Assembly: GCA_965552055.1 (NCBI GenBank) | Contig: CBEVQO010000003.1 | Coordinates: 1-64,000, forward strand | Direction of reading: 5' to 3' | DNA length: 64,000 bases | Source of the DNA: an uncultured bacterium | GTDB taxonomy: Bacteria > Hydrothermota > UBA3073 > NMUJ01 > CBEVQO01 | Position numbers and translations under genes: made by a program | In this document: positions 1 through 64,000 of the stretch, one piece after another | How positions within the stretch are numbered: position 1 is the stretch's first letter | Layout: every line of letters starts with the position of its first letter | The notes under the pieces: model-generated | Databases searched by the model: none | What the model was told of the DNA's origin: nothing | What the model saw: the letters and a program-made list of their open reading frames with translations, nothing else

Positions 1-137
1 TTTTACCTTCAGGCAAATATGTATTCACATGGGACAGGAGTGATAAAAGTGGCAGTGAAGTTTCTCCCGGTGTCTATTTTTATATTTTGAGAATCAATGA
101 CAAATGTGAATCAAAGAAGATAGTGATAGTTAAATAA
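1..137 (+). CDS. 3' end of a secreted protein with T9SS-type/FlgD-Ig C-terminal sorting domain (partial)
   Basis: Frame from position 3 reads LPSGKYVFTWDRSDKSGSEVSPGVYFYILRINDKCESKKIVIVK*, with the typical WD..G..V..GVYF...KKIVI motif; not in the ORF track. Confidence 0.8.
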   Translation, partial: LPSGKYVFTWDRSDKSGSEVSPGVYFYILRINDKCESKKIVIVK

Positions 138-246
138 ATTTTTAATGCGAGCGTAAGCGAGCTAATTACCAATGGGTTGTGAGTCAACACCCCGACTGAA
201 AGGAGGGGTGTGCACGAGGGTGGTGGGGACAGGGAGGCGGGGCTAA
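136..246 (+). repeat. Structured intergenic element, copy 1 (short form)
   Basis: AAATTTTTAAT-GCGAGCGTAAGCGAGC head, GGGTTGTGAGTCAACACCCC...GGGGTGTGCACGAGGG, G-run tail; core differs from the copy at 56168-56278 by about 1 nt. Confidence 0.9.
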
Positions 247-265
247 TAATAATTTTTGATATTAC

Positions 266-292
266 TTGACAGAGATATATTTTTATTAAAAT
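266..292 (+). promoter_or_regulatory. sigma70-like promoter, 15-bp spacer, leaderless start
   Basis: TTGACA(266-271)-N15-TAAAAT(287-292); ATG at 298, no SD. Confidence 0.7.
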
Positions 293-297
293 AATTA

Positions 298-1614
298 ATG
301 AATAAAATTGGAATAAGGCGTGAGGATAAGAATGAGTGGGAAAGAAGAGCACCTTTAACTCCCCATCATATAAAAGAGTTAAAAGAAAAGTATGGGATTG
401 AGTTTGTTGTTCAACCATCCGATAATTATATCCCCAGAAGGATATTTTGTGATGATGAATATAGGAAAGCAGGTGCAGAAGTAAGAGAAGATTTATCGGA
501 TTGTGATGTAATACTTGGTGTAAAAGAGATGCCAGTGAATTTCTTTGAAGAAGGCAAAACTTATATTTTCTTTTCTCATACGATAAAAGGACAGCCACAA
601 AATATGCCGATGTTAAAGCGTATGATAGAATTGAAATGCAATTTGATAGATTATGAAAAGGTTACAGATAGGTCTGGCAAGCGTCTTATTTATTTCAGTT
701 ATCATGCGGGGCTCGCAGGTGCGATAGATACATTGTGGATACTCGGTAAAAGATTTGAGTGGAAAGGTATAAAGACACCATTTTTGAAAATAAAGCAAAC
801 ACTCTGTTATAAGAATTTAAAAGATGCAAAGGAAAATTTGATTAAAGTTGGGGAAGAAATTAAGAAAGGTTTACCTGCTGATGTAGTGCCATTTATTGTG
901 GGCGTCATTGGTAGGGGTCATGTAGCACAGGGTGTAAACGAAATCCTTGAATGTTTTCCTCTCGAAGATGTGTCTCCAGAAGATATTAAAAAGGTTTTTG
1001 TAAATCCAAAGGAAGACAGAATTTACAGAATTAAGTTTTTAAAAGAGCATACGGTTGAATTGAAAGAAGGAGGAGGTTTTAAAGGGTATGATCATTTTAA
1101 TAAAAATCCACATCTTTACAAGACATGCTTTGATAAATATTTGCCTTATCTTACATGTATTTTTAATGCAATTTACTGGGATGAAGGGTATCCCAGGTTG
1201 ATAACGAAAGAGATGTTGAGAAATCTTTTTGAGGGGAGTATCTGGCGTTTGGAGATAATAGGCGATATAACATGCGATATAGGTGGTTCTGTTGAGTGCA
1301 CGGTAAAAGCTACAAATCCATCGCAACCTACTTTTGTTTATCATCCACTCACAGATGAAATAAAAGACGGCTATGAAGGTGAAGGTCTCGTTATTCTTGC
1401 GGTTGATAATTTACCCTGTGAACTACCATTAGAATCTTCTGAATTTTTCAGCAATGCGTTATATCGATTTATACCTGATGTAGCGAAAGCAGATTTTACA
1501 AAATCTTATGAGGAGATAGAGTTACCTTTTGAGGTAAAGAATGCCATGATTTTATGTCATGGTGAATTTACTCCGAATTATGAGTATATGCGGCGCTTTG
1601 TTGAAGATGTGTAG
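298..1614 (+). CDS. Lysine-ketoglutarate reductase / saccharopine dehydrogenase (AlaDh/PNT family, LKR half of AASS)
   Basis: IGIRREDKNEWERRAPLTP, ILGVKE, FFSHTIKGQ, LIDYE, DITCDIGGSVE, AVDNLPCELP motifs. Confidence 0.85.
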   Translation: MNKIGIRREDKNEWERRAPLTPHHIKELKEKYGIEFVVQPSDNYIPRRIFCDDEYRKAGAEVREDLSDCDVILGVKEMPVNFFEEGKTYIFFSHTIKGQPQNMPMLKRMIELKCNLIDYEKVTDRSGKRLIYFSYHAGLAGAIDTLWILGKRFEWKGIKTPFLKIKQTLCYKNLKDAKENLIKVGEEIKKGLPADVVPFIVGVIGRGHVAQGVNEILECFPLEDVSPEDIKKVFVNPKEDRIYRIKFLKEHTVELKEGGGFKGYDHFNKNPHLYKTCFDKYLPYLTCIFNAIYWDEGYPRLITKEMLRNLFEGSIWRLEIIGDITCDIGGSVECTVKATNPSQPTFVYHPLTDEIKDGYEGEGLVILAVDNLPCELPLESSEFFSNALYRFIPDVAKADFTKSYEEIELPFEVKNAMILCHGEFTPNYEYMRRFVEDV

Positions 1615-1626
1615 CTGGAGGGAGAG

Positions 1627-2913
1627 ATGAGCAGGGTTTTGATTTTGGGTGCAGGTATGGTGTCGAAACCGATAGTCAGATATTTGCTTTCTAAAGGTTA
1701 TGAAGTGTGGGTTGCTACTCGTACAGTATCTAAGGCAGAGGCACTGATAGAGGGTCATCCCCGTGGTAAAGCGATAAAATGCCTTGCAGATGATACACAA
1801 AAGTTGAAGGAACTGATAAAGGAATCGGACATAGTTGTAAGTTTATTACCACATGAATATCATGTTGAAGTTGCTAAGATATGCATAGAAGAGAAGAAAA
1901 ATATGGTGACAACATCTTATACTTCTTCTGAATTAGAGTCACTTGACAATCTGGCGAAAGAATCTGGCATTATAATTTTAAATGAAATGGGTTTTGACCC
2001 CGGTATTGACCATATGTTGACGATGAAAATGATAGACGGAATGAAAGAAAAGGGTTTCAAAGTTACAGGTTATTATTCCTATTGTGGTGCATTACCTGCT
2101 CCTGAGTGTGCAAACAATCCGATAAAATACAAATTTTCATGGAGTCCGAGAGGTGCTTTACAGGCATGTAAAAATCCTGCGCGGTATATGCGTAATGGTG
2201 AGATAATAGAAGTGAAAGGGGATGAACTTTTTGAGCATCGCTGGATAATAGATGTAGAAGAAATTGGCAAATTAGAAGCTTATCCCAATCGTGATTCTGT
2301 TAAATATATTGAAAAATATGGCATCCCTGGTGTGAAGAACATTTTAAGAGCCACTTTAAGGTATCCTGGCTGGTGTGAAACTATGGATTTGTTGAATAAA
2401 CTTGGTTTGCTTTCGGAAGAAGAATATGATTTCGGTGAAAAAACATGGTCTAGCTTTACGAAAGAGAGATTGAGGGAACTTCGCATAAACAGGAATCAGA
2501 TAGCGGTAAAGCGTCTCGAATGGCTTTCTTTGTTCAGTGAAGAGAAAATTGGTGGCAGAAAGATTCCACTTGATTTAATTGTTGAAAAATTTCTTTCAAA
2601 AGCCCAATATAAAGAAGGAGAAAGGGACATGTGTGTGCTGAAGATAGAAATTGAATTTGAGAAAAATGGCTCCCAAGAGAAGCATATTGCTACATTTTTG
2701 GAATTTGGAGAGATAGGCAATGAAACTGCTGTTTCCCGTGCAGTATCCCTTCCAGCTGCTGTAGCCGTGGAGCTAATTCTTAAAGGAGAGATAAAATCGA
2801 GAGGCGTAAGGATACCCGTTGATAGGGAAATTTATGAACCTGTATTAAACTCACTTGACAAAATGGGATTTTCGTTTAAATATAAAGTGAGCGCCCGTAG
2901 CTCAACTGGATAG
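1627..2913 (+). CDS. Saccharopine dehydrogenase (glutamate-forming, SDH half of AASS)
   Basis: GAGMV Rossmann, EMGFDPGIDHM, YCGALPAPE, YKFSWSPRG, EAYPNRDS, TLRYPG. Confidence 0.9.
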   Translation: MSRVLILGAGMVSKPIVRYLLSKGYEVWVATRTVSKAEALIEGHPRGKAIKCLADDTQKLKELIKESDIVVSLLPHEYHVEVAKICIEEKKNMVTTSYTSSELESLDNLAKESGIIILNEMGFDPGIDHMLTMKMIDGMKEKGFKVTGYYSYCGALPAPECANNPIKYKFSWSPRGALQACKNPARYMRNGEIIEVKGDELFEHRWIIDVEEIGKLEAYPNRDSVKYIEKYGIPGVKNILRATLRYPGWCETMDLLNKLGLLSEEEYDFGEKTWSSFTKERLRELRINRNQIAVKRLEWLSLFSEEKIGGRKIPLDLIVEKFLSKAQYKEGERDMCVLKIEIEFEKNGSQEKHIATFLEFGEIGNETAVSRAVSLPAAVAVELILKGEIKSRGVRIPVDREIYEPVLNSLDKMGFSFKYKVSARSSTG

Positions 2914-2964
2914 AGCGTCGGACTACGGATCCGAAGGTTGGGGGTTCAAATCCCTCCGGGCGCG
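2891..2964 (+). tRNA. tRNA-Arg(ACG), no encoded CCA
   Basis: GCGCCCG/CGGGCGC acceptor stem, TCGGA-CTACGGA-TCCGA anticodon arm, GGTTCAAATCC T-loop. Confidence 0.95.
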
Positions 2965-2969
2965 TAAAA

Positions 2970-3362
2970 ATGAAATTAAAGGGAATCATATTATCTACTG
3001 AAGGCGATTTCGCAGATGTGAAAATAAATGCCGAAGCATGTAAGAAATGTCCTGGTAATATTTTTTGTGGAAAGGGTGTAAAAATAGTGAGGGCGAAAAA
3101 TAAAATAGGTGCAAAGAAAGGTGATGAGGTTATAATCTATGAACCAGAAAATATTGCGATTTTCATATCGGCGCTTTTGTTTTTGTTTCCTGTTTTTGCT
3201 TTTCTTGCAGGATTTTTGCTCATGCGTATTTTGAAGTTTAAAGAGATTTTCCAATTTTTGACAGGTTTTTCTTTTCTGGGAATTTACATGTTTTTCATAA
3301 CAAGGTTTTCTGAGAAAGTTAAAGGTAAGTTTAATCCAGAGATTGTTGAAATTATTTCTTGA
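2970..3362 (+). CDS. RseC/MucC (SoxR reducing system) family membrane protein
   Basis: ACKKC...C cysteine motif, AKNKIGAKKGDEV, two TM helices, C-terminal PEIVEII. Confidence 0.8.
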   Translation: MKLKGIILSTEGDFADVKINAEACKKCPGNIFCGKGVKIVRAKNKIGAKKGDEVIIYEPENIAIFISALLFLFPVFAFLAGFLLMRILKFKEIFQFLTGFSFLGIYMFFITRFSEKVKGKFNPEIVEIIS

Positions 3363-3401
3363 CAATATGGTAATTTGTTTAAATAAGTGAAAGGAGGTAT
3401 T

Positions 3402-4076
3402 ATGTTTTATCTTTTGTTTTTGTTATTTCAGATGGAGACAGAGCGACCTACGGTAGCTGTTTTTGATTTTGAAGAGATTAGTTGCAGAGAAGGTTTAGGC
3501 AAGGGAGTTGCCGAACTTGTTCTTACTCATTTAGCCCAATCCGGTAAATTTAAAGTGGTCGAAAGGGCTCAATTGCTAAAAGTTTTGAAAGAGCAGAAGA
3601 TGGCGGTCGGTGGTCTTATAGATGAACAGACAGCTGTTGAAATGGGAAAATTACTTGGTGCAAAATATGTTGTGCTTGGTAGTGTATTTAAATCGGGTAT
3701 GATTTATACTTTGAATGCACGCTTTATAAATGTTGAGACAGCAGAAGTTGAGTTTGCAAATTCTGTGACATGTAGAAGCGAATCAGAATTTCCTTATGCT
3801 TCCAAAAAATTAATCTACGGTATGATTGCACCAAAATCCCGTCCTTCTCTTCCAGAGAAGAAAAGACCGATAGAAAAGGTGGAAAAGCCTGAGAAAAAGC
3901 GTCCTCCCAACATTGCTGCGTTTAAAAGAGGATTAGCGGAAGGGTATATTGCGGGCAGGAAAGCAGGGGTTGCGAAAGGCAGGAAAAAGGCATTAAGAGA
4001 GGGTGCACTTACAGGTTGTCTTTTGTGGACTGCTGGTATTTTGCTGATAATAGCATTGGGGGCAGGTGGGTCATGA
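3402..4076 (+). CDS. CsgG/HfaB/FlgO-domain exported protein with Gly-repeat helix and C-terminal TM anchor
   Basis: TVAVFDF...FKVVERAQL...MGKLLGAKYVVLGSV; SD AAGGAGGT places the ATG at 3402. Confidence 0.75.
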   Translation: MFYLLFLLFQMETERPTVAVFDFEEISCREGLGKGVAELVLTHLAQSGKFKVVERAQLLKVLKEQKMAVGGLIDEQTAVEMGKLLGAKYVVLGSVFKSGMIYTLNARFINVETAEVEFANSVTCRSESEFPYASKKLIYGMIAPKSRPSLPEKKRPIEKVEKPEKKRPPNIAAFKRGLAEGYIAGRKAGVAKGRKKALREGALTGCLLWTAGILLIIALGAGGS

Positions 4077-4360
4077 TAGTGTTTTTATTTTTGCTTGCAA
4101 TAAATGAACAGAGACAGCCCAGCTTCCATAAAGATAAAATAGAATTTGCTCAGCGATTGCAACGCCCTGTGCTCCGCAGGATTGCTAAAGAAATCCCGAA
4201 TGACCCGAGAACTGCTTACAGAGCTGGCTATCAAAGGGGCTTCTCAAAAGGTTACAAAGATGGTTTTCGTGCAGGGAGAAGGTCAGCGACATACTGGTTT
4301 GGATGCCTGCTCGGTTTAACATTAGGTCCTGTTGGCTATCTGATAGCGTTATTCTTTTAA
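4073..4360 (+). CDS. Small membrane protein with YxxGYxxG repeats
   Basis: ATGA overlap with upstream stop; hydrophobic N-terminus; AYRAGYQRGFSKGYKDGFRAG; C-terminal TM. Confidence 0.65.
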   Translation: MIVFLFLLAINEQRQPSFHKDKIEFAQRLQRPVLRRIAKEIPNDPRTAYRAGYQRGFSKGYKDGFRAGRRSATYWFGCLLGLTLGPVGYLIALFF

Positions 4361-4371
4361 AGGAGGAAAAA

Positions 4372-4758
4372 ATGACAAAAGTACCTGAAGACCTGTTGTA
4401 TACAAAAACACATGAATGGGTGAAGATAGAGGATGATACAGCGATTGTTGGCATTACTGATTATGCCCAAAGTGAGTTAGCCGATATTGTGCATGTTGAG
4501 CTCCCTGATGTTGGCAGTAAGTTATCAAAGGGCGATGCTTGTGGCACGATAGAGGCAGTGAAGACAGTTGCCGACCTTTACAGTCCTTTATCAGGTGAGG
4601 TAATAGAGGTGAACGAAAAGGTAAAGGAAGCACCTGAAATCATAAATAGAGACCCTTATGGTGAAGGATGGATGATTAAATTGAAAATCGAGAAAAAAGA
4701 AGAAATTGAGGAACTATTGAAACCGGAAGATTACAAAAAATTAATAGAAGAGCATTAA
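4372..4758 (+). CDS. gcvH: Glycine cleavage system H protein
   Basis: YTKTHEWV, GITDYAQ, IEAVKTV lipoyl-Lys, INRDPYGEGWM; SD AGGAGG. Confidence 0.95.
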   Translation: MTKVPEDLLYTKTHEWVKIEDDTAIVGITDYAQSELADIVHVELPDVGSKLSKGDACGTIEAVKTVADLYSPLSGEVIEVNEKVKEAPEIINRDPYGEGWMIKLKIEKKEEIEELLKPEDYKKLIEEH

Positions 4759-6197
4759 TTTTATCTTTTTTAAATTCTATTTTTCTTCTCTGTGGTTTTT
4801 ATTTTTCTCCCTTTTTTCTTTTCTTTGCCTTTGTGCCTTTTATTTTACTGATTTCAGAAGGAAAGTTAAAAGAGGCGTTATTTTATTCTTTTTTGAGCGG
4901 TTTTTTGTTTGGTGCTGGATTATTGTGGTGGATAAATGTTGTTAATGCACCTATAAAGATTTATTTGTACATTGGAGCTTTTTTACTTTATTGCTATTTT
5001 GGGCTAATTTTTCTTGTAGTTGCTTTTTTTCTTAAATTTTTGCGGAATGTTTATTTTTTCCCTGTTATATGGACGGGAATTGAATTTTTAAGGGGTTTAA
5101 GTGCTGACCTTGGCTTTACATGGGGCTCTTTACCTTACGCCTTCGCACATCATCCCGAGTTTTTACAATTTATAGACATTACAGGAATGTACGGATTTAC
5201 ATTTTTTGTCTGTCTTATAAATGTCTTTATTTATGTAATTTTTTTCAAAAAAAGATATAAACTGGCGATTGTCGTAATTTTGTTAATAATCTTTGATTAT
5301 ATTTATGGTAAAATTAAAATGAGATATTATGATTCAAAAAAATATTTGGAGAAAGAAGTTTATATTGTGCAATCTGCTATTCCCCCTGAAGTGAAGACAG
5401 AAAAAGAAAACAGAGAAAGGTATAAGTTATTTTATGAAATGACAAAGAGATGCAAAAACTGTGATTTGATTATATGGTCTGAAAGTGCTTTACCTTCAAT
5501 TCGTCTTTTTAGAAGTTATTTTAAGATAAGTTTAAAGGATTTTGTGGCTTCACTTGGTACAGGTCTGGTGTTTGGTACGATAAGATATGGTTCAGCTGGA
5601 TATTATAATAGTGTTGCTTTTTGCCATGGAGATACCATTGAATTTTATGATAAGATGTATCTTGTTCCTTTTAGCGAAAGAATTCCGTTTGAAGATATTT
5701 TTAAATTTTTGAAAAAATTACATCTCGGTGGCAGTCATTTCTCGAGGGGAAGGGAATTTAAGGTTTTCAATTACAGAGGGATAAAATTTTGTGTGCTTAT
5801 TTGCTGGGAGGGCATTTTTCCCCGGCTTGTACGCAAATTTGTTGAAAGGGGTGCTAATTTACTTATCAATATTTCGGAAGATATGTGGTTCGGCAGGACT
5901 TCTGGTCCTTATCAGCATGCTGGTATGACTGTGTTAAGGTCAATAGAATACAGGCGTGCACTTGTGCGCTGTGCGACAGCTGGGATATCGCAGGTTGTTC
6001 TACCTTCAGGCAGAATTAGTTTCAGGACGAATCTTTTTGAGAGGAAAATTGCAAAAGTTAAAGTGCCTTTAAATTCTGGGCTGACGATTTATGCAAAGGC
6101 AGGTGATTTATTTTCCTACATTATTCTTTTTTTGCTGATAATTTTTGTGGCATTCCGATCAAGGTACTCTAATTTTTTCAGGCGCTGTTGCTTTTGA
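4740..6197 (+). CDS. lnt: Apolipoprotein N-acyltransferase (start uncertain: ATT at 4740 or GTG at 4833)
   Basis: GFTWG, WSESA, YDKMYLVPFSE, LICWE, EDMWFG, RSIEYRR; the frame stays open and hydrophobic upstream of 4833. Confidence 0.9.
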   Translation: MNRRALILSFLNSIFLLCGFYFSPFFLFFAFVPFILLISEGKLKEALFYSFLSGFLFGAGLLWWINVVNAPIKIYLYIGAFLLYCYFGLIFLVVAFFLKFLRNVYFFPVIWTGIEFLRGLSADLGFTWGSLPYAFAHHPEFLQFIDITGMYGFTFFVCLINVFIYVIFFKKRYKLAIVVILLIIFDYIYGKIKMRYYDSKKYLEKEVYIVQSAIPPEVKTEKENRERYKLFYEMTKRCKNCDLIIWSESALPSIRLFRSYFKISLKDFVASLGTGLVFGTIRYGSAGYYNSVAFCHGDTIEFYDKMYLVPFSERIPFEDIFKFLKKLHLGGSHFSRGREFKVFNYRGIKFCVLICWEGIFPRLVRKFVERGANLLINISEDMWFGRTSGPYQHAGMTVLRSIEYRRALVRCATAGISQVVLPSGRISFRTNLFERKIAKVKVPLNSGLTIYAKAGDLFSYIILFLLIIFVAFRSRYSNFFRRCCF

Positions 6198-6201
6198 GTT
6201 C

Positions 6202-6227
6202 CACTGAAAGTGGTTTTTCTTTCAGTG
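6202..6227. terminator. Stem-loop downstream of lnt (possible terminator)
   Basis: CACTGAAAG-N8-CTTTCAGTG perfect 9-bp stem; weak U-tract. Confidence 0.4.
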
Positions 6228-6326
6228 CACTAACTTTTAAAATGGAGAAACCGATGATATTTCCTTTTTTCCGTTCAAACAAAACTTCGAGATAATTCCC
6301 TTCTTTATGTCAAGCTTTTTTAAGTT

Positions 6327-6765
6327 AAATTTTTAATGCGAGGCGTAGCCGAGCAAGGCATTGCCTTGACCATGCTGTGGCTTTTTAAGGCGCTTTGTTC
6401 ATAACAAGTGCGTATTTTTGCTAATAATTTTTAATGCGAGGCGTAGCCGAGCATGTTACATATGGGTTGTGAGCCAACACCCCGAGCGGTTAAAGCGGAA
6501 CTACATTTTGGGAGCAGAGAGGTAGATTTTTAAGGGTAGCGGTGATGAAAGCGGGAGCTGGTTTTAGGTGCGATACTACACTCATTATGGGTAGAGGTTA
6601 TAGAGTGCGGTAGTGCAGTTTTTGATGTGATTGAGGTTTTGGTTGCGAACTTGCTTTATTACGGGTAGGGCATTTTAAAGAGCGGGAGTGCGGTCAAGGT
6701 GGTGCCTTGTCCCGCGAGGGGTGTGCACGAGGGCGGTGGGGACAGGGAGGAGGGGCTAAAAATTT
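6327..6765 (+). repeat. Structured intergenic element, copy 2 (long form with duplicated head)
   Basis: Two GCGAGGCGTAGCCGAGC heads (6338, 6436), roughly 230-nt insert between ACACCCC and GGGGTGT, G-run tail; closely similar to the copy at 13375-13716. Confidence 0.9.
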
Positions 6766-6810
6766 GAGTAAAAATGATTGACAAAGAAATTATTTGTAGA
6801 AAAATGAAAG

Positions 6811-8094
6811 ATGATCGAGAGGTATCAAACTCCGGAGATGCGTGAAATATGGTCGGAGAAAACGAGATATCAAAAATGGTTACTCATTGAAATAAAATTG
6901 CTGGAAGTGCTCTCAAAATACGAAAAAATACCCAAAGAAGTCATTGAAAAGCTTAAGAAGATAGAAGTGGATGTTGAAAGGATAAAGGAGATTGAAAAGA
7001 GAACGGAGCACGAAGTTATAGCATTTATTGAGAGTATAATAGAAAAAGTACCGGAATGCGGTAAATATTTTCACAAAGGATTAACATCTTCCGATGTTAT
7101 GGATACCGGTTTTTCTTTGCAGATAAAAGATGCCTTAAAGGTTATTTTTGAAGAGCTCGATAAGCTAAAAGAAAATTTGAAGAATAAAGCGTTAAAGGAG
7201 CGTGATACTGTGATGGCTGGTCGCACACATGGTATTCATGCAGAACCTATTACTCTTGGCTTAAAATTTTTAAGATGGTATGATGAGATTAAGAGAGGGA
7301 TAAAGAGGTTGAAGCTTGCGGAAGATGAAATATCTTATGGTAAGCTGTCGGGTGCTGTTGGTACCTGTGCTCATATTTCACCTCAGATAGAAGAGGAAGT
7401 TTTAAAGGCACTGGATTTAAAACCCGAGCCAGTGGCTTCACAAGTAGTTCATCGTGACAGGCATGCATTTTTGATGTGTGTACTTGCACTTATTGCATCG
7501 ACATGTGAGAAAATAGCAACAGAGATAAGACAATTGCAGAGGACAGAAATAGGGGAATTAGAGGAGCCTTTTAAAGGTGGTCAAAAAGGTTCATCTGCTA
7601 TGCCCCATAAGAAAAATCCCGTAATTTGTGAAAGGATATGTGGATTGGCAAGATTTATAAGAAGCTTTGTGATAACAGCAATGGAAAATGTGAATTTATG
7701 GAATGAAAGGGATATAAGTCATTCGTCAACAGAAAGGTTGATTTTTCCCGATGCTTTTACAGCGTTGCACTACATCTTGAGGAAGTTAAATTTTGTGATT
7801 TCGAATTTGAAGATAAATTATGACAGGATAAAGGAAAATCTTGAAAAGACAGGTGGTTTAATTTTTTCTGGGAGGGTTTTGAAAGCGCTCATGGATAAAG
7901 GATTTAGCAGGGAAAGAGCATATGAGATAGTGCAGAAGAAAGCATTTGAAGCGATGAAGAAGGGGCACTTTAAAGAGTTGCTAAAAGAATATTTTACCGA
8001 CAGAGAATTGGAAGAAATTTTTGATTATCGCTATTATCTGAGGAATTTGGGGGATATTTACGGTAGGGTTATTGGTGAGGGAAATGATGTTTAA
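6811..8094 (+). CDS. purB: Adenylosuccinate lyase
   Basis: MIERY, GLTSSDVMD, GRTHGIHAEP, GSSAMPHKKNP, ERDISHSSTER. Confidence 0.97.
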   Translation: MIERYQTPEMREIWSEKTRYQKWLLIEIKLLEVLSKYEKIPKEVIEKLKKIEVDVERIKEIEKRTEHEVIAFIESIIEKVPECGKYFHKGLTSSDVMDTGFSLQIKDALKVIFEELDKLKENLKNKALKERDTVMAGRTHGIHAEPITLGLKFLRWYDEIKRGIKRLKLAEDEISYGKLSGAVGTCAHISPQIEEEVLKALDLKPEPVASQVVHRDRHAFLMCVLALIASTCEKIATEIRQLQRTEIGELEEPFKGGQKGSSAMPHKKNPVICERICGLARFIRSFVITAMENVNLWNERDISHSSTERLIFPDAFTALHYILRKLNFVISNLKINYDRIKENLEKTGGLIFSGRVLKALMDKGFSRERAYEIVQKKAFEAMKKGHFKELLKEYFTDRELEEIFDYRYYLRNLGDIYGRVIGEGNDV

Positions 8095-8199
8095 GTGAGT
8101 AGCTCATAAGCTCTTAATTTAGCCCTTGCTTTTCGTTTAGCATTCTTGGAATAGAGTGAAGTGTGAAGCACCGCAGAATGCCCGCCGTCGCCGTAAAGT

Positions 8200-9162
8200 T
8201 TAGTCATGGTTATTTTCCCCATAATATTCAAATAGTGAAGGTATTTCCGGATGTTTTTTAAGTTTTATTCCTTTTTTCTCTACTTCCTTCGGATCAGATG
8301 GAATTATAAATGCCTTCTTTATTTTTTCCCAGTCCTTATCCCTGAGTGTAACTATTTTCCCAAGATATATACTCACATAGCAACCATTAATTTTAGTAGG
8401 CTGAGTGGATTCCAGTTTCTTCTTTGTCATTTCTACATACTTGGGATCTATGTCAATGGCGATATATTTCCTTCCCAGCCTCTTTGCAGCTATTGCTGTT
8501 GTCCCTGTCCCAACAAACGGATCGAGAACTATATCTCCCTCATCTGTAGTCATTAAAATTAATCTTTCCAATAAAGGAATTGGCAACTGACAAGGATGCT
8601 CGTCCCTTCTTTTTTTATGTCTTATTCTATGAATATCAGTCCACACATCTGAAATTAATGGTCCATACGGGTGCATCTGATTCTTTTTTCCACCATAGTC
8701 CTGCAAAATAATCTCACATTTCCTGCATCTGGGATGTGCTCCACGAATATCATAAAACTTGAAGCCTTTTGGCTGTTTGGTATACCACAAAATACCATAA
8801 TGATTTGGTAGCAACGTTTTTCCAAGAGGTGCGCCCATTGCATTCCATGCTATCCAGTGTCTGAAATAAGCAATTTCATTAAGATATGATGCAAAATATG
8901 TAAGCCATCTTGGGATATTATGGACAAATATTGAACCTGTTGGTTTAGTGATTCTAACCATTTCCTTTAACCACAACTTGCACCATTCTATATATTCATC
9001 CACATCTTTTTTATCATAATAGCTGTTGTATTTTTTACCTAAATTAAATGGTGGATCGGCGAAGGTCATATCTACTGAGTCATCTGGAATTTGCCGCATT
9101 ATTTCTATCGCATCTCCTTGTATCACTTTGTTAATGAAATTGTCTATATTTTTAGATCCCAT
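8200..9162 (-). CDS. Site-specific DNA methyltransferase (amino-MTase, beta order)
   Basis: FADPPFN motif IV precedes HPCQLP and VLDPFVGTGTT motif I. Confidence 0.9.
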   Translation of the reverse strand: MGSKNIDNFINKVIQGDAIEIMRQIPDDSVDMTFADPPFNLGKKYNSYYDKKDVDEYIEWCKLWLKEMVRITKPTGSIFVHNIPRWLTYFASYLNEIAYFRHWIAWNAMGAPLGKTLLPNHYGILWYTKQPKGFKFYDIRGAHPRCRKCEIILQDYGGKKNQMHPYGPLISDVWTDIHRIRHKKRRDEHPCQLPIPLLERLILMTTDEGDIVLDPFVGTGTTAIAAKRLGRKYIAIDIDPKYVEMTKKKLESTQPTKINGCYVSIYLGKIVTLRDKDWEKIKKAFIIPSDPKEVEKKGIKLKKHPEIPSLFEYYGENNHD

Positions 9163-10811
9163 ATTTTCACCGCCTTTTTTGCAAATTCTTTTTGACGTTT
9201 TTCTATTTCAGAAGGAGTCCAATCATTATATTCTACAATATTTTTAGTTATTATTAATTCTGAGTCCTTGTAAACCTCCTTTTTTCCTTCAAACGGACCA
9301 TTTCCTATATCACTATTCATTTTTTTATCCAAAAGGGTAAGATTCCCAATCCTACGATAATAAGTTTTATGTAAATTTTCATCAAAACTTGGCCAATTTC
9401 TTTGTAAATCTGTTGGATTCTCTGGTAGTATATGTTCAAGATTCACTTTCTCTGGATTCCTAATAGGTTCTAATTCGAGAGTGGTTCTATATGCCTGTTC
9501 TATTTTTCTTAAATAATAGCGAGCAATGTATGCTCTAGAAACTGAAGCAATTTCAAAGGCTTTTTTGAATTGTTCGTCTGTAGGTATTAAATTCTTTACA
9601 GAATTTAGTAACTCTTTTGCATTACTTATTTTTCCTTCATTAATAAGCTTGGCTTGTTTTGAAAATTCCTTCTCAAGAGTGCCTGAACCAATTGTACCTG
9701 TTATAAGATTTCTAACCGACCAAGATACTATAATTTTTAAAGCCTTTTTCACTTCTTCAGGCTTTTCTTTCCATATTTCGAGTATAGCAATTAAAAGTGG
9801 TCTATTTTGAGTTAATCTCAATTCTAATAATTCTTCTATATATTCTGATATATATTCTGAGCATTCTTCAGGAAAATTATTCCAAAGTGGATGATTTGGA
9901 TTTAAAATTGCAAGATAAATTTCAGAGTTCTTTTCTAAATTACTGAGAAATGTAATTACTTGATTTTTATTTTTTATTTTTTCTTTTATATTTTTGTAGA
10001 GTTCTTTTTCACGGGTTAGGCCGTGTTTTGAAGACCAGTAATATCTAATGTAACTCAATATTTCTTCTTCATTTACCCCTGATTCAATTGCCCCAGTAAA
10101 TCTGGTCCATTTGTCTTGAGCTTCGGATATTCTATCTGATGCTTTGTTAAATAAATAATTTTTAATTAAATCAGTTTGTGACAAAATCAACCCTCTATCA
10201 TTTAAGGTTTCAAAGACTGTAAATGCGTTTACATCATCAGATACAGTAACGATTATTACCAAAAGTTTATCCGTTATAAAATCAACTAAATCCAAAATTC
10301 CATCTAAACCTTCACTTTTGTACTTATTTTCGATAAAACCTCTCAAAAACGTGTATGCTTCTATTAATCTTTCGTGGGAGGCTCTAATAGGTTTTATTCT
10401 ATTCTTTTCTATCAAAGCTCTACTATAGAAGTCATTATCTATATTGTTTAAAATTAATCTTTGTTTTCTTTCTTCTTCTCTATAACTTTCCTTCACAATA
10501 AACTCATTTTCAATAGCGTCTGCTTTTTTGGCCTCTCCTATTTCTTTAAGAAAATCCCGAACAGCAATAAAGAATAAACTTACTGTGACCAACCTTTGTT
10601 GCCCATCTACGATTTCTAAATAATCTCCTTTATCTGTTACTACTATTGTGCCTATGAAATATTCATTAGGATATGAATTCGTGATGTCGTCAAATAATTC
10701 TCTGACATTTTCCTTCTGCCAAGCAAATGATCTTTGGTAAAGAGGAACTTTTAAAAATTTATCTGATAAGAAATGTCCTATTCCATCATGTTTAAAATCT
10801 ATTTTCGGCAT
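9144..10811 (-). CDS. GmrSD-like DUF262-DUF1524 (HNH) protein
   Basis: VPLYQRSFAW, IVDGQQR, FETLNDRG, C-terminal LEHILPE...IGNLTLL...N. Confidence 0.9.
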   Translation of the reverse strand: MPKIDFKHDGIGHFLSDKFLKVPLYQRSFAWQKENVRELFDDITNSYPNEYFIGTIVVTDKGDYLEIVDGQQRLVTVSLFFIAVRDFLKEIGEAKKADAIENEFIVKESYREEERKQRLILNNIDNDFYSRALIEKNRIKPIRASHERLIEAYTFLRGFIENKYKSEGLDGILDLVDFITDKLLVIIVTVSDDVNAFTVFETLNDRGLILSQTDLIKNYLFNKASDRISEAQDKWTRFTGAIESGVNEEEILSYIRYYWSSKHGLTREKELYKNIKEKIKNKNQVITFLSNLEKNSEIYLAILNPNHPLWNNFPEECSEYISEYIEELLELRLTQNRPLLIAILEIWKEKPEEVKKALKIIVSWSVRNLITGTIGSGTLEKEFSKQAKLINEGKISNAKELLNSVKNLIPTDEQFKKAFEIASVSRAYIARYYLRKIEQAYRTTLELEPIRNPEKVNLEHILPENPTDLQRNWPSFDENLHKTYYRRIGNLTLLDKKMNSDIGNGPFEGKKEVYKDSELIITKNIVEYNDWTPSEIEKRQKEFAKKAVKIWDLKI

Positions 10812-11775
10812 TTTTATCCTCCTTCATCACTTTCTTTAACAGATACTTAAATTTGTTAAGTTCATCTGTCTTGAAAGTGAACACAAAGTCATATGCTTTA
10901 ACCATTCTTGCTAAATCTCCTCTTCTTACATACCATCCGATTCCGTCTACAAAACCAATGAATAGAGCTTTGGGATAGTGCTTTTTAATCGCTTCTGCTA
11001 CTCTCTGTTCAGTTTTAGCTTTATCTCCCATTCCTGAACTTGTAGTAACTACATAAGAGCATTCAATAATTATCTTCGGTGAGCTTTTACTTGGGATTAT
11101 AAAATCTAGGGTTCGTGGTATTTTCTCCAATTTCCCCCTTTCAAATGGATATCGAAGCTCGTTCAAGATTTTTTCAATAACCACTTCAGGATTGTTACCT
11201 TTACTTGCGGCATAAGAACCCTTAGTTTTATAGCGAATTATTGTATCTATAAGGGATTCTGTTGAGAAATTTAGCTTGTTAATATCGAGCTTCTTAAATT
11301 CGAAAAGCGGGATAACTCTTCTTAAAATTGGAACAGTTGATCCCCTAAAAAATAAATTAACTATTCCTTCTGCAAATTTTCTGTTGCTTCTCACGTACGA
11401 CTTAATTTTCTCTAAAGTCCATTCTCTTTTAAAATCTTCTTTCGGCCAGTGATCTTTATTTACAATTCTATTTAACTCTTTGTCATCCACAACTCTAATA
11501 AAGGTCATTAAGCGGAGTAAACTTTCTTTTGAGAATCCTGTAAGGGTTAACAAAGCGTCCAATCCATCTTCCGTGCTCATAATATGCTCTATAAAAATTT
11601 CTTCTTTCAAACCTTCCTGTTCAACTTTGTTTTTAAGAATAAAGAGATTCTGTGCTAATGAGGATATATAGGCTTCATACTCTTCCTCGAATTCTACATT
11701 CTGAAAGTAAAATGTATTTTTCTCTATTACAATCTTAAACTTCGTTTTATTATCTGGAAACTTAAAACTTGGCAT
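10792..11775 (-). CDS. Type II restriction endonuclease (PD-(D/E)xK, DpnII-like fold)
   Basis: TLDFIIP...KIIIECSY, FIGFVDGIGW; located between two MTase genes. Confidence 0.75.
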   Translation of the reverse strand: MPSFKFPDNKTKFKIVIEKNTFYFQNVEFEEEYEAYISSLAQNLFILKNKVEQEGLKEEIFIEHIMSTEDGLDALLTLTGFSKESLLRLMTFIRVVDDKELNRIVNKDHWPKEDFKREWTLEKIKSYVRSNRKFAEGIVNLFFRGSTVPILRRVIPLFEFKKLDINKLNFSTESLIDTIIRYKTKGSYAASKGNNPEVVIEKILNELRYPFERGKLEKIPRTLDFIIPSKSSPKIIIECSYVVTTSSGMGDKAKTEQRVAEAIKKHYPKALFIGFVDGIGWYVRRGDLARMVKAYDFVFTFKTDELNKFKYLLKKVMKEDKNAENRF

Positions 11776-11777
11776 CT

Positions 11778-13178
11778 TTATCCCTCCTTTCTGAAGATTA
11801 GCACAAATTCCTCATGCATTGTATTTCGTATGCCTTTTATTGGTTTTTTTATTTCTCTAACAAGGTTTAACCCATATGTCGCACCGAATTCTTTGATTTT
11901 GTTTTCAAGTCTTATACCACCTGTCTGTATATCGTTTGAGCCAATTATTATTACGGCGTACTTGCCAGCCTTTAATACTCTTGAAATTTCTGACATAACT
12001 TTGCTCATATCATCAAAATATTTTTGTAATTTTTCTTTTCTGCTCCTACCGTTTAATCCGATCATCTCGTTTTTTAATTTATCAACATCAAACCCTAGAT
12101 ATTCCAATTGTGGTCTATCGTTTTCAGCATAATCTATCGCGAAAGAGTAAGGTGGAGATGTTATTACACCATCCACTGAAGCATCCTTTATCATTGATAA
12201 ATCTCGTGCATCACCAAATTCTATTTTCCCTTTACCTAATTTAAGATTTAATTCCTTAGAAATAGAAAGAAAACTTTTAACCTGTTTAACATATCTACTT
12301 AATACTTGAGGAAATAGTTGCTTTATACTTTTTGTAGTTCTACGTGCATACCCCATGGAATCTAGAAATGCTAATAAAAATAATCTCTTTATTTTACTTT
12401 CTTCGTCTTCAGCAAAAAGTAATTCATTTTTAATCTGTTTTGTTGTTAGGAATTCATTGATTATTTCTTTTGGATTTTTTAATACTTTATCCAACAATTC
12501 TAAACTTAAACTTAGCGATTCTAGTTTTACTTTTGACATAAAACATGCAAAAGGGTTTTTGTCTATACCTATAGAATTAATCCCAATTAATGCCGCTTCA
12601 ACATTCAATGTTCCACTTCCACACATAGGGTCTAATACAGTTTCGCCTTCCTTAATACCTAATATATTCATTAAAGCCTTAATCATTTGAGGATGAAACT
12701 TTCCTCTGTATGGAAATAATCCGTGAGTGGCATATCCAGTTGAATATATCCCATTCATAAAATATGATATCGTGGCTTTTGAACGATTCTCGAATAGTGC
12801 TTTACTTGTTTCCTTGCATATTTTAGAATGAATTGTTTCTATTCCATCTATAGACTTAAAATAAGCACCTCTCTTTATTAATTCTTCTTTTGAGAGTATT
12901 TTTGATTCATAATAAGCAAATTCTAACTCAAAAATTTCTGTTACACTGGGTAATAACTCAAAACTGTTAGGGAATAACATTTCGGAAATTGTCGGTAAGC
13001 TTAGAGTAGATAAACCATTAAATGTACTTTTACTCACCATTCTTTTCCACCTTTTTAGTTCATTTCTCATGAAATTCTCAATTTGTTTAGATATTATCAA
13101 TCCTTTTTTATCACAATACTCCTTGTATTTCTCGTAAATTTCAGCATCAACTGAAAGTGTAATCCTTTTGTTGACCAT
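11778..13178 (-). CDS. N4-cytosine-type DNA methyltransferase (alpha order) with N-terminal RHH-like domain
   Basis: THGLFPYRGKFHPQM, LDPMCGSGT, ITSPPY; N-terminal KRITLSVDAEIYEKYKEYC...ISKQIENFM. Confidence 0.85.
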   Translation of the reverse strand: MVNKRITLSVDAEIYEKYKEYCDKKGLIISKQIENFMRNELKRWKRMVSKSTFNGLSTLSLPTISEMLFPNSFELLPSVTEIFELEFAYYESKILSKEELIKRGAYFKSIDGIETIHSKICKETSKALFENRSKATISYFMNGIYSTGYATHGLFPYRGKFHPQMIKALMNILGIKEGETVLDPMCGSGTLNVEAALIGINSIGIDKNPFACFMSKVKLESLSLSLELLDKVLKNPKEIINEFLTTKQIKNELLFAEDEESKIKRLFLLAFLDSMGYARRTTKSIKQLFPQVLSRYVKQVKSFLSISKELNLKLGKGKIEFGDARDLSMIKDASVDGVITSPPYSFAIDYAENDRPQLEYLGFDVDKLKNEMIGLNGRSRKEKLQKYFDDMSKVMSEISRVLKAGKYAVIIIGSNDIQTGGIRLENKIKEFGATYGLNLVREIKKPIKGIRNTMHEEFVLIFRKEG

Positions 13179-13190
13179 CTATCTCCCTCT

Positions 13191-13237
13191 TATTTACTTG
13201 GATTGGTAAATATACATTCATATTTAAAAACTTTTCC
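13191..13237 (-). promoter_or_regulatory. Archaeal-type BRE/TATA promoter with palindromic operator
   Basis: Minus strand GGAAAAG-TTTTTAAATA (13237-13221); palindrome TATTTAC-N8-GTAAATA (13191-13212). Confidence 0.55.
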
Positions 13238-13374
13238 AAGGCGACGGTGAACATTTCACTTAACTTGTTCATATCTTCTTTCTAACAGACCATTGCTTTT
13301 TGCACTGACACGAATATTTCCTTATCATCATAATTGTATAATTGGAAAGACAAAATGTCAAGCTTTTTTATGTT

Positions 13375-13716
13375 AAATTTTTAATGCGAGCGTGAGCGAG
13401 CTAATTACCAATGGGTTGTGGGTCAACACCCCGAGCGGTTAGAGCGGAACCGCATTTTTTGGAAGCAGAGAGGTAGATTTTTAAAGGTAGCAGTGATGAA
13501 AGCGGGAGCTGATTTTAGGTGCGATACTACGCTCATTATGGTGGAGAGGTTATAAAGTGTGGTAAGGCAGTTTTTTGAGGTGATTGAGGTTTTGGTTGCG
13601 AACTTGTTTTATTACGGGTAGGGCATTTTAAAGAGCGGAAGTGCGGTCAAGGCAGTGCCCTGGTAGCGAGGGGTGTGCACGAGGGCGGTGGGGACAGGGA
13701 GGTGGGGCAAAAAATT
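13375..13716 (+). repeat. Structured intergenic element, copy 3 (long form)
   Basis: GCGAGCGTGAGCGAGC head at 13386, insert similar to copy 2, G-run tail. Confidence 0.9.
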
Positions 13717-13720
13717 ATTG

Positions 13721-13747
13721 TTGACATTGTCATTATTGGATTATAAT
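13721..13747 (+). promoter_or_regulatory. sigma70-like promoter, 15-bp spacer
   Basis: TTGACA-N15-TATAAT; in-frame ATG at 13754. Confidence 0.75.
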
Positions 13748-13753
13748 AAATTG

Positions 13754-16700
13754 ATGATGATTCTTTGTGTCCTTCTTGCGTTATTTCATGAGGGCTTCGA
13801 GGGAGCTTTCCCGCCTCCGCAATGGGATACCACAAGGACATCCGCTGTTTACTGGCAGAAATCAAGCAGTGGGACACCCTTCCAGGGCTCATATTATGCT
13901 CGTGTGAAAATTACAGATGCTACAAATTCGGGTGAGATAATTTTGATGACAGATACTATTGATATTTCTGATGATGAGCCCGAAACATTAAGATACTGGT
14001 ATAGATTTTCTTATTCTGATTCCTCGTTTGGCGATTCTGATACCATTTATGTAGAAATATCTGTAGATTCGGGTAAGACATGGAATGAACTAACTTTTTA
14101 TAAATTAGGTGATGAGACAAACACATGGACAGGCGAAAAGTTTGATTTGACATCTTACAATGGTGGGAATGTAATTTTGAGATTCAGATTTGTTGATAAA
14201 GCTGGTGCCAGTGCTACTACATCTCGCTATTTCTGGCTTGATTCTGTGTGGATTTATTCAAGGTTGCCAAACAGACCCCCGGAGATAACGATAATAAAAT
14301 ATTTACCAAAGATACCCGATTCTTCCGATAATGTAACTGTAATCGCGAAAATAAAAGACGATTATGATGCTGTAATTTTAAAAGATACTCTTTTCTATTC
14401 GATAGACAGGGGGACAACATGGAAGTGGGTGTATCATGATAGTATAAGAGATAGTATTTATTATTATACGATTCCGAAGCACCCCCGTGATACTTTAGTT
14501 TATTTCTTTATAAGGGCATGGGATGATTCAGGAGCTGCAGGTGTATCTGATACTTTGTTTTACCTTGTCAGGAAATATCCTGAGATTGTGATAAATGAGA
14601 TAATGTATAATCCTTCATCTGAATTAGGTTTAGATGCAGATTTTGAATGGGTTGAGTTATATAATTATGGTGAAGATACTCTTGACCTTAGCAAATGGGA
14701 ATTTACGGATGGCTCTGATAGTTATTTAATACCTGTGGGTATAAAACTTGCACCTAAATCTTTTGTTATACTTGCGAGGAATCCGGATACTCTTTATAAG
14801 ACCGCAGAATATATGGATGATATTGGAGATGGTAATGATACAGTTTTAGGACCTACTGGTGTTAGTTTGGGCAATGCGGGTGATAATGTGATTATAAAAG
14901 ATAGTTTCGGGATAATGATAGATAGCGTCTCGTATGGTGATGCGGCTCCCTGGCCATCGGAGCCGGATGGAGGAGGTCCTTCACTTGAATTAAAATCACC
15001 TTATCTTGATAATTTAAAGCCTGAAAACTGGCAGGCATCATATGAGAAATGGGGGACACTTGGGGATACAAATTCTAAAAACCTTGTACCTGTAATTGAT
15101 AGTGTATGGAGAGAGCCACAAAATCCTTCTTCAATAGATACGACGATAATATTCGCAATCATAAAAGATGATTGGGATACATTACTTAAAGATACATTGT
15201 TTTACAGAATAAATTCAAATGCATGGATTAAAACTTTATCTGATAGCGTAAAAGATACACTATATTTCTATCATATTTTACCGCAAAATGCAGGTGATAC
15301 CGTTTCTTATTTTGTGATAACAAGAGATAGTGAGGGTAAAAAAGCACTATCCGATACTTTTTCATTTATAGTAAGAAAGTCAAATCAGCCTCCGCAGTTT
15401 GTGTGGGTAAAAAGAACCCCTCAATATCCTGATACCACAGATACCGTGATAATCATCGCAAATATAAAAGATGATTACGATACCATTATAGATAGCACTT
15501 TGCTTTATTATAAAATTAATGCAGGTAGCTGGCAAATTACACATGAAGATAGTATGAAAGATAGTTTGCATTTTTATCATATTTTACCTCAATCAATTTT
15601 GAGTGTGGTTAAGTATTTTATAAAAGCTGTAGATGATTCGGGTGCTTTTTCTGTCTCCGATACTTATACTTATGTTGTAATTGCACCTGTTCCACAGATT
15701 GTTATAAATGAGATAATGTATAATCCGTCTGATGAGCAAGGTTCAGATGATTATTTTGAATGGATAGAGTTATACAATGCAACAATAGAAACTGTAAATC
15801 TTAAAAACTGGGAGATAAGTGATGGTGAGGCTTCATACATTTTGCCTGATGTAGAGCTAGCACCGGGGCATTACCTTGTTATCGCAAGATATCAAGATAC
15901 TCTTTATAAAGATAGTACATACTTTGATGACCTTGGTAATGGGGATGATACTGTGATAGGACCCTGGGGGAGCATTGCTCTTTCTGACGAAGATGAAGTT
16001 ATTTTGCGAGATAGCCTTGGACGATTGGTTGACAGTGTTCATTATAGCTATTCATCACCCTGGCCTTCTTCACCGCGAGGAGGGGGTCCCTCACTTGAGT
16101 TAAAGTCGCCTTATCTTGATAATTTAAAGCCCGAAAACTGGCAGGCATCATATGAGAAATGGGGGACACCTGGGGAACAGAATTCAACAGCGCCTCCTTT
16201 GCCCACACTTGTTATAAATGAGATAATGTATAATCCTTCGACAGAACAAGGAACAGATTTGCAATTTGAATGGATAGAAATTTACAATATGACAGCGGAA
16301 ACTGTAAATCTTTTAAATTACAGGATTTATGTGCCGGGTTCCGGTAGTTTTACCTTCCCTGATATAGCGTTCCCTCCTTTTTATTATCTTGTCGTTGCAA
16401 GAGATACTATGGCTTTGAAAAATTGTGCGGAATATCAGGATAATTTGGGTACAGGCGACGATATTTTAACTGGTAATTTTACATTTTCGTTGAGTAATGC
16501 GGGGGCTACTGTGATTCTTTATGATAATTATGACAGAGTTATTGATAGTGTCAGTTATGGTGTATTACTTCCCTGGCCAGTTGAACCGAATGGCTTTGGA
16601 CCTTCTCTTGAACTCAAATATCCTTTCCTTGATAACACCAAACCTGAAAACTGGCAGGCATCTTATGAGAAATGGGGGACACCAGGTGATACAAATTCCA

Positions 16701-17794
16701 CACCGCCGCCAAATTTGCCTCCTGTTATAGATACCGTATGGAGAGAACCACAAGAACCACTAGCAACAGATACGGTGATAATTTTTGCAATTATAAAAGA
16801 TGATTATGATTCAATAATTGATAATGACTCTTTGAGATATAAAATAAATAGTGGAGAATGGGTCAGTGTATATCATGACAGTATGCGTGATAGTTTACAT
16901 TTTTATCATATTCCTCCGGTTTCTGATGGTGATACGGTTTATTATTACATTTGGGCACAGGATGATTCGGGTGCATTCTCAATTTCACTTCCCCAGTTTT
17001 ATATAACACCAGGGCCTCCTCCATTAATTGTTATAAACGAAATAATGTATAACCCGTCGCAAAGTCAGGGTAGTGATGTTTATTTCGAATGGATAGAGCT
17101 CTGGAATTATACGCAGGATACTGTTGATATTACTAACTGGAAGATAACCGATTTTGAGGATGAATATATCTTCCCCACGTTAAAGATGCCACCCGGTCAT
17201 TTTGTTGTGATAGCAAGGTCTCCTGATTCTATTCTTAAGTGCGTTGAATATCAGGATAACTTACTTGATGGCAATGACACAGTGATAGGTCCTTCGGGTA
17301 TTGCTCTTGCAGATAGTGATGAGATTTATCTTTATGACAGGTGGGGCAGAGTCGTCGATAGCGTTATTTATAGTAGCGGTGGTTTATGGCCCTCCAGTCC
17401 AGCGGGCAAAGGTCCATCACTTGAGCTGAAATCCCCTATGCTCGATAATGCAGAACCCGGAAGCTGGAGAGCATCACTGGAAACATACGGCACACCCGGG
17501 GATACAAATTCTGTTTATGCATTATTTGAGAGAAAAATTTTAGGATTTAAGTTCGATATTTTGCCGAATCCAGCAAAAGATATGATTTTTCTCGTTTATT
17601 CTTTGCCATATCCTTCGACGATAAAAGTCAGTATATATGACGCAATAGGAAGATGTGTAAACAAATTTACAATATACAGAAAATCAGGGAAACATAAGGA
17701 GATTTTGGATTTTAATCTACAAAACGGCGTGTATTTTGTAAAAGTTGAGGTTAACAATAAAGAAGTCGTTAAAAAACTTATAATTATAAGATGA
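13754..17794 (+). CDS. Large secreted protein with 4 lamin-tail domains, Ig-like repeats and a T9SS-type CTD
   Basis: Signal-like MMILCVLLALF; 4x (I/L)VINEIMYNPS...EW(I/V)E(L/I)xN...GPSLELK; C-terminal PNPAK...IYDAIGR...GVYFVKV...KKLIIIR. Confidence 0.85.
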   Translation: MMILCVLLALFHEGFEGAFPPPQWDTTRTSAVYWQKSSSGTPFQGSYYARVKITDATNSGEIILMTDTIDISDDEPETLRYWYRFSYSDSSFGDSDTIYVEISVDSGKTWNELTFYKLGDETNTWTGEKFDLTSYNGGNVILRFRFVDKAGASATTSRYFWLDSVWIYSRLPNRPPEITIIKYLPKIPDSSDNVTVIAKIKDDYDAVILKDTLFYSIDRGTTWKWVYHDSIRDSIYYYTIPKHPRDTLVYFFIRAWDDSGAAGVSDTLFYLVRKYPEIVINEIMYNPSSELGLDADFEWVELYNYGEDTLDLSKWEFTDGSDSYLIPVGIKLAPKSFVILARNPDTLYKTAEYMDDIGDGNDTVLGPTGVSLGNAGDNVIIKDSFGIMIDSVSYGDAAPWPSEPDGGGPSLELKSPYLDNLKPENWQASYEKWGTLGDTNSKNLVPVIDSVWREPQNPSSIDTTIIFAIIKDDWDTLLKDTLFYRINSNAWIKTLSDSVKDTLYFYHILPQNAGDTVSYFVITRDSEGKKALSDTFSFIVRKSNQPPQFVWVKRTPQYPDTTDTVIIIANIKDDYDTIIDSTLLYYKINAGSWQITHEDSMKDSLHFYHILPQSILSVVKYFIKAVDDSGAFSVSDTYTYVVIAPVPQIVINEIMYNPSDEQGSDDYFEWIELYNATIETVNLKNWEISDGEASYILPDVELAPGHYLVIARYQDTLYKDSTYFDDLGNGDDTVIGPWGSIALSDEDEVILRDSLGRLVDSVHYSYSSPWPSSPRGGGPSLELKSPYLDNLKPENWQASYEKWGTPGEQNSTAPPLPTLVINEIMYNPSTEQGTDLQFEWIEIYNMTAETVNLLNYRIYVPGSGSFTFPDIAFPPFYYLVVARDTMALKNCAEYQDNLGTGDDILTGNFTFSLSNAGATVILYDNYDRVIDSVSYGVLLPWPVEPNGFGPSLELKYPFLDNTKPENWQASYEKWGTPGDTNSTPPPNLPPVIDTVWREPQEPLATDTVIIFAIIKDDYDSIIDNDSLRYKINSGEWVSVYHDSMRDSLHFYHIPPVSDGDTVYYYIWAQDDSGAFSISLPQFYITPGPPPLIVINEIMYNPSQSQGSDVYFEWIELWNYTQDTVDITNWKITDFEDEYIFPTLKMPPGHFVVIARSPDSILKCVEYQDNLLDGNDTVIGPSGIALADSDEIYLYDRWGRVVDSVIYSSGGLWPSSPAGKGPSLELKSPMLDNAEPGSWRASLETYGTPGDTNSVYALFERKILGFKFDILPNPAKDMIFLVYSLPYPSTIKVSIYDAIGRCVNKFTIYRKSGKHKEILDFNLQNGVYFVKVEVNNKEVVKKLIIIR

Positions 17795-18321
17795 GAAGTT
17801 TTATTGCTATTCATTTGTCTGATGAAGTCAGGAAAGAGATATTAAAGCTCCAGGATGATTTGAAGAAAAAATATATGGGTGTGAAGTGGGTTGAGCCACA
17901 AAATATTCATTTAACTTTAAAGTTTTTGGGAGAAATAGATAATGTTGAAAAAGTATCTGTATGCATAAAGCGTGCGGTCAAGGGAGAAACTACTTTTGAG
18001 ATTAATTGTAAAGATGTAGGTGCTTTTCCTGATATTAGGAGGGTGAGGGTTATCTGGGTGGGGGTTGGTCTGGGACGCGATAGAGTGATAAATTTGATGA
18101 AAAAACTGGAAAATGAGCTTGCAAAAATCGGAATCCCAAAAGAAGAGGGCGAAAAAATACCGCACATTACACTTGGAAGAGTCAAAAAAGGCAGAGTATC
18201 ACTCCCTGAATTAAAATTCGAAACACAGCCTTTTAAAGTCAAAGAAATTTATTTAATGAAAAGTACACTTACATCATCGGGACCAATTTATTCTGTCATC
18301 GAAAAATATGTGCTTAAATAA
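17791..18321 (+). CDS. thpR: RNA 2',3'-cyclic phosphodiesterase
   Basis: MRSFIAI, HLTLKFLGE, PHITLGR (2H motifs). Confidence 0.92.
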   Translation: MRSFIAIHLSDEVRKEILKLQDDLKKKYMGVKWVEPQNIHLTLKFLGEIDNVEKVSVCIKRAVKGETTFEINCKDVGAFPDIRRVRVIWVGVGLGRDRVINLMKKLENELAKIGIPKEEGEKIPHITLGRVKKGRVSLPELKFETQPFKVKEIYLMKSTLTSSGPIYSVIEKYVLK

Positions 18322-19742
18322 ATTTCAACAGAAGGGAAAAATTTTGATATATTTTTTTGATGACGGTAATTCCAGACTTTATAAAATCCGAGATTTATTT
18401 TTGCTGATAAATATTTTGAGAATATCTGTATTCCTGCTGATATTTTTAATGATTTTTGTGTAGTTCCAAGTAAAAAGCCATTTCTTGGAGGCAGTTCGCT
18501 TTCCCATGTGAGATTCGTTTCCCCGTGTCTTACAAATTCAAAATCCAACAACAAATCTGATGAATAATTCAAATGTTTTGTGAAGTTTATTTTTAATTCG
18601 TCGAAATCAGATTTTCTTTTATGTCCCAGGGGATATGAGAGATAAAGATAGTAGTTTGCTTTTATCCAGTGGAAATATGTCCATGCATTTACTCTTGTGT
18701 AATTGATTTTTAGCAGTGAATTTTTTATTAAGGGGTCTGCAATTTTTATACCCATCGAGTATCCCACGGGTCCTGCTTCTTTTATATCTTCAAAAAATGG
18801 ATGTTTGGGGTCGGTAACAAATCCCACATCATCAATTAAGAAGTCGCACCACAATTTTAAATTTTTGAGATAAAGATAAAAGTCAAAATCCCAGTATAAA
18901 TCGTCGTCGTAATGCTTTAAGCCGAGTGCACCCCTGCCATAATGTATGTTATATTCTGCAAGTCGATAGATGGAAAATGGCAAAAAGTAAACCATAGCAG
19001 ATAATGCATCCTGACGAGCAAAAATAATACTTTCATTGGCACTCAAAAATAATCTATCTTTAAAAATTTTAACTTCAAGACGATGAAAAGATAGATATCT
19101 ATTTAAATCATACCTTGTTTCAAATGGATAAGGGTCAAGTGGTGCAAAAATAAGGGAATATCTAAAAAATTTGTGAGAATACGATAATAGAAAGATATCA
19201 AGCGGGAAATCATCTGCTGATAAAATTAAACCCTGTGAGACTTTAAGAGGAGTTCTACCAAATAAAAATCTGAAGGATTTAAAATTCAGGTCTATGTAAG
19301 ACATATATGAATCGATTCCGAGTACTGTATCAACGATAGTATCACCATTAACTACTTTTGGAGGGTAATGCCATGTTTTTGGTGGAAACTCCCTGGATTT
19401 ACCAAACTTCGTTATAAGCATGTAATGTAAATCAAAATAAGGTAAGATATAATAAAGTTCACCTGAAGGGAAAATTCTTTCCAGCGAATCTTTTATGAGT
19501 TTAAATCCCGCACATACTTTTAAATTTTTGTCCGTCTTTATTAAAAATTTCAACCTTTTGATTAAAATTTTTGAGGCTTTGTTTAAATTTTTTGATTCTA
19601 TTTTCGAAAGATTTTTCCTGATAATTCTCTGTGGGAATGGTTGAATAGATGTGAATGTTATAAGATTTATTCCTCTGATTTTTAGTTCGTCAACGAGCTC
19701 CGCATACGGGTTGAAGAAATTTATAAGAAGGATTACAATCAC
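18288..19742 (-). CDS. Outer-membrane protein, capsule assembly Wzi-like
   Basis: Signal-like N-terminus, FGR...GLILS, RYLSFHRLE, FLIDD, EYTRV-like NYTRVN, PLGH. Confidence 0.6.
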   Translation of the reverse strand: MIVILLINFFNPYAELVDELKIRGINLITFTSIQPFPQRIIRKNLSKIESKNLNKASKILIKRLKFLIKTDKNLKVCAGFKLIKDSLERIFPSGELYYILPYFDLHYMLITKFGKSREFPPKTWHYPPKVVNGDTIVDTVLGIDSYMSYIDLNFKSFRFLFGRTPLKVSQGLILSADDFPLDIFLLSYSHKFFRYSLIFAPLDPYPFETRYDLNRYLSFHRLEVKIFKDRLFLSANESIIFARQDALSAMVYFLPFSIYRLAEYNIHYGRGALGLKHYDDDLYWDFDFYLYLKNLKLWCDFLIDDVGFVTDPKHPFFEDIKEAGPVGYSMGIKIADPLIKNSLLKINYTRVNAWTYFHWIKANYYLYLSYPLGHKRKSDFDELKINFTKHLNYSSDLLLDFEFVRHGETNLTWESELPPRNGFLLGTTQKSLKISAGIQIFSKYLSAKINLGFYKVWNYRHQKNISKFFPSVEIYLSTYFSMTE

Positions 19743-19747
19743 GCTAA

Positions 19748-19808
19748 ATTATAATTGAAATATTATTTTGGCAAGTTTTTATTGACAATGAAGAGAAAAT
19801 TGTATAAT
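19748..19808. promoter_or_regulatory. Back-to-back divergent promoters, both with 15-bp spacers
   Basis: Minus: TTGCCA(19774-19769)-N15-TATAAT(19753-19748), GTG 19742; plus: TTGACA(19782)-N15-TATAAT(19803-19808), ATG 19817. Confidence 0.75.
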
Positions 19809-19816
19809 AAGAGCTG

Positions 19817-20254
19817 ATGAGATGGTTTTCTCATCCTCTGGTTGAAAATAAAAAAAGGAGTGTGATTTTATTTTTGTTCCTTTGCGGTATTTTTTATTTT
19901 ACTTATCTTTATTATGGATTGAGCTGGATGTTTTTTGTTATGCTGGTTTTATTTTTGTCTCTTTTTTCTTATTTTGTTCCGACCGAATATATTTTTACTG
20001 AGCAGGAAATCATAATAAAGGGTCTTTTATTTGAGCGTAAGTTTTTGTGGTCTCATTTTAAAAGATATTATGTTGATAATAGGGGCATTTTTTTATCTCC
20101 ATTTTCAAATCCTACACGGCTTGAGAACTTTCGCGGAGTATACATAAGGTTTGGAAAGGGGGACAGGGATGCGATTATCCGCTTCGTTAAAAGAAAAATT
20201 GATGAGAGAAGCTTTGCGACTTGCGAAGAAAGGAGTAGGGAGGACAAGTCCTAA
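19817..20254 (+). CDS. Hypothetical membrane protein (two TM helices plus PH-like domain)
   Basis: Promoter directly upstream; TM segments; GIFLSPF...RLENFRGVYIRF. Confidence 0.7.
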   Translation: MRWFSHPLVENKKRSVILFLFLCGIFYFTYLYYGLSWMFFVMLVLFLSLFSYFVPTEYIFTEQEIIIKGLLFERKFLWSHFKRYYVDNRGIFLSPFSNPTRLENFRGVYIRFGKGDRDAIIRFVKRKIDERSFATCEERSREDKS

Positions 20255-21233
20255 TCCAGCGGTAGGAGCAGTTCTCTATAAAGATGGCAGAATTATAGCA
20301 AGAGGCTGGCATAAGGGAAAAGGAAAGCCGCATGCAGAAGCTGAAGCAATTGAAAGAGCAGGTAAAGAGGCGAAAGGTGCTATTTTGTTCGTAACACTTG
20401 AGCCATGTTGCCACTGGGGAGCAACACCACCCTGTACCAGAAAAATAATAGAAGCAGGAATAAAGAAAGTTTTCGTAGGTATGATAGACCCAAATCCTGT
20501 TGTTAAAGGAAAAGGAATAAAAGAATTGCAAGACGCGGGTATAGAAGTAGAAATAGGGATACTTGAAGAAGAAGTTCGAAAAATAAATGAGCCTTACATA
20601 AAATTTATGGAAAAGGGGATACCTTTTGTTGCCTTAAAAATTGCTTCGACACTCGATGGTAAAATAGCCCTATCAACAGGTGAATCCAGATGGATAACAT
20701 GCGAAGAATCAAGGAAATATGTTCATAGGTTGAGAAAAATTTATGATGCCGTGCTTGTGGGAGTAGGCACCATTTTGAAGGATAATCCACATCTAAATGT
20801 AAGATTGATAAAGGGAAGAAATCCTTATCGTATAATACTGGATACCAATTTAAGGACTCCTGAAAATGCGAATGTTTTGGGTGATAAATGTATAATTTGT
20901 ACAAAGGAGAAAAAAGATTTTAAAGGAGCTGAAATTTGGGAGATAAAAGAAGAAAAAGAAGGTTTTCTCGATTTGAATGATGTTTTAAAGAAATGTGGAG
21001 AAAAAGGCATTCTGAGTATTTTGGTAGAAGGTGGTCAAAAAGTGTTTACATCTTTTATTCGGAAAGATTTGTTTGATGTTATCTATCTCTTCATTTCTCC
21101 TAAAATTATGGGAAAAGGAATATCTTTTTGTGATTTTGAAATAAATGCTTTAAGTGAATGCAAGGAATTAAAAGTTAAAAAGGTTAAAAAAGTAGGTGAT
21201 GATTTACTACTGATATTGAGGAAGGCATTTTAA
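20169..21233 (+). CDS. ribD: Riboflavin biosynthesis deaminase/reductase
   Basis: TSPNPAVGAV, HAE, TLEPCCHWGATPPC, STLDGKIA, VEGG; start could also be 20202. Confidence 0.95.
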   Translation: MRLSASLKEKLMREALRLAKKGVGRTSPNPAVGAVLYKDGRIIARGWHKGKGKPHAEAEAIERAGKEAKGAILFVTLEPCCHWGATPPCTRKIIEAGIKKVFVGMIDPNPVVKGKGIKELQDAGIEVEIGILEEEVRKINEPYIKFMEKGIPFVALKIASTLDGKIALSTGESRWITCEESRKYVHRLRKIYDAVLVGVGTILKDNPHLNVRLIKGRNPYRIILDTNLRTPENANVLGDKCIICTKEKKDFKGAEIWEIKEEKEGFLDLNDVLKKCGEKGILSILVEGGQKVFTSFIRKDLFDVIYLFISPKIMGKGISFCDFEINALSECKELKVKKVKKVGDDLLLILRKAF

Positions 21234-21652
21234 ATATATTTTTGCATTATATAGCCGTCTTCATCCATGTAATAGCCTTTTACTCTTTTTTTGATTTTAA
21301 AGCCGTGTTTTTTATAAAGATTTATTGCAGGTATATTTGACACCCTTACTTCAAGGGTTAAAAATTTTTTCTTCTGTCTTTTGGCTTCTTTTTCTGTTTC
21401 TTCCAGTAGTTTAGATGCGATTCCTTTTCTTCTGTATGATGGCTTAACTGCCAGATTTAAAATGTGAACTTCATCTTTGTGAAAATGGCTAATTATATAA
21501 CCAAGTATTTCTTCGTTTTCTTCGTATAATAAGCAAAAACTTTCTTCCAGAAAGCAGGTGCAAAGAAAAAGATTTATAGACCATGGAGATTTAAAAGAAA
21601 CTCTCTCTATTTCATAAATTTGTGGTAAATCTTTTTCTTCTATTTTTCTGAT
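21230..21652 (-). CDS. rimI: Ribosomal protein S18 alanine N-acetyltransferase (no ATG/GTG/TTG start; missing from ORF track)
   Basis: Hand translation IRKIEEKDLPQIYEIERVSFKSPWS...EVHILNLAVKPSYRRKGIASKLL...LTLEVRVSNIPAINLYKKHGF...KGYY.DEDGYIM; frame intact for 140 codons. Confidence 0.85.
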   Translation of the reverse strand: MRKIEEKDLPQIYEIERVSFKSPWSINLFLCTCFLEESFCLLYEENEEILGYIISHFHKDEVHILNLAVKPSYRRKGIASKLLEETEKEAKRQKKKFLTLEVRVSNIPAINLYKKHGFKIKKRVKGYYMDEDGYIMQKYI

Positions 21653-23334
21653 TAGCGCAATGTTCCGTGATAATGGGTTGTTAGCTGACGCTCTTTGACA
21701 TGTTCGGGAGTGTAGTTTGGCAATAACACAGGGGATATTCTTTCTTTTGGAATATCTCCCAGTTCATCCAGTTGTTTTACATATTCTTTTACATGATTCA
21801 ATGTTAGTTTTCCGGGTTTCAATTTTTTAGCCAGTTCTGCTGCTTTTATTCCTGCTCTTCTTCCATATGCTGTGCAGTCAAGTAAGGAATTTCCCATCAA
21901 TCTGTTTTTGCCATGCACTCCACCTGATACTTCACCGGCACATAAGAGACCCGTGATATTTGTTTCGCACCATTCGTTTATCTCTACTCCACCATTTTGA
22001 TAATGTAAAGTCGGATAAACTAAAATGGGTTCCTTGGATATGTCAATACCGTATCTTCTGAATTGCCTTGCCATTGCAGGGAAGCTTTTTTCGATTGTTC
22101 CTTTGCCATAAAGCATATCAATGAGAGGTGTATCGAGCCATATTCCAACTCTACCTGCAGGCGTTGTTATTCCCTTTTTTCGTTCGAGACATTCTCTCAT
22201 ATAAGAAGAAGCTTCGACATCACGGGGTTCGAGTGGATAAACAAATAATTCTCCATCAACATTGACAGGCTGTGCTCCAAATGACCTTAGTTTTTCTGTG
22301 CAAAGATAACCTGCAATTTGTTCGGGGAATACAGCACCTGTTGGATGATACTGTACAGCATCCATATCGCGCAATTTGGCACCTGCTCTGTAGGCAAGAA
22401 CAAGTCCGTCAGCTGTTGCACCGTAATGATTTGTTGTGGCGAAACCTCTTATATGGAGACGACCAAAACCTCCTGTTGCAAGTACAACGACTTTTGATTT
22501 TACAATAAAATATTCTTCTGTATCAAAATTATAAAGAATTGCTCCGCATACTTTTCCTTCATCATCTTTTATCAATTCAACTGCAGGCGAAAATTCAATT
22601 ACTGTAATTTTATCTGGATGGCTTAAAACTTCGTCTTTCAGGGCTCTCATTATTGCACCACCTGTGTAATCTTTTGCAAAATGGAGCCTTTTTCTACAAG
22701 TTCCGCCTGCTGTTTCCACATGCATCCTGCCGTCAGGGTCTCTATCGAACATTACTCCGAGGTCATTCAACCATTGCACTACTTTTGGCGCATCCAGCAC
22801 GAGTGCTTTAACGAGTTCAGGTTTATTTGCCCATCTTCCGCCACCCATTGTATCAAGAAAATGAATAACAGGCGAATCATAATCTTTTTCCGATGCCTGA
22901 ATGCCTCCCTGTGCCATCATTGTGTTAGCATCGCCAAATCTCAATTTTGTAGCAAGAACTACCTTTGCACCGTTTTCGGCAGCAAGAAGCGATGCAGCAG
23001 CACCTGCACCTCCACCACCAATTACAAGGACATCTGTTTCTATTTCTATTTTTGATAAGTCTATTCTATCGGGGTCAATTCTTGGATAACTTTCAAGAAT
23101 ATCGGCTATTTCGCAAACTATTTTTTCACCTTTATTTGGACCTATTCTGACTTCTCTTAAACTTTCTGGCTGATAATCTGGGTGAAATTTTCGCAAAATT
23201 CTGTTTCGCTCTTCTTCAGACATTCGCGGATAAACAGGAGTTCCTGTTTCTCTCCATTTTAATGCTTTTTTAAATCTTTCGGGTCTTGTTTTTTCAACCT
23301 TTTTTATGGATTCACGCATATAATCAGGGTACAT
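21652..23334 (-). CDS. Fumarate reductase/succinate dehydrogenase/NadB-family flavoprotein
   Basis: GGGGAG, MAQGG, VQYHPTG, PRDV, HYQNGG, HGKNRLMGNSL. Confidence 0.88.
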   Translation of the reverse strand: MYPDYMRESIKKVEKTRPERFKKALKWRETGTPVYPRMSEEERNRILRKFHPDYQPESLREVRIGPNKGEKIVCEIADILESYPRIDPDRIDLSKIEIETDVLVIGGGGAGAAASLLAAENGAKVVLATKLRFGDANTMMAQGGIQASEKDYDSPVIHFLDTMGGGRWANKPELVKALVLDAPKVVQWLNDLGVMFDRDPDGRMHVETAGGTCRKRLHFAKDYTGGAIMRALKDEVLSHPDKITVIEFSPAVELIKDDEGKVCGAILYNFDTEEYFIVKSKVVVLATGGFGRLHIRGFATTNHYGATADGLVLAYRAGAKLRDMDAVQYHPTGAVFPEQIAGYLCTEKLRSFGAQPVNVDGELFVYPLEPRDVEASSYMRECLERKKGITTPAGRVGIWLDTPLIDMLYGKGTIEKSFPAMARQFRRYGIDISKEPILVYPTLHYQNGGVEINEWCETNITGLLCAGEVSGGVHGKNRLMGNSLLDCTAYGRRAGIKAAELAKKLKPGKLTLNHVKEYVKQLDELGDIPKERISPVLLPNYTPEHVKERQLTTHYHGTLR

Positions 23335-23336
23335 AT

Positions 23337-24020
23337 CTACTCCTTTCTAAACTCCCAGTATTTCTTTTCCCATACTTCTTTTCCTTCTTTTATAAGATTA
23401 TCCAATTCTTTTTCCCATTTTCCTTCTTCTATTTCTTTAATTCTTTTCTCGAGTTCCGGGCTCTTTGGCATCATATATCTTGCGTACAATCTACGAGCAA
23501 GTAATCCTGCTTCAAAAGGTACAATTTCTGCCGGGCATCTCATTGCGCATATACCACACATTATGCAGTCGAAGGATATTTCAGCAGCCTGTGCGATATC
23601 GCCCCTTATCAATGCCTGCACATAATCCATTACCTTTATCTCCTGGGGACATGCTTTGGTACAGGTATTGCACGCGAGGCATCTGAAAATCGCGGGGAAT
23701 AATTTTTTGAAAGTTTCAATATCTGGCTTCAATTCTTCTATTTTGTAAAGGGGACGCTGAGTAGGTGTGAAGGGAATTTGAGTAAGCTCCATGTTTGGCT
23801 GGACAACCGTTCCGCATGCGAGACCTACTTTTAATTTGTAATCCCCTGGCAACCTATAAACCGTGGTACAAGCACCACAGAAGCCCTCTCTACAGCCAAC
23901 ACCCCTTATAAGCTGGAAGCCAGCGTACTCGAGCGCACCTATTATCGTGGAGCCTTCTGGCACATAATATTTCTTACCCATTATATAAACAGGTATTAAT
24001 TTTGCCTTACCCTCACTCAT
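23337..24020 (-). CDS. 2Fe-2S plus 4Fe-4S dicluster iron-sulfur subunit
   Basis: GCREGFCGAC, CLACNTCTKACP, CIMCGICAMRCP; start at 24020 inferred from the promoter. Confidence 0.85.
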   Translation of the reverse strand: MSEGKAKLIPVYIMGKKYYVPEGSTIIGALEYAGFQLIRGVGCREGFCGACTTVYRLPGDYKLKVGLACGTVVQPNMELTQIPFTPTQRPLYKIEELKPDIETFKKLFPAIFRCLACNTCTKACPQEIKVMDYVQALIRGDIAQAAEISFDCIMCGICAMRCPAEIVPFEAGLLARRLYARYMMPKSPELEKRIKEIEEGKWEKELDNLIKEGKEVWEKKYWEFRKE

Positions 24021-24027
24021 TTCAACC

Positions 24028-24054
24028 ATTATAATCAAAATATGAGTTTGTCAA
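24028..24054 (-). promoter_or_regulatory. sigma70-like promoter, 15-bp spacer
   Basis: TTGACA(24054-24049)-N15-TATAAT(24033-24028). Confidence 0.75.
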
Positions 24055-24066
24055 GGACAAAATGAT

Positions 24067-24245
24067 AAATTTTTAATGCGAGCGTGAGCGAGCCCATTAC
24101 ATAATGGGTTGATATGTCAGCCCATTACGGGTTTTTGGGTTACTTGGGTGTTTACGCTTTATCTTCTGATTGCGTTTAAAGAAGGGGTATTAGTGGGCTG
24201 ACTTAATCGGGAAGGTGGGGACAGCGGAGGCGGGGCTAAAAATTT
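24067..24245 (+). repeat. Structured intergenic element, copy 4 (divergent middle)
   Basis: AAATTTTTAATGCGAGCGTGAGCGAGC head; GTCAGCCCATTA...TAGTGGGCTGAC stem; GGTGGGGACAGCGGAGGCGGGGCTAAAAATTT tail. Confidence 0.85.
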
Positions 24246-24258
24246 TAAATATTTTTTA

Positions 24259-24285
24259 TTTACAAAACAGATAATCTATTAAAAT
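24259..24285 (+). promoter_or_regulatory. sigma70-like promoter, 15-bp spacer
   Basis: TTTACA-N15-TAAAAT; GTG at 24291. Confidence 0.6.
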
Positions 24286-24290
24286 AATTT

Positions 24291-25100
24291 GTGGATAAAG
24301 TTTTAAAGGGCAAACCTGTTGTTCAAAAAATAGTGGAGGAATTAAATTTTGAAAAGAAAAAGTTCCTGCAATGTTTGATGATAGGTGAAGAGCCTTCTTC
24401 TCTCATTTATTATAAATCTCTGGAAAAAGTTGCAAGAAAATTAAATGTCGATATTGGATTGGAAAAAGTGGATAAAAATGTAAACGAGGAGAAACTTATT
24501 GAATTTATTAAAGAATTGCAATCAAATTGTGATGGCTTTTTGTTGTTCCGTCCCATTCCTCCGAAATTCGATGCTATAAAGGTTTATTCAACGATAGATG
24601 TTGATAAAGATGTTGATTGCACAAATCCTTTAAATCTTGGCAAATTATTTCTGGGTAAAAGTAAAGTTTTTCCTTCCACGCCTCTTGCAGTTATGAAAAT
24701 GATTGAATATTACAATATTGATGTGAGTGGCAAAAATGTTGTTGTTATAGGCAGGAGCGATACCGTTGGAAAACCATTATCTCTTATGCTACTTCAGAGG
24801 GGTATGGATGCGACGGTTACCGTTTGCCATACGAAAACAAGGGATTTAACAGAACATACTTTAAAAGCGGATATTTTAATAGTTGCTGCAGGCAAACCAA
24901 AATTGATAAAAAGCAACATGATAAAAGATGGAGCAATAATAATAGATGTCGGAATAAATGTAGTTGATGATAAAATAGTGGGAGATGTGGATTTTGAAGA
25001 TTGTTATGAACATGTTTCTGCAATTACTCCTGTGCCAGGTGGAGTTGGTGCTGTTACAAGATATTGCTTATTTTTGAATTTATATAATCTCAGCAAATAG
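24291..25100 (+). CDS. folD: Methylene-THF dehydrogenase/cyclohydrolase
   Basis: KDVD, GRSDTVGKP, ATVTVCH, IDVGIN, GDVDF, ITPVPGGVG. Confidence 0.92.
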   Translation: MDKVLKGKPVVQKIVEELNFEKKKFLQCLMIGEEPSSLIYYKSLEKVARKLNVDIGLEKVDKNVNEEKLIEFIKELQSNCDGFLLFRPIPPKFDAIKVYSTIDVDKDVDCTNPLNLGKLFLGKSKVFPSTPLAVMKMIEYYNIDVSGKNVVVIGRSDTVGKPLSLMLLQRGMDATVTVCHTKTRDLTEHTLKADILIVAAGKPKLIKSNMIKDGAIIIDVGINVVDDKIVGDVDFEDCYEHVSAITPVPGGVGAVTRYCLFLNLYNLSK

Positions 25101-26136
25101 AGAGAATACTTTGGGAAATCGTAATATCAAACTTTTTTAGTTCTTCCAGTATTTCTTTAAAAAGTTCCTCTTTTTCTCCGATTTTTTCGAGTGGAATTAT
25201 TCCTTTACCTTTTATTTTGCCTTCGATTATCTTTTTTGTTATCACTGCGGATGTAAAACCCGTTGTCCTTGACATTGCACTCAATTTCTCCTTCCTATCA
25301 TAATAATCTATCATGTTATATTCGATGCATTCTTTTTCTGATTTTGCTATTACTCTAAATAGCACCATATCTTCGATTTCTTTATTTACATACTCATTGA
25401 AAATTTTTAGCAATTCATCTTCGGGTGTATTTTTTATGAATTCCGCATGTCCTTTATATCTTATCGTTTTTTCGCACATATTTTCTATGTCGAGTGTATG
25501 CAAAAGAGTACGCAACCCATCAGTATAGAAACATTCAAATTTGCCCATGGGAAATTCTATTTCTTCGATACCTGTAAGTGGAGGCACTGTCTTTAAGATA
25601 CCATTTTCTTTTATTTTAACATATCTCTTATATTCGCTGAGTAAATCTTCGGGATTAAATGTGACGCATAAATTTAAAGGAGGATTTTCTTCTTTTGGTA
25701 TACCGCCGACATAAATTTTTATTGTATGAGGTGAGATTTTTGCACAGGCATTCCCCGCACACAAGTTTGACAAACCAGGAGCCAATCCAGCATCAGGTAT
25801 TACGAAAATGCCCGAATGCTTAATATCTTCTTCAAATTCATAAACATCTTCCTGCATGAAAGATATATCAACGAGATTCCTTTTCGATTCGATAGCGCAT
25901 TCTAAAATATATTTTCCATAGCGGGAAGGTAAAGCATTGATAAGTAAATCGTAATTTTTGAGTAAATTTTTGAATCTTTTTCTGTCATTTACATCGATCA
26001 GTATTTTATTTCTTCCTTTAAACTTTTTGAGATTTTCTTTTGAGTTATCACATACAGCCGTATTTATTTTCCAGTTTAAAAGGGTATTTGCGATTACAGA
26101 GCCCTGTTTTCCACAGCCGATTACAAGGACCCTCAT
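25090..26136 (-). CDS. Saccharopine dehydrogenase-family protein, lysine 6-dehydrogenase-like
   Basis: [46 protein letters not shown]. Confidence 0.75.
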
Positions 26137-27413
26137 TCTGATTGTGTCATGCTTTCGAGAAATTCTTTGTTATCTTTGGTTCTCTCCATTCTTGTTTTCA
26201 AAAATTCCATTGCTTCAACTGGATTCATTTCTTTAAGAATCCTTCTCAGAATATAAACTCTATTTAGTTCTTTTTCATTTAAAAGTAGTTCTTCCTTTCT
26301 TGTGCCTGATTTTATCAAATGTATTGCAGGGAAGATTCTTCTGTCTGACAGTTCTCTATCGAGTACAAGTTCCATATTTCCTGTTCCTTTAAATTCTTCA
26401 AAAATTACTTCATCCATTTTACTTCCTGTCTCTATTAAAGCAGTGCCAATTATTGTGAGTGAGCCACCTTCTTCTGTATCCCTTGCAGCTCCGAAAAAGC
26501 GTTTTGGACCCGTAAGTGCTGTTGCTTCGATACCGCCTGATAATGTCTTGCCACTATGTGGTGTTTCCGCATTGTAAGCCCTTGCCAATCTTGTTATTGA
26601 ATCGAGCAGTATCATTACATCTCTTCCCGCTTCCACAAGGCGTTTTGCTCTCTCCAACACGATTTCCGCTACCGCGATGTGACGAACAGGTGGCATATCG
26701 AAGGTAGAGCTAATGATTTCGGCTTCGGGCACTACCCTGCGCATGTCTGTGACTTCTTCGGGTCTTTCATCTATCAACAAAATTATTAATTTTATCTCCG
26801 GATGATTTTCTATCACACTTCTTGCTATTTTCTGTAGTAGAATTGTTTTTCCTGCTTTGGGAGGAGAGACGATTAATCCTCTTTGTCCTTTTCCAATGGG
26901 TGTGAATAAATCCATAATTCTCATTGATATGTCTCCATCGGATCTCTCGAGTCGTATCTTTTTAGAAGGGTATAACGGGGTTAATTTTTCAAAAGGTATT
27001 CGATTTTTGGCTTTATCAGGGTCTTCAAAATTAACGGCTTCAATTTTTATGAGCTCTCTGAGTAACCTTTGGTTATCAGTATCGGGATGCTTTACCCATC
27101 CGAGTATTAAGTCGCCTTTCTTCAGGTTATACTCGTATACCATATCCATAGGCACATAAACATCGTAGTTACTTGTGTAATAGTCGTATTGTGGGAATCT
27201 TAGAAATGCGTTTATCTTTTGAGTTTCCTTATTTCTTACGATATCGAGTACTCCTTCTTCGAGTTCGTATCCTTCTTTAGCAGCTTGAAATTCCAGTATC
27301 TTTTTGATTAAGTAGTAATTTGGCTTTTTATTTACCTCTACGCCGAGTTCGGACGCAATTCTCTCCAGCTGGTGTCTCTCTTTTTGCTTTAATTCACCAA
27401 ATGTGTATCCCAT
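26133..27413 (-). CDS. rho: Transcription termination factor Rho
   Basis: [54 protein letters not shown]. Confidence 0.97.
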
Positions 27414-27416
27414 GGC

Positions 27417-28340
27417 TTATAAACATTCTTCTTTCTTCAATAACCTTTCCCATTTTTCATCTACTATTTTTTGCAATTCATCTATTAAATGACGATTTTG
27501 TGGAGTAAATAAATGTTTGAAACGACCCTGCATTTTTAACCATTCTTCTACCTTTACCTCCTTTTTTGGCTTGTAATTTATCTTGTATTTGCCGTTTTCG
27601 ACCTCATAAAGAGGCCAGTATTTTGATTCTACGGCTATCCTTGCTACTTCTATTGTAAGGTCCGATGGGAATCTCCATCCCAGTGGACACGGACAAATCA
27701 CATTTATGAAAGTTGGTCCCTCTATACTTAATGCTTTTTCTACTTTTCTTATCAGGTCCATGGGATGCGAAGGTGATGCCTGTGCTGCATAGGGTACATC
27801 GTGTGCTACTACGATTTCCGTTAAGTCTTTTCTGTTTTGTGTTTTACCAGGTATTACTCTTCCTGCAGGAGAGGTGGTTGTGTGAGCACCCTTTGGAGTA
27901 GCGCTCGAACGCTGTATCCCTGTATTCATATATGCTTCGTTGTTGTAGCATACATATAAGAAATCGTGCCCCCTTTCGAGTGCACCGGACAATGCCTGCA
28001 ACCCTATATCATATGTTCCACCGTCTCCACCGAATGCAATGAAATTTATTTTCTTTTTGATTTTGCCTTTCTTTTTGAGCAATCTGTAGTAAGCTTCTAC
28101 TCCTGCTATCGCTGCAGCAGCGTTTTCAAACGCAACATGGAGAAGAGGCACTTTCCAGCTGGTATATGGGAAAATCGTGCTTACAACTTCCATACAGCCT
28201 GTTGCAATAGTACAAACGGTATCTTTACCTGCTGTTAGCAAAATCTGTCGCAAAGTAATTGCTGCCCCGCATCCTGCGCATGCACGATGCCCAGATACAA
28301 AAATTTCTTCCCTTTGTGCAAGTTCTTTTAAAGTTGCCAT
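27417..28340 (-). CDS. porB: Pyruvate:ferredoxin oxidoreductase beta (TPP) subunit
   Basis: GHRACAGCG, GGDGGTYDIG, YMNTGIQRS, CPLGW. Confidence 0.92.
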   Translation of the reverse strand: MATLKELAQREEIFVSGHRACAGCGAAITLRQILLTAGKDTVCTIATGCMEVVSTIFPYTSWKVPLLHVAFENAAAAIAGVEAYYRLLKKKGKIKKKINFIAFGGDGGTYDIGLQALSGALERGHDFLYVCYNNEAYMNTGIQRSSATPKGAHTTTSPAGRVIPGKTQNRKDLTEIVVAHDVPYAAQASPSHPMDLIRKVEKALSIEGPTFINVICPCPLGWRFPSDLTIEVARIAVESKYWPLYEVENGKYKINYKPKKEVKVEEWLKMQGRFKHLFTPQNRHLIDELQKIVDEKWERLLKKEECL

Positions 28341-28341
28341 T

Positions 28342-28692
28342 TCAACCTCCTATTTTATATTCTTTAAAGATTTTGTCTGCAATTTGAAAGCCCCTTGCTA
28401 CATCATCGAGTGTCATTTCTCTGTTTTCTTTAATAGCCCTTGATACAGCATAAACCATAGCCAGCATAGTTTTTCGCTCTTCCTTTAAAATTCTTTCAGT
28501 ATTTCTTCTTTCTTCCTCAACTATTTTTTTAGTATTTTCGCGTTCCTCTTTTAAAAGTTGTTGAGTATTTTCGCGATTCACTGCGATTATTTTTTCTCTG
28601 TCTTTTCTTGATATGAGATAAGTTGCAATAATACCGATTATAAGTGTCAGAGTTGGGGCAATTATTGCTCCTATTAAAATAGAAGGCATCAT
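28342..28692 (-). CDS. Hypothetical TM plus coiled-coil protein inside the por operon
   Basis: Own SD (GGAGG), N-terminal TM, ERENTxxI-type 11-aa repeats. Confidence 0.7.
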   Translation of the reverse strand: MMPSILIGAIIAPTLTLIIGIIATYLISRKDREKIIAVNRENTQQLLKEERENTKKIVEEERRNTERILKEERKTMLAMVYAVSRAIKENREMTLDDVARGFQIADKIFKEYKIGG

Positions 28693-28702
28693 TTCTAACC
28701 TC

Positions 28703-29875
28703 CTATTCTCTTAATCCTATAAATCCTATTTTTTCAGTAACTTTGCCTTCTTTCATGATTTTCTCGCCTTCTTCTATCGCTTCTAAAATATCTTCAACAA
28801 AAATATCCCTTCCTCCGAGTCCATAGATATAGTTTTTCATCAAAGGTTTTTCAGGAATTTCATACATTGCACTCCTTATTTCTACAAATGCAGGTCCACC
28901 CATATTGCTCATCGTATCCGACCTATCAAGCACGAGCACAACCTTTTTACCTTTCAATGCGTTTATTATTTTGTCATAAGGGAAAGGTCTGAATACCCTT
29001 ATTCTTAAAAGACCTGCTTTTTTGCCTTCATCCCTTGCTACATCTACAGCTTCCTTTGCCGTGCCTGCGGTCGAACCAAGTGCAACAAGGACAATTTCTG
29101 CATCTTCCATCCGATATTCTTCAATAAGTCCATAATATCTTCCAAATTTGTCACCAAATTCTTTTCCTATCTTCTCAATAATTGGAGGTACATTTTTCAT
29201 TGCTTCGATTTCCTGGCGCTTATGCTCAAAGAAATAATCCTGCAAATCAAGTGGTCCAACGGTTATTGGGTTATCTGTGTCCAGCAGGCAGTAAGGTGCC
29301 TTATGCTCGCCAATAAATTTCTGGACTTCATCATCCGGAATTACATCAATTCCTTCCATACAATGGCTGAGGATAAATCCATCTGCACTCACCATACATG
29401 GCAAAAATGCTTCTTCTGCGATTCTTACAGCCTGAATAATGCTATCATACGCTTCCTGTGAAGTTTCTGCATAAATCTGTATCCATCCGGATTCTCTTGA
29501 ACCCATTGTATCGGAATGGTCACAATGAATGTTAATCGGGGCGGATAAAGACCTGTTTACCTCGCAAAGCACTATTGGCAATCTCAGAGCCGCAGCTATA
29601 TAAAGCACTTCGTGCATTAAAGCAAGACCCTGGGATGCAGTGCAGGTCATAACCCTTCCTCCGGCAGCAGCTGCACCAATACATGCACTCATAGCACTAT
29701 GCTCAGATTCTACTGCAACAAATTCAGTATCAACAAGACCATCTGCTACAAAATTTGAAAATATTTGAACAACTTCTGTGGAAGGTGTAATAGGGTATGC
29801 TGCAACTACATCGGGATTTATCTGTCTCATCGCTTCTGCCATTGCTTCATTTCCTGTAAGGGCTTTCCTTGGCAT
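28703..29875 (-). CDS. porA: Pyruvate:ferredoxin oxidoreductase alpha subunit
   Basis: AAYPITPST, VESEHSA, TASQGL, RVFRPFP, YGLGGRD. Confidence 0.93.
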   Translation of the reverse strand: MPRKALTGNEAMAEAMRQINPDVVAAYPITPSTEVVQIFSNFVADGLVDTEFVAVESEHSAMSACIGAAAAGGRVMTCTASQGLALMHEVLYIAAALRLPIVLCEVNRSLSAPINIHCDHSDTMGSRESGWIQIYAETSQEAYDSIIQAVRIAEEAFLPCMVSADGFILSHCMEGIDVIPDDEVQKFIGEHKAPYCLLDTDNPITVGPLDLQDYFFEHKRQEIEAMKNVPPIIEKIGKEFGDKFGRYYGLIEEYRMEDAEIVLVALGSTAGTAKEAVDVARDEGKKAGLLRIRVFRPFPYDKIINALKGKKVVLVLDRSDTMSNMGGPAFVEIRSAMYEIPEKPLMKNYIYGLGGRDIFVEDILEAIEEGEKIMKEGKVTEKIGFIGLRE

Positions 29876-29886
29876 TTTACCCTCCT

Positions 29887-30186
29887 TTAATCTTTTTCCT
29901 TTTTACGAAGCTCAACTTCTCTAACCATTTCTATTGCATTTTTAGGACATTGTCTTGCACAAATTCCACAACCTTTGCAATAATCAAGGTTTATACCCTC
30001 AACCTTGCCATTGTTTACAATTATGGCAGAATCAGGACAATATATGAAGCAAAAATAGCAGTTTATGCATTTATCTTTATGGAATATCGGTCGCAAAATT
30101 CTCCAGTCTCCTGTCTTAAACTCAAGTGATGTGGGTGCATTCTCAATTATAGAGCCTATTGCAAGTTCTTTCCAGCCCTTTTTCAT
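29887..30186 (-). CDS. porD: POR delta (ferredoxin) subunit
   Basis: KTGDWR, CINCYFCFIYCPD, YCKGCGICARQCP. Confidence 0.92.
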   Translation of the reverse strand: MKKGWKELAIGSIIENAPTSLEFKTGDWRILRPIFHKDKCINCYFCFIYCPDSAIIVNNGKVEGINLDYCKGCGICARQCPKNAIEMVREVELRKKEKD

Positions 30187-30195
30187 CTTACCCTC

Positions 30196-30774
30196 CTATG
30201 CACATTTTACTTCGTTATAAGCCCTCTCAATCGATTTTAAATTGCCTTCAATTAACTCTTTCTTATCCCTGAATTTAACTTCCATTCTTTCTTTCACAAA
30301 GTTTATTAAAGTTTTTAAATCTACAAGATTTGTTGCCTTTATCAAAGCACCGAGCATCGGAGTATTTGGGATTTCCCTTCCTATGCATTCTTTTGCGATT
30401 GTCGAAGCATCCACCGTATAAACTTTTTGTGTTTCTTTCATTCCGAGTTTTTTCTTCAAAGATTCAGGAGATTCAGGGGTATTGCAGAGCAAAATTCCAT
30501 CGTCCGGTAATCCTTCTGTTACATTTTCAGATTCTATCAGGGTTGGGTCGAGCACCACAACAACATGTGGTCTTTTTATCCCGCAGTGCACTTTTATAGG
30601 CTCATCAGATAATCTGTTAAATGCCTTAACAGGTGCTCCCATTCTTTCTGGTCCATATTCCGGGAATGCCTGAAAATACTTACCTGTAGATAAGAGAGCT
30701 TCTCCGAGCAGCAATGCAGCCGTCTTTGCACCCTGACCGCCCCTGCCATGCCACCTTATTTCATAAACCTTCAT
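30196..30774 (-). CDS. porC: POR gamma subunit
   Basis: EIRWHGRGGQGAKT, FPEYGPERMGAP, PNTPMLGA; SD GGAGG. Confidence 0.92.
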   Translation of the reverse strand: MKVYEIRWHGRGGQGAKTAALLLGEALLSTGKYFQAFPEYGPERMGAPVKAFNRLSDEPIKVHCGIKRPHVVVVLDPTLIESENVTEGLPDDGILLCNTPESPESLKKKLGMKETQKVYTVDASTIAKECIGREIPNTPMLGALIKATNLVDLKTLINFVKERMEVKFRDKKELIEGNLKSIERAYNEVKCA

Positions 30775-30775
30775 C

Positions 30776-32233
30776 TCATACCTCCTTCTTGCTTTCAATA
30801 AGCTCGGCATCAAAAATCTCTATTATCATTTTCTCAACATCTTTTAATTCCTCTTTCTTCTCTTCTTTTACTATCTCGAATGTCAAATTAATGTCTTTCC
30901 CAGCAATTTCTTTTAATCGATATTTGATTTTGTCAAGATATTTTTCGCTCAAAATTTCCTTTATAAAGGATGAGCATCTTAAAAGTAAAGTATTTCCTTC
31001 AACTTCTGTAGCTTCAACTTTTGCAATAAGAGGATACCATTCTTCGTTTGATGCTTTTGCTTCCTTTTTTAATTCCTGCCATACTTTTATCAAGCCCTTT
31101 TCTTCTTCCTTTGTTTCAACTTTGATACCTTCTTTTAATTTTTTCAAAATCTGGTCAATGCTCGCTTCAGTAAAGATAGCCATTTCAAGTAGTGATGCAG
31201 TAAGAAGAATATCAGGGGAAACACAATCCCTTAATCTTCTCTCTAAATCCTGGCAATATTCAAGCATCCTTACAATTTGACTTATATCGAGTTTTTTGTT
31301 ATAATAAGAAATTTCAGTTTTGGGAAGATTTTTAACACCCGTTTTAAAAAGCATCATATCGTAAAGATATTTCGAATATTCTGTAACAAGTTCATGGGCA
31401 GAAATGCCACTGTTCAAAATATTTTCAAGGTTTATTACAAGTTCTTTTTCTTTTCCTTCGATTATTAAATCTGTAATATCTGCCAGAATTTTTATATCAA
31501 AAGTGCCTGTTAATTCTTTTACATCTTCTTCTTTGATTTCTCCTTCGCAATATGAAGATAACTGTTCAAGCAAAGAGATTGCATCTCTCAAAGCACCATC
31601 TGCCTTTCTGGAGATTAAATAAATGGCTCTCTCTGATATTTTTATCCCCTCTTCTTTTACGATTTTTTGCAGAACTTTTATTATTTCGTCTTCTCTCAAT
31701 TTTCTAAAGCTGAATCTCTGGCATCTCGATAATATCGTGTCTGGCACCCTGTGAGGTGCAGTTGTTGCAAGGATAAAAACAACATGTGAGGGAGGTTCCT
31801 CGAGTGTCTTCAAAAGAGCATTGAATGCCTCCTGTGTTAGCATGTGAACTTCGTCAATGATGTAAACTTTATATTTGCCACGAGAAGGAGAATATCTTAC
31901 ACTTTCTCTTATTCCTCTCACTTCATTTATTCCTCTATTTGATGCACCATCAATTTCGATAACATCTGGATGGTTTCCTTTTTGTATCTCAATGCAGGAT
32001 GCACATTTGCCACATGGTTCAAAATCTTTTTTATCTTTATTTTGACAATTTATAGCTTTTGCGAGTATTCTGGCTGTCGTTGTTTTGCCGACCCCCCTTG
32101 GACCTGCAAATAAATAGGCATGCGCAACTTTACCGAGTTTTATTGCGTTCTCAAGGGTCTTAACAACATGCTCCTGACCAGTTATTTCACAAAATTTTTG
32201 AGGTCTATATTTTAAAGCAAATACTTTATGCAT
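30776..32233 (-). CDS. dnaX: DNA polymerase III subunit gamma/tau
   Basis: KYRPQKF, GPRGVGKTT, zinc Cys motif, IIDEVHML, TILSRC. Confidence 0.96.
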   Translation of the reverse strand: MHKVFALKYRPQKFCEITGQEHVVKTLENAIKLGKVAHAYLFAGPRGVGKTTTARILAKAINCQNKDKKDFEPCGKCASCIEIQKGNHPDVIEIDGASNRGINEVRGIRESVRYSPSRGKYKVYIIDEVHMLTQEAFNALLKTLEEPPSHVVFILATTAPHRVPDTILSRCQRFSFRKLREDEIIKVLQKIVKEEGIKISERAIYLISRKADGALRDAISLLEQLSSYCEGEIKEEDVKELTGTFDIKILADITDLIIEGKEKELVINLENILNSGISAHELVTEYSKYLYDMMLFKTGVKNLPKTEISYYNKKLDISQIVRMLEYCQDLERRLRDCVSPDILLTASLLEMAIFTEASIDQILKKLKEGIKVETKEEEKGLIKVWQELKKEAKASNEEWYPLIAKVEATEVEGNTLLLRCSSFIKEILSEKYLDKIKYRLKEIAGKDINLTFEIVKEEKKEELKDVEKMIIEIFDAELIESKKEV

Positions 32234-32239
32234 CGGGGA

Positions 32240-32311
32240 TGGAGGTGAGGGGATTCGAACCCCTGACCTCTGGAGTGCGATTCCAGCGCTCTCCCACTGA
32301 GCTACACCCCC
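32240..32311 (-). tRNA. tRNA-Ala(CGC), no encoded CCA
   Basis: GGGGGTG/CACCTCC with G3:U70, anticodon loop ATCGCAC, GGTTCGAATCC. Confidence 0.95.
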
Positions 32312-32312
32312 A

Positions 32313-32384
32313 TGGGCCCGGTGGGATTCGAACCCACGACTCCTGGATTAAAAATCCAGTACTCTACCGCTGAGTTACGGGCCC
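32313..32384 (-). tRNA. tRNA-Lys(TTT), no encoded CCA
   Basis: GGGCCCG/CGGGCCC acceptor stem, CTGGA-TTTTTAA-TCCAG, GGTTCGAATCC. Confidence 0.95.
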
Positions 32385-32391
32385 TCTCTTT

Positions 32392-32418
32392 ATTATATCT
32401 AAAATACTCAATTGTCAA
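32392..32418 (-). promoter_or_regulatory. sigma70-like promoter (15-bp spacer) for tRNA-Lys/tRNA-Ala/dnaX
   Basis: TTGACA(32418-32413)-N15-TATAAT(32397-32392). Confidence 0.75.
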
Positions 32419-32430
32419 GCTCAAATTTCG

Positions 32431-33270
32431 TTATTTAATTAAAGGTATCTCCAGTTTTTCTATCATCTTCTCTTCTTTCTTCTTTTTATAAACAGATGGT
32501 AATATCATCTCAAATTTTGGTTCAAAACCTTTTAATGTTTCTGCTTCACTTATTATCAGGTAACCCGAAGATATAAGTGCTTCCCAGAATAAATTCAAAA
32601 CTCTTATTTTGGCTTCGTCCGAGAAATAAATTAAAACATTACGACAAAAAATAACATCAAAATAATCAGTAAGACCTATCGGGTCAAGTAAATTATGATA
32701 TCTGAAATTTATTATTTTCTTGATTTCTTCCTTCACCCAGTAATAATTTTCAACTTTTTCAAAATATTTTAAAAAGAATTGAGGCACTCCTTTTATTTCG
32801 CTTTCTTTATATATTCCCAATCTCGCTTTCTTCAATGCCGTTGTATTTATATCTGTTGCAAGGATTTCTATTTTCCCCAATACTTTTCCTTTCAAAATCA
32901 TAGCAATGGAATAGGGCTCCTGTCCAGTTGCACAGCCCGCACTCCACACCTTAACCCTCGATTTCAATTTCAATTCGTTTATGATTTTATCAGAGAAATA
33001 CTTAAAACTTACACCTCCTCTAAAAAAGCTTGTTTCTAATACTGTCATCAGGTCTATAAAACGCTGACGCTCACCCTCATCTTCCTGCAATCTCTTATAG
33101 TATTCCTTATATGAATTTAACCCAAGAAATTCCAATCTCTGTTTTAACTTTGTTGAAACAATTTGTATCTGTGACTCACGCAATAAATTCCCTGTTAAAC
33201 TGTGGAAATAATCCTTAAAAAGTCGAAATTCTTCTTTTGTCATTATGTCATTTATTTTAGCAGGTGCCAT
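32431..33270 (-). CDS. cheR: CheR-type protein-glutamate O-methyltransferase
   Basis: ETSFFR, VWSAGCATGQEPYSIAM, ATDIN, FDVIFCRNVLIYF. Confidence 0.9.
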   Translation of the reverse strand: MAPAKINDIMTKEEFRLFKDYFHSLTGNLLRESQIQIVSTKLKQRLEFLGLNSYKEYYKRLQEDEGERQRFIDLMTVLETSFFRGGVSFKYFSDKIINELKLKSRVKVWSAGCATGQEPYSIAMILKGKVLGKIEILATDINTTALKKARLGIYKESEIKGVPQFFLKYFEKVENYYWVKEEIKKIINFRYHNLLDPIGLTDYFDVIFCRNVLIYFSDEAKIRVLNLFWEALISSGYLIISEAETLKGFEPKFEMILPSVYKKKKEEKMIEKLEIPLIK

Positions 33271-34586
33271 GCTATTCCGAAATATATTGCCAGAGAAAAA
33301 ATATCAGTTAAAGTTGTGGTTAGAGGACCTGAAGCATGTGCCGGGTCTGTTCCTGCCTTTTTCAGAGCAAAAGGCAGAAATGCTCCCATAACCGTTGCAA
33401 GAGTTATCGTAACACTCATTGTCAAGATTAAGCATAAAAACAATTGGGGAATGCGGATCGAAAAAGATGCCCTTATAGCAAGCAAAACACCGATAAGCGG
33501 TCCGATTATCATACCTATTGCAAGTTCTTTCAGCAAAATTCTAATAAGGTCTCTAAATTCTATAAATCCTGTTGCTAGTCCCCTTATCATTACGGATGCA
33601 GCTTGAGTGCCTGCATTACCTGCGCAACCAGCAACTACCGGCATAAACATCGCCAAAAATGCTTTCTTGCCGATGAAATTCGTAAATTGCTCTATCACAA
33701 AAGTCGAGCCAAAACTCGCAAAGACAAGAACAGTAAGCCATATAGCTCTTGAGCGTGCAATACGCAATATTCCTGCATGAACATAATCATGAGGAAGATT
33801 GCCTGCTGCACCAAATTTGTAAATATCTTCCGTTGCTTCATTCTCCAGTACATCAAGAGCAGTATCTACTTCTACTATGCCTTTTATATGACCCTCTCTA
33901 TCAACTACAGGAATTGCTTCAACATCATATTTTGAGATTAAATGAGCAACTACTTCCTGGTCTGTATCAATATACACCTTTGGTGTTTTTTTCGCCAATC
34001 TTATTAATTTAACCTCTGGAGAAGAGAATAAAAGGTCATGAATCTTTACTGCTCCTATTAACCTGTTATTTCTGTCTACTACAAATATTTTCCAGAATTC
34101 CGATTTTATTTTCTTTTTGCTTTTTCTTAAAATATCAATTGCTTCTTCAACTGTAATATCACCTGGTAATGCCACGAATTCTTTTGTCATTATTCCGCCT
34201 GCACTTTCGGGTTTATACTTCATCAATTCTTTAATCTCTTCAATTAAATCCTCTTCCATAAGCAACTGTAATTCAATCTGTTTGCTCCTTGGTAGCTCCG
34301 AAAATAAGTCCGCAAGTTTCTCACTCGATACATTGTTCAAAATGAAAACTTTTTCTCTCTTATTTAAAACATCAAGTAATTTCTTTTGCTCTGGTATTTC
34401 GAGATTTTCAAAAAGAATCAATTTGTTGTCTTCTGTCAATAAATCGAGTATTTTTCTCATCTCATATTCATCGAGTTCGTCAAAAATTTCAGCAATTTCA
34501 TGAATCGGTGTCTTTTTTATTAACTTTTCAAGTTCTTTAAATTCACCCTTTTCAATAAGTTCTTTTATTTTATTAACTTCCACCAT
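33252..34586 (-). CDS. mgtE: Magnesium transporter
   Basis: ESAGGIMT, CBS pair, EATEDI, GNAGTQ, DPAHASGPLTTTLTD. Confidence 0.95.
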   Translation of the reverse strand: MVEVNKIKELIEKGEFKELEKLIKKTPIHEIAEIFDELDEYEMRKILDLLTEDNKLILFENLEIPEQKKLLDVLNKREKVFILNNVSSEKLADLFSELPRSKQIELQLLMEEDLIEEIKELMKYKPESAGGIMTKEFVALPGDITVEEAIDILRKSKKKIKSEFWKIFVVDRNNRLIGAVKIHDLLFSSPEVKLIRLAKKTPKVYIDTDQEVVAHLISKYDVEAIPVVDREGHIKGIVEVDTALDVLENEATEDIYKFGAAGNLPHDYVHAGILRIARSRAIWLTVLVFASFGSTFVIEQFTNFIGKKAFLAMFMPVVAGCAGNAGTQAASVMIRGLATGFIEFRDLIRILLKELAIGMIIGPLIGVLLAIRASFSIRIPQLFLCLILTMSVTITLATVMGAFLPFALKKAGTDPAHASGPLTTTLTDIFSLAIYFGIAWHLLK

Positions 34587-34591
34587 CCTTT

Positions 34592-34638
34592 ATTGTAATC
34601 AAAAATTAAGATTGACAACTAAAAATTTTAATTATTTT
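34592..34638. promoter_or_regulatory. Divergent 15-bp-spacer promoters with overlapping -35 boxes
   Basis: Minus: TTGTCA(34618-34613)-N15-TACAAT, ATG 34586; plus: TTGACA(34612-34617)-N15-TATTTT, GTG 34644. Confidence 0.6.
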
Positions 34639-34643
34639 ATGAT

Positions 34644-35180
34644 GTGGAGAGAGTTTGCAAATTGTTTTGCGCTGTAATTTGCAAGAAAGATTATGTAGAA
34701 ATTGCAAAGGAAGAATTACAAAAAGAGTTTGGAGAAATACAATTTGAATCCGAGATTTTTAATTTTTCAGACTACACAGATTACTATGAAGATGAGATGG
34801 GTAAACCATTGCAAAAATTCTGGATATCCTTTAAAGGACTTTTCAAGATGGATGCAAATTCTTTAATATCTTACAAAAAAAGAGCAGAAAAAATTGAAGA
34901 TAAATACAGAGAAAATGGGAAAAGGAAAATAAATATAGACCCCGGGATTATAACATTGTCAAAGTTGATGTTAACGACCCATAAAAATTACTCACACAGG
35001 GTTTATCTGGGGAATGATGTTTTTGTTGAAATAACATTAATTTTTGAAAAAGGTACTTTTTGCCCATTACGCTGGACTTATAAAGATTACATAGACCACA
35101 TCCCGGTATTCAATAAAATGCGCGAAATATTCAGAAAAGAATTAAGAGAAGAAGGAGTGAAATCCGAATATGGCATCTAA
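34644..35180 (+). CDS. DUF4416 family protein
   Basis: TDYYEDEMG, RKINIDPG, KNYSHRVYL, PLRWTYKDY. Confidence 0.85.
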   Translation: MERVCKLFCAVICKKDYVEIAKEELQKEFGEIQFESEIFNFSDYTDYYEDEMGKPLQKFWISFKGLFKMDANSLISYKKRAEKIEDKYRENGKRKINIDPGIITLSKLMLTTHKNYSHRVYLGNDVFVEITLIFEKGTFCPLRWTYKDYIDHIPVFNKMREIFRKELREEGVKSEYGI

Positions 35181-36735
35181 AATATTGATTCTTGATGAGA
35201 ATTTGGTGAAAAAGATAGCAGCTGGTGAAGTTATTGAGCGTCCTGCATCCTGCATGAAAGAATTAATAGAAAATTCGATAGATGCTGATGCAAAAAATAT
35301 AACTTGTATTTTCAAAAGAAATGGCGTGCCTTTGATAAAAGTTATAGATGACGGTATTGGGATGTCTCCTGAAGATTTGAAATTGTGCATTTTACCACAT
35401 TCTACAAGCAAAATAAAGACGGAAAAAGATCTGGAAAGAATAGCCACTCTTGGGTTCAGGGGAGAGGCATTATCATCGATAAAAGATGTATCAATTTTGG
35501 AAATTACATCGAGGGAAAGAGGCAGTGCACAGGGTTACTACATAAAAGTACTGAACGGAGAAATAGTTGCAGAATATGAAGTAAATTGTCCACAGGGAAC
35601 ACAGGTAAGTGTAAAAAATTTGTTTTACAATGTACCAGTAAAATTGAGGTTTTTAAAATCTGATAGAACGGAAATAAAAGCGATAATTAATACTTTTTTA
35701 AATTATGCGATAGCGTATCCTGAGATAAACTTTAAATTAATCCACGACGACAGAGAAATATATGATTTAAAATCTGCAAAGTTAAAAGAAAGACTGGAAG
35801 ATTTATTTTCCCGCGATTATATTGATAAGATGGTTGCGATAAATTATGAGAAGGATTATTTAAACATTTATGGCTTTATTGCGCGCCCGGACACCGCTTT
35901 AACACCTTATCATGCTTTCTTCTTCGTAAATAGACGACCTTGCTACGATTTGCAGATAAGAAAGATAATATTAGAAATTTATCAGAAAGAAAAAGAAATT
36001 CCCTTTTTTATTTTTGTAAATCTTCCTTATGAGCAGGTTGATGTAAATATTCATCCGAGGAAATACGAAATAAGATTTAAAGAGGAAAATTTTGTCTATA
36101 GAGAAATAAGAAATGCGATTAAAAACGCCCTTGGTTTAAAATTTATATTTTTTGAGCGTAAGGAAGAGGTTGATACTATTCCGGAAAATCCAAGGATTTA
36201 TCAATTGCATAACACTTATATTTTGGTTGAAACAGAAAAAGGCTTTTGGCTTATAGACCAGCATGCAGCCCACGAAAGAATACTTTACGAAAAATATTTA
36301 AAAACAAAAATACCGGTTCAGAGATTGATTTTCCCGATGGTTGTTGAATTGAGTCCTTATGAGTATCAAATTTATGAGATGTATAAAAATGAATTAATTG
36401 ATATGGGCTTTTCGCTTTGTGAATTTGGTAAAAATACAGTGAGGATTGAAGCTGTGCCTTCTGTTTTGTCGGAGTTTGATGAAAAAATTTTTAAAAGTAT
36501 TTTAAATGAATTATCAAACAGTATTAAAGGTAGCGAGCGGTTAAACGAGCTCGCGAAAGTCCTTGCATGCAAATCTGCGATTCAGGCAGGAGATGAACTT
36601 ACTTATGAAGAAATGAAACACTTAATAGAAGAGCTGATGCGTACAGATAGTCCACTATTTTGCCCGCATGGTCGTCCTACAATATGGATGATATCCTTAA
36701 AAGACCTCGATAAAAAGTTTAAGAGGATTGAATAA
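35170..36735 (+). CDS. mutL: DNA mismatch repair endonuclease MutL
   Basis: IAAGEVIERP, GFRGEAL, DQHAAHERILYE, ACK, CPHGRP. Confidence 0.96.
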   Translation: MASKILILDENLVKKIAAGEVIERPASCMKELIENSIDADAKNITCIFKRNGVPLIKVIDDGIGMSPEDLKLCILPHSTSKIKTEKDLERIATLGFRGEALSSIKDVSILEITSRERGSAQGYYIKVLNGEIVAEYEVNCPQGTQVSVKNLFYNVPVKLRFLKSDRTEIKAIINTFLNYAIAYPEINFKLIHDDREIYDLKSAKLKERLEDLFSRDYIDKMVAINYEKDYLNIYGFIARPDTALTPYHAFFFVNRRPCYDLQIRKIILEIYQKEKEIPFFIFVNLPYEQVDVNIHPRKYEIRFKEENFVYREIRNAIKNALGLKFIFFERKEEVDTIPENPRIYQLHNTYILVETEKGFWLIDQHAAHERILYEKYLKTKIPVQRLIFPMVVELSPYEYQIYEMYKNELIDMGFSLCEFGKNTVRIEAVPSVLSEFDEKIFKSILNELSNSIKGSERLNELAKVLACKSAIQAGDELTYEEMKHLIEELMRTDSPLFCPHGRPTIWMISLKDLDKKFKRIE

Positions 36736-37750
36736 TATCGATCAGGTCGATGAAAACAGCATAACCTGTTACTTCTCTACCTGCACCTGGTCCCACAATT
36801 GTTACTTTGCCGAGCAAATCTGTTTCTATCGTTAATGCATTTGTTACACCTTTTATGTGTGCGATAGTATCCCATTCGGGTACTTTTTGTGGCTTTACCG
36901 ATGCTGTAACTTTATGGTTCTCGCATTTGACAGAAGCTATCAATTTCCAGTGTTTTTTCTCATCGAGTGCTTCTTTTATCATTTTTGGTGTTATCTTTGT
37001 TATTCCTTCTCTTTCGACATCCTCTACTTTAATATCGGCATCAAGAATCATATTTGCGAGGATTACGGTTTTTGCCACTGCATCCCAGCCTTCAACATCT
37101 GCTGTGGGGTCTGCTTCTGCATATCCAAGGCGTTGTGCTTCTTTTAAAGCTTCTTCATAAGTTTTTCCCGTTTCCATTTCTGTTAAAATAAAATTTGTTG
37201 TGCCATTTACTATCCCATAAATTGAATGAATTTTACATCCTGCTAAATTTTTTTCAATCAGATTTATAACAGGAGTGCCTGCCATTACGGTGCCTTCGAA
37301 TTTTAGTTTTACTCCTTTTTCTTCGGCTAATTTCATAAGTTCTTTTCCTTTAAGGGCAATTGGTCCTTTATTTGTTGTTATGACATTTTTCCCTGTTTCG
37401 AGTGCAGTTTTTATGTGGGATAAACCGGGTTCTCCTGTTTCTATGTTCGTTGGCGTTACTTCGATTATTACATCTGCATTTGATTCTTTTATTGTTTTCA
37501 TCGAATCCCAGCCTTTTTCTCCGCCTTCGTAATCAAAAATATTTCCTTTTTCTCTAACTTCCTTAAGCAATGCATTTAAATTTATTCCATTTTCTTCAAA
37601 TACAGAACCTTTGATGGGGTCGCTTATTGCAACGAGTTTCACATCACATCCGTATTTCTTTTGCAGTTCCCAGTGTTTCCTTTCAAGTATCTCTGCAAAT
37701 CCCTGTCCAACTGTCCCAAACCCTATAAGCGCCAATTTTATTTCTTTCAT
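36719..37750 (-). CDS. hom: Homoserine dehydrogenase (no ACT domain)
   Basis: GFGTVG, TTNKGP, GIVNGTTNFIL, GYAEADPTADVEGWD, GPGAG. Confidence 0.93.
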   Translation of the reverse strand: MKEIKLALIGFGTVGQGFAEILERKHWELQKKYGCDVKLVAISDPIKGSVFEENGINLNALLKEVREKGNIFDYEGGEKGWDSMKTIKESNADVIIEVTPTNIETGEPGLSHIKTALETGKNVITTNKGPIALKGKELMKLAEEKGVKLKFEGTVMAGTPVINLIEKNLAGCKIHSIYGIVNGTTNFILTEMETGKTYEEALKEAQRLGYAEADPTADVEGWDAVAKTVILANMILDADIKVEDVEREGITKITPKMIKEALDEKKHWKLIASVKCENHKVTASVKPQKVPEWDTIAHIKGVTNALTIETDLLGKVTIVGPGAGREVTGYAVFIDLIDIIQSS

Positions 37751-37759
37751 ATCACCCTC

Positions 37760-38191
37760 CTAATTCTTGGATATCCATGGGTCATTTTTTATTGATATGA
37801 GTGGCAAAATAACAATATACTTATTTGATTTTATCTTGTGTCTTACATCTTCAAATTTTCTTTTTATATTTTCATGACGCTCTCTCATTTCATTTATCTT
37901 TTCTCTTAATTCTTCTGTTCTTTCAATTACTTTTTTCAATCCTTCTTCATCATCTTTAAATTGCTGTGTTAAATTTTTTAATTTTTCCAGTTCTCTTTCG
38001 AGTGCATCGAATTCTTCTTCAAGTTCCCTTGCTTCTTTTGCTATTTTGAAAAAATCTTTACTTATCCTGTATCCCCAGATTATTGTTTTAAAATCTTTTG
38101 GTTTTATAAAAGTTTCATTAAGAAAAATGAACCACCATGGTAATTTTTCTATTCTTTTATCGAATTTCTGTGAGAATTCTTTTCGGGTCAT
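37760..38191 (-). CDS. Hypothetical coiled-coil protein
   Basis: ATG at 38191 preceded by a GGGGGG SD-like run; long E/K heptad region. Confidence 0.65.
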   Translation of the reverse strand: MTRKEFSQKFDKRIEKLPWWFIFLNETFIKPKDFKTIIWGYRISKDFFKIAKEARELEEEFDALERELEKLKNLTQQFKDDEEGLKKVIERTEELREKINEMRERHENIKRKFEDVRHKIKSNKYIVILPLISIKNDPWISKN

Positions 38192-38211
38192 GCCCCCCGC
38201 GGTGATAAAAA

Positions 38212-38502
38212 TTAACCAAACTTTGGACCACCGTAATAAATCCAGCTGGCTACAAGTCCCAGGAAAATGAGTATACCCATCCATTTTGCCATAACACCAT
38301 ACGCTTTCTTCTTTCCTTCAGTTTCTGTCTCCGAAATTAAAATACCATGATAGATTGAAAGAATCGCAAATATACCGGAAATTATAAAGAAAGTGACACA
38401 TGCTTTGTAAAATTTCCAATCAGGTGCTTTTGATAAAGTTGCGAAACCCGCCTGCAACCAAAATGTTATTACCGCAATTAGACTCCAAATGAACGCCAGC
38501 AT
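38212..38502 (-). CDS. Hypothetical small membrane protein (3 TM)
   Basis: SD GGAGGTG, own promoter, three hydrophobic segments. Confidence 0.75.
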   Translation of the reverse strand: MLAFIWSLIAVITFWLQAGFATLSKAPDWKFYKACVTFFIISGIFAILSIYHGILISETETEGKKKAYGVMAKWMGILIFLGLVASWIYYGGPKFG

Positions 38503-38538
38503 AGTTCACCTCCCCCTTTACCGCGGGGGGCACACTAT

Positions 38539-38565
38539 ATTATAATCGAAAAATAAATTTGTCAA
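38539..38565 (-). promoter_or_regulatory. sigma70-like promoter, 15-bp spacer
   Basis: TTGACA(38565-38560)-N15-TATAAT(38544-38539). Confidence 0.75.
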
Positions 38566-39627
38566 TCAAAATTCTACTCCAAGTCCTTTATTTTCTGTGA
38601 TATAATTTTCGCCTTCTTTTGTGATTACACCACCTTCTGCTATATCTTTTTTCAAAAACAAATGCCCATCTAAATCTGCATATTTTACATTTTTTACCGA
38701 TAGTGCAAAATGTGTGCCAGCAGAGACGCCTATCCTTGTCTCAACCATACATCCCACCATGCACGGAATACCTGCTGATTCCGCAATTGATGCAATTTTA
38801 AGGGCTTCGCAAATTCCACCACTTTTCATAAGTTTTATATTTATTACATCGCAACAATTTTCTTTAATAACTTTCAGAGCATCTCTCGCTGTATGCACAC
38901 TTTCATCGAGCATTACTGGTATTCCTATTTTATCCCTTAAAATCCGCAGTTCGTTCAATTGATAGTATGGGAGAGGTTGCTCAAAAAGTTCGATTTCATA
39001 TTTTTCCACTTCTTTTGCAAATTTTACTGCTTCTTTCAGATTATAGCCCTGATTTGCATCAACTCTTATTTTAACATCATAACCTATTGCATCACGCAAT
39101 TCTTTAATTTTTTCGATATCTTCCTTTAAATTTAATCCAACTTTTATTTTCAAAACCTTTGCTCCAAATCTTTTTATAATTTCCTGTGCTTCCTTTATAG
39201 TTTCTTCAATCGACTTTATCCCGATAGTTATGGATGTTGTGATTTTTTCCTTATCTTTACCGAGCAAATCCCTTAAAGGTAGTCCAAAATATTTTGCTTT
39301 TATATCCCATAAAGCAATATCAACCGCACATTTTGCCGATGTGTTGTGTAAAAGCATTTGATTTAAATCATCCATTATTTTTTGTATTTCGAGTGGATTT
39401 TTCCCGATAAGATAATTTTTAAATAGATTTAGCACAGAGCAAACAGTATCTGTAGTTTCGCCTGTTATACGCTCAGATGGTGCTGCTTCGCCTACGCCTT
39501 TAATTCCTTCATCTGTGATGATTTTTAAAAGCACTCCTTCGTGATAATATGATGTGCCGAGAGCAATTTTAAAAGGTGATTCCAGTTCTATTTTGAATTT
39601 TTCCCATTTTACATCAACGATTTTCAT
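38566..39627 (-). CDS. L-Ala-D/L-Glu dipeptide epimerase (enolase superfamily)
   Basis: KIKVG, DANQGY, EQP, DES, NIKLMKSGG, GCMVE, DLDG; ATGA overlap start. Confidence 0.9.
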   Translation of the reverse strand: MKIVDVKWEKFKIELESPFKIALGTSYYHEGVLLKIITDEGIKGVGEAAPSERITGETTDTVCSVLNLFKNYLIGKNPLEIQKIMDDLNQMLLHNTSAKCAVDIALWDIKAKYFGLPLRDLLGKDKEKITTSITIGIKSIEETIKEAQEIIKRFGAKVLKIKVGLNLKEDIEKIKELRDAIGYDVKIRVDANQGYNLKEAVKFAKEVEKYEIELFEQPLPYYQLNELRILRDKIGIPVMLDESVHTARDALKVIKENCCDVINIKLMKSGGICEALKIASIAESAGIPCMVGCMVETRIGVSAGTHFALSVKNVKYADLDGHLFLKKDIAEGGVITKEGENYITENKGLGVEF

Positions 39628-40364
39628 TTTATTTCGATTTCCCTTATTTCTTCTATTAACTTTGCAAGTGCATTTATGTGTGCTTCCCACAACTTTTTGC
39701 CTTTTTCCTTTGTTGCTTTCTCTGGATAGCCCATAGCACCTGTATCTGTAACATCTTTTGTTTTGAAGTTCCAGTTTATTCCTGTGCTGAAGCGTAAAAT
39801 TTCTTTTGGATATCTGAAATCTGGGTTTTTAATTTTTTCTTTTCTTACGAGTTCTTCGCGATTATAAAGTGATGTTGATGTTTCTTTTTCGCCTGCATGG
39901 AAATCTTCTTTTTCTTCCGCTATCTCTTCTTTTACTATTTCTCCTGAATCAACGATTACAATCATATTCAATTTATGTCTTATTATTTGAGATGCGCAGG
40001 TTAGGGCTGCTTTATTTCCGCCATGTCCGTTTACAATTATCATTTTTCTTACTCCGTGTTTCTTCAAGCATTCAGCGATTTCTATTACCATATTTTTTAA
40101 AGTATCGGGCGATATCGATATCGTTCCTGCAAAATCGAGGTGATGATATGATACACCGTAGTTTATGGGTGGAAGAATGAGAGGTTTCGGCTCTTTTACT
40201 CTTTCTACTGCCTCTTCGCAGAGCCATAGTGCGTCAAAAGAGTCGGTATCAAGTGGGAGATGTAATGAGTGCTGTTCGCAGCTGCCTACGGGCAAAAGCA
40301 CAATATCACATTTTTTAAGATATTCTTTTATCTCATCCCATGTAAAATGCCCCCAATGTATCAT
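39624..40364 (-). CDS. Creatininase family protein
   Basis: PVGSCEQHSLHLPLDTD, GVSYHH, NGHGGN, HAGEKETS. Confidence 0.9.
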   Translation of the reverse strand: MIHWGHFTWDEIKEYLKKCDIVLLPVGSCEQHSLHLPLDTDSFDALWLCEEAVERVKEPKPLILPPINYGVSYHHLDFAGTISISPDTLKNMVIEIAECLKKHGVRKMIIVNGHGGNKAALTCASQIIRHKLNMIVIVDSGEIVKEEIAEEKEDFHAGEKETSTSLYNREELVRKEKIKNPDFRYPKEILRFSTGINWNFKTKDVTDTGAMGYPEKATKEKGKKLWEAHINALAKLIEEIREIEIK

Positions 40365-41359
40365 ATTTTTTCAATATTAAAAAATATATCGATGCCTTCG
40401 GATGACATTTTCCAAATTTTTCTTTCGTCTATCCTTTCTGCAATTGTCTGGTTATTTTGCTTTTTAACATGAAAGATATTAATTTCATCTGCTTCAGTTT
40501 TTTCAATTATCGGGATGAGAAAATAAGGATTGTGGGTTGATATAAAATATTGATTTTCTTTATCGAGCGCAATTATTTCTGCAATATAGTGAGTGTAAGC
40601 AGGGAAAGAATGAGTTTCGGGTTCTTCGAATAAAATGACAGAGTTTTTGTTCGACTTTATTGCCGTTAAGTAAAAAATTAATCTTTTAAATGTGTCAGAA
40701 AGCGAAGAATAAGACAAAATTGCAGGTTCTTCGTTAATATGCAAAATAAAATCGTAAGTAAATTTTTCGTGATTAAAGGCGAATTCTATTTTTTCACTTT
40801 TCATTAATCTTATTAACAAATTTTTTAATTTGGGTGTGATTTTTATAACGCTCCATAAATTGTAGCCCGAAACAGGTAAAAGAAAGTTAACATCTTCAAT
40901 ATGTTCGTATTTTTCAAGTTGTTTAAATCGATATAGCTTGAATTTGGCAAAAGGTTCGGGTAAAAGTGGAGTGTCCCGCGGTTCTCCTGTTAGATTTCCT
41001 TTTATATCGAATGAAAATACATCTTCTTGTTTCTCATTTTGATAAAACTTTATAATGCCTTCTCTTTTTTTAAAACCTAACTCTATTTTAGTATTTTCTA
41101 TTTGGATTACACTGTTCTGAGATACCTCTTTGCCGTAAAAAATTTCGTCAAAAGTGAAAAATCTTACAAATTCTTTCAAAATATCTTTAACGATATTTCT
41201 AAGCATGCGAAAAAATCCATAAAATCCCAATAATCCGATAGCCTCCAGAATGTTGGATTTACCTGTATTTGCTTCTCCAATAAGGATGTTAATTCTACGG
41301 CATTCTAAACTCAATTTTTTTATTGATTTAAAATTTTCAATCGTTATTTCTTTTATCAT
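40361..41359 (-). CDS. AAA_21/ABC-type ATPase (OLD/AbiEii-like), stand-alone
   Basis: IENFKSI, GEANTGKSNILEA, LSDT signature, LFEEPE, STHNP. Confidence 0.8.
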   Translation of the reverse strand: MIKEITIENFKSIKKLSLECRRINILIGEANTGKSNILEAIGLLGFYGFFRMLRNIVKDILKEFVRFFTFDEIFYGKEVSQNSVIQIENTKIELGFKKREGIIKFYQNEKQEDVFSFDIKGNLTGEPRDTPLLPEPFAKFKLYRFKQLEKYEHIEDVNFLLPVSGYNLWSVIKITPKLKNLLIRLMKSEKIEFAFNHEKFTYDFILHINEEPAILSYSSLSDTFKRLIFYLTAIKSNKNSVILFEEPETHSFPAYTHYIAEIIALDKENQYFISTHNPYFLIPIIEKTEADEINIFHVKKQNNQTIAERIDERKIWKMSSEGIDIFFNIEKI

Positions 41360-42318
41360 ACTTTTACTTTCTGGAATTTGCGTACGAATGATTTTATTTT
41401 GTTTGCGATACTTTCTGGCGTTAAGCCATATTTTTCATATAATTCTTTCGGAGTGCCAGATTCACAGAACCTATCTTCGATTCCTATTTTCAAAAGATAA
41501 ACGGGATATTCTTTTAAAAGCACTTCACCTACAGCATCTCCAAGTCCTCCTATTATCGTATGGTCTTCACATGTTACTATCAATTTCGTTTTTTTAGCGT
41601 ATTTTATGATTGTGCGTCTGTCTATTGGTTTCACGCTATATGCGTCAATAACGGCTGCATTTATGCCTTCGTTTTCAAGCATTTCAGCAGCTAAAAGTGC
41701 ATTCCCCACCAGTAAACCTATTGCAAAGATTGCTACATCTTCGCCATCACGCAAAATAAAAGATTTGCCAACTTCGAATTCTTCTATTCCTTTGTAAATT
41801 ACAGGAAGAGAAGGGCGTGTCAGTCGAATATAGAAAGGTCCATCAATGTAAGCTACCTTTTTGACCAACATTTTTGTCTGATATGCATCCGATGGCACCA
41901 ATACTCTCATTCCGGGTATTGCACGCATGAGTGCTATATCTTCAGTTGCCTGATGTGTTACACCATCCTGTCCTGTTGCTATTCCTCCGTGTGTCGCTAC
42001 AATTTTAACATTCAAATACGGGTAAGCGATACTTGTGCGAATTTGCTCCCATGCTCTACCTGTTGCAAATATTGCAAATGTACTCGCAAACACTATTTTG
42101 CCACTCAAAGCAAGACCCGCAGCGGTGCCCATCATATCCTGTTCGGAAATACCAACATCGAAGAATCTTTCAGGGAATTTTTTACCGAACTCTATTGTTT
42201 TTGTTGACTTTGCCAAATCTGCATCCAGCACCACTATTCTTTTGTCTTGCGAGCCCAATTCAATAAGTGCCTCCGCATAAGCCTTCCTTGGCGATAATAC
42301 TTTATTTATGTCAATCAT
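41356..42318 (-). CDS. Transketolase C-terminal subunit
   Basis: DADLAKST, GISEQ, GQDGVTHQ, EDHTIIGGLG. Confidence 0.93.
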   Translation of the reverse strand: MIDINKVLSPRKAYAEALIELGSQDKRIVVLDADLAKSTKTIEFGKKFPERFFDVGISEQDMMGTAAGLALSGKIVFASTFAIFATGRAWEQIRTSIAYPYLNVKIVATHGGIATGQDGVTHQATEDIALMRAIPGMRVLVPSDAYQTKMLVKKVAYIDGPFYIRLTRPSLPVIYKGIEEFEVGKSFILRDGEDVAIFAIGLLVGNALLAAEMLENEGINAAVIDAYSVKPIDRRTIIKYAKKTKLIVTCEDHTIIGGLGDAVGEVLLKEYPVYLLKIGIEDRFCESGTPKELYEKYGLTPESIANKIKSFVRKFQKVKV

Positions 42319-43135
42319 TTTCCTCCAACTCCTTTAAGGCAATTTCTGCCTGCTCAGGGGTTGGAGCTTTACCATGCCAGTCAACCTGCCCCTCCATAAA
42401 ACTCACACCTTTGCCCTTTATAGTATTTGCTATTATCATCGTGGGTTTGCCTTTTATCTTCTCTGCCTCCTTAAATGCGTTAAAAATTTGTTCATAATTA
42501 TGACCATCTATGACGATTGTATGCCAGCCGAAACTTTCCCATTTTTCTTTCAGAGGATAGGGGTCTTTCACTTCTTTTATTTTGCCATCTATTTGTAAGC
42601 CATTGTGGTCGAGTATTGCACATAAATTATCAAGTTTGTATTTTTTTGCGGTCATAGCAGCTTCCCATATCTGTCCTTCATCAATTTCACCGTCTCCTAT
42701 TAAGCAATAAACTCTGTAACTCTTTTTATCTATTTTTGCTGCAAGAGCCATACCATTTGCTATAGATAATCCCTGACCAAGAGAGCCCGTTGTTGCTTCA
42801 ACTCCTGGCGTGTCCATATTATAGGGGTGTCCCTGTAATTTGCTTCCTACTTTTCTTAATGTTTTCAGCCATTCTCGTGGGAAAAAGCCTGCGAGTGCCA
42901 GCACAGCATAAAGACAGGGAGCAGCATGACCCTTTGATAACACAAATCTATCCCTATCTTCCCATTGCGGATTTTCAGGGTCATATCTTAAAATTCCACC
43001 AAAATAGAGTGCAACTATTATTTCGACACATGAGAGAGAACCACCCGGATGCCCGGAACCTGCTCTCACAAGCATTTTTATTATCTCTTTCCTGACTTCT
43101 TTTGCTATCCTTTTTAATTCTTTATAATTTTTCAT
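42311..43135 (-). CDS. Transketolase N-terminal subunit
   Basis: SGHPGGSLS, LSKGHA, TGSLGQG, GDGE, WHGKAP. Confidence 0.95.
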   Translation of the reverse strand: MKNYKELKRIAKEVRKEIIKMLVRAGSGHPGGSLSCVEIIVALYFGGILRYDPENPQWEDRDRFVLSKGHAAPCLYAVLALAGFFPREWLKTLRKVGSKLQGHPYNMDTPGVEATTGSLGQGLSIANGMALAAKIDKKSYRVYCLIGDGEIDEGQIWEAAMTAKKYKLDNLCAILDHNGLQIDGKIKEVKDPYPLKEKWESFGWHTIVIDGHNYEQIFNAFKEAEKIKGKPTMIIANTIKGKGVSFMEGQVDWHGKAPTPEQAEIALKELEEND

Positions 43136-44061
43136 TTTTTCTCCTCTTTTAATTTGCTTACAAGTTTTTCTGCAAGTTTTATTGCTTCAATCATACTGCT
43201 TGGATTTGCTTCACCTTTTCCCGCAATATCATAAGCAGTTCCATGGATAGGTGATGTCCTTACAAAAGGTAATCCTATTGTAACATTTACTGCTTTTTCG
43301 AAAGCTTTAACCTTTACGGGAATTGTCCCTTGATCGTGGTACATTGCAACGATAGCATCATATTCTTTTACAAAAGCAGCATCTGCACCAACAGGACCTT
43401 CAACATTTATCCCCTTTTTCTGTGCATCAACGACAGCCGGTTCTATAACCTCTTCTTCCTCTATTCCGAATTCACCATGCGGATTTAAAGCACACACAAC
43501 TATTTTCGGATTTTCCATATCGAGTTTATGACGCAAAAAGTCATCTGTTAAAACAATTGTCTCGAGTACACTTATTTTACTCAATTTCTTTGGTACTTCG
43601 CAAATAGGTATATGTGTTGTTACAAGCGATACCTTAATTTCGTCCGATACATACATCATAACGCATCTTGGTGCTTTTGTATAAGAAGCAAGAATTTCGG
43701 TATGTCCCGGATAATTTATCCCTGCAAGCATGAATGCCCTTTTGTGTATGGGAGCCGTAACAATTCCTTTTATTTCGCCTTTAAGTGCCATATCGATAGC
43801 CCTTACAATCGCCTTATAAGCTGCTTTACCTCCCTGTTTTGTCGCCCTTCCATAAGGCACCTCATCTCTCATAAGTTCTCCTGTATCCACGATATTTTCT
43901 GGTGGAGGTAATTCGAGTTTTTCAGCTTCTGCCTCGATTAAATTCTCAGCACCAATCACTATGTATTTGTTCCATGCTTTTAGCTCGTTGAGTGCTTTCA
44001 GTATCACTTCAATTCCGATGCCCGAAGGGTCTCCCATTGTGATAGCAATATCAGGCATCAC
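43132..44061 (-). CDS. pdxA: 4-hydroxythreonine-4-phosphate dehydrogenase
   Basis: TMGDPSGIG, GHTE, LNPHG, MYHDQG, RTSPIHGTAYDIAG. Confidence 0.93.
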   Translation of the reverse strand: MMPDIAITMGDPSGIGIEVILKALNELKAWNKYIVIGAENLIEAEAEKLELPPPENIVDTGELMRDEVPYGRATKQGGKAAYKAIVRAIDMALKGEIKGIVTAPIHKRAFMLAGINYPGHTEILASYTKAPRCVMMYVSDEIKVSLVTTHIPICEVPKKLSKISVLETIVLTDDFLRHKLDMENPKIVVCALNPHGEFGIEEEEVIEPAVVDAQKKGINVEGPVGADAAFVKEYDAIVAMYHDQGTIPVKVKAFEKAVNVTIGLPFVRTSPIHGTAYDIAGKGEANPSSMIEAIKLAEKLVSKLKEEKK

Positions 44062-45215
44062 ATCCTCACTTCTACATACACCTCTTTTTTCATTTCTTCA
44101 CTTAAAATATCTCTATAATGCTGTAATTTGCGTTCAAGCAAATAATTTTTTAAATCTTCTTTTATCTCTTCAAATTCAGGAGTTTTTGCTTCTCTTTTTT
44201 CGATTATTTTCATAATATAAAATCCATCGGGTCTGTTAAAGGAATAAATTTCTCCTTCTTTTACCTCATCGATATCAATATTTACACTCAATGCGTCTAA
44301 CGGTATGAAATTTTCACTGAAATCATATACTCTGTAATTAATATCATCGATTTGATTATTTGCGAGCAGTTCTTTCACCATTTCCACTTCTCCGAGAGTA
44401 AAAATAGAATCTTTTTTCGTTGGTTTCACTTTAATTGCTATATCTTTTATTTCTGCCAAATCTCCTCTTTTACTTTCGCACTCTATTATGTGTATCGCAT
44501 CTTTTGTATAAATTTTTCTGATTTCTTTTGGCTTCATATTTTCTATTTCTACTCTAAAAATGGGCGATAAATTCGATATCCTCACTGTATATCGTATCCT
44601 TGGTATATCGGAATAAAGTTGTGCTATTTCGTCGAAATTTTCTTCGTTTATCATTTTCATTACTTCACTGGCTTTTTCTTCTGCTTTTTCTTTTGCTTCT
44701 TCAGAGATGTAATAGGGCACTTCTACAGCGATAAATTTTATTGCACTCGGAAATTGTGGTAAAGAATCTTTTTTCTTCAGGTAAAATAGATAAGCTTCGA
44801 GGTCTGTTACAAATGGGATGCTATATTTTTTCTGCAACAATTTTTGTATCATAAGTTCTTCCTTTGCTTCCTTTGTTAATTTATCATAAAGCATATCAAT
44901 AGTTAAGCCCTGTTTACTTAATTCTTTTTTGAAATCCTCTTCTGATGGGAAATTTCTTTTCATATTTTCTACCATTTTATCTACCTGTGGGAAAACTTCT
45001 TCATCGCTAACGATTATACTCTCTTTCTCTGCCATTTTGAATAATAATTTCCTTTGTATCATCAATTTCAGGATATCTTTCTCCGGTAAACCTGTTGTCA
45101 TGCGTGTTATTTCGATTTCGCTCCTTGTTATAACTTTTTCTCCAACTACTGCTACTATTTCATCTGTAAAACCTGTTAATTGTGAAATTAAAAATAAACT
45201 AATGTAGCAAATCAT
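44058..45215 (-). CDS. SurA-like chaperone/parvulin PPIase
   Basis: IVAVVGEKVITRSE SurA N-domain, FDEIAQLYSD; adjacent to pdxA. Confidence 0.75.
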   Translation of the reverse strand: MICYISLFLISQLTGFTDEIVAVVGEKVITRSEIEITRMTTGLPEKDILKLMIQRKLLFKMAEKESIIVSDEEVFPQVDKMVENMKRNFPSEEDFKKELSKQGLTIDMLYDKLTKEAKEELMIQKLLQKKYSIPFVTDLEAYLFYLKKKDSLPQFPSAIKFIAVEVPYYISEEAKEKAEEKASEVMKMINEENFDEIAQLYSDIPRIRYTVRISNLSPIFRVEIENMKPKEIRKIYTKDAIHIIECESKRGDLAEIKDIAIKVKPTKKDSIFTLGEVEMVKELLANNQIDDINYRVYDFSENFIPLDALSVNIDIDEVKEGEIYSFNRPDGFYIMKIIEKREAKTPEFEEIKEDLKNYLLERKLQHYRDILSEEMKKEVYVEVRM

Positions 45216-46035
45216 AATTTATTTCGACTTTTACTTTTTTCTTCAGAGAATCGAGTAAACTCTGAAGCACCCTTTTTGCTTTCTCTGCTCTAAGCATATC
45301 TTCCAGTTTATATTTAACATCGTCAAATGTTATTTTCTTCTTTAATTTTCTTTTTCTCAAGCATTTTAAAATATGGTATCCCCATACGGTTTTAATTGGC
45401 TTACTTATTTCTCCGGGGTTAAGTCGGAATAAAGCATCTTCAAGTGTTTTGTCACCAAGTTCGCCCCTCCTTACAGTACCAATGAAGCCGTCGTTTTGTT
45501 TAAAAGGTTCTATTGAATATTTCCTTACCATTTCAGTAAAATCCGCACCTTCTTTTAATTTCTCATAAATCTCCTCTGCAGTGGCTAAATCCTTTACAAC
45601 GATTTGTGCAGCATCTATTTCTATGTTCAATTCATCCTTCAATGAATCATAATACGCCTTTAACTCTTCCGGTGATACAAAAATTTTATCCTGAATGTAT
45701 CTGTTTAAAAATTCATTTGCTAGCATTGCGTGCATCGCTTCTTTTAATCTTTCTCTGACATCGGGCTCCTTATCCAATCCCATTTTCTTTGCTTTATAGT
45801 AAAGTAGCTCCTGATTGACCCATTGTTCAACGAGTTGTTTTTTATCCTCAAAAGTCATTTGCGAAAGATATTCCGGTGGTATAGTCTGGTAGAATCTCGA
45901 TATCGTGAGATATTCTTTCCCTACTCTGGCGATATATTTCTCCGGTGCACTTTTCGCAATCCTCATACCTATGAATATCCCTGCAACACATAAAAGAACC
46001 GCCACCACTATATATATTAGCGTTTCCTTTTTCAT
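45199..46035 (-). CDS. PrsA/PpiC-type peptidylprolyl isomerase
   Basis: N-terminal TM, GADFTEMVRKYS, GEISKPIKTVWGYHI. Confidence 0.85.
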   Translation of the reverse strand: MKKETLIYIVVAVLLCVAGIFIGMRIAKSAPEKYIARVGKEYLTISRFYQTIPPEYLSQMTFEDKKQLVEQWVNQELLYYKAKKMGLDKEPDVRERLKEAMHAMLANEFLNRYIQDKIFVSPEELKAYYDSLKDELNIEIDAAQIVVKDLATAEEIYEKLKEGADFTEMVRKYSIEPFKQNDGFIGTVRRGELGDKTLEDALFRLNPGEISKPIKTVWGYHILKCLRKRKLKKKITFDDVKYKLEDMLRAEKAKRVLQSLLDSLKKKVKVEINYDLLH

Positions 46036-47351
46036 AATTCCACCTCCATTAACAAATTGCGATTTACCCTTACTTTATATTTCTTCGTTAGTTTATTGAT
46101 AAGTGAATCTGTTATTGCTTTTATCCTCTCTCTCCTTAATTTATGTCGGATTTTCATCCTTACCTCTAAATATCTTTTTCCAATCTCCTTCTTATGCTTT
46201 TTATAATAATTGTAAACATCATGCCATGTTACTTCTGCCTTCTGCCATATATATTCCCTTTTATAAGATTCCACCATCAATTTATCTTCTAAATTCTGTA
46301 TTGCTTTATAATATCGTGGAGATTTATGCAACAGCATTCTTTTTGCCTGATTTATCAGAAGATACTTTGAAAGTGCGAGGTCTCTCAGAAATTTTTTTAT
46401 AGTCCTTGGTCTGTTAAAAATTATACGACTTTTAATATTCATCGCTTCATTTATGAATTGAAGTGCATTTATCTCTTTATTATCCCATCTGCAGAGCCAC
46501 ATTTTGTGTTCTTTGAAACGCAGATAGGGTAGAGGATTGACAGGATTCTCCTTTCGCACAGCTTCTGTCCTTTTAGCAAGTTCGTTAATAAGTGAATCAT
46601 TATATTGCAGACCATAGAGCCATTCAAGATAAGAATAATAATCGTTAATCAACTTATATCTCATTCTTGCGACTACTTCTCTTCTCTTACTTAAACTGGC
46701 AAATGGTTTAAATGCTCTTTCTTCCCAATACGCAAAATCCTCTGGCATCACAATGTAATATTTCTCTCCATCTTTAAATGGCAAAGAAATTTGTCCCTTT
46801 TTCAAAGAAAATACTACATTCATAAATTTGCGACTACGCTGTAAGCCATTTACCCAGCCAATAAATCCTCCATCTTTCTTTGACCTTAAATCTTTTGAAT
46901 ATCTCATAGCAAGTTCATCAAATTTTTTGCCTTTTCTTAGTTCGTGAAATACAAGCCATGCGGTATCTTTTGTGTTAAATTCCATGACCCAAAGTTTCGC
47001 TCTTTTCCTGAATCTGTACCACAATAGACGCAATCTCACATAAACCTCCCGGGAATCAACAGAAGGTAACCTGCTTTTTATAACACTGTTATACAATAAC
47101 TTCAAAAGGGTATCTTTTTTTACTTCTTTTAACAAATATTTTATTCTCTCACGAAATAGCTTATTTTCGGCATCCAGCAAAAATAATTTTTCACATATCA
47201 GAGAATCGATAACCCTTTTTCGTGTTGAAAAACTATCAGGATTTTCATAATTTTTTAATGCTTTTTTAAATTCTTCAACGGTTACAGGTAAAGTATCAAC
47301 CCATGCTACCGCTTTTACATTCATCATAGATATTAAAATCAACATAAGCAT
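46032..47351 (-). CDS. Parvulin-type PPIase domain protein (basic)
   Basis: GKKFDELAMRYSKD..SKKDGGFIGW, GQISLP. Confidence 0.75.
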   Translation of the reverse strand: MLMLILISMMNVKAVAWVDTLPVTVEEFKKALKNYENPDSFSTRKRVIDSLICEKLFLLDAENKLFRERIKYLLKEVKKDTLLKLLYNSVIKSRLPSVDSREVYVRLRLLWYRFRKRAKLWVMEFNTKDTAWLVFHELRKGKKFDELAMRYSKDLRSKKDGGFIGWVNGLQRSRKFMNVVFSLKKGQISLPFKDGEKYYIVMPEDFAYWEERAFKPFASLSKRREVVARMRYKLINDYYSYLEWLYGLQYNDSLINELAKRTEAVRKENPVNPLPYLRFKEHKMWLCRWDNKEINALQFINEAMNIKSRIIFNRPRTIKKFLRDLALSKYLLINQAKRMLLHKSPRYYKAIQNLEDKLMVESYKREYIWQKAEVTWHDVYNYYKKHKKEIGKRYLEVRMKIRHKLRRERIKAITDSLINKLTKKYKVRVNRNLLMEVEL

Positions 47352-47356
47352 CCTCT

Positions 47357-47383
47357 ATTTTAATCAAAAAATAATTTTAGCAA
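47357..47383 (-). promoter_or_regulatory. sigma70-like promoter, 15-bp spacer
   Basis: TTGCTA-N15-TAAAAT; ATG at 47351. Confidence 0.55.
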
Positions 47384-50289
47384 GCTTTTTTCAAAAATTT
47401 TAAAAAATTCTCTGGAGACAAACTTAATTCTACAAATTCTTCAACTTTCTCAATCCTTATCCTCTCATCAAATACATTTTTTAAAAATTTTTTGTCAATT
47501 TTGCCTTTAAACTTTAATCTTACCTTTCTTTCTCCGATTTCTGCTTTTATTATTCTAAATTTTTCGCAGTAAAGTGCTATTTCTTTTGCGAGTAATAAAT
47601 TTCTGGCTTCAACAGGTGGCTCACCAAATCTATCTTTTAGTTCTTTCACAAATTCATAAAATTTATCAACATCCTCTATTCCTGCAAGTCGCTTATACAG
47701 GGCAATTTTGCGATTTGGGTCAACATAATAATCAGGGAAAAAGGCATCCCTATCTATTTTTACTTCGCATCTTATTTTTTCTTCTTTCTTTTCGCCTTTT
47801 AATTCTTTGATTGTATCTTCAAGCAATTTCATATAAAGATTGTATCCAATCATATTTACAAAGCCATGTTGCTCTTTGCCAAGCACATTACCTGCTCCTC
47901 TCATCTCAAGGTCTTTCATAGCAAGTTTAAATCCTGCACCAAGTTCTGCGAAACTAACAATAGCTGCTATCCTTTTCTTTGCTTTATCCGTAATTTTACG
48001 GGGAATTATAAGATAGCAATATGCCTGACGATGAGACCTGCCAACTCTTCCTCTTAGCTGATGCAAATCAGCCAGCCCAAATTTATCTGCTCTATTTATT
48101 ATTATGGTGTTGGCATTGGGTACATCTATCCCTGTTCCCACAATCGCAGTCGAAACAAGTACATCAATTTCTCCTTTCATAAATCTTTCCATTATTTTTT
48201 CGAGAATTCTTGAGGGTAACTTTGCGTGTGCTACTTCTATTCTTACATCTGGCAATAATTTTTGTAAAACCTCTGCAATGTTATAGATTGATGTTATTCT
48301 ATTGTGAATGAAATAGACCTGACCCCCTCTCTCAATTTCCTTCATTATTATATTTTTGATAAGCTCATTATCCCATTTTATTACCTGTGTTATTACTGCT
48401 TTCCTGCCGGGTGGAGGCGTCTCAATCACAGACAGGTCTCTAATCCCTGTAAGTGCCATATACAGTGTGCGGGGAATGGGTGTTGCTGTGAGAGAAAGAG
48501 TATCAACATTTACTTTCATCTGCCTTATCTTTTCTTTATGCCTTACTCCAAATTTATGCTCATCATCAATTATCAACAATCCCAAATCTTTAAATTTTAC
48601 ATCGGGAGATAATAATCTGTGAGTGCCTATTACAATATCAATTGTGCCATCAGAAAGACCTTTTAAAATTTCTTTTTCTTCTTTTTTACTCGTAAATCTC
48701 GATAACATTCTTATTTCAACTGGAAAATCTTTTAACCTTTCTTTAAAATTCAAGTAATGTTGCTCTGCAAGGATAGTTGTTGGACACAAAAAGCATACCT
48801 GTTTGAAATTCATTACGCATTTAAAAGCTGCACGGAGAGCGAGTTCTGTCTTGCCAAAACCAACATCACCACAGACAACCCTATCCATGGGAAAATCACT
48901 TTCCATATCTCTTTTTATGTCAGAAAGGGCTTTTAACTGGTCTTCTGTTTCTTCATACGGAAAACTCAGTTCAAAAATTTTTTGCTCCGGGGTATCAGGC
49001 GAGAATTTAAATCCTTTTTCAATTTTCCTTTTTGCATACAAAATAAGTAACTCTTTTAACATTTTTTCGAGTGCAGTTTTTACTTTCTTTTTCTTCAATT
49101 CCCAATCATTTGAACTGAGACGTGATAATTTTGGCTCACCGCCATCAAGATTTTCGTATTTATCAACGAGATAAAGATTTTCAACGGGGACATAAACCTT
49201 TCCGTCTTCATATTCAAGCTCTATGCAATCATAAACTTTGCCTTTGCATTCAATTTGCTTTATCCCTTTATACCTTCCAATTCCATAATCCTGATGCACA
49301 CAATATTCGCCTTCGGATAGGGAATGTAATAGTTCTTTTGATACTCTTATTTTTTCAAATCTTTTTCTCAAATCTTCTTTTTTACCGAATATATCTTCTT
49401 CTGTGAATACTGCGAGTTTTATATCATCTGCTACAAAACCTGTTTTCGCTGGTAGAATCAAAATTTCTGCATCCATTATCAATTCAGAGATTGACCTTGC
49501 AGTATGAAAATTTTTACATAAAATGATTTTTTTATAATCGCGGTAGCAGGGAAGTGCTTCTTTAAAAATTTTGTAATTCCCATAAAAAGAACTCCTTACA
49601 TTCATGTCAAATCCATCTCCAAAATAAAGGTCATAATTTAAATTCGGGATATTATCGGAGATTAAAAAGCCATTAATTTTTTCAACATCTGTGAATTCTT
49701 CAAATTTTAATGGATAAATTTTGATTTCATCAATTTTTCTTATGGAAGTTTGGGTTTCTACATCGAATTCTCTTATTTCTTCGATTTTATCACCGAAAAA
49801 TTCAATCCTCACAGGATTTTTCGCCAAAATAGGGAAGATGTCAATTATTCCGCCTCTAACAGCATATTCGCCCGGTTCTTCAACAGTTCCAACTCTTTTA
49901 TATCCAAAATCTTCAAAAATTTTTAAAATTTTTTCAAAATTTGTTAAAATTTTTGAATTTAATGTTAAAATTTTTGATTTTAATGTTGAAAAATTTAAGA
50001 TTTTTGTTAAATTTTTCAATGCAAAGATTCCTTCTTTTTGTAGTGCTATTGAGAATTGTAGTGTGTTTGTGTAATCGTTGTCTTTGAGTGTGTAAGCGTT
50101 TAGTAGATTTTGTGTTTCGCAGATTAATTCTTCATTTTCTGTTATCAAAATTATTTTTTTGTGGGTTTGTTTGAATTTGTAGAGTATGAGTATTTTAAGT
50201 AGAGGAGGTATTTCTTTTATTTTCTTTTGTTTTAGTGCATCATTAAATTTTTTCCATTTTTCAACTATTTTAAGTAATTCAGTCATCAT
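47377..50289 (-). CDS. mfd: Transcription-repair coupling factor
   Basis: RGGIIDIF, HQDYGIG CarD/TRCF RID, CGDVGFGKT, DDEH, TATPIPRTL, QLRGRVGR, DLEMRGAG. Confidence 0.95.
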   Translation of the reverse strand: MMTELLKIVEKWKKFNDALKQKKIKEIPPLLKILILYKFKQTHKKIILITENEELICETQNLLNAYTLKDNDYTNTLQFSIALQKEGIFALKNLTKILNFSTLKSKILTLNSKILTNFEKILKIFEDFGYKRVGTVEEPGEYAVRGGIIDIFPILAKNPVRIEFFGDKIEEIREFDVETQTSIRKIDEIKIYPLKFEEFTDVEKINGFLISDNIPNLNYDLYFGDGFDMNVRSSFYGNYKIFKEALPCYRDYKKIILCKNFHTARSISELIMDAEILILPAKTGFVADDIKLAVFTEEDIFGKKEDLRKRFEKIRVSKELLHSLSEGEYCVHQDYGIGRYKGIKQIECKGKVYDCIELEYEDGKVYVPVENLYLVDKYENLDGGEPKLSRLSSNDWELKKKKVKTALEKMLKELLILYAKRKIEKGFKFSPDTPEQKIFELSFPYEETEDQLKALSDIKRDMESDFPMDRVVCGDVGFGKTELALRAAFKCVMNFKQVCFLCPTTILAEQHYLNFKERLKDFPVEIRMLSRFTSKKEEKEILKGLSDGTIDIVIGTHRLLSPDVKFKDLGLLIIDDEHKFGVRHKEKIRQMKVNVDTLSLTATPIPRTLYMALTGIRDLSVIETPPPGRKAVITQVIKWDNELIKNIIMKEIERGGQVYFIHNRITSIYNIAEVLQKLLPDVRIEVAHAKLPSRILEKIMERFMKGEIDVLVSTAIVGTGIDVPNANTIIINRADKFGLADLHQLRGRVGRSHRQAYCYLIIPRKITDKAKKRIAAIVSFAELGAGFKLAMKDLEMRGAGNVLGKEQHGFVNMIGYNLYMKLLEDTIKELKGEKKEEKIRCEVKIDRDAFFPDYYVDPNRKIALYKRLAGIEDVDKFYEFVKELKDRFGEPPVEARNLLLAKEIALYCEKFRIIKAEIGERKVRLKFKGKIDKKFLKNVFDERIRIEKVEEFVELSLSPENFLKFLKKAC

Positions 50290-50384
50290 AATTTATTTTC
50301 TAAATTCTGGGGTTGTCAAGCTATAAGGATATTAGGAGATTTTGTTTAATGTAGGTATCTGAAATTATTTGTTTTAAAACAAAA

Positions 50385-53300
50385 TTATATTTCAATGCAA
50401 ATGGGATATGCATTTATATGTCCCTCTTTCCAAAGTTTTGCTGGATTTTTAATCTTTTTTAATTTTGCATCTTTTGTTCCAGCGCCATAAACTCTATAAA
50501 TGTAAAATTTATTTCCTTTCTCTTTCATTAGCCTCCATTGATCTTTTGACACTTCAAACCAAGTTTTTTCGAATTCTTTTGTTGATTTAACCTCGATAAA
50601 AATCTCGTCCTCATTTTCTGTAATCTTTATATCATAGTGTTGCCCACTTTCTCCATTCTTGTTTAACCATACTACTTCTGCAATTACCCTACCATCTTTT
50701 TCTAATTTAAAGCCTTGTTCAGTATTTAATAAAGATGCATCAGGATACTTTCTCGTCATTTCATCTTTAATGCACCTAAAAGCATATTCTTCTCCCCATC
50801 GCCCAATATCTTCTTTGGCTTTTTTACTTAAAACTTCGATAGATCGTTCCCAATCTCCATGTGATCTGGTTGCGGACTTTTTATCTGAAAGTTTTGACTC
50901 TTTATCGGTTATTTTTGTTTCTTTTCCTCCTTCATGCGTGTATTTGTATTCTTCTATTCTAATAGGAGCTTTTTCTGGAGAAATTTCTGGTGTCCATTCT
51001 TTTTTAACCCGAGTATCAATGCTTGTTTCTGCAAGTTCCTCACCCTCTTCTGCTTTGGCTTTTTTGAAGACTTCAATCTTCCCCTTTTCCTCAGCAGCAA
51101 TCCTGCTTTCTACTTCCTTTGTTTCCTCTTTTGTCACCTCTACTTCTCCCTTTTCTTTCTTTACTCTTTTAGAAACCCTCTTTAAAATTTCCTCTTCTGA
51201 TTTTGGTAATTGCCTTATCTTTTTAGCCTTCATTATATCCTCTGCACTGGAAACATTACTCATTATGTTCATTATAAAATCATCAAGACCTTTAATTTCA
51301 CCAAATACTTTAGAAAATTCCACAGCGATATCATAGATACCCGCATTGTTCTTCATATATATGCAATTCTTGTCTTTGTGGTAGACGCATTTTCTTTCAG
51401 CCTCTCTGCTTATTTCTGTCCATTCATTAACTTTTATTGAATATTTTACTTTCAGATTGTCAGTAACATAAACTTCAATCGCTCCAATTTTTTTAAGCGT
51501 TCCATTTCCCTTAAGTTTTTCATATTCTGCATATTCCCTCCAGTAAAGATATCGTAAAACATATGGTATAACATCTTGAATGAGTTTAGTACGTTTATCA
51601 TCTTTTGAAAGCTTTGTCTTTTCTACCAAAGGCACAATCTCAATACTTTCAGATAAATAATTGAGGTTGCAAGCTTTAATAAAGAATTTTATTTTATCTG
51701 GGTTATAGTTTTCTGGTAGCCAGAGAAAACCGATATCCTTCTCGTCTTTGAATAATTCATAAAGTTCATTATTATCGTTTATGAAAATATTTCCATCGTT
51801 AGACCAGAACTTACCTTTATTAATGAGAAAAATCGATTTTTCGATAAAATCATTCCACCAATCTTCCTCGGATATGGGGTTTTCAATTTTATCTGGATTT
51901 AAGTTACGATTCAGTTCTTCGTATATTCTTATGATTATCTTTTCATCTTCGCTTGATACATCGCTTTTTTTAGATATAGAGCATAAAACATCCGCATAAT
52001 CTTTGGGTATTGGTTTCTCTCTTATTTCAAGTTTTTCTAGGAAGAATTTCTTAAGTTTTGGATAATGCTTTTCTAAATATGCTCTATTTTCACCGAAGAT
52101 CTTGCTTACATCTTTCCACAAGACTTCATCTGCCCGATAATATTTATTGTTTGTACCAGGGACAAAAATCAGAGGATATTCCCTAAATGCATCTTTTATT
52201 TTGACAGGATCTTCTTCAAAATGCTCATCTAAGAATTTATACAATTTTTCAAATTTTTTCTTGTCTTCGCTTTTGCGCTCAATAAGTGCTTTTAGGTAAT
52301 TTAAGACATTCTCTACATTAGCTTGGGTATTAATACCTAAAGCTCTGATAAAATCTTCATTTTCGATTTTTACTGCTAGGTATGGAACAGTGTTACCTAA
52401 AACTTCGCGGATTTCTGGTTTATCTAAAAATACCTCTGAAGGTTTTGCTAAAGCATTTTGGGCGGTTGGGATTTTTAATTTTTCTTTTAGGTCTCTTATA
52501 AATGACGAAGACAATGTTTTATGTCGTTCATAATAATAAAACCACCGATAATCCATTTTCAGATAATTTGAATACTTGCTATTCCAATATTTGTCCAAAA
52601 TTCTTAATAAAATTTCAGCTTTTTTAAAATCAAGCTTTTCTAACAATTCATCAAATTCCTTAGATAATCTCCAATCCTTAACCTTATGCCCCCAAGTAGA
52701 ATATTCTTTTTCTTCAGTAGTGGGGTATTTGTCATTAGAAGATATATATCCTTCATAATATTTTACTCTCGGTATATCGTTTACTCCTATTTTCAAGAGA
52801 AATTTCTTCCATTCTTCAACTTTTTTACTCTTCTTTTTCTCTAATTCTTCAATCTGTTTCTCAATTTTTCTAACCTCTTTTCTATGTTTCTTTTTCCACT
52901 TCTTACTTTTCTCCTGTAGTTTGCTTTTTAACTCCGAAATTTCATTATCAATTCGTTTTATGTCTTGTTCAAGATAACAAAAATGCACGAAACTTACATC
53001 TATACCTTCAAATAATGTCTCTAAATCATTTTCATTACCATAACTCTTTGGTAAATATACATTCTCTGGAGAGTCATACCATTCTTTATCCTCCTCATTA
53101 TTAATGCGGATAAGAAGCGATTCTCTGAGACGTTTTAATGGGTCTTCTTTAGTCTTCCGAGATGCTTTATTAGCATTTAACTTTCTGTCACTTTCTCTCT
53201 CGTATTTGTCTATATTATCTTTGATATATTTGACATATCCGATAAGAGTTCTTGGATCTTTTTGTTTCCATCCTTTACTTTCATAAACAGGTAAAATATG

Positions 53301-54983
53301 GCTTTCAATGATCTCGTAAGGGTCTGCTTGTTTAAGTCCTAATCTCTTGAGAAATTCTAAAATTTTATCTCTTTCTTCTTTATCTTGCTTTGAAACAATA
53401 TCTATGATTGCCTTTTCAATTACTCTGAGCTCATCTTCAAAGCCATATACTGATTTTCTCTCCAGCGGGAAGAATACAGTGCCTTTATTTATAGAAGTAA
53501 GTTCTCCATTCTCCAATTTTATAATCTCCAGATTCTTTAATCGTTCTAATTGCTCGTCAGATAGCTTTTTCTTGCTAAGATAACTAAATAACTTTGCAAA
53601 CCATTCTTTATTCTGGTTTTCGATCCATTCCTTATTCTCCAAACACTTAATTAGGTCATTAATTGAAAAATTTTTAACTCCCAGTTTTTGAAGAACTTGC
53701 TTTTTAACTTTTATTTTATCCGATATGTATTCTTTTCCAAAAAATTTCTGGAGATCTTCATTGGTTACTATTTCTTTTATTTCATCATCACCAGTTAAAA
53801 CCTCTGAAGGTTTCTTCCACTTGTTTGTTTTTGTCAAAATACATGCTTCTTTCTTGAGTTCTTTATATATTTCTTCTACTACCGGTGAAAAGAAATCGTC
53901 TTTTATTTCTTTTTTGAGGGGAAGATAATTGTAAAAGCCGTATTTTAAATTTTCATCATTTTTAAATTCTCTAACAGCATCTAAGAACACTTTTATGATA
54001 GAACCTCTAAGCCATTCGTTCCATTTATTGTCTTTGATAATATCTTCACGAGTTATTGGTAGAAGAAAATCGGCTTGGATGATAAATTTAAATCCATACT
54101 CACGAACTGGAAGATATGCAAAGACAAATTGCTCATTAGAAGTATCGGGAGAATAATCTTCTTTTAAGGGAAATGCCAAAATAATCTCTGTTTCACTAAC
54201 ATCTCTTCGCCTTTCTTCATCCATATCCTGTGGAACCTTAAATAACTTTTTAATTACTTTCCAATAGCTTTTTTTTCCATTGTAAATAACCTCGACTATT
54301 CCATTTTTCTCATGCAGTTCCATCCTTTTAACTTTTTTACCTTTCTCCACAATTTCAATTACTTTCAACTTTTTAAGAAATAGCAAAAGCGATGGATGAA
54401 TTTCATCAATATACTTGCTTATCTTGTTTCTTATTTCAGGTTTAAGATATAGAACAATATTTGTCTGCGCTGGATCAACAAAATCAGGAATTTCATCAAT
54501 CCATTCAGGGATTATCATCGTTACAGGATTGCTTTCATCGTAGTTGAAACCAAATTGGAAACCGTTTGAATAAATCTGCACCCTATTTGCGATCATAAAA
54601 ACAGATTTAAATCCAATACCCTTTTCACCGATATAACCCAACGCTTTCGTTTTTGTTGTTTCACCTATACCACACAATGCCCAAACATTTTTCTCTTCAA
54701 ATCCTTTTTCATTGTTTTGAATTACCAACCAATCAGAGCTTATTATAAACCTAATTTTGGGACGAATATTTTCTTCATATTTGTTATCCTCTGCATTCTG
54801 GATTAATTCAAAAACAAAATGGGGATTTCTTGTGTGAATTTCTTTAGCAAGTTTAGAGGCATTTTTCAAAATTCTTTCTTTATCTTTAAGTGCAGCTCTT
54901 TGCGCTTCTGTTAAATCTTTAGTATCAAGCCCGATTCCAAATCTTATTTTTCTTATCTTCTCAATGACTTTTTTCTTGTTCAT
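50385..54983 (-). CDS. Sacsin/NO VEIN-like HATPase fused to C-terminal DUF3883 (PD-(D/E)xK) nuclease domain
   Basis: FELIQNAED, IGEKGIGFKSVF, FIIQADF; C-terminal GRWGEE...YDI...FIEVKST. Confidence 0.85.
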   Translation of the reverse strand: MNKKKVIEKIRKIRFGIGLDTKDLTEAQRAALKDKERILKNASKLAKEIHTRNPHFVFELIQNAEDNKYEENIRPKIRFIISSDWLVIQNNEKGFEEKNVWALCGIGETTKTKALGYIGEKGIGFKSVFMIANRVQIYSNGFQFGFNYDESNPVTMIIPEWIDEIPDFVDPAQTNIVLYLKPEIRNKISKYIDEIHPSLLLFLKKLKVIEIVEKGKKVKRMELHEKNGIVEVIYNGKKSYWKVIKKLFKVPQDMDEERRRDVSETEIILAFPLKEDYSPDTSNEQFVFAYLPVREYGFKFIIQADFLLPITREDIIKDNKWNEWLRGSIIKVFLDAVREFKNDENLKYGFYNYLPLKKEIKDDFFSPVVEEIYKELKKEACILTKTNKWKKPSEVLTGDDEIKEIVTNEDLQKFFGKEYISDKIKVKKQVLQKLGVKNFSINDLIKCLENKEWIENQNKEWFAKLFSYLSKKKLSDEQLERLKNLEIIKLENGELTSINKGTVFFPLERKSVYGFEDELRVIEKAIIDIVSKQDKEERDKILEFLKRLGLKQADPYEIIESHILPVYESKGWKQKDPRTLIGYVKYIKDNIDKYERESDRKLNANKASRKTKEDPLKRLRESLLIRINNEEDKEWYDSPENVYLPKSYGNENDLETLFEGIDVSFVHFCYLEQDIKRIDNEISELKSKLQEKSKKWKKKHRKEVRKIEKQIEELEKKKSKKVEEWKKFLLKIGVNDIPRVKYYEGYISSNDKYPTTEEKEYSTWGHKVKDWRLSKEFDELLEKLDFKKAEILLRILDKYWNSKYSNYLKMDYRWFYYYERHKTLSSSFIRDLKEKLKIPTAQNALAKPSEVFLDKPEIREVLGNTVPYLAVKIENEDFIRALGINTQANVENVLNYLKALIERKSEDKKKFEKLYKFLDEHFEEDPVKIKDAFREYPLIFVPGTNNKYYRADEVLWKDVSKIFGENRAYLEKHYPKLKKFFLEKLEIREKPIPKDYADVLCSISKKSDVSSEDEKIIIRIYEELNRNLNPDKIENPISEEDWWNDFIEKSIFLINKGKFWSNDGNIFINDNNELYELFKDEKDIGFLWLPENYNPDKIKFFIKACNLNYLSESIEIVPLVEKTKLSKDDKRTKLIQDVIPYVLRYLYWREYAEYEKLKGNGTLKKIGAIEVYVTDNLKVKYSIKVNEWTEISREAERKCVYHKDKNCIYMKNNAGIYDIAVEFSKVFGEIKGLDDFIMNIMSNVSSAEDIMKAKKIRQLPKSEEEILKRVSKRVKKEKGEVEVTKEETKEVESRIAAEEKGKIEVFKKAKAEEGEELAETSIDTRVKKEWTPEISPEKAPIRIEEYKYTHEGGKETKITDKESKLSDKKSATRSHGDWERSIEVLSKKAKEDIGRWGEEYAFRCIKDEMTRKYPDASLLNTEQGFKLEKDGRVIAEVVWLNKNGESGQHYDIKITENEDEIFIEVKSTKEFEKTWFEVSKDQWRLMKEKGNKFYIYRVYGAGTKDAKLKKIKNPAKLWKEGHINAYPICIEI

Positions 54984-55204
54984 ACTCAAATTTGTTCAGA
55001 TATGTTCTCAAATGAAGAATACGTGTAAACTATTCGCATACACCCTGATTGGATATTGTTCTTATTTTTATCCTTATATTCATCTTCTTTTAAAATACTA
55101 TTAAGTGAGTTAGACCTTAAAGTTTGCATCATAATTATATAATCAAAAATAAGGGGTGTCAAGAGGAAATTTATTATGAGCGGGTGCGTTATACTACATT
55201 TTGA

Positions 55205-55231
55205 TTGACATTCTTCCGTTATGGTTATAAT
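55205..55231 (+). promoter_or_regulatory. sigma70-like promoter, 15-bp spacer
   Basis: TTGACA-N15-TATAAT; in-frame ATG at 55238. Confidence 0.75.
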
Positions 55232-55237
55232 AATTTG

Positions 55238-55663
55238 ATGAGGAAAGATTTTAAAAGACCGTCTTCACCTGCTGAAGCGATTGAGATGTCAAAGAAGTAT
55301 TTTAATAATGCAAAAGATATTTTAAGAAATGTCAGAATAGAATACGATATTTATACAGATGAGAAGCCTGTACGTGAGGCATGTGCTATGGGATATTTAT
55401 CTGCGTTATTTGCCATTGAGGCATTTGCACTGATGAAAGGCTGTAAAGAAAGCGAATTACCGACTTCTTACGATGGACACTGGGAATGGTTATCAAAAGC
55501 ACCCCATGATGGCAAATTGAAAGCATCTTTTAGAGTTGTTTATGAAAATTTGCATGTTTTTGGCTATTACCGGGGCGGTGTAAATGTTGACATGATAAAA
55601 GCTGGCTTCAGGAACGCCAAAAGAATAATAGAAACCTTTGAGAAATTAATTAAGAGAGATTAA
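55238..55663 (+). CDS. DUF5618-like (HEPN-like helical) protein
   Basis: KYFNNAKDIL...YTDEKPVREAC..GYL...YENLHVFGYY recalled as the DUF5618 pattern. Confidence 0.6.
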   Translation: MRKDFKRPSSPAEAIEMSKKYFNNAKDILRNVRIEYDIYTDEKPVREACAMGYLSALFAIEAFALMKGCKESELPTSYDGHWEWLSKAPHDGKLKASFRVVYENLHVFGYYRGGVNVDMIKAGFRNAKRIIETFEKLIKRD

Positions 55664-55668
55664 GTCCA

Positions 55669-55975
55669 GGGTTGTGAGCCAACACCCCGGGCGTTAGAGC
55701 GGAATCACATTTTAAAGGGCGTTTTGGACTTTTGGGCTGATGAAGGTTTAGAAGCGTAATGATGGGTTTGGTTGGGAATCTGGCTTATTACGGGGAGTGC
55801 GTTTTAGGAAGCTGTAATGGTTTTGGAAGTAGTTGAGGGTTGGGGGCGATACCACACTTATACGGGTAAAGGATTTCAGGGAGTGGCGGTGTGGTTTTCG
55901 ATGGTCGAGAGGTTTTGGTTTGGGAATTTGGCTTTATTACCAGAGAGTGATTAAAATAGCCCTGGCAGTGTCAAA
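55669..55975 (+). repeat. Structured intergenic element, copy 5 (headless, degenerate, about 3 internal subunits)
   Basis: GGGTTGTGAGCCAACACCCCG then G/T-rich units ending (T)TATTACGGG similar to copies 2 and 3. Confidence 0.75.
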
Positions 55976-56029
55976 GTAGTGCAATAAAAAATTTTAACAA
56001 CTCTATTAAAATTTTTAAAATTCGTATTA

Positions 56030-56160
56030 AAATTTTTAATGCTCGCTTTGTCACATATGGGTATTTTTGTCGTACTCGAACGGTAAGAGAAACCGCATTT
56101 TGTGGAGTGCTTGCTAATGAGGTAGGGAGGGTAGCTTAGATGTATCGGGCAATTCAAAGC
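56030..56160 (+). repeat. Degenerate remnant of the same element
   Basis: AAATTTTTAATGC...CACATATGGG...CGAACGGTAAGAG..AACCGCATTTT matches the order of motifs in copies 2 and 3. Confidence 0.55.
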
Positions 56161-56167
56161 GGATAAA

Positions 56168-56278
56168 AAATTTTTATTACGAGCGAAGCGAGTGCATTAC
56201 CAATGGGTTGTGAGTCAACACCCCGACTGAAAGGAGGGGTGTGCACGAGGGCGGTGGGGACAGGGAGGCGGGGCAAAT
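56168..56278 (+). repeat. Structured intergenic element, copy 6 (short form)
   Basis: ACGAGCGAAGCGAGT head; core nearly identical to copy 1. Confidence 0.9.
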
Positions 56279-58642
56279 TTATTTTTTAAAAACTATTTTA
56301 TTATTTTCTGCTACTGCTATTACTTTATCGCCTTCTTTTATTTTGCCGTCAATTATTTCGAGTGATAAAGGCACTTCTATTAAACTTCTTATCGCCCTCT
56401 TTAAAGGTCTTGCACCGTAATCCGGATTGTAGCCCTCTTTTATCAGTAAATCTTTTGCTGATTTATCGAGCTCTATTTCGATGCCCTTTTCTTTAAGTGC
56501 TTTCTTTACATATTCAAATTCAATATCAACGATTTTTTCGAGATGCTCTCTTTGCAATGGTTTAAAGATTATTATTTCGTCTATTCTATTTAAAAATTCG
56601 GGTTTGAAATAGCCCTTTAATTCTTCCATTACTGCCTGTTCGTAATTTGGGTCTCCTGCGTATCTTGAGCCAATGTTTGAAGTCATAATTATTATTGTGT
56701 TTTTAAAATCTACTGTTCTGCCCTGGCCATCTGTTAATCTCCCATCGTCCATTATCTGCAGTAAGATATTGTGGACATCTGGGTGTGCTTTTTCTATTTC
56801 ATCAAAAAGAATGACTCTGAAAGGTCTTCTTCTTACAGGTTCTGTTAATTGTCCGCCTTCTTCGTATCCCACATATCCCGGTGGTGCACCTATAAGTCGT
56901 GAGACAGTGTGCCTCTCCATATATTCTGACATATCTATTCTTATCATGGCTGATTCCGAATCAAATAGTATCTCTGCCAGTGCTTTCGCAAGCAGTGTTT
57001 TACCTACGCCTGTGGGTCCCAAGAACATAAAAACACCAATAGGTCTTTTTGCATCTTTAAGCCCTGCTCTTGCTATTCTTATTGCATTGCAAACAGCTTT
57101 TACAGCGTGCTCCTGATTTACAATACGCTTATGCAGATACTCTTCTAACTTTAACAATCTATCTTTTTCTGTCATTTTTATTCTGTAAACGGGTATGCCT
57201 GTCCATTGTGCTATGATTTCTGCGATGTCATCTTCTGTAACCGTGTCTTTTACTTTTGCTTCTTTCATCCATTTTTCTTTTTTCTCATTTAATTCTTTTT
57301 GTATCTTATCTGCTTCTTCTGCTAACCTTTTTGCGAGTTCAAAATCTCCTTTGTCTGCTGCTCTTTTGCCTCTTTCTGTTAAATCTTTTAATTTTTCTTC
57401 CAGTTCTTTTATTTCTTTGGGTCTCTGTGACATTAAAAGTTTAAGTCGTGATGATGCTTCGTCAATAAGGTCTATTGCTTTGTCTGGCAAATATCTTTCT
57501 GTTATATATCTGTGTGATAATCTTATTGCTGCTTCTATTGCTTTATCCGTGATTTTGACCCCATGATGCTGTTCGAATCTTTCTTTTAGTCCTTTCAATA
57601 TTTCGATTGCTTCTTCTGGTGATGGTTCTCTCACATATACTGGCTGGAATCGCCTTGTAAGAGCTGCGTCTTTTTCGATGTATTTCCTGTATTCGTTTAA
57701 AGTTGTAGCTCCTATGCATCTTATTTCACCTCGTGCGAGTAGTGGTTTCATCATGTTAGATGCGTCAACCGCGCCTTCTGCTGCACCTGCACCCACAATC
57801 GTATGAATTTCATCTATAAACAAAATTATTTTGCCCTGGGATTTTTTTAACTGTTCTAAAACTGCTTTCATCCTTTCTTCAAATTGTCCTCTGAATTGTG
57901 TTCCTGCAACGAGTGCCCCTATATCCAGTTCGATTATTCTTTTATCTTTTAAATCATCGGGTACTTCGCCTTTAACTATTTTTTGTGCCAATCCTTCAAC
58001 AATTGCGGTCTTACCAACGCCTGCTTCACCTACCAGCACGGGATTGTTTTTTGTTTTCCTTGTAAGTATTTGCATTACTCTGTTTATTTCTTCTTCTCTT
58101 CCTATTACCGGGTCGAGTTTTCCTTCTTTTGCTAACTTTGTAATATCTCTTCCGAATTTCTCGAGTATTTTATATTTTTCTTCGCCTGTTGGCTCGGATA
58201 ATTGAGCATCTCCTCTTACTGCATAAAGTGCTCTTAAAAATTCTTCTTTTTCTATTCCGAATTCTTTTATCAATTTGTGACCCATTTCTATTATTGCGAG
58301 GAATATATGTTCGCAACCAGTGTATGCATCTTTCCATTCTTTAGCTATCTGTTGTGCTCTTCTCAAAACTTTTTCGGCATCCGGAGTAATATAAATTTGG
58401 GCGATTGGCATACTTCCAGTTATCTGTGGTAGATTTTTTATTTCTTCTTCAACTCTTCTTTTAAACATTTCAACATTTATGTTCATTTTCTGGAGAGCTT
58501 GCGGGACGATGCCCTCATCTTGAGTTACGAGTCCGTAAAGAAGATGTAGCACATCGAGTTCAGGGTTTCTCTCTTCCATTAATTTTTCCTGTGCTGTCCT
58601 TATTGCATCCTGAGCTCTTTCTGTAAATTTTTCAAATCTCAT
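56279..58642 (-). CDS. Clp/Hsp100 ATPase (ClpC/ClpB-like)
   Basis: Clp N-domain, [32 protein letters not shown]; short UVR-type middle domain. Confidence 0.93.
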
Positions 58643-58695
58643 TTTCCCTCCTTAAAGATTATTAATCATTTTTTCAATAAGTCAACAAAAAGTTG

Positions 58696-58722
58696 TTGAC
58701 ATCTCTTTTTTTCAATTATAAT
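58696..58722 (+). promoter_or_regulatory. sigma70-like promoter, 15-bp spacer
   Basis: TTGACA-N15-TATAAT; in-frame GTG at 58729. Confidence 0.75.
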
Positions 58723-58728
58723 TACATC

Positions 58729-60075
58729 GTGAATGAAAGTAATATTTATGAAGGTATAAGATTTATTAAGGCTACGCTGTTGACCTTTATATCTCAAGTT
58801 ATTATTTTGATTTTTACTTTATTATCGTCGATTTTACTTGCCAGATTGCTGGGTCCTTATGGTAAAGGAGTTTATACGATTTCTACTCTACTTCCTCTAA
58901 CAATTGTTATTTTTTTAAATATAGGAGTGAGTCCTGCTACAACTTATTATATTGCGAAAAAGGAATTTGATGTAGGGAGAGCGATAATAAATAATTTGTT
59001 TTTAGGAAGTTTGTTAGGAATAGTGGGATATTTCTTGGGTATAGGTGCTATTTTTATTTTTAAAAAAACTTTTGTTAATATACCGAAAAGATTTTTACTA
59101 TTATCATTAATTATTATACCCCCGCATTTAATTTATAGTTTTTGGAATAGTATTTTTCTCGGGATACAGGATTTTAAAAAATATAACTTCATTCAGGTGT
59201 TAAGATTAAGTTTCTTTTTATCTATTTTATTGGTATTGGTAGGTTTATTGAAATTAGATTTAAAGGGAGCTTTATTAAGTTTTATTTTACATTGGTTTTT
59301 GGTTGATTTTGTTTTGTTTTTCTGGTTGAGGATGGAGTTAAAATGTATGGTGAAATGTTTAGATATTGGATATTTGAAAAAAGTTGTGTCATACGGTTTG
59401 CAAGCATATTTAGGTAATGTTTTAGCATTTTTGAATTACAGGATTTCATTTTTCTTATTGAATCATTATCTTAATCCGGAGGCTGTTGGCTATTATTCAG
59501 CCAGCATTCCTATTGCTGAGGTTGTGTGGATTTTTTCTTTTGCAGCGAGCACGGTATTGTTTCCTAAAATTTCGGCATTAGAAGAACAGAAAAGAAAGCA
59601 ATTGACACCTTTTGTGGTGAAAAATGTATTTATTTTGACTCTTTTTTTTGCATTCTTTTTGTTTCTATTTGCGAAACATGTTATAATTCTTTTATATTCT
59701 TCTACTTTTTTGCCTTCTGTGAAGCCTTTTAGGATATTATTGATAGGTACAATTTTTTTAAGCCTATCGCGTGTATTTGCAAATGACATAGCAGGAAGGG
59801 GTAAACCTGTTTTAAATTCTATAGTTTCCGGGATTGCTCTGGGAGTAAATTTATTGTTAAATATTATTTTAATTCCGAAATATGGAATTCAGGGTGCAGC
59901 TCTTGCGACTACGGTGACTTATGCCGTGATTTTGATATTTAGATTAGCTATTTATCTCAAACTCTCGGGCAACACTATCAAAACTATTTTTGTGCTAAAT
60001 CGTAAAGATTTTTCATTTTATAAAGGGATACTTTTGGCGTTTTTAAAAAATAAAAAAGTTAAGCTTGACATTTAA
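58729..60075 (+). CDS. Wzx-type oligosaccharide flippase
   Basis: LARLLGPYGKG, multiple TMs, VGYYS, LIPKYGIQGAALA. Confidence 0.88.
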   Translation: MNESNIYEGIRFIKATLLTFISQVIILIFTLLSSILLARLLGPYGKGVYTISTLLPLTIVIFLNIGVSPATTYYIAKKEFDVGRAIINNLFLGSLLGIVGYFLGIGAIFIFKKTFVNIPKRFLLLSLIIIPPHLIYSFWNSIFLGIQDFKKYNFIQVLRLSFFLSILLVLVGLLKLDLKGALLSFILHWFLVDFVLFFWLRMELKCMVKCLDIGYLKKVVSYGLQAYLGNVLAFLNYRISFFLLNHYLNPEAVGYYSASIPIAEVVWIFSFAASTVLFPKISALEEQKRKQLTPFVVKNVFILTLFFAFFLFLFAKHVIILLYSSTFLPSVKPFRILLIGTIFLSLSRVFANDIAGRGKPVLNSIVSGIALGVNLLLNIILIPKYGIQGAALATTVTYAVILIFRLAIYLKLSGNTIKTIFVLNRKDFSFYKGILLAFLKNKKVKLDI

Positions 60076-60091
60076 ACAAAATGATTATGCT
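60065..60091 (+). promoter_or_regulatory. sigma70-like promoter, 15-bp spacer
   Basis: TTGACA-N15-TATGCT; in-frame GTG at 60097. Confidence 0.65.
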
Positions 60092-60096
60092 TGAGA

Positions 60097-61716
60097 GTGG
60101 GGGAGAAGTTAATTATAATAGGGCTTGATGGAGCCACTTTTAGGATAATTAATCCTTTACTTACGAAAAATTTTTTACCTAATTTCAAATATTTAATAGA
60201 AAATGGTGTTGCCTTTCCATTATTAAGTACAATACCTTATGCCACTATTCCTGCCTGGCCTTCCTTTATGACGGGTGCGAATCCTGGCAAACATGGTGTA
60301 TTTGATTTTTTTAAAAAGGAAAATGGAGTAAAAAGAATAGTGAGAAGCACAGATATTGCTATGGAAACTTTGTGGGAGATTTTAAGTAGATATGGTAAGC
60401 GGAGTATAATTGTAAATGTGCCCTGCACTTTTCCACCATTAGAAATTGAAGGCATAATGATAAGCGGTATGCTTACCCCTAGTGGAGCACAATTTTGTTA
60501 TCCTTCTGATATTCAAGATACAATAAATGAGATATCCGGGGGCTATCGTATAAACGAACGGGCAGATTTAAAGGGAGAAAAATTGTTGATGGATGTTTAC
60601 GATGTCAGCGAGAGGCAGATTAAAACTTTTTCAACCCTGTTAAAGCGTGAGAAATGGGATTTTGCAATGCTGATGCTCCGTGGTACAGATGTTTTATCGC
60701 ATTTCTTCTGGAAGGAGAGTAATAAAATAGGTGAGTTTTATAGGTATGTTGATGAATTTATAGGGAAGATAATTACCGATTTTCCCGATGCGACCATTTT
60801 TATAATATCTGACCATGGCTTTCAGGAGCAAAAATATGATTTTCATATAAATAAATGGTTGATGGAAAAGGGATGGCTTGCATTTAAGGATAAGCTCGAT
60901 GAATCACGAATGAGAGAAATAATAAAGTTAGATGGAAGAGAAGCACTATTGGGAGGAAATATTTTTAAGATTTTTATTTATAAATTGTGGAATTTGTTGC
61001 CCGTGGATATGAAAAATAATTTAAAATATTTTTACAGATTTTGGGCAAAATTACCTTTAAGTATTAGAAAGAGATTTTATGTGCATACAAATATTGAGAT
61101 AGACAGAAGTAAATCAAAAGTATCGGCTATTCAGGACTTTACACTTGAAACGAAGGCGATAAAGATACTGGTCGATGATCGAGGAGAATATAAGAAAATA
61201 AGGGATAAATTAATCTCCGAGTTAAGCGAGATAAAAAATCCGGAGAATGGTGAGAGGATAGTTAAAAAGGTATATCTAAAAGAGGAGATATATGAAGGTC
61301 CTTTTATAAATGATGCACCTGACATTATATTGGAATTAGCGGAAGGTTATGGTTTAACGAACAAGATTTTTGATTCTTCAATAGTAACAAAGCGTGCAGA
61401 GATAAGGGGCTGTCATCATCGGGAAGGGATATTTATTTGCTATGGTAAAGATATTACAAAAATGGGTTATACTTTTCAAAGGGCTTTTTTATGGGATATA
61501 ATGCCGACAGTTCTTCATTATTTTGATATACCTATACCTGCTGATGTTGATGGCAAACCGATAATTGAGATTTTTAAAAAAGATTCAAAATTTTATCGTT
61601 CACCCTCATTTACCGAGAGTCAAAAACCTTTGCGTTTGATGAAAAAGGTAAATGAAATTACAGGAAAAGGAGAAAAAGAAATAAGGGAGAGATTAGAAAA
61701 TTTAGGCTATCTATAA
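60097..61716 (+). CDS. Alkaline phosphatase superfamily (type I phosphodiesterase/nucleotide pyrophosphatase) protein
   Basis: IIGLDGAT, STIP..T.PAWPSFMTGANPGKHGVFDF, SDHGF, ERLENLGYL. Confidence 0.88.
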   Translation: MGEKLIIIGLDGATFRIINPLLTKNFLPNFKYLIENGVAFPLLSTIPYATIPAWPSFMTGANPGKHGVFDFFKKENGVKRIVRSTDIAMETLWEILSRYGKRSIIVNVPCTFPPLEIEGIMISGMLTPSGAQFCYPSDIQDTINEISGGYRINERADLKGEKLLMDVYDVSERQIKTFSTLLKREKWDFAMLMLRGTDVLSHFFWKESNKIGEFYRYVDEFIGKIITDFPDATIFIISDHGFQEQKYDFHINKWLMEKGWLAFKDKLDESRMREIIKLDGREALLGGNIFKIFIYKLWNLLPVDMKNNLKYFYRFWAKLPLSIRKRFYVHTNIEIDRSKSKVSAIQDFTLETKAIKILVDDRGEYKKIRDKLISELSEIKNPENGERIVKKVYLKEEIYEGPFINDAPDIILELAEGYGLTNKIFDSSIVTKRAEIRGCHHREGIFICYGKDITKMGYTFQRAFLWDIMPTVLHYFDIPIPADVDGKPIIEIFKKDSKFYRSPSFTESQKPLRLMKKVNEITGKGEKEIRERLENLGYL

Positions 61717-61720
61717 ATGC

Positions 61721-61747
61721 TTGACATTTTATTTATTCCGTTATAAT
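61721..61747 (+). promoter_or_regulatory. sigma70-like promoter, 15-bp spacer
   Basis: TTGACA-N15-TATAAT; ATG at 61753. Confidence 0.75.
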
Positions 61748-61752
61748 TATTG

Positions 61753-62874
61753 ATGAAGAAGATAAAGGTTCTTATTTTAACGAGCTGGTATTCTCCTTCT
61801 AATCCTGTTGCTGGGTCTTTTGTTACCGAACATGTGCTTGCAATTTCTTCATTTTGTAAGCCTGTGATAATATCCCATTGTCGTGGGAAATCTTTTAAAA
61901 AGTGGATTTATGAAGATGAGATAGAAGGTATTGAAAGATGGAGAGTCGAACCTTTAATTGATATCCCAAATTTACATTTAATACAGCTAATAGGCATATT
62001 GAAAGTTGTAATGATTAATTTAAAACGGAAGAACTTTGTTCCAGATGTAATTCATGTGCATGCATTAGGTTCAAGCTTGGAAGGTTTCATATTGAGCAAG
62101 CTGTTGAAGGTGCCCCTAATTATTACCGAACACTGGTCAGGTTTTAAACTAAAAAAATTGAATTTTTTACAACGAATAACAGTGAGGATAGTTTATAATA
62201 AGGCAGATATAATTCTACCTGTGAGTAAATGTTTAAGAGAAGCAATAAAAAGTTATGGAGTCAGGAATAATTTTGAAGTAATTCCAAATCCCGTGGATTT
62301 GCAGAAATTTTCTTTCAGAAAAAGAGGAAGGAAAAAAAGAATCAAAAGGATATTATTTGTAGGGGGACTTGTTCCCGTAAAGGGGTTTGATAATCTTTTG
62401 TATGCGATATATAAATTAAGTAAAAGGAGGAAGGATTTCGTGTTAGATGTGATAGGTAATGGTAATAGAGAAAAATACGAGGAGTTAGCGAAGAATTACG
62501 GCTGTGATAGTATTATAAGGTTTCATGGTTATCTATGCAAATCAAAAGTATCCGAGTTCATGGGTGAAAGTGATTTCCTTGTTTTGCCCAGTTTGTGTGA
62601 AACTTTTGGCTGCGTTTTAATAGAGGCAATGGCTACCGGTCTACCTGTTGTTGCAACAAATACTGGAGGAATAAAAGAAATTGTAGATGAGAAGAAAGGC
62701 TTGCTTGTAGAACCCGGAAATGTAGAAGAATTAATAAAAGCAATAGATTATATGTTGGACAACTATGATAAATATTCGTCCGAAGAGATAAGGAAATATG
62801 TGGAGGAGAGATTCAGTAGAGAAAGAGTAGGAGAGATGCTTTTTGAAATTTATAAAAAACTTCTCTCATTATGA
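61753..62874 (+). CDS. GT4 family glycosyltransferase
   Basis: IITEH, VIPNPVD, PVKG, ETFGCVLIEAMATGLPVV. Confidence 0.92.
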   Translation: MKKIKVLILTSWYSPSNPVAGSFVTEHVLAISSFCKPVIISHCRGKSFKKWIYEDEIEGIERWRVEPLIDIPNLHLIQLIGILKVVMINLKRKNFVPDVIHVHALGSSLEGFILSKLLKVPLIITEHWSGFKLKKLNFLQRITVRIVYNKADIILPVSKCLREAIKSYGVRNNFEVIPNPVDLQKFSFRKRGRKKRIKRILFVGGLVPVKGFDNLLYAIYKLSKRRKDFVLDVIGNGNREKYEELAKNYGCDSIIRFHGYLCKSKVSEFMGESDFLVLPSLCETFGCVLIEAMATGLPVVATNTGGIKEIVDEKKGLLVEPGNVEELIKAIDYMLDNYDKYSSEEIRKYVEERFSRERVGEMLFEIYKKLLSL

Positions 62875-64000
62875 AGAATATATTGATAGTTCTTGATGAC
62901 TATAGAGGGCTCTATCCTTATCTTATAAAAGGAGAAGAGCCACATTGTTTGCCTTTTGTTAAATATTTCATTGAATATCTTAAAGAAAAAGGACACAAAA
63001 TTTATATAATTTATCCTTCAACTTATGAAGGTTTTATAAAACAAGAAAAAGTGGAAATTTATTTATGGAAACGCCATAGCAATCCATTTATCTTTAGATT
63101 TCAACAATTTTTAAAGATTTATAAAATCGGGAAAAGAATTCTTGAAAAAGACCCACAGATTACACATATTTATGCTACTGGTTTCGTTTCGATGGTCTCT
63201 TCTAAATTAGCACAAAAATATAAGAAAATACATATTACCCGTATATTCGGTGTGTATAGTAAATTTAATTTCAAATTATTATACAGATTTTTGCTTTTAT
63301 GCTGGTCTTTAAAATCTCCCACCCATATGCTTGTGATAACCGATGATGGAACGAGAGGCGATGAATTTTGCAGGAAAATAAAAGCATTTCATCGAAAATT
63401 TCTATTTATTAGAAATGGGGTCGATAAATCAAAATTGCAAAAATTGATGGGTTATGATTATAAATATATCAGGGAAAAACTGGGCTTACCTTTAGATAGT
63501 TTCATTATTACGAATGTTAGTAGATTATCATCATGGAAGAGAGTTGATTTAGTGATAAAATCTTTTTATGAATTTTTGAGATTATTAAATGGGGAGAAAA
63601 AAGCACTTCTTCTAATAGTAGGATATGGGAGGCAGTTTCACTATTTGAAAAATTTATGTAAGAGATTAAAGATAGACCCATGGGTTAGGTTCACAGGTGG
63701 TATTTCTCATGAGCATGCATTAAAATATATGTATGCGAGTGATGTTTTAACGAGTTTCTATGAGTTTTCAAATGTGGGTAGTGTTTTGCTGGAGGCACTT
63801 TCGTTAGGTAAGGTTGTAGTGGCTCGTGATGAAGGTGAGACACATAAAATAATAAAAACGGGTAAAAATGGCTTTTTGGTGGGTTATCATGACGAAGAAG
63901 ATTTTACCAAGAAGGTAGGTTTGTTGTTCAAGAAGCTATATAATTCTTCAGATTTATTGAAAGAAATTGCCCATAATGCCAAAATTTGGTCAGAAGAAAA
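62871..64000 (+). CDS. GT4 family glycosyltransferase (partial, runs off the window)
   Basis: ATG overlaps the upstream stop; RNGVD, SRLSSWKRVD, NVGSVLLEALSLG. Confidence 0.8.
   Translation, partial: MKNILIVLDDYRGLYPYLIKGEEPHCLPFVKYFIEYLKEKGHKIYIIYPSTYEGFIKQEKVEIYLWKRHSNPFIFRFQQFLKIYKIGKRILEKDPQITHIYATGFVSMVSSKLAQKYKKIHITRIFGVYSKFNFKLLYRFLLLCWSLKSPTHMLVITDDGTRGDEFCRKIKAFHRKFLFIRNGVDKSKLQKLMGYDYKYIREKLGLPLDSFIITNVSRLSSWKRVDLVIKSFYEFLRLLNGEKKALLLIVGYGRQFHYLKNLCKRLKIDPWVRFTGGISHEHALKYMYASDVLTSFYEFSNVGSVLLEALSLGKVVVARDEGETHKIIKTGKNGFLVGYHDEEDFTKKVGLLFKKLYNSSDLLKEIAHNAKIWSEE

Follow-up and report, generated by a model that had tools for sequence, protein, structure and literature searches.

A lineage-specific intergenic repeat that likely moves as folded single-stranded DNA, dragging along neighbouring genes and promoters

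What kind of element recurs in the window, the 64,000-nt stretch of DNA analysed here, and by what means did it spread? The original prediction listed six co-oriented, structured copies, together with remnants, and took them for a non-autonomous mobile element or a structured RNA or single-stranded DNA family. All of the listed stretches were recovered where they had been placed, and their motifs are non-random, since the tail and the head each occur five times in the window vs. 0.00 expected (100 shuffles each). The list itself needs amending, as the stretch at 55669-55975 has neither head nor tail and belongs to a single composite with the 21-nt A/T block, the remnant at 56030 and copy 6. 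The features are given below, with G000 denoting the source genome.

1..143, + strand: DNA on the head side of copy 1, from the 3' end of a secreted-protein gene; its duplicate lies, together with an element head, at G000:C4:68102-68248
136..252, + strand: copy 1 (subtype I, no insert), made up of an A/T end, the head hairpin at 147-162, a core stem-loop, a G-tract tail that ends at 243 and a second A/T end
6327..6765, + strand: copy 2, a subtype I element with heads at 6338 and 6436, an inverted insert module between these two heads, and a tail that ends at 6756
13375..13716, + strand: copy 3, an insert-bearing subtype I element that lies between divergent promoters; its tail ends at 13708
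24067..24245, + strand: copy 4, subtype III; GTCAGCCCA/TGGGCTGAC stem, ACAGCGG tail ending at 24236
55110..55172, - strand: copy of the promoter and first codons of the integron integrase, matching the 5' end of the G000:C9 integrase at 84% over 63 nt
55167..55195, + strand: possible decayed head beside the integrase-promoter copy, by eye only and not among the profile matches above control
55669..55975, + strand: old copy without head or tail (core 5' arm and insert), which opens a composite array
55985..56037, + strand: A/T-rich 21-nt repeat block, which precedes heads at several loci
56030..56165, + strand: decayed subtype II remnant (sequence inspected)
56168..56281, + strand: copy 6, an insert-free subtype I element whose tail ends at 56274

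The insert of copy 2 is G/T-rich and about 230 nt long, and another sequencing run likely carries a short variant at this site. The tail of copy 6 ends 4 nt from the stop codon of a convergent Clp ATPase gene. Across the 78 core bases, copies 1 and 6 show a single difference, and the elements are GC-rich islands (0.42-0.55, vs. 0.35 for the window), both as predicted. The absence of a credible reading frame was also borne out: the longest stop-free frames in 17 long copies span 40-125 residues, and by eye none is shared.

The family is lineage-specific and comprises about 70 intergenic repeats, located in the gaps between genes and in places arranged as mosaic arrays. Seventy copies in G000 bear a tail, 66 with a head and four as tail only. 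Read along the G-rich strand, the element consists of an A/T end, a head hairpin, an optional stem-loop with insert, a G-tract tail and a second A/T end. Three linked subtypes (I, II and III) exist, along with a minimal form of 65 nt that contains one GA-clamped hairpin and the G-tract tail. The head hairpin is preceded by TTTA(A/T)T; on the right, the conserved flank TAAWAAT may be part of the element. The most similar pair reaches 96.4%, and no two of the 70 copies are identical. Older copies are truncated at varied points ahead of newer ones. The predicted co-orientation is local: every motif in the window lies on the + strand, but the genome-wide count is 40 + / 30 -, with adjacent copies on the same strand in 39 of 60 cases (p=0.027) and no replication-strand bias (30 vs. 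21, p=0.26).

BLASTN returned no copy in relatives (0/40), and the head pattern was absent from 250 relatives. A model search of 60 relatives' genomes yielded three weak matches (E 0.01-0.03), none of them a full element. The single species-genome match, in a GC-rich actinobacterium, was taken as chance, and one of 13 metagenome matches was set aside as unrelated. Viral scans with the tail and core patterns gave 0, 0 and 0 matches, the head pattern gave four head-like matches without the remaining parts, and BLAST against phage and plasmid collections gave no match. No description of the family was found in the literature, in which Figure 7 and supplement parts 1-6 of PMC6006769 may hold closer hairpins; the accessible parts of PMC5737381 and 10.1101/2020.03.09.984088 provide context only.

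The claim that the elements are structured stands on covariation, because standard folding energies are no better than those of shuffles (z -0.65 to +0.39). The tandem GA/GA pairs of the hairpins are fixed, the bases around them covary, and the closing loops are GNA/GNNA (GAA, GTA, GGA, GTAA, GTGA, GATA and GTTA are seen), with compensatory changes in the stem; in the covariation alignment 98.7% of cells are paired and 4 of 13 pairs show double changes. Within G000, 79 of 84 GA-clamped hairpins fall inside elements on the G-rich strand, and none on the opposite strand. Covarying hairpins of this type, with fixed GA/GA pairs and GNA/GNNA loops, argue for single-stranded DNA over RNA as the folded form. 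The G strand also folds lower in 68 of 70 copies, a bias that G-T wobble alone would produce.

A domesticated cis-acting element or non-coding RNA (promoter insulator, terminator or mRNA element) would agree with the -35 box or stop codon that adjoins most copies, and with a copy retained in a 94%-identical strain, in which three of four changes affect loops or positions variable in the family logos. It is nevertheless very improbable: copies occupy all four gene contexts, roughly in proportion to free gaps and in both orientations relative to transcription, the triloops are of the DNA type, the proposed Rfam search gave no match to the repeat, and the flanks are duplicated in a polar fashion. 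That copies sit next to promoters and stop codons is likely due to selection, which in a compact genome would tolerate them there.

This polarity is the novel aspect of the family. The head-side flank is repeated elsewhere in the genome for 17 of 70 copies (about nine groups, so that the cases are not independent), the tail-side flank for 2 of 70, and element-free control gaps for 64 of 864. Flanks common to two copies amount to 15/69 on the head side vs. 0/70 on the tail side. Shorter tail-side matches, of 21-38 nt, do link four pairs. In the window, the head-side flank of copy 1 matches its G000:C4 counterpart at 140 of 143 bases, these being the only two such places genome-wide, and the tail-side flanks of the two are unrelated. 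The duplicated DNA extends to about 3 kb and includes 3-kb genes and integron-integrase promoters as well as this flank. An element lies, on the head side, beside each of the four paralogues closest to a secreted beta-helix gene; four of six integrase-promoter copies abut a head, and two further ones may abut decayed heads. Since DNA recurs from the side of one end only, movement as folded single-stranded DNA is likely, and so is the transport of adjacent genes and promoters together with the repeat. Copying of whole units is not sufficient to account for the flank-sharing pairs, because only 6 of 16 have the same subtype (baseline 25%).

Strain comparisons also bear on mobility. Among informative genes that abut a tail, two of six have near-identical alleles with another C-terminus, compared with none of 13 other neighbours; both of these alleles do without the element-derived C-terminus. 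Locus L023 and G000:C7:90848 have both flanks and the tail end in common and differ in the interior, and one element site carries different modules in another strain, an in-place module replacement. In 11 of 12 metagenome loci from the same lineage, the tail is at the site that it has in G000; the scan behind this count selects filled sites. The empty sites sought by the original prediction were not seen at the DNA level among the strain and metagenome loci compared, and read layering gave no joint skipping a whole element among the 15 of 43 joints listed or in a second set (11/11). The joint 55150-56173 was rejected as an empty site, as it fits a paralogous locus. No copy-specific target duplication surrounds the copies, where an invariant TA duplication would not show.

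These results weigh on the two mobile forms that had been proposed. A MITE of the classical kind, with A/T inverted ends of 9 bp, a TA duplication and a DDE transposase, would account for the consensus ends AAATTTTTA and TAAWAATT and for the last C of the tail, which completes a TAG stop in 12 genes. Ends of ERIC-type elements likewise complete stop codons. It is the least probable of the readings: the inverted match covers only 8-9 A/T bases, the left end is often decayed, the interior is asymmetric, no copy-specific duplication, IS630-type transposase or DDE_3 gene was found in G000, and the copying of one flank is not a MITE behaviour. The REP-like branch held up better, supported by the 70 copies scattered through the genome, by GA-clamped hairpins that covary on one strand, by differences between alleles of two genes and by the polar flank duplication. 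The best reading, with middling confidence, is a non-autonomous REP/BIME-like single-stranded DNA element with one-ended, IS91-like capture of its flank. The repeat would likely fold as single-stranded DNA and likely be copied from its fixed G-rich tail, variable lengths of head-side DNA coming along. The hairpins would have been recognised by a strand-transfer enzyme of the HUH type (Y1/Y2), acting in trans and since lost or missing from the assembly, which would have cut close to the tail and at a variable distance beyond the head. New copies would then have entered A/T-rich gaps, gene ends or older copies, the right parts of which would have been replaced by the incoming ones.

The search for such an enzyme covered G000, which is 97% complete, and found no HUH, IS630-type or reverse-transcriptase gene. 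Y1_Tnp gave no match at E<=10 (general Pfam model only), Y2_Tnp, RVT_1 and DDE_3 gave none, Zn_Tnp_IS91 gave one match below cut-off, and no HUH-motif candidate appeared. The suggestion that a RAYT, TnpA or recombinase gene might carry the same ends was not confirmed, in that G000 has no Y1 transposase gene flanked by repeats. By eye, the genes between close copy pairs include no candidate mobiliser. The only GIY-YIG protein (581 aa) is UvrC-like by eye, and G000 therefore lacks a small Ssn-type nuclease. The 25 Y1 loci of relatives contain no such hairpin and match no remnant in G000; 79 viral loci with the class-3 motif have no HUH gene within 1.5 kb, and plasmids gave none. Transposase motifs retrieved only an IS110 gene, and the Phage_integrase search retrieved two Xer-like genes and a gapped integron integrase. 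The A/T block, which we took to resemble a XerD arm, was dropped as such, dif spacing being absent.

One of these resident recombinases, either the G000:C9 integron-type integrase, working on folded single strands, or the G000:C6 enzyme of the IS110 family, is an improbable driver. The integron lies between a tail and a head that is fused to half an attC, local attC sites have similar GA/GNA hairpins, the IS110 gene is intact, and the element ends, if joined, would form a 12-bp A/T palindrome like a circle junction. The integrase, however, is missing about 27 profile positions in its catalytic domain, six homologous integrases have no element upstream (by eye), and attC-type end boxes are absent from the repeat (by eye). 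The IS110 element and the repeat have no sequence in common, and the former has derivatives of its own.

The main rival, which we consider possible though rather unlikely, does without a dedicated enzyme and relies on recombination anchored at the tail. The G-tract tail, as a G-quadruplex, and the hairpins would trigger recombination between copies that is polar and catalysed by the host. The partners would be homologous at the tail, the head-side joint would be illegitimate, and in this way head-side DNA would be copied and copies remodelled in place. Gene conversion started by a G-quadruplex occurs at Neisseria pilE. Element tails make up 46 of the 67 canonical G-quadruplex motifs of the genome, every copy has four to six G3 tracts in its last 60 nt, and the tract positions are near invariant as the loops vary. 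The shared flanks and tail end of L023 and G000:C7:90848, the varied truncation points, the mixed subtypes of flank-sharing pairs and the lack of a mobiliser in G000 all fit as well. However, the G-quadruplex is predicted, the canonical G3 pattern fits only 45 of 70 tails, and neither arrival at new sites nor the covariation of the head hairpins is explained.

More tentatively, the repeat may be a bacterial counterpart of non-autonomous Helitrons: a 65-nt unit of GA-clamped hairpin and G-quadruplex tail that would home into gaps and its own old copies and duplicate genes, promoters and integrons on one side, with either an undescribed enzyme that acts on single strands or host recombination alone as the driver. 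The spread of REP-like repeats is still described as poorly understood in the accessible text of PMC8266576. Here, it has left countable traces (a fixed end, one-sided duplication to about 3 kb, in-place remodelling and rewritten protein C-termini), within the limits of a single lineage in which no enzyme was found and no DNA-level empty site was seen. If the reading is true, a tiny non-coding element is an engine of gene duplication and promoter shuffling in a compact genome, a little-studied class-3 hairpin fold becomes tied to IS91-like one-ended capture, and the 65-nt form is a ready substrate for biochemistry.

The family had been called unrecognised, but its hairpin grammar has precedent. 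The closest published fold, as far as the accessible parts of the source extend, is the class-3 TnpA(Y1) REP-like hairpin (Quentin et al., 2018; PMC6006769), in which stem-GA/GA-2bp-GTNA hairpins accompany the transposase genes. Both have a short stem, tandem GA/GA, a 2-bp stem and a GTAA/GTGA/GTTA/GTCA loop, and class-3 motif loci likewise show high copy number and mosaic tandem arrays. By contrast, the repeat has no 5' CnGA foot before its head, also uses triloops, adds a core stem-loop, inserts and a G-tract tail, and has no Y1 gene that was found. With E. coli REP/BIME (TnpA-REP; PMC3333891, in the parts available) it shares an intergenic, species-specific and mosaic distribution and a required stem mismatch; in that system the transposase gene can disappear while the repeats persist (PMC8266576, PMC3333891). 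It differs in being a single polar unit rather than inverted pairs, in lacking enrichment between convergent genes (5/70), and in having no GTAG/GTGG foot with the hairpin (logos, hairpin variants); GTGG is present in the tail, with no hairpin following. Like IS91/IS801 and miniature IS801, so far as PMC13181058 and PMC3189936 could be consulted, it has two unlike ends, no target duplication, and one fixed end with capture of DNA beyond the other. The CGAG at its module joints is similar to CTCG, where IS91 ter is cut, a likeness of four bases only, and most IS801 fragments are attributed to recombination by PMC3189936. Unlike these elements, it has no Y2 transposase, no sequence likeness to them and a minimal unit of 65 nt, and it folds on the G-rich strand. 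Known non-coding RNA families offer no counterpart in Rfam. Integron attC sites, finally, also have one strand built to fold, and the local ones have GA/GNA hairpins; the repeat, lacking their R boxes by eye, is instead dispersed outside cassette arrays.

All stretches named in the original prediction as copies of a structured non-coding element are present in the window, where the head motif and the tail motif each occur five times (0.00 expected for each). Copies 1 and 6, at positions 136 and 56168, show a single difference across the 78 core bases. The stretch 55669-56278 had been listed as two separate copies plus a remnant; copy 6 is intact, but the 55669 part has neither head nor tail, and the whole is one composite, in which an old headless and tailless copy is followed by a block of 21-nt A/T repeats, a remnant that has decayed, and copy 6. 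A/T-rich 21-nt repeats are also located within reading frames at 19511-19595 and 49914-50019, with the period and core of the A/T block found ahead of element heads. The window further encodes, at 14586-17511, a 1373-aa protein with four lamin-tail domain repeats and a secretion C-terminal domain. Rfam models match only three tRNAs in the window and no element, either there or at four further loci, and no description of the family was found in the literature searched.

On the G-rich strand the element opens with an A/T end (AAATTTTTA) and a head hairpin, followed by TTAC and GGG. Next comes, in some copies, a stem-loop whose insert can reach about 350 nt; a G-tract tail with a GGGGC terminus and a second A/T end (TAAWAATT) complete the element. 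The minimal form, of about 65 nt, has no core. Three subtypes occur, each with its own pairing of 5' linker and tail despite the intervening insert. In head and core hairpins a tandem GA/GA is constant and the stem and loop are variable (loops GTAA, GTA, GAA, GTGA, GGA, GATA, GTTA and GAAA). Sheared GA pairs, like GNA triloops, are traits of DNA hairpins; standard folding energy models do not score the GA/GA and GNA features and gave no signal for the elements. Across 12 aligned copies, 98.7% of cells are paired and 4 of 13 pairs show changes on both sides, the control being inflated by sequence kinship. GA-clamped hairpins in the source genome (G000) fall within elements on the G-rich strand in 79 of 84 cases, and never on the opposite element strand. 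The inserts are G/T-rich, and by eye their modules are related to one another, with joints at CGAG. Of the genome's 67 canonical G-quadruplex motifs, 46 are element tails, and 45 of the 70 tails fit the canonical pattern.

This genome (2.23 Mb, 15 contigs, 97% complete) contains 66 elements with head and tail and 4 with a tail only; in a profile search, 72 tails and 82 heads exceed the reversed-genome control. The predicted co-orientation is lost genome-wide (40 plus, 30 minus) and persists as mild local clustering (same-strand neighbours 39/60, p=0.027), with no replication-strand bias (30 vs 21, p=0.26, 19 ambiguous). The elements are intergenic (26 divergent, 38 co-directional and 5 convergent gaps, 1 contig end; three assignments stem from spurious frames), and their distribution over gap types roughly tracks the free gaps. 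In 12 genes a TAG stop is completed by the tail's final C; these 12 include 8 of the genome's 17 genes with an NF or NY terminus. Three frames (C1:455397, C2:185453 and C8:38116) enter an element head and stop in the hairpin, with a C-terminal RA. Neither BLASTN in 40 relatives nor a pattern search in 250 phylum genomes found the family, and a covariance model run against 60 genomes returned no full element and three weak partial matches only. Close kin are unsampled, because G000 is the sole representative of its family among the genomes compared. Among the best named matches to one of its genes are homologues with the WOR-3 label, and the run matching it best is a hydrothermal vent metagenome.

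Flank duplication is polar. When 500-nt flanks are compared with element modules masked, the head-side flank matches another copy's same-side flank in 15/69 cases and the tail-side flank in 0/70 (random gene starts, 0-4/65); repeats anywhere in the genome are found for 17/70 head-side flanks, in about 9 groups, for 2/70 tail-side flanks and for 64/864 element-free gaps. A secreted beta-helix gene of 2-3 kb has its four closest paralogues at four loci, which have gene, promoter and element remnant in common up to the element, and no common sequence beyond the tail. Copy 1 and the PurF-adjoining copy agree at 140 of 143 bases on the head side. Flank-sharing pairs are of like subtype in 6 of 16 cases (baseline 25%), and four pairs have 21-38 nt of tail-side sequence in common; this subtype mixing and short tail-side sharing speak against simple whole-unit copying.

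The integron-integrase promoter occurs in six copies, four of which adjoin an element head; by eye, putative decayed heads adjoin the other two. The integron and five further copies of promoter plus first codons, which lie ahead of other genes and are likely integron relics, are as follows.

C9:28375-35970 (locus L012), integron, integrase in line with cassettes
Window 55110-55172, minus strand, promoter copy
C2:13710, promoter copy
C5:118028, promoter copy
C7:29461, promoter copy
C10:26352, promoter copy

The integron is flanked by an element tail on one side and, on the other, by an element head fused to the half attC that ends the array. It includes three attC-like sites with GA/GNA hairpins, an AccI-type restriction gene among its cassettes, and an integrase whose catalytic domain has a gap of about 27 profile positions. 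By eye, no element lies upstream of six homologues of this integrase.

Six of the 12 tail-stopped proteins, all of which were looked up, have another cluster member spanning the C-terminus. RfbD of G000 has the C-terminus DFL-NNF, where the 98%-identical member has DFL-QHIGAF; for RibE the C-terminus is KYL-YKYNY in G000 and, in a 96%-identical member, KYL-QRMK; being compared as protein, not DNA, these alleles fit insertion or loss alike. The remaining four C-termini are the same except for one residue, and 0/13 differ among other neighbours with members (one fragment set aside). PurF homologues extend 2 to 12 residues beyond the aligned NY end of G000 PurF. Metagenome matches to the element come from the G000 lineage in 12 of 13 cases, and 11 of these 12 loci, including a 94%-identical strain, have the tail at the G000 site; in the twelfth, the element lies within a 1.18-kb block missing from G000. 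This block (L026:4247-5425) adjoins a tRNA gene and comprises a nucleotidyltransferase-like gene, a short element and an aspartyl-protease-like gene (names by eye). Gains or losses of ~530 bp near an element head side are also strain-specific (L023 vs C7:90157-90690, L021 vs C1:289722). A strain other than G000 retains the tail end and the flank on either side at C7:90848 and has different modules, and copy 2 (at 6327) likely shows a difference of this kind in metagenome run X2. Empty sites and target duplications had been proposed as marks of mobility; no DNA-level empty site was found among joints listed from read layering, nor any copy-specific target duplication, and the genome holds no identical pair of elements.

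In these elements the hairpins covary and are specific to one strand, the tail is fixed, duplication of the flanks is one-sided, and copies are remodelled in place. Their probable movement could well depend on an HUH enzyme, which would act in trans and transfer a single strand anchored at the tail, with new copies settling in A/T gaps, at the ends of genes and in older copies. The main rival, polar recombination begun at the G-rich tail with no dedicated enzyme, agrees well with in-place remodelling but poorly with new sites, and is judged unlikely. The original prediction had suggested looking for a RAYT, TnpA or recombinase gene flanked by the same ends; searches of the genome for a mobiliser found no Y1, Y2, IS630-type or reverse-transcriptase gene and no small GIY-YIG protein. 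One IS110 gene is intact, with ends unrelated to the element.

C6:126424-127452 (locus L037), intact IS110-family transposase, short derivatives on C1

An IS110 end fragment adjoins the element at C5:37533. Of the 21 other genomes of the class, 18 have Y1 genes, but 25 of those Y1 loci show no hairpin of element type. At L057, L088, L095 and L099, in viral contigs, class-3 motif repeats are arranged in mosaic tandem arrays, with no HUH gene near the arrays.

The head shares its fold with the hairpins that PMC6006769 lists beside class-3 TnpA(Y1) genes, but does not have the CnGA foot of those listed. Both the mosaic intergenic habit and the absence of a transposase gene through loss have been described for E. 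coli REP/BIME (PMC3333891). The one-sided flank capture resembles the one-ended capture described for IS91 and IS801 (PMC13181058, PMC3189936). The element works like these systems but departs from each of them in a defining feature, and is therefore assigned to none. The family is a real, lineage-specific set of REP-like single-strand elements, with the G-tract tail and one-sided capture as its notable features.

Follow-up and report, generated by a model that had tools for sequence, protein, structure and literature searches.

The RNA polymerase of this uncultured bacterium and of its three closest sequenced relatives likely uses a shorter promoter ruler, with the -35 and -10 boxes held 15 bp apart, where 17 bp is the near-universal spacing. 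Across the genome (2.23 Mb in 15 contigs, 97% complete), perfect TTGACA-N-TATAAT pairs with spacers of 14/15/16/17/18 bp number 7/121/27/7/4, where independent hexamer frequencies predict 1.5 per spacer, and the looser TTGACA-N-TAnAAT gives 12/261/49/21/9 against 5.8 expected. A sequence-only reading of 64 kb of this genome (the window, meaning the whole stretch of DNA analysed) had proposed a housekeeping class at 15 bp and named a genome-wide histogram of spacings as a check; the mode of that histogram is 15, not 17, and the counts together with three independent positional anchors strongly support such a class in this lineage.

All 15 sites that had been picked out in the window are present where they were placed, each as a TTGACA-like hexamer, 15 nt and TAnnnT (minus-strand sites being named by their first T on that strand). 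The -35 box is exactly TTGACA in 11 of the 15 and has one or two mismatches in four (24259 TTTACA, 19774 TTGCCA, 34618 TTGTCA and 47383 TTGCTA), and the perfect TTGACA-N15-TATAAT sites number exactly eight, as had been counted. Just two other perfect pairs occur in the window at spacers of 10-24, one at 17 and one at 22, and the TTGACA-N-TAnnnT counts for spacers 12-20 are 1, 0, 0, 11, 0, 3, 3, 2 and 5. The 15 sites are as follows.

266..292, plus strand: TTGACA-15-TAAAAT promoter, leaderless ATG at 5 nt, 438-aa AlaDh/PNT-domain gene
13721..13747, plus strand: perfect TTGACA-15-TATAAT, ATG at 6 nt, 1346-aa lamin-tail/Por-secretion-tail protein
19748..19774, minus strand: TTGCCA-15-TATAAT, GTG at 5 nt (484 aa), back to back with 19782
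19782..19808, plus strand: perfect 15-bp promoter, ATG at 8 nt (145 aa)
24028..24054, minus strand: perfect 15-bp promoter, ATG at 7 nt, 4Fe-4S protein
24259..24285, plus strand: TTTACA-15-TAAAAT, GTG at 5 nt, FolD-like
32392..32418, minus strand: perfect 15-bp promoter, tRNA-Lys at 7 nt, then tRNA-Ala
34592..34618, minus strand: TTGTCA-15-TACAAT, ATG at 5 nt, MgtE; its -35 overlaps the opposite-strand -35 of 34612
34612..34638, plus strand: TTGACA-15-TATTTT, GTG at 5 nt, DUF4416
38539..38565, minus strand: perfect 15-bp promoter, Shine-Dalgarno-led ATG at 36 nt, 96-aa ORF
47357..47383, minus strand: TTGCTA-15-TAAAAT, ATG at 5 nt, PpiC-type rotamase
55205..55231, plus strand: perfect 15-bp promoter, ATG at 6 nt, DUF5618
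58696..58722, plus strand: perfect 15-bp promoter, GTG at 6 nt, polysaccharide biosynthesis protein
60065..60091, plus strand: TTGACA-15-TATGCT, GTG at 5 nt, phosphodiesterase
61721..61747, plus strand: perfect 15-bp promoter, ATG at 5 nt, GT4 glycosyltransferase

Six further sites had been set aside as exceptions. The poor fit of four (3359, 6778, 50319 and 58685) is real, but they do not fall outside the 15-bp register, which their start codons keep. At 13361 and 55162, said to fit 17 bp better, the 17-bp box is indeed the better-looking one, yet the ATG sits 6 nt past the 15-bp position, and the 17-bp boxes would leave just 4 nt.

3359..3385, plus strand: weak -10, TAAATA at 15 bp; ATG after Shine-Dalgarno-like GGAGG, 16 nt on, in the register of the Shine-Dalgarno-led class
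6778..6804, plus strand: weak -10, GAAAAA at 15 bp; in-frame ATG at 6 nt, adenylosuccinate lyase
50293..50319, minus strand: weak -10, AAATAA at 15 bp; in-frame mfd ATGs at 3 and 6 nt
58659..58685, minus strand: TTGACT-15-TAATAA; ATG after Shine-Dalgarno-like GGAGG, 16 nt on, ClpB/ClpC-type ATPase
13333..13361, minus strand: repeated promoter module, 17-TACAAT or 15-TATACA; short ORF of 19-20 aa, 15-bp register
55134..55162, minus strand: second copy of that module, 17-TATAAT or 15-TATATA; short ORF of 47-48 aa, 15-bp register

Genome-wide, 220 of the 261 TTGACA-N15-TAnAAT sites aim into the 5' end of a gene. When sites are chosen blind to the -35 box, as the 231 genes with TA[ATC]AAT 5-6 nt before the start codon, TTGACA with at most one mismatch lies at 15 bp for 144, at 16 bp for 18 and at 17 bp for 1. 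Conversely, start codons downstream of 502 intergenic TTGACA hexamers, taken blind to the -10 box, peak at 26 nt (113) and 27 nt (45), with TA at the 15-bp position in 138 of the 158. TTGACA and TAnnnT are found upstream of 17 of the 46 tRNA genes, with a 15-bp reading in 16 of the 17. Leaderless start codons, a proxy for the transcription start, peak 5-6 nt after the -10 box; transcription would begin 5-7 nt past the box, in many cases on the start codon, giving leaderless mRNA. The same 5-6-nt offset in the 16-bp relative G017 indicates that the -35 box is the element that moves. The promoters carry T-16 G-15 A-14 T-13 rather than the canonical extended -10 motif T-15 G-14; the canonical TRTG is present in the 17-bp relative G065. 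Both forms of the -10 box, TAWAAT (253 sites) and TAWWTT (73 sites), share this motif and the same offsets and so form one class.

This genome probably belongs to WOR-3. The 15-bp mode is restricted to a single order, where it is observed in all four genomes, and a 15-bp peak occurs in none of the 127 other genomes of the phylum, which peak at 16 or 17 by family. TTGACA-N-TAnnnT counts at 15/16/17 bp are 99/46/26 in G001, 89/35/20 in G070 and 62/27/14 in G105, with reversed-pattern controls of 11-19; the sharp 16-bp relatives G017 and G066 give 6/249/21 and 4/260/30. In a quick RpoB tree the four 15-bp genomes group together as one clade (SH-aLRT 96). The three relatives belong to a sister family, with fragmented assemblies (80-130 contigs; 99, 87 and 66% complete), and are so close to each other that the order offers two independent lineages only. 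We found no earlier report of a 15-bp housekeeping promoter lineage in the literature searched.

RpoD of this genome (P0001), encoded directly downstream of dnaG, comprises regions 1.1, 1.2, 2, 3 and 4 by Pfam domains, with region 1.1 in two copies, and its fold matches E. coli sigma70 chains. The base-reading residues Y430, W433, W434, R436, Q437, R451 and H455 and the RERIRQ helix are kept. The substitutions R441K, V454P and E458N fall at the positions of three extended -10 readers (PMC5101437, section 10) and match the shifted extended -10 motif. Identity to class relatives drops to 44% in regions 2.4-3.0 (78% among the relatives) and to 34% in region 3.2 (52%), whereas region 4 is not notably accelerated (54 versus 59%); the non-conserved region, at 33 versus 32%, is maybe saturated near 33% and would then be a weaker control for local divergence.

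On balance, we favour the view that the 15-bp sites are the everyday promoters of a short-ruler holoenzyme, ancestral to the order, in which RpoD has been retuned and the core contributes in part. Sigma70-type boxes 15 bp apart would serve operons and tRNA genes, and the -35-reading domain is predicted to lie ~2 bp (~7 angstroms, ~70 degrees) nearer the -10 box than in E. coli. The reader in this genome would be the long RpoD, both box-reading residue sets being kept, presumably retuned at its spacer contacts (regions 2.4-3.0 and 3.2) and extended by the second region 1.1. Part of the ruler would reside in the core polymerase, inherited from the ancestor of the order, with the beta' zipper, the flap and the route of the sigma 3.2-4 linker through the exit channel as candidates. 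A core contribution is likely because the sister family keeps 15 bp although the searches there turned up just a short sigma paralogue and although its -10 box differs, reading TAWWTT and lacking an extended motif. Nevertheless, no specific residue emerges: the order-shared changes (9 of 373 conserved columns in RpoB and 7 of 194 in the RpoC N-terminus) are for the most part conservative, several of them being seen again in relatives with 16- or 17-bp spacers. The sequence-only reading had invoked an altered sigma or polymerase geometry, and a changed holoenzyme is what we favour too; the lineage-specific indels it pointed to are a different matter, as none is order-specific on inspection in region 4 of RpoD or the RpoB flap, and the notable changes lie in RpoD regions 2.4-3.0, 3.2 and 1.1.

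More tentatively, the ruler may be inherited and change in steps (17, 16, 15), with core RNA polymerase and not sigma as its main determinant; the core of the order would have been retuned to 15, after which two sigma paralogues adopted the short geometry, RpoD being remodelled here and replaced outright in the sister family.

We regard it as unlikely that, instead of a retuned RpoD, the housekeeping role passed in the ancestor of the order to the short paralogue (~270 aa), which itself sets 15 bp, with RpoD decaying here and lost in the sister family. Besides this paralogue, no group 1/2-like sigma was found in the three sister genomes; long RpoD was not found in any of the three by protein and Pfam searches of the fragmented assemblies, and dnaG is followed by a different gene in both genomes where dnaG was found. 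The paralogue is syntenic (htrA, sigma, M23 peptidase) in this genome (G000) and G001, and its 3.2-4.1 linker has 43-44 residues, whereas most RpoDs have 46 and this one 48. The core has no striking change, and this RpoD sits on a long branch (47-52% to every relative, 49-81% between relatives). RpoD also scores below curated cut-offs (TIGR02393 284.8 versus 354, PRK05658 369.7 versus 555; this RpoD alone was scored) and departs from consensus at 17 of the 37 columns that separate RpoD from the paralogue (0-7 in other RpoDs); the low TIGR02393 score and lost columns would also fit decay after replacement. However, RpoD is intact, with a domain gained, and the paralogue, on which no NCBIfam profile but the superfamily exceeds its cut-off, is common in 16- and 17-bp families that show no 15-bp class (G065, 313 kb, one site at 15 bp versus three at 17; G017, 341 kb, none). 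Counts at 15 bp are near control level in sharply 17-bp genomes, and a 44-residue linker also occurs in class relatives whose peak is at 16-17. Moreover, the TAWAAT box here resembles that of RpoD-bearing relatives and not the box of the sister family, and the paralogue is just 48% identical between the two families.

An ordinary holoenzyme on a relaxed or positively supercoiled chromosome, where overtwisting makes 15 bp the best fit, is an improbable explanation. Reverse gyrase is present, the single GyrA has no GyrA box and scores under the gyrA cut-off (817 versus 877), and 15 is preferred over 16 more sharply than in G001 (416/93 here, 99/46 there). Relaxation favours 15-nt spacers in E. 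coli, according to the passages drawn on from PMC9303308, but by the equation given there relaxed DNA favours 16, and 15 beats 16 only above sigma ~ +0.03, with an optimum of 15 at +0.065. The sister family peaks at 15 despite an intact GyrA box, none of 22 reverse-gyrase genomes outside the order peaks at 15, and the peak is at 17 (10/20/58) in G020, which has reverse gyrase and in which no gyrA was found. Twist leaves the 2-bp deficit in length in place. Topology, which the sequence-only reading had offered as a cause, is therefore unsupported alone; loss of the GyrA box, or a relaxed or positively supercoiled chromosome, may sharpen the preference in this genome and could not create it.

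An obligate lineage-specific factor that binds polymerase or spacer, shifting sigma region 4 or reshaping the spacer as a mirror of MerR-type activators at 19-bp spacers, seems quite improbable. It would suit the small core changes, given that one spacer seems to serve two different sigmas, and the weak spacer preferences here (A-rich at positions 1-2 and 6-8, T-rich at 10-12), but these are absent in G001 and no candidate gene is known. The obligate cofactor suggested earlier gains nothing from CarD, a known factor: no stand-alone CarD was found, 35 of the 36 genomes searched having only long Mfd-type or weak matches, and the order, this genome included, has the Mfd match only. Finally, it is very doubtful that the true elements are 17 bp apart and were read two bases out of place, or that TTGACA is a regulator site, for although the rRNA promoter region admits both a 15-bp and an 18-bp reading, the conserved T is missing two bases downstream of the -10 box (39% versus 99%), a two-base shift makes half of the sites start with A, at the 15-bp position the blind tests give T at 95% and A at 94%, RpoD and the paralogue both retain an unaltered TTGACA-reading sigma 4.2 helix, and the same TTGACA is found at 16 or 17 bp in relatives.

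In the passages cited here, two recent cross-phylum surveys take the 17-bp spacer as essentially fixed across bacteria: one gives a median of 17 for each of 49 genomes, with 99.2% within 16-18 (bioRxiv 10.64898/2026.09.23.753901), and the other, with a model trained on E. coli, finds 17 predominant across species (PMC12641261). The domain-wide scan of the former allowed just 16-18 bp, to which a 15-bp lineage is invisible. That one order has its mode at 15 bp, in a phylum where families are otherwise fixed at 16 or 17, shows that the ruler evolves. The order provides natural matched sigma and core variants for swap experiments on what in the holoenzyme measures the -35/-10 distance, and the RpoD-less sister family separates sigma from core in a manner unmatched by any model organism. 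On the practical side, the prediction of promoters in uncultured bacteria is affected, and promoters orthogonal to E. coli polymerase might be obtained by this route.

The system is similar, but distinct, to canonical sigma70/SigA of E. coli and B. subtilis: TTGACA/TATAAT, the C before the -35 box, the A/T-rich upstream tract, the probable start ~5-7 nt past the -10 box, the group 1 sigma and its conserved base-reading residues are alike, whereas the modal spacer is 15 and not 17 and the extended -10 has moved. With the 16-bp lineages of the phylum (G017, G066 and G076 among them) it shares a sharp, family-specific set point, with G017 also TG at -16/-15, and with several 16-bp families an altered sigma 3.0 (V454A, E458D there); those lineages differ in a spacer one base longer and a separate clade in the RpoB tree, and other 16-leaning families keep V454 and E458. 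Bacteroidota use a short primary sigma-A with TTTG/TAnnTTTG promoters at a spacing equivalent to 16-18 bp. The sister family resembles them, by form only, in a short sigma without region 1.1 in place of RpoD and in a T-rich -10 box (TAWWTT), but keeps the full TTGACA, and in G001 has no TTTG tail after the -10 box. MerR/SoxR-type promoters likewise form a class defined by a non-17 spacer, of 19-20 bp in the passages cited from PMC9303308. In contrast to those few regulated promoters, which need a distorting activator and deviate upward, here no activator is known and the whole housekeeping set deviates downward.

The 15 TTGACA-like-N15-TAnnnT sites that the sequence-only reading listed for the window are all present as described, eight of them as perfect TTGACA-N15-TATAAT, and the other perfect TTGACA/TATAAT pairs in the window, scanned at spacers of 10–24 bp, are one at 17 bp and one at 22 bp. 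The window spans positions 1–64,000 of contig C3 in a genome of 2.23 Mb (G000; 35% GC, 97% complete), where the mode of the genome-wide spacer histogram is 15 bp and not 17 bp, as that reading had proposed. At spacers of 14, 15, 16, 17 and 18 bp, G000 contains 7, 121, 27, 7 and 4 perfect pairs (1.5 expected at each), 12, 261, 49, 21 and 9 TTGACA-N-TAnAAT pairs (5.8 expected) and 45, 416, 93, 106 and 48 TTGACA-N-TAnnnT pairs (46 expected). When the best -10 box is chosen without a spacer prior for the 502 intergenic TTGACA boxes, 273.5 fall at 15 bp, 41 at 16 bp and 20.5 at 17 bp. The 15-bp spacer is a real feature of the whole genome and of the order, and represents a novel form of the sigma70 promoter. 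In the ProFinder preprint (bioRxiv 10.64898/2026.09.23.753901), whose main text does not mention WOR-3, each of the 49 TSS-mapped genomes has a median spacer of 17 bp, only 16–18 bp is allowed, and the canonical spacer is concluded to hold domain-wide; 17 bp is also described as predominant in PMC12641261. We found no description of a housekeeping mode of 15 bp in the literature searched, most subscription journals lying outside its scope, and no literature on WOR-3 promoters and sigma factors.

The 15-bp sites are positioned as promoters with respect to a gene set of 1896 simple longest ORFs, rather than a curated annotation, in which 220 of the 261 strict (TAnAAT) sites point into a gene 5' end. 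An in-frame start codon lies within 80 nt downstream at 327 of the 416 TAnnnT sites, with ATG offsets that peak at 5 nt (86 sites), 6 nt (45) and 7 nt (22) after the -10 box and a second, Shine-Dalgarno-led peak at 17–18 nt. Start codons a few nucleotides behind the -10 box are the pattern of leaderless mRNAs, so the ATG of the 5–7 nt class can serve as a proxy for the transcription start, and it is from such positional anchors that we infer the start sites of the 15-bp promoters. Indeed, leaderless mRNAs are likely to be common, since about half of these promoters (219/416) have a start codon 4–8 nt past the -10 box. We note an enrichment of G immediately upstream of the start codon at the 15-bp promoters.

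If only the -10 box and the start codon are fixed (231 genes), TTGACA is found at 15 bp in 144 genes, at 16 bp in 18 and at 17 bp in one. If only TTGACA and the start codon are fixed, TA occupies the 15-bp position at 138 of 158 sites, with T at 95% and A at 94% in the 26-nt class. The ATG offsets of the apparent 17-bp sites peak at 3–4 nt, which corresponds to the 15-bp register. In addition, 17 of the 46 tRNA genes have TTGACA and TAnnnT within 60 nt upstream, 16 of which read at 15 bp. Within the window, a start codon follows 5–8 nt downstream at 13 of the 15 sites, while one site precedes tRNA-Lys and one a Shine-Dalgarno-led ORF.

A repeated promoter module, which ends ATTATGATG and is preceded by a GC-rich repeat, occurs in the window ahead of two genes that are possibly defence genes:

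Window 13333–13361, minus strand: copy of the repeated promoter module
Window 11778–13178, minus strand: DNA methylase, about 170–180 nt behind a module copy
Window 55134–55162, minus strand: copy of the repeated promoter module
Window 50385–54989, minus strand: 1534-aa sacsin/NOV_C-domain protein, about 170–180 nt behind a module copy

Four further copies lie on contigs C2, C7, C9 and C10 of G000. Five copies start short ORFs of 12–47 aa, of which four begin with MQTL; the C9 copy starts an ORF of 336 aa, and the short ORFs may therefore be relics of the start of a mobile gene. Divergent promoters that share or abut -35 boxes are also seen in the window, at 34612–34618, 19774/19782, 58685/58696 and 55162/55205; at 34612–34618, the same 7 bp contain TTGACA in one direction and TTGTCA in the other.

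The order includes three genomes of a sister family (G001, G070 and G105). A TAnAAT scan of 130 relatives (3 of the same order, 18 of the same class and 109 of the same phylum) finds at most 17 sites at 15 bp in each. The sister family escaped this strict scan (4/4/2, 9/2/0 and 4/1/0 sites at 15/16/17 bp), and 5 plus 47 genomes, picked mostly for low strict counts, were therefore rescanned with TAnnnT, the other 78 relatives being covered by TAnAAT only; spacers of 14 and 18 bp were scanned in G000, G001, G065 and G017 and in part for the order. With TAnnnT, the three same-order genomes give 99/46/26, 89/35/20 and 62/27/14; their -10 box is T-rich, and the promoter consensus over 733 kb of G001 is TTGACA-N15-TAWWTT. 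Outside the order, the spacer is sharply 17 bp in family f4 (G055, 3/7/277 with TAnAAT) and sharply 16 bp in families f17, f24 and f27 (G017, 6/249/21; G066, 4/260/30; G076, 5/166/42), and many other families of the phylum have a mixed profile. The TAnnnT rescan reveals no 15-bp peak in any of its 49 non-order genomes. Among the 127 non-order genomes, 15 bp is top or tied with TAnAAT only in G112 (4/1/2) and G008 (17/17/6), neither of which was retained as a 15-bp genome, as 15 bp no longer leads in their TAnnnT counts (21/18/25 and 69/205/178). Nine relatives (G078, G088, G112, G115, G121, G048, G063, G093 and G118) have almost no TTGACA-TAnnnT excess at 15–17 bp, and may rely on a different spacer or lack a -35 box.

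In a quick RpoB tree of 28 rows, G000 groups with the three same-order genomes (SH-aLRT 96) and, as the latter are nearly identical, the order holds two independent lineages. A metagenome scan for the 15-bp pattern returned near-identical copies of G000 only and no new lineage; across the loci of the scan (118 of 120 analysed), the extra promoters peak at 17 bp (67, versus 8 at 15 bp). Viral scans covering 116 loci gave no contig with an abundance of 15-bp promoters (51 at 17 bp versus 16 at 15 bp).

We infer both the sigma that reads the 15-bp promoters and the structural cause of the spacer, which is most likely a holoenzyme whose ruler is intrinsically shorter, RpoD being remodelled in G000 and the core probably contributing. 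G000 encodes a 575-aa RpoD after dnaG, a FliA-like sigma and small others; a short paralogue of 265–275 aa is encoded between htrA and an M23 peptidase gene. The nearest named matches of RpoD share about 50% identity with it and carry WOR-3 or Cloacimonadota labels, and G000 is probably WOR-3; a genome-collection scan with RpoD returned four loci, all unrelated.

L001:244–1971, corresponding to G000 C7:57373–59100: rpoD gene

Aligned with E. coli sigma70, RpoD keeps N383, R385, F419, T429, Y430, W433, W434, R436, Q437, R451 and H455, and the RERIRQ helix of region 4.2 is unchanged; within residues 438–458, 13 of 21 are altered, including R441K, V454P and E458N. R451 has been placed at spacer position -18 (PMC3130263), and the positions of R441, V454 and E458 are assigned to readers of the extended -10 TG in PMC5101437. 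In keeping with these changes, G000 promoters carry a shifted T-16 G-15 A-14 T-13 motif; the motif is the canonical TRTG in a 17-bp relative that retains E458, and TG at -16/-15 in a 16-bp relative where the residue is D458. At the sequence level, the divergence of RpoD is local, its identity to class relatives, versus that among them, being 44% versus 78% in regions 2.4–3.0, 34% versus 52% in region 3.2, 54% versus 59% in region 4 and 33% versus 32% in the non-conserved region. Region 1.1 is present as tandem copies (residues 2–64 and 65–128; 38% identity, E 1e-12). None of the 25 further RpoDs compared from the phylum has this duplication, and it occurs in one of 119 other homologues. The sigma finger has lost most of its acidic residues and is one residue longer. 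An AlphaFold model (mean pLDDT 80, pTM 0.49) confirms the fold and is uninformative on domain spacing.

In the sister family, two protein queries and Pfam region 4 did not find a long RpoD, another gene follows dnaG in both genomes where dnaG was found, and the sole candidate is the short paralogue. Thus, the 15-bp spacer is combined with two kinds of -10 box and probably with two sigmas, which points to a cause beyond any one sigma, although it is possible that the short sigma took over in both families. G129, which seemed to have the short sigma alone and has a 17-bp peak, was rejected as a counter-example: dnaG was not found there either, so its rpoD block is probably unassembled.

An altered sigma or polymerase geometry, one of the causes suggested by the sequence-only reading, is favoured. 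An order-specific indel in the RpoB flap was not found. Departures shared across the order, mostly conservative, affect 9 of 373 conserved columns of RpoB; for the N-terminus of RpoC the figure is 7 of 194. Within the beta' zipper, E-to-D at the position of E. coli E42 is common to the four order genomes and the 16-bp genomes G017, G066 and G061, and is seen in no 17-bp row. The zipper touches the spacer near -17/-18, as described in PMC5101437, but E is kept in other 16-bp families, so the substitution is no more than a hint. No CarD was found in G000 or the rest of its order. In the sister family, rpoB lacks rpoC behind it, the two lying on separate contigs (loci L090, corresponding to G001 C18:3099–6668, L040 and L213–L215).

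Three genes of G000 bear on DNA topology:

G000 C4:82892–86143: reverse gyrase
G000 C1:27242–29584: GyrA-like protein, the only one, without a GyrA box
G000 C4:72209–74089: partner B subunit of GyrA, not adjoining the GyrA gene

The lack of a GyrA box together with reverse gyrase suggests a relaxed or positively supercoiled chromosome, in an organism for which an amino-acid-based estimate gives a growth temperature near 69 °C. Topology, also offered as a cause by the sequence-only reading, could at most sharpen the preference: relaxation favours short spacers according to PMC9303308, but the equation given there has relaxed DNA favouring 16 bp and 15 bp best only above a sigma of about +0.03, the GyrA box is intact in the sister family, and reverse gyrase occurs in 22 genomes outside the order, none of which peaks at 15 bp. 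GyrA boxes are degenerate too in the relatives G078 and G088.
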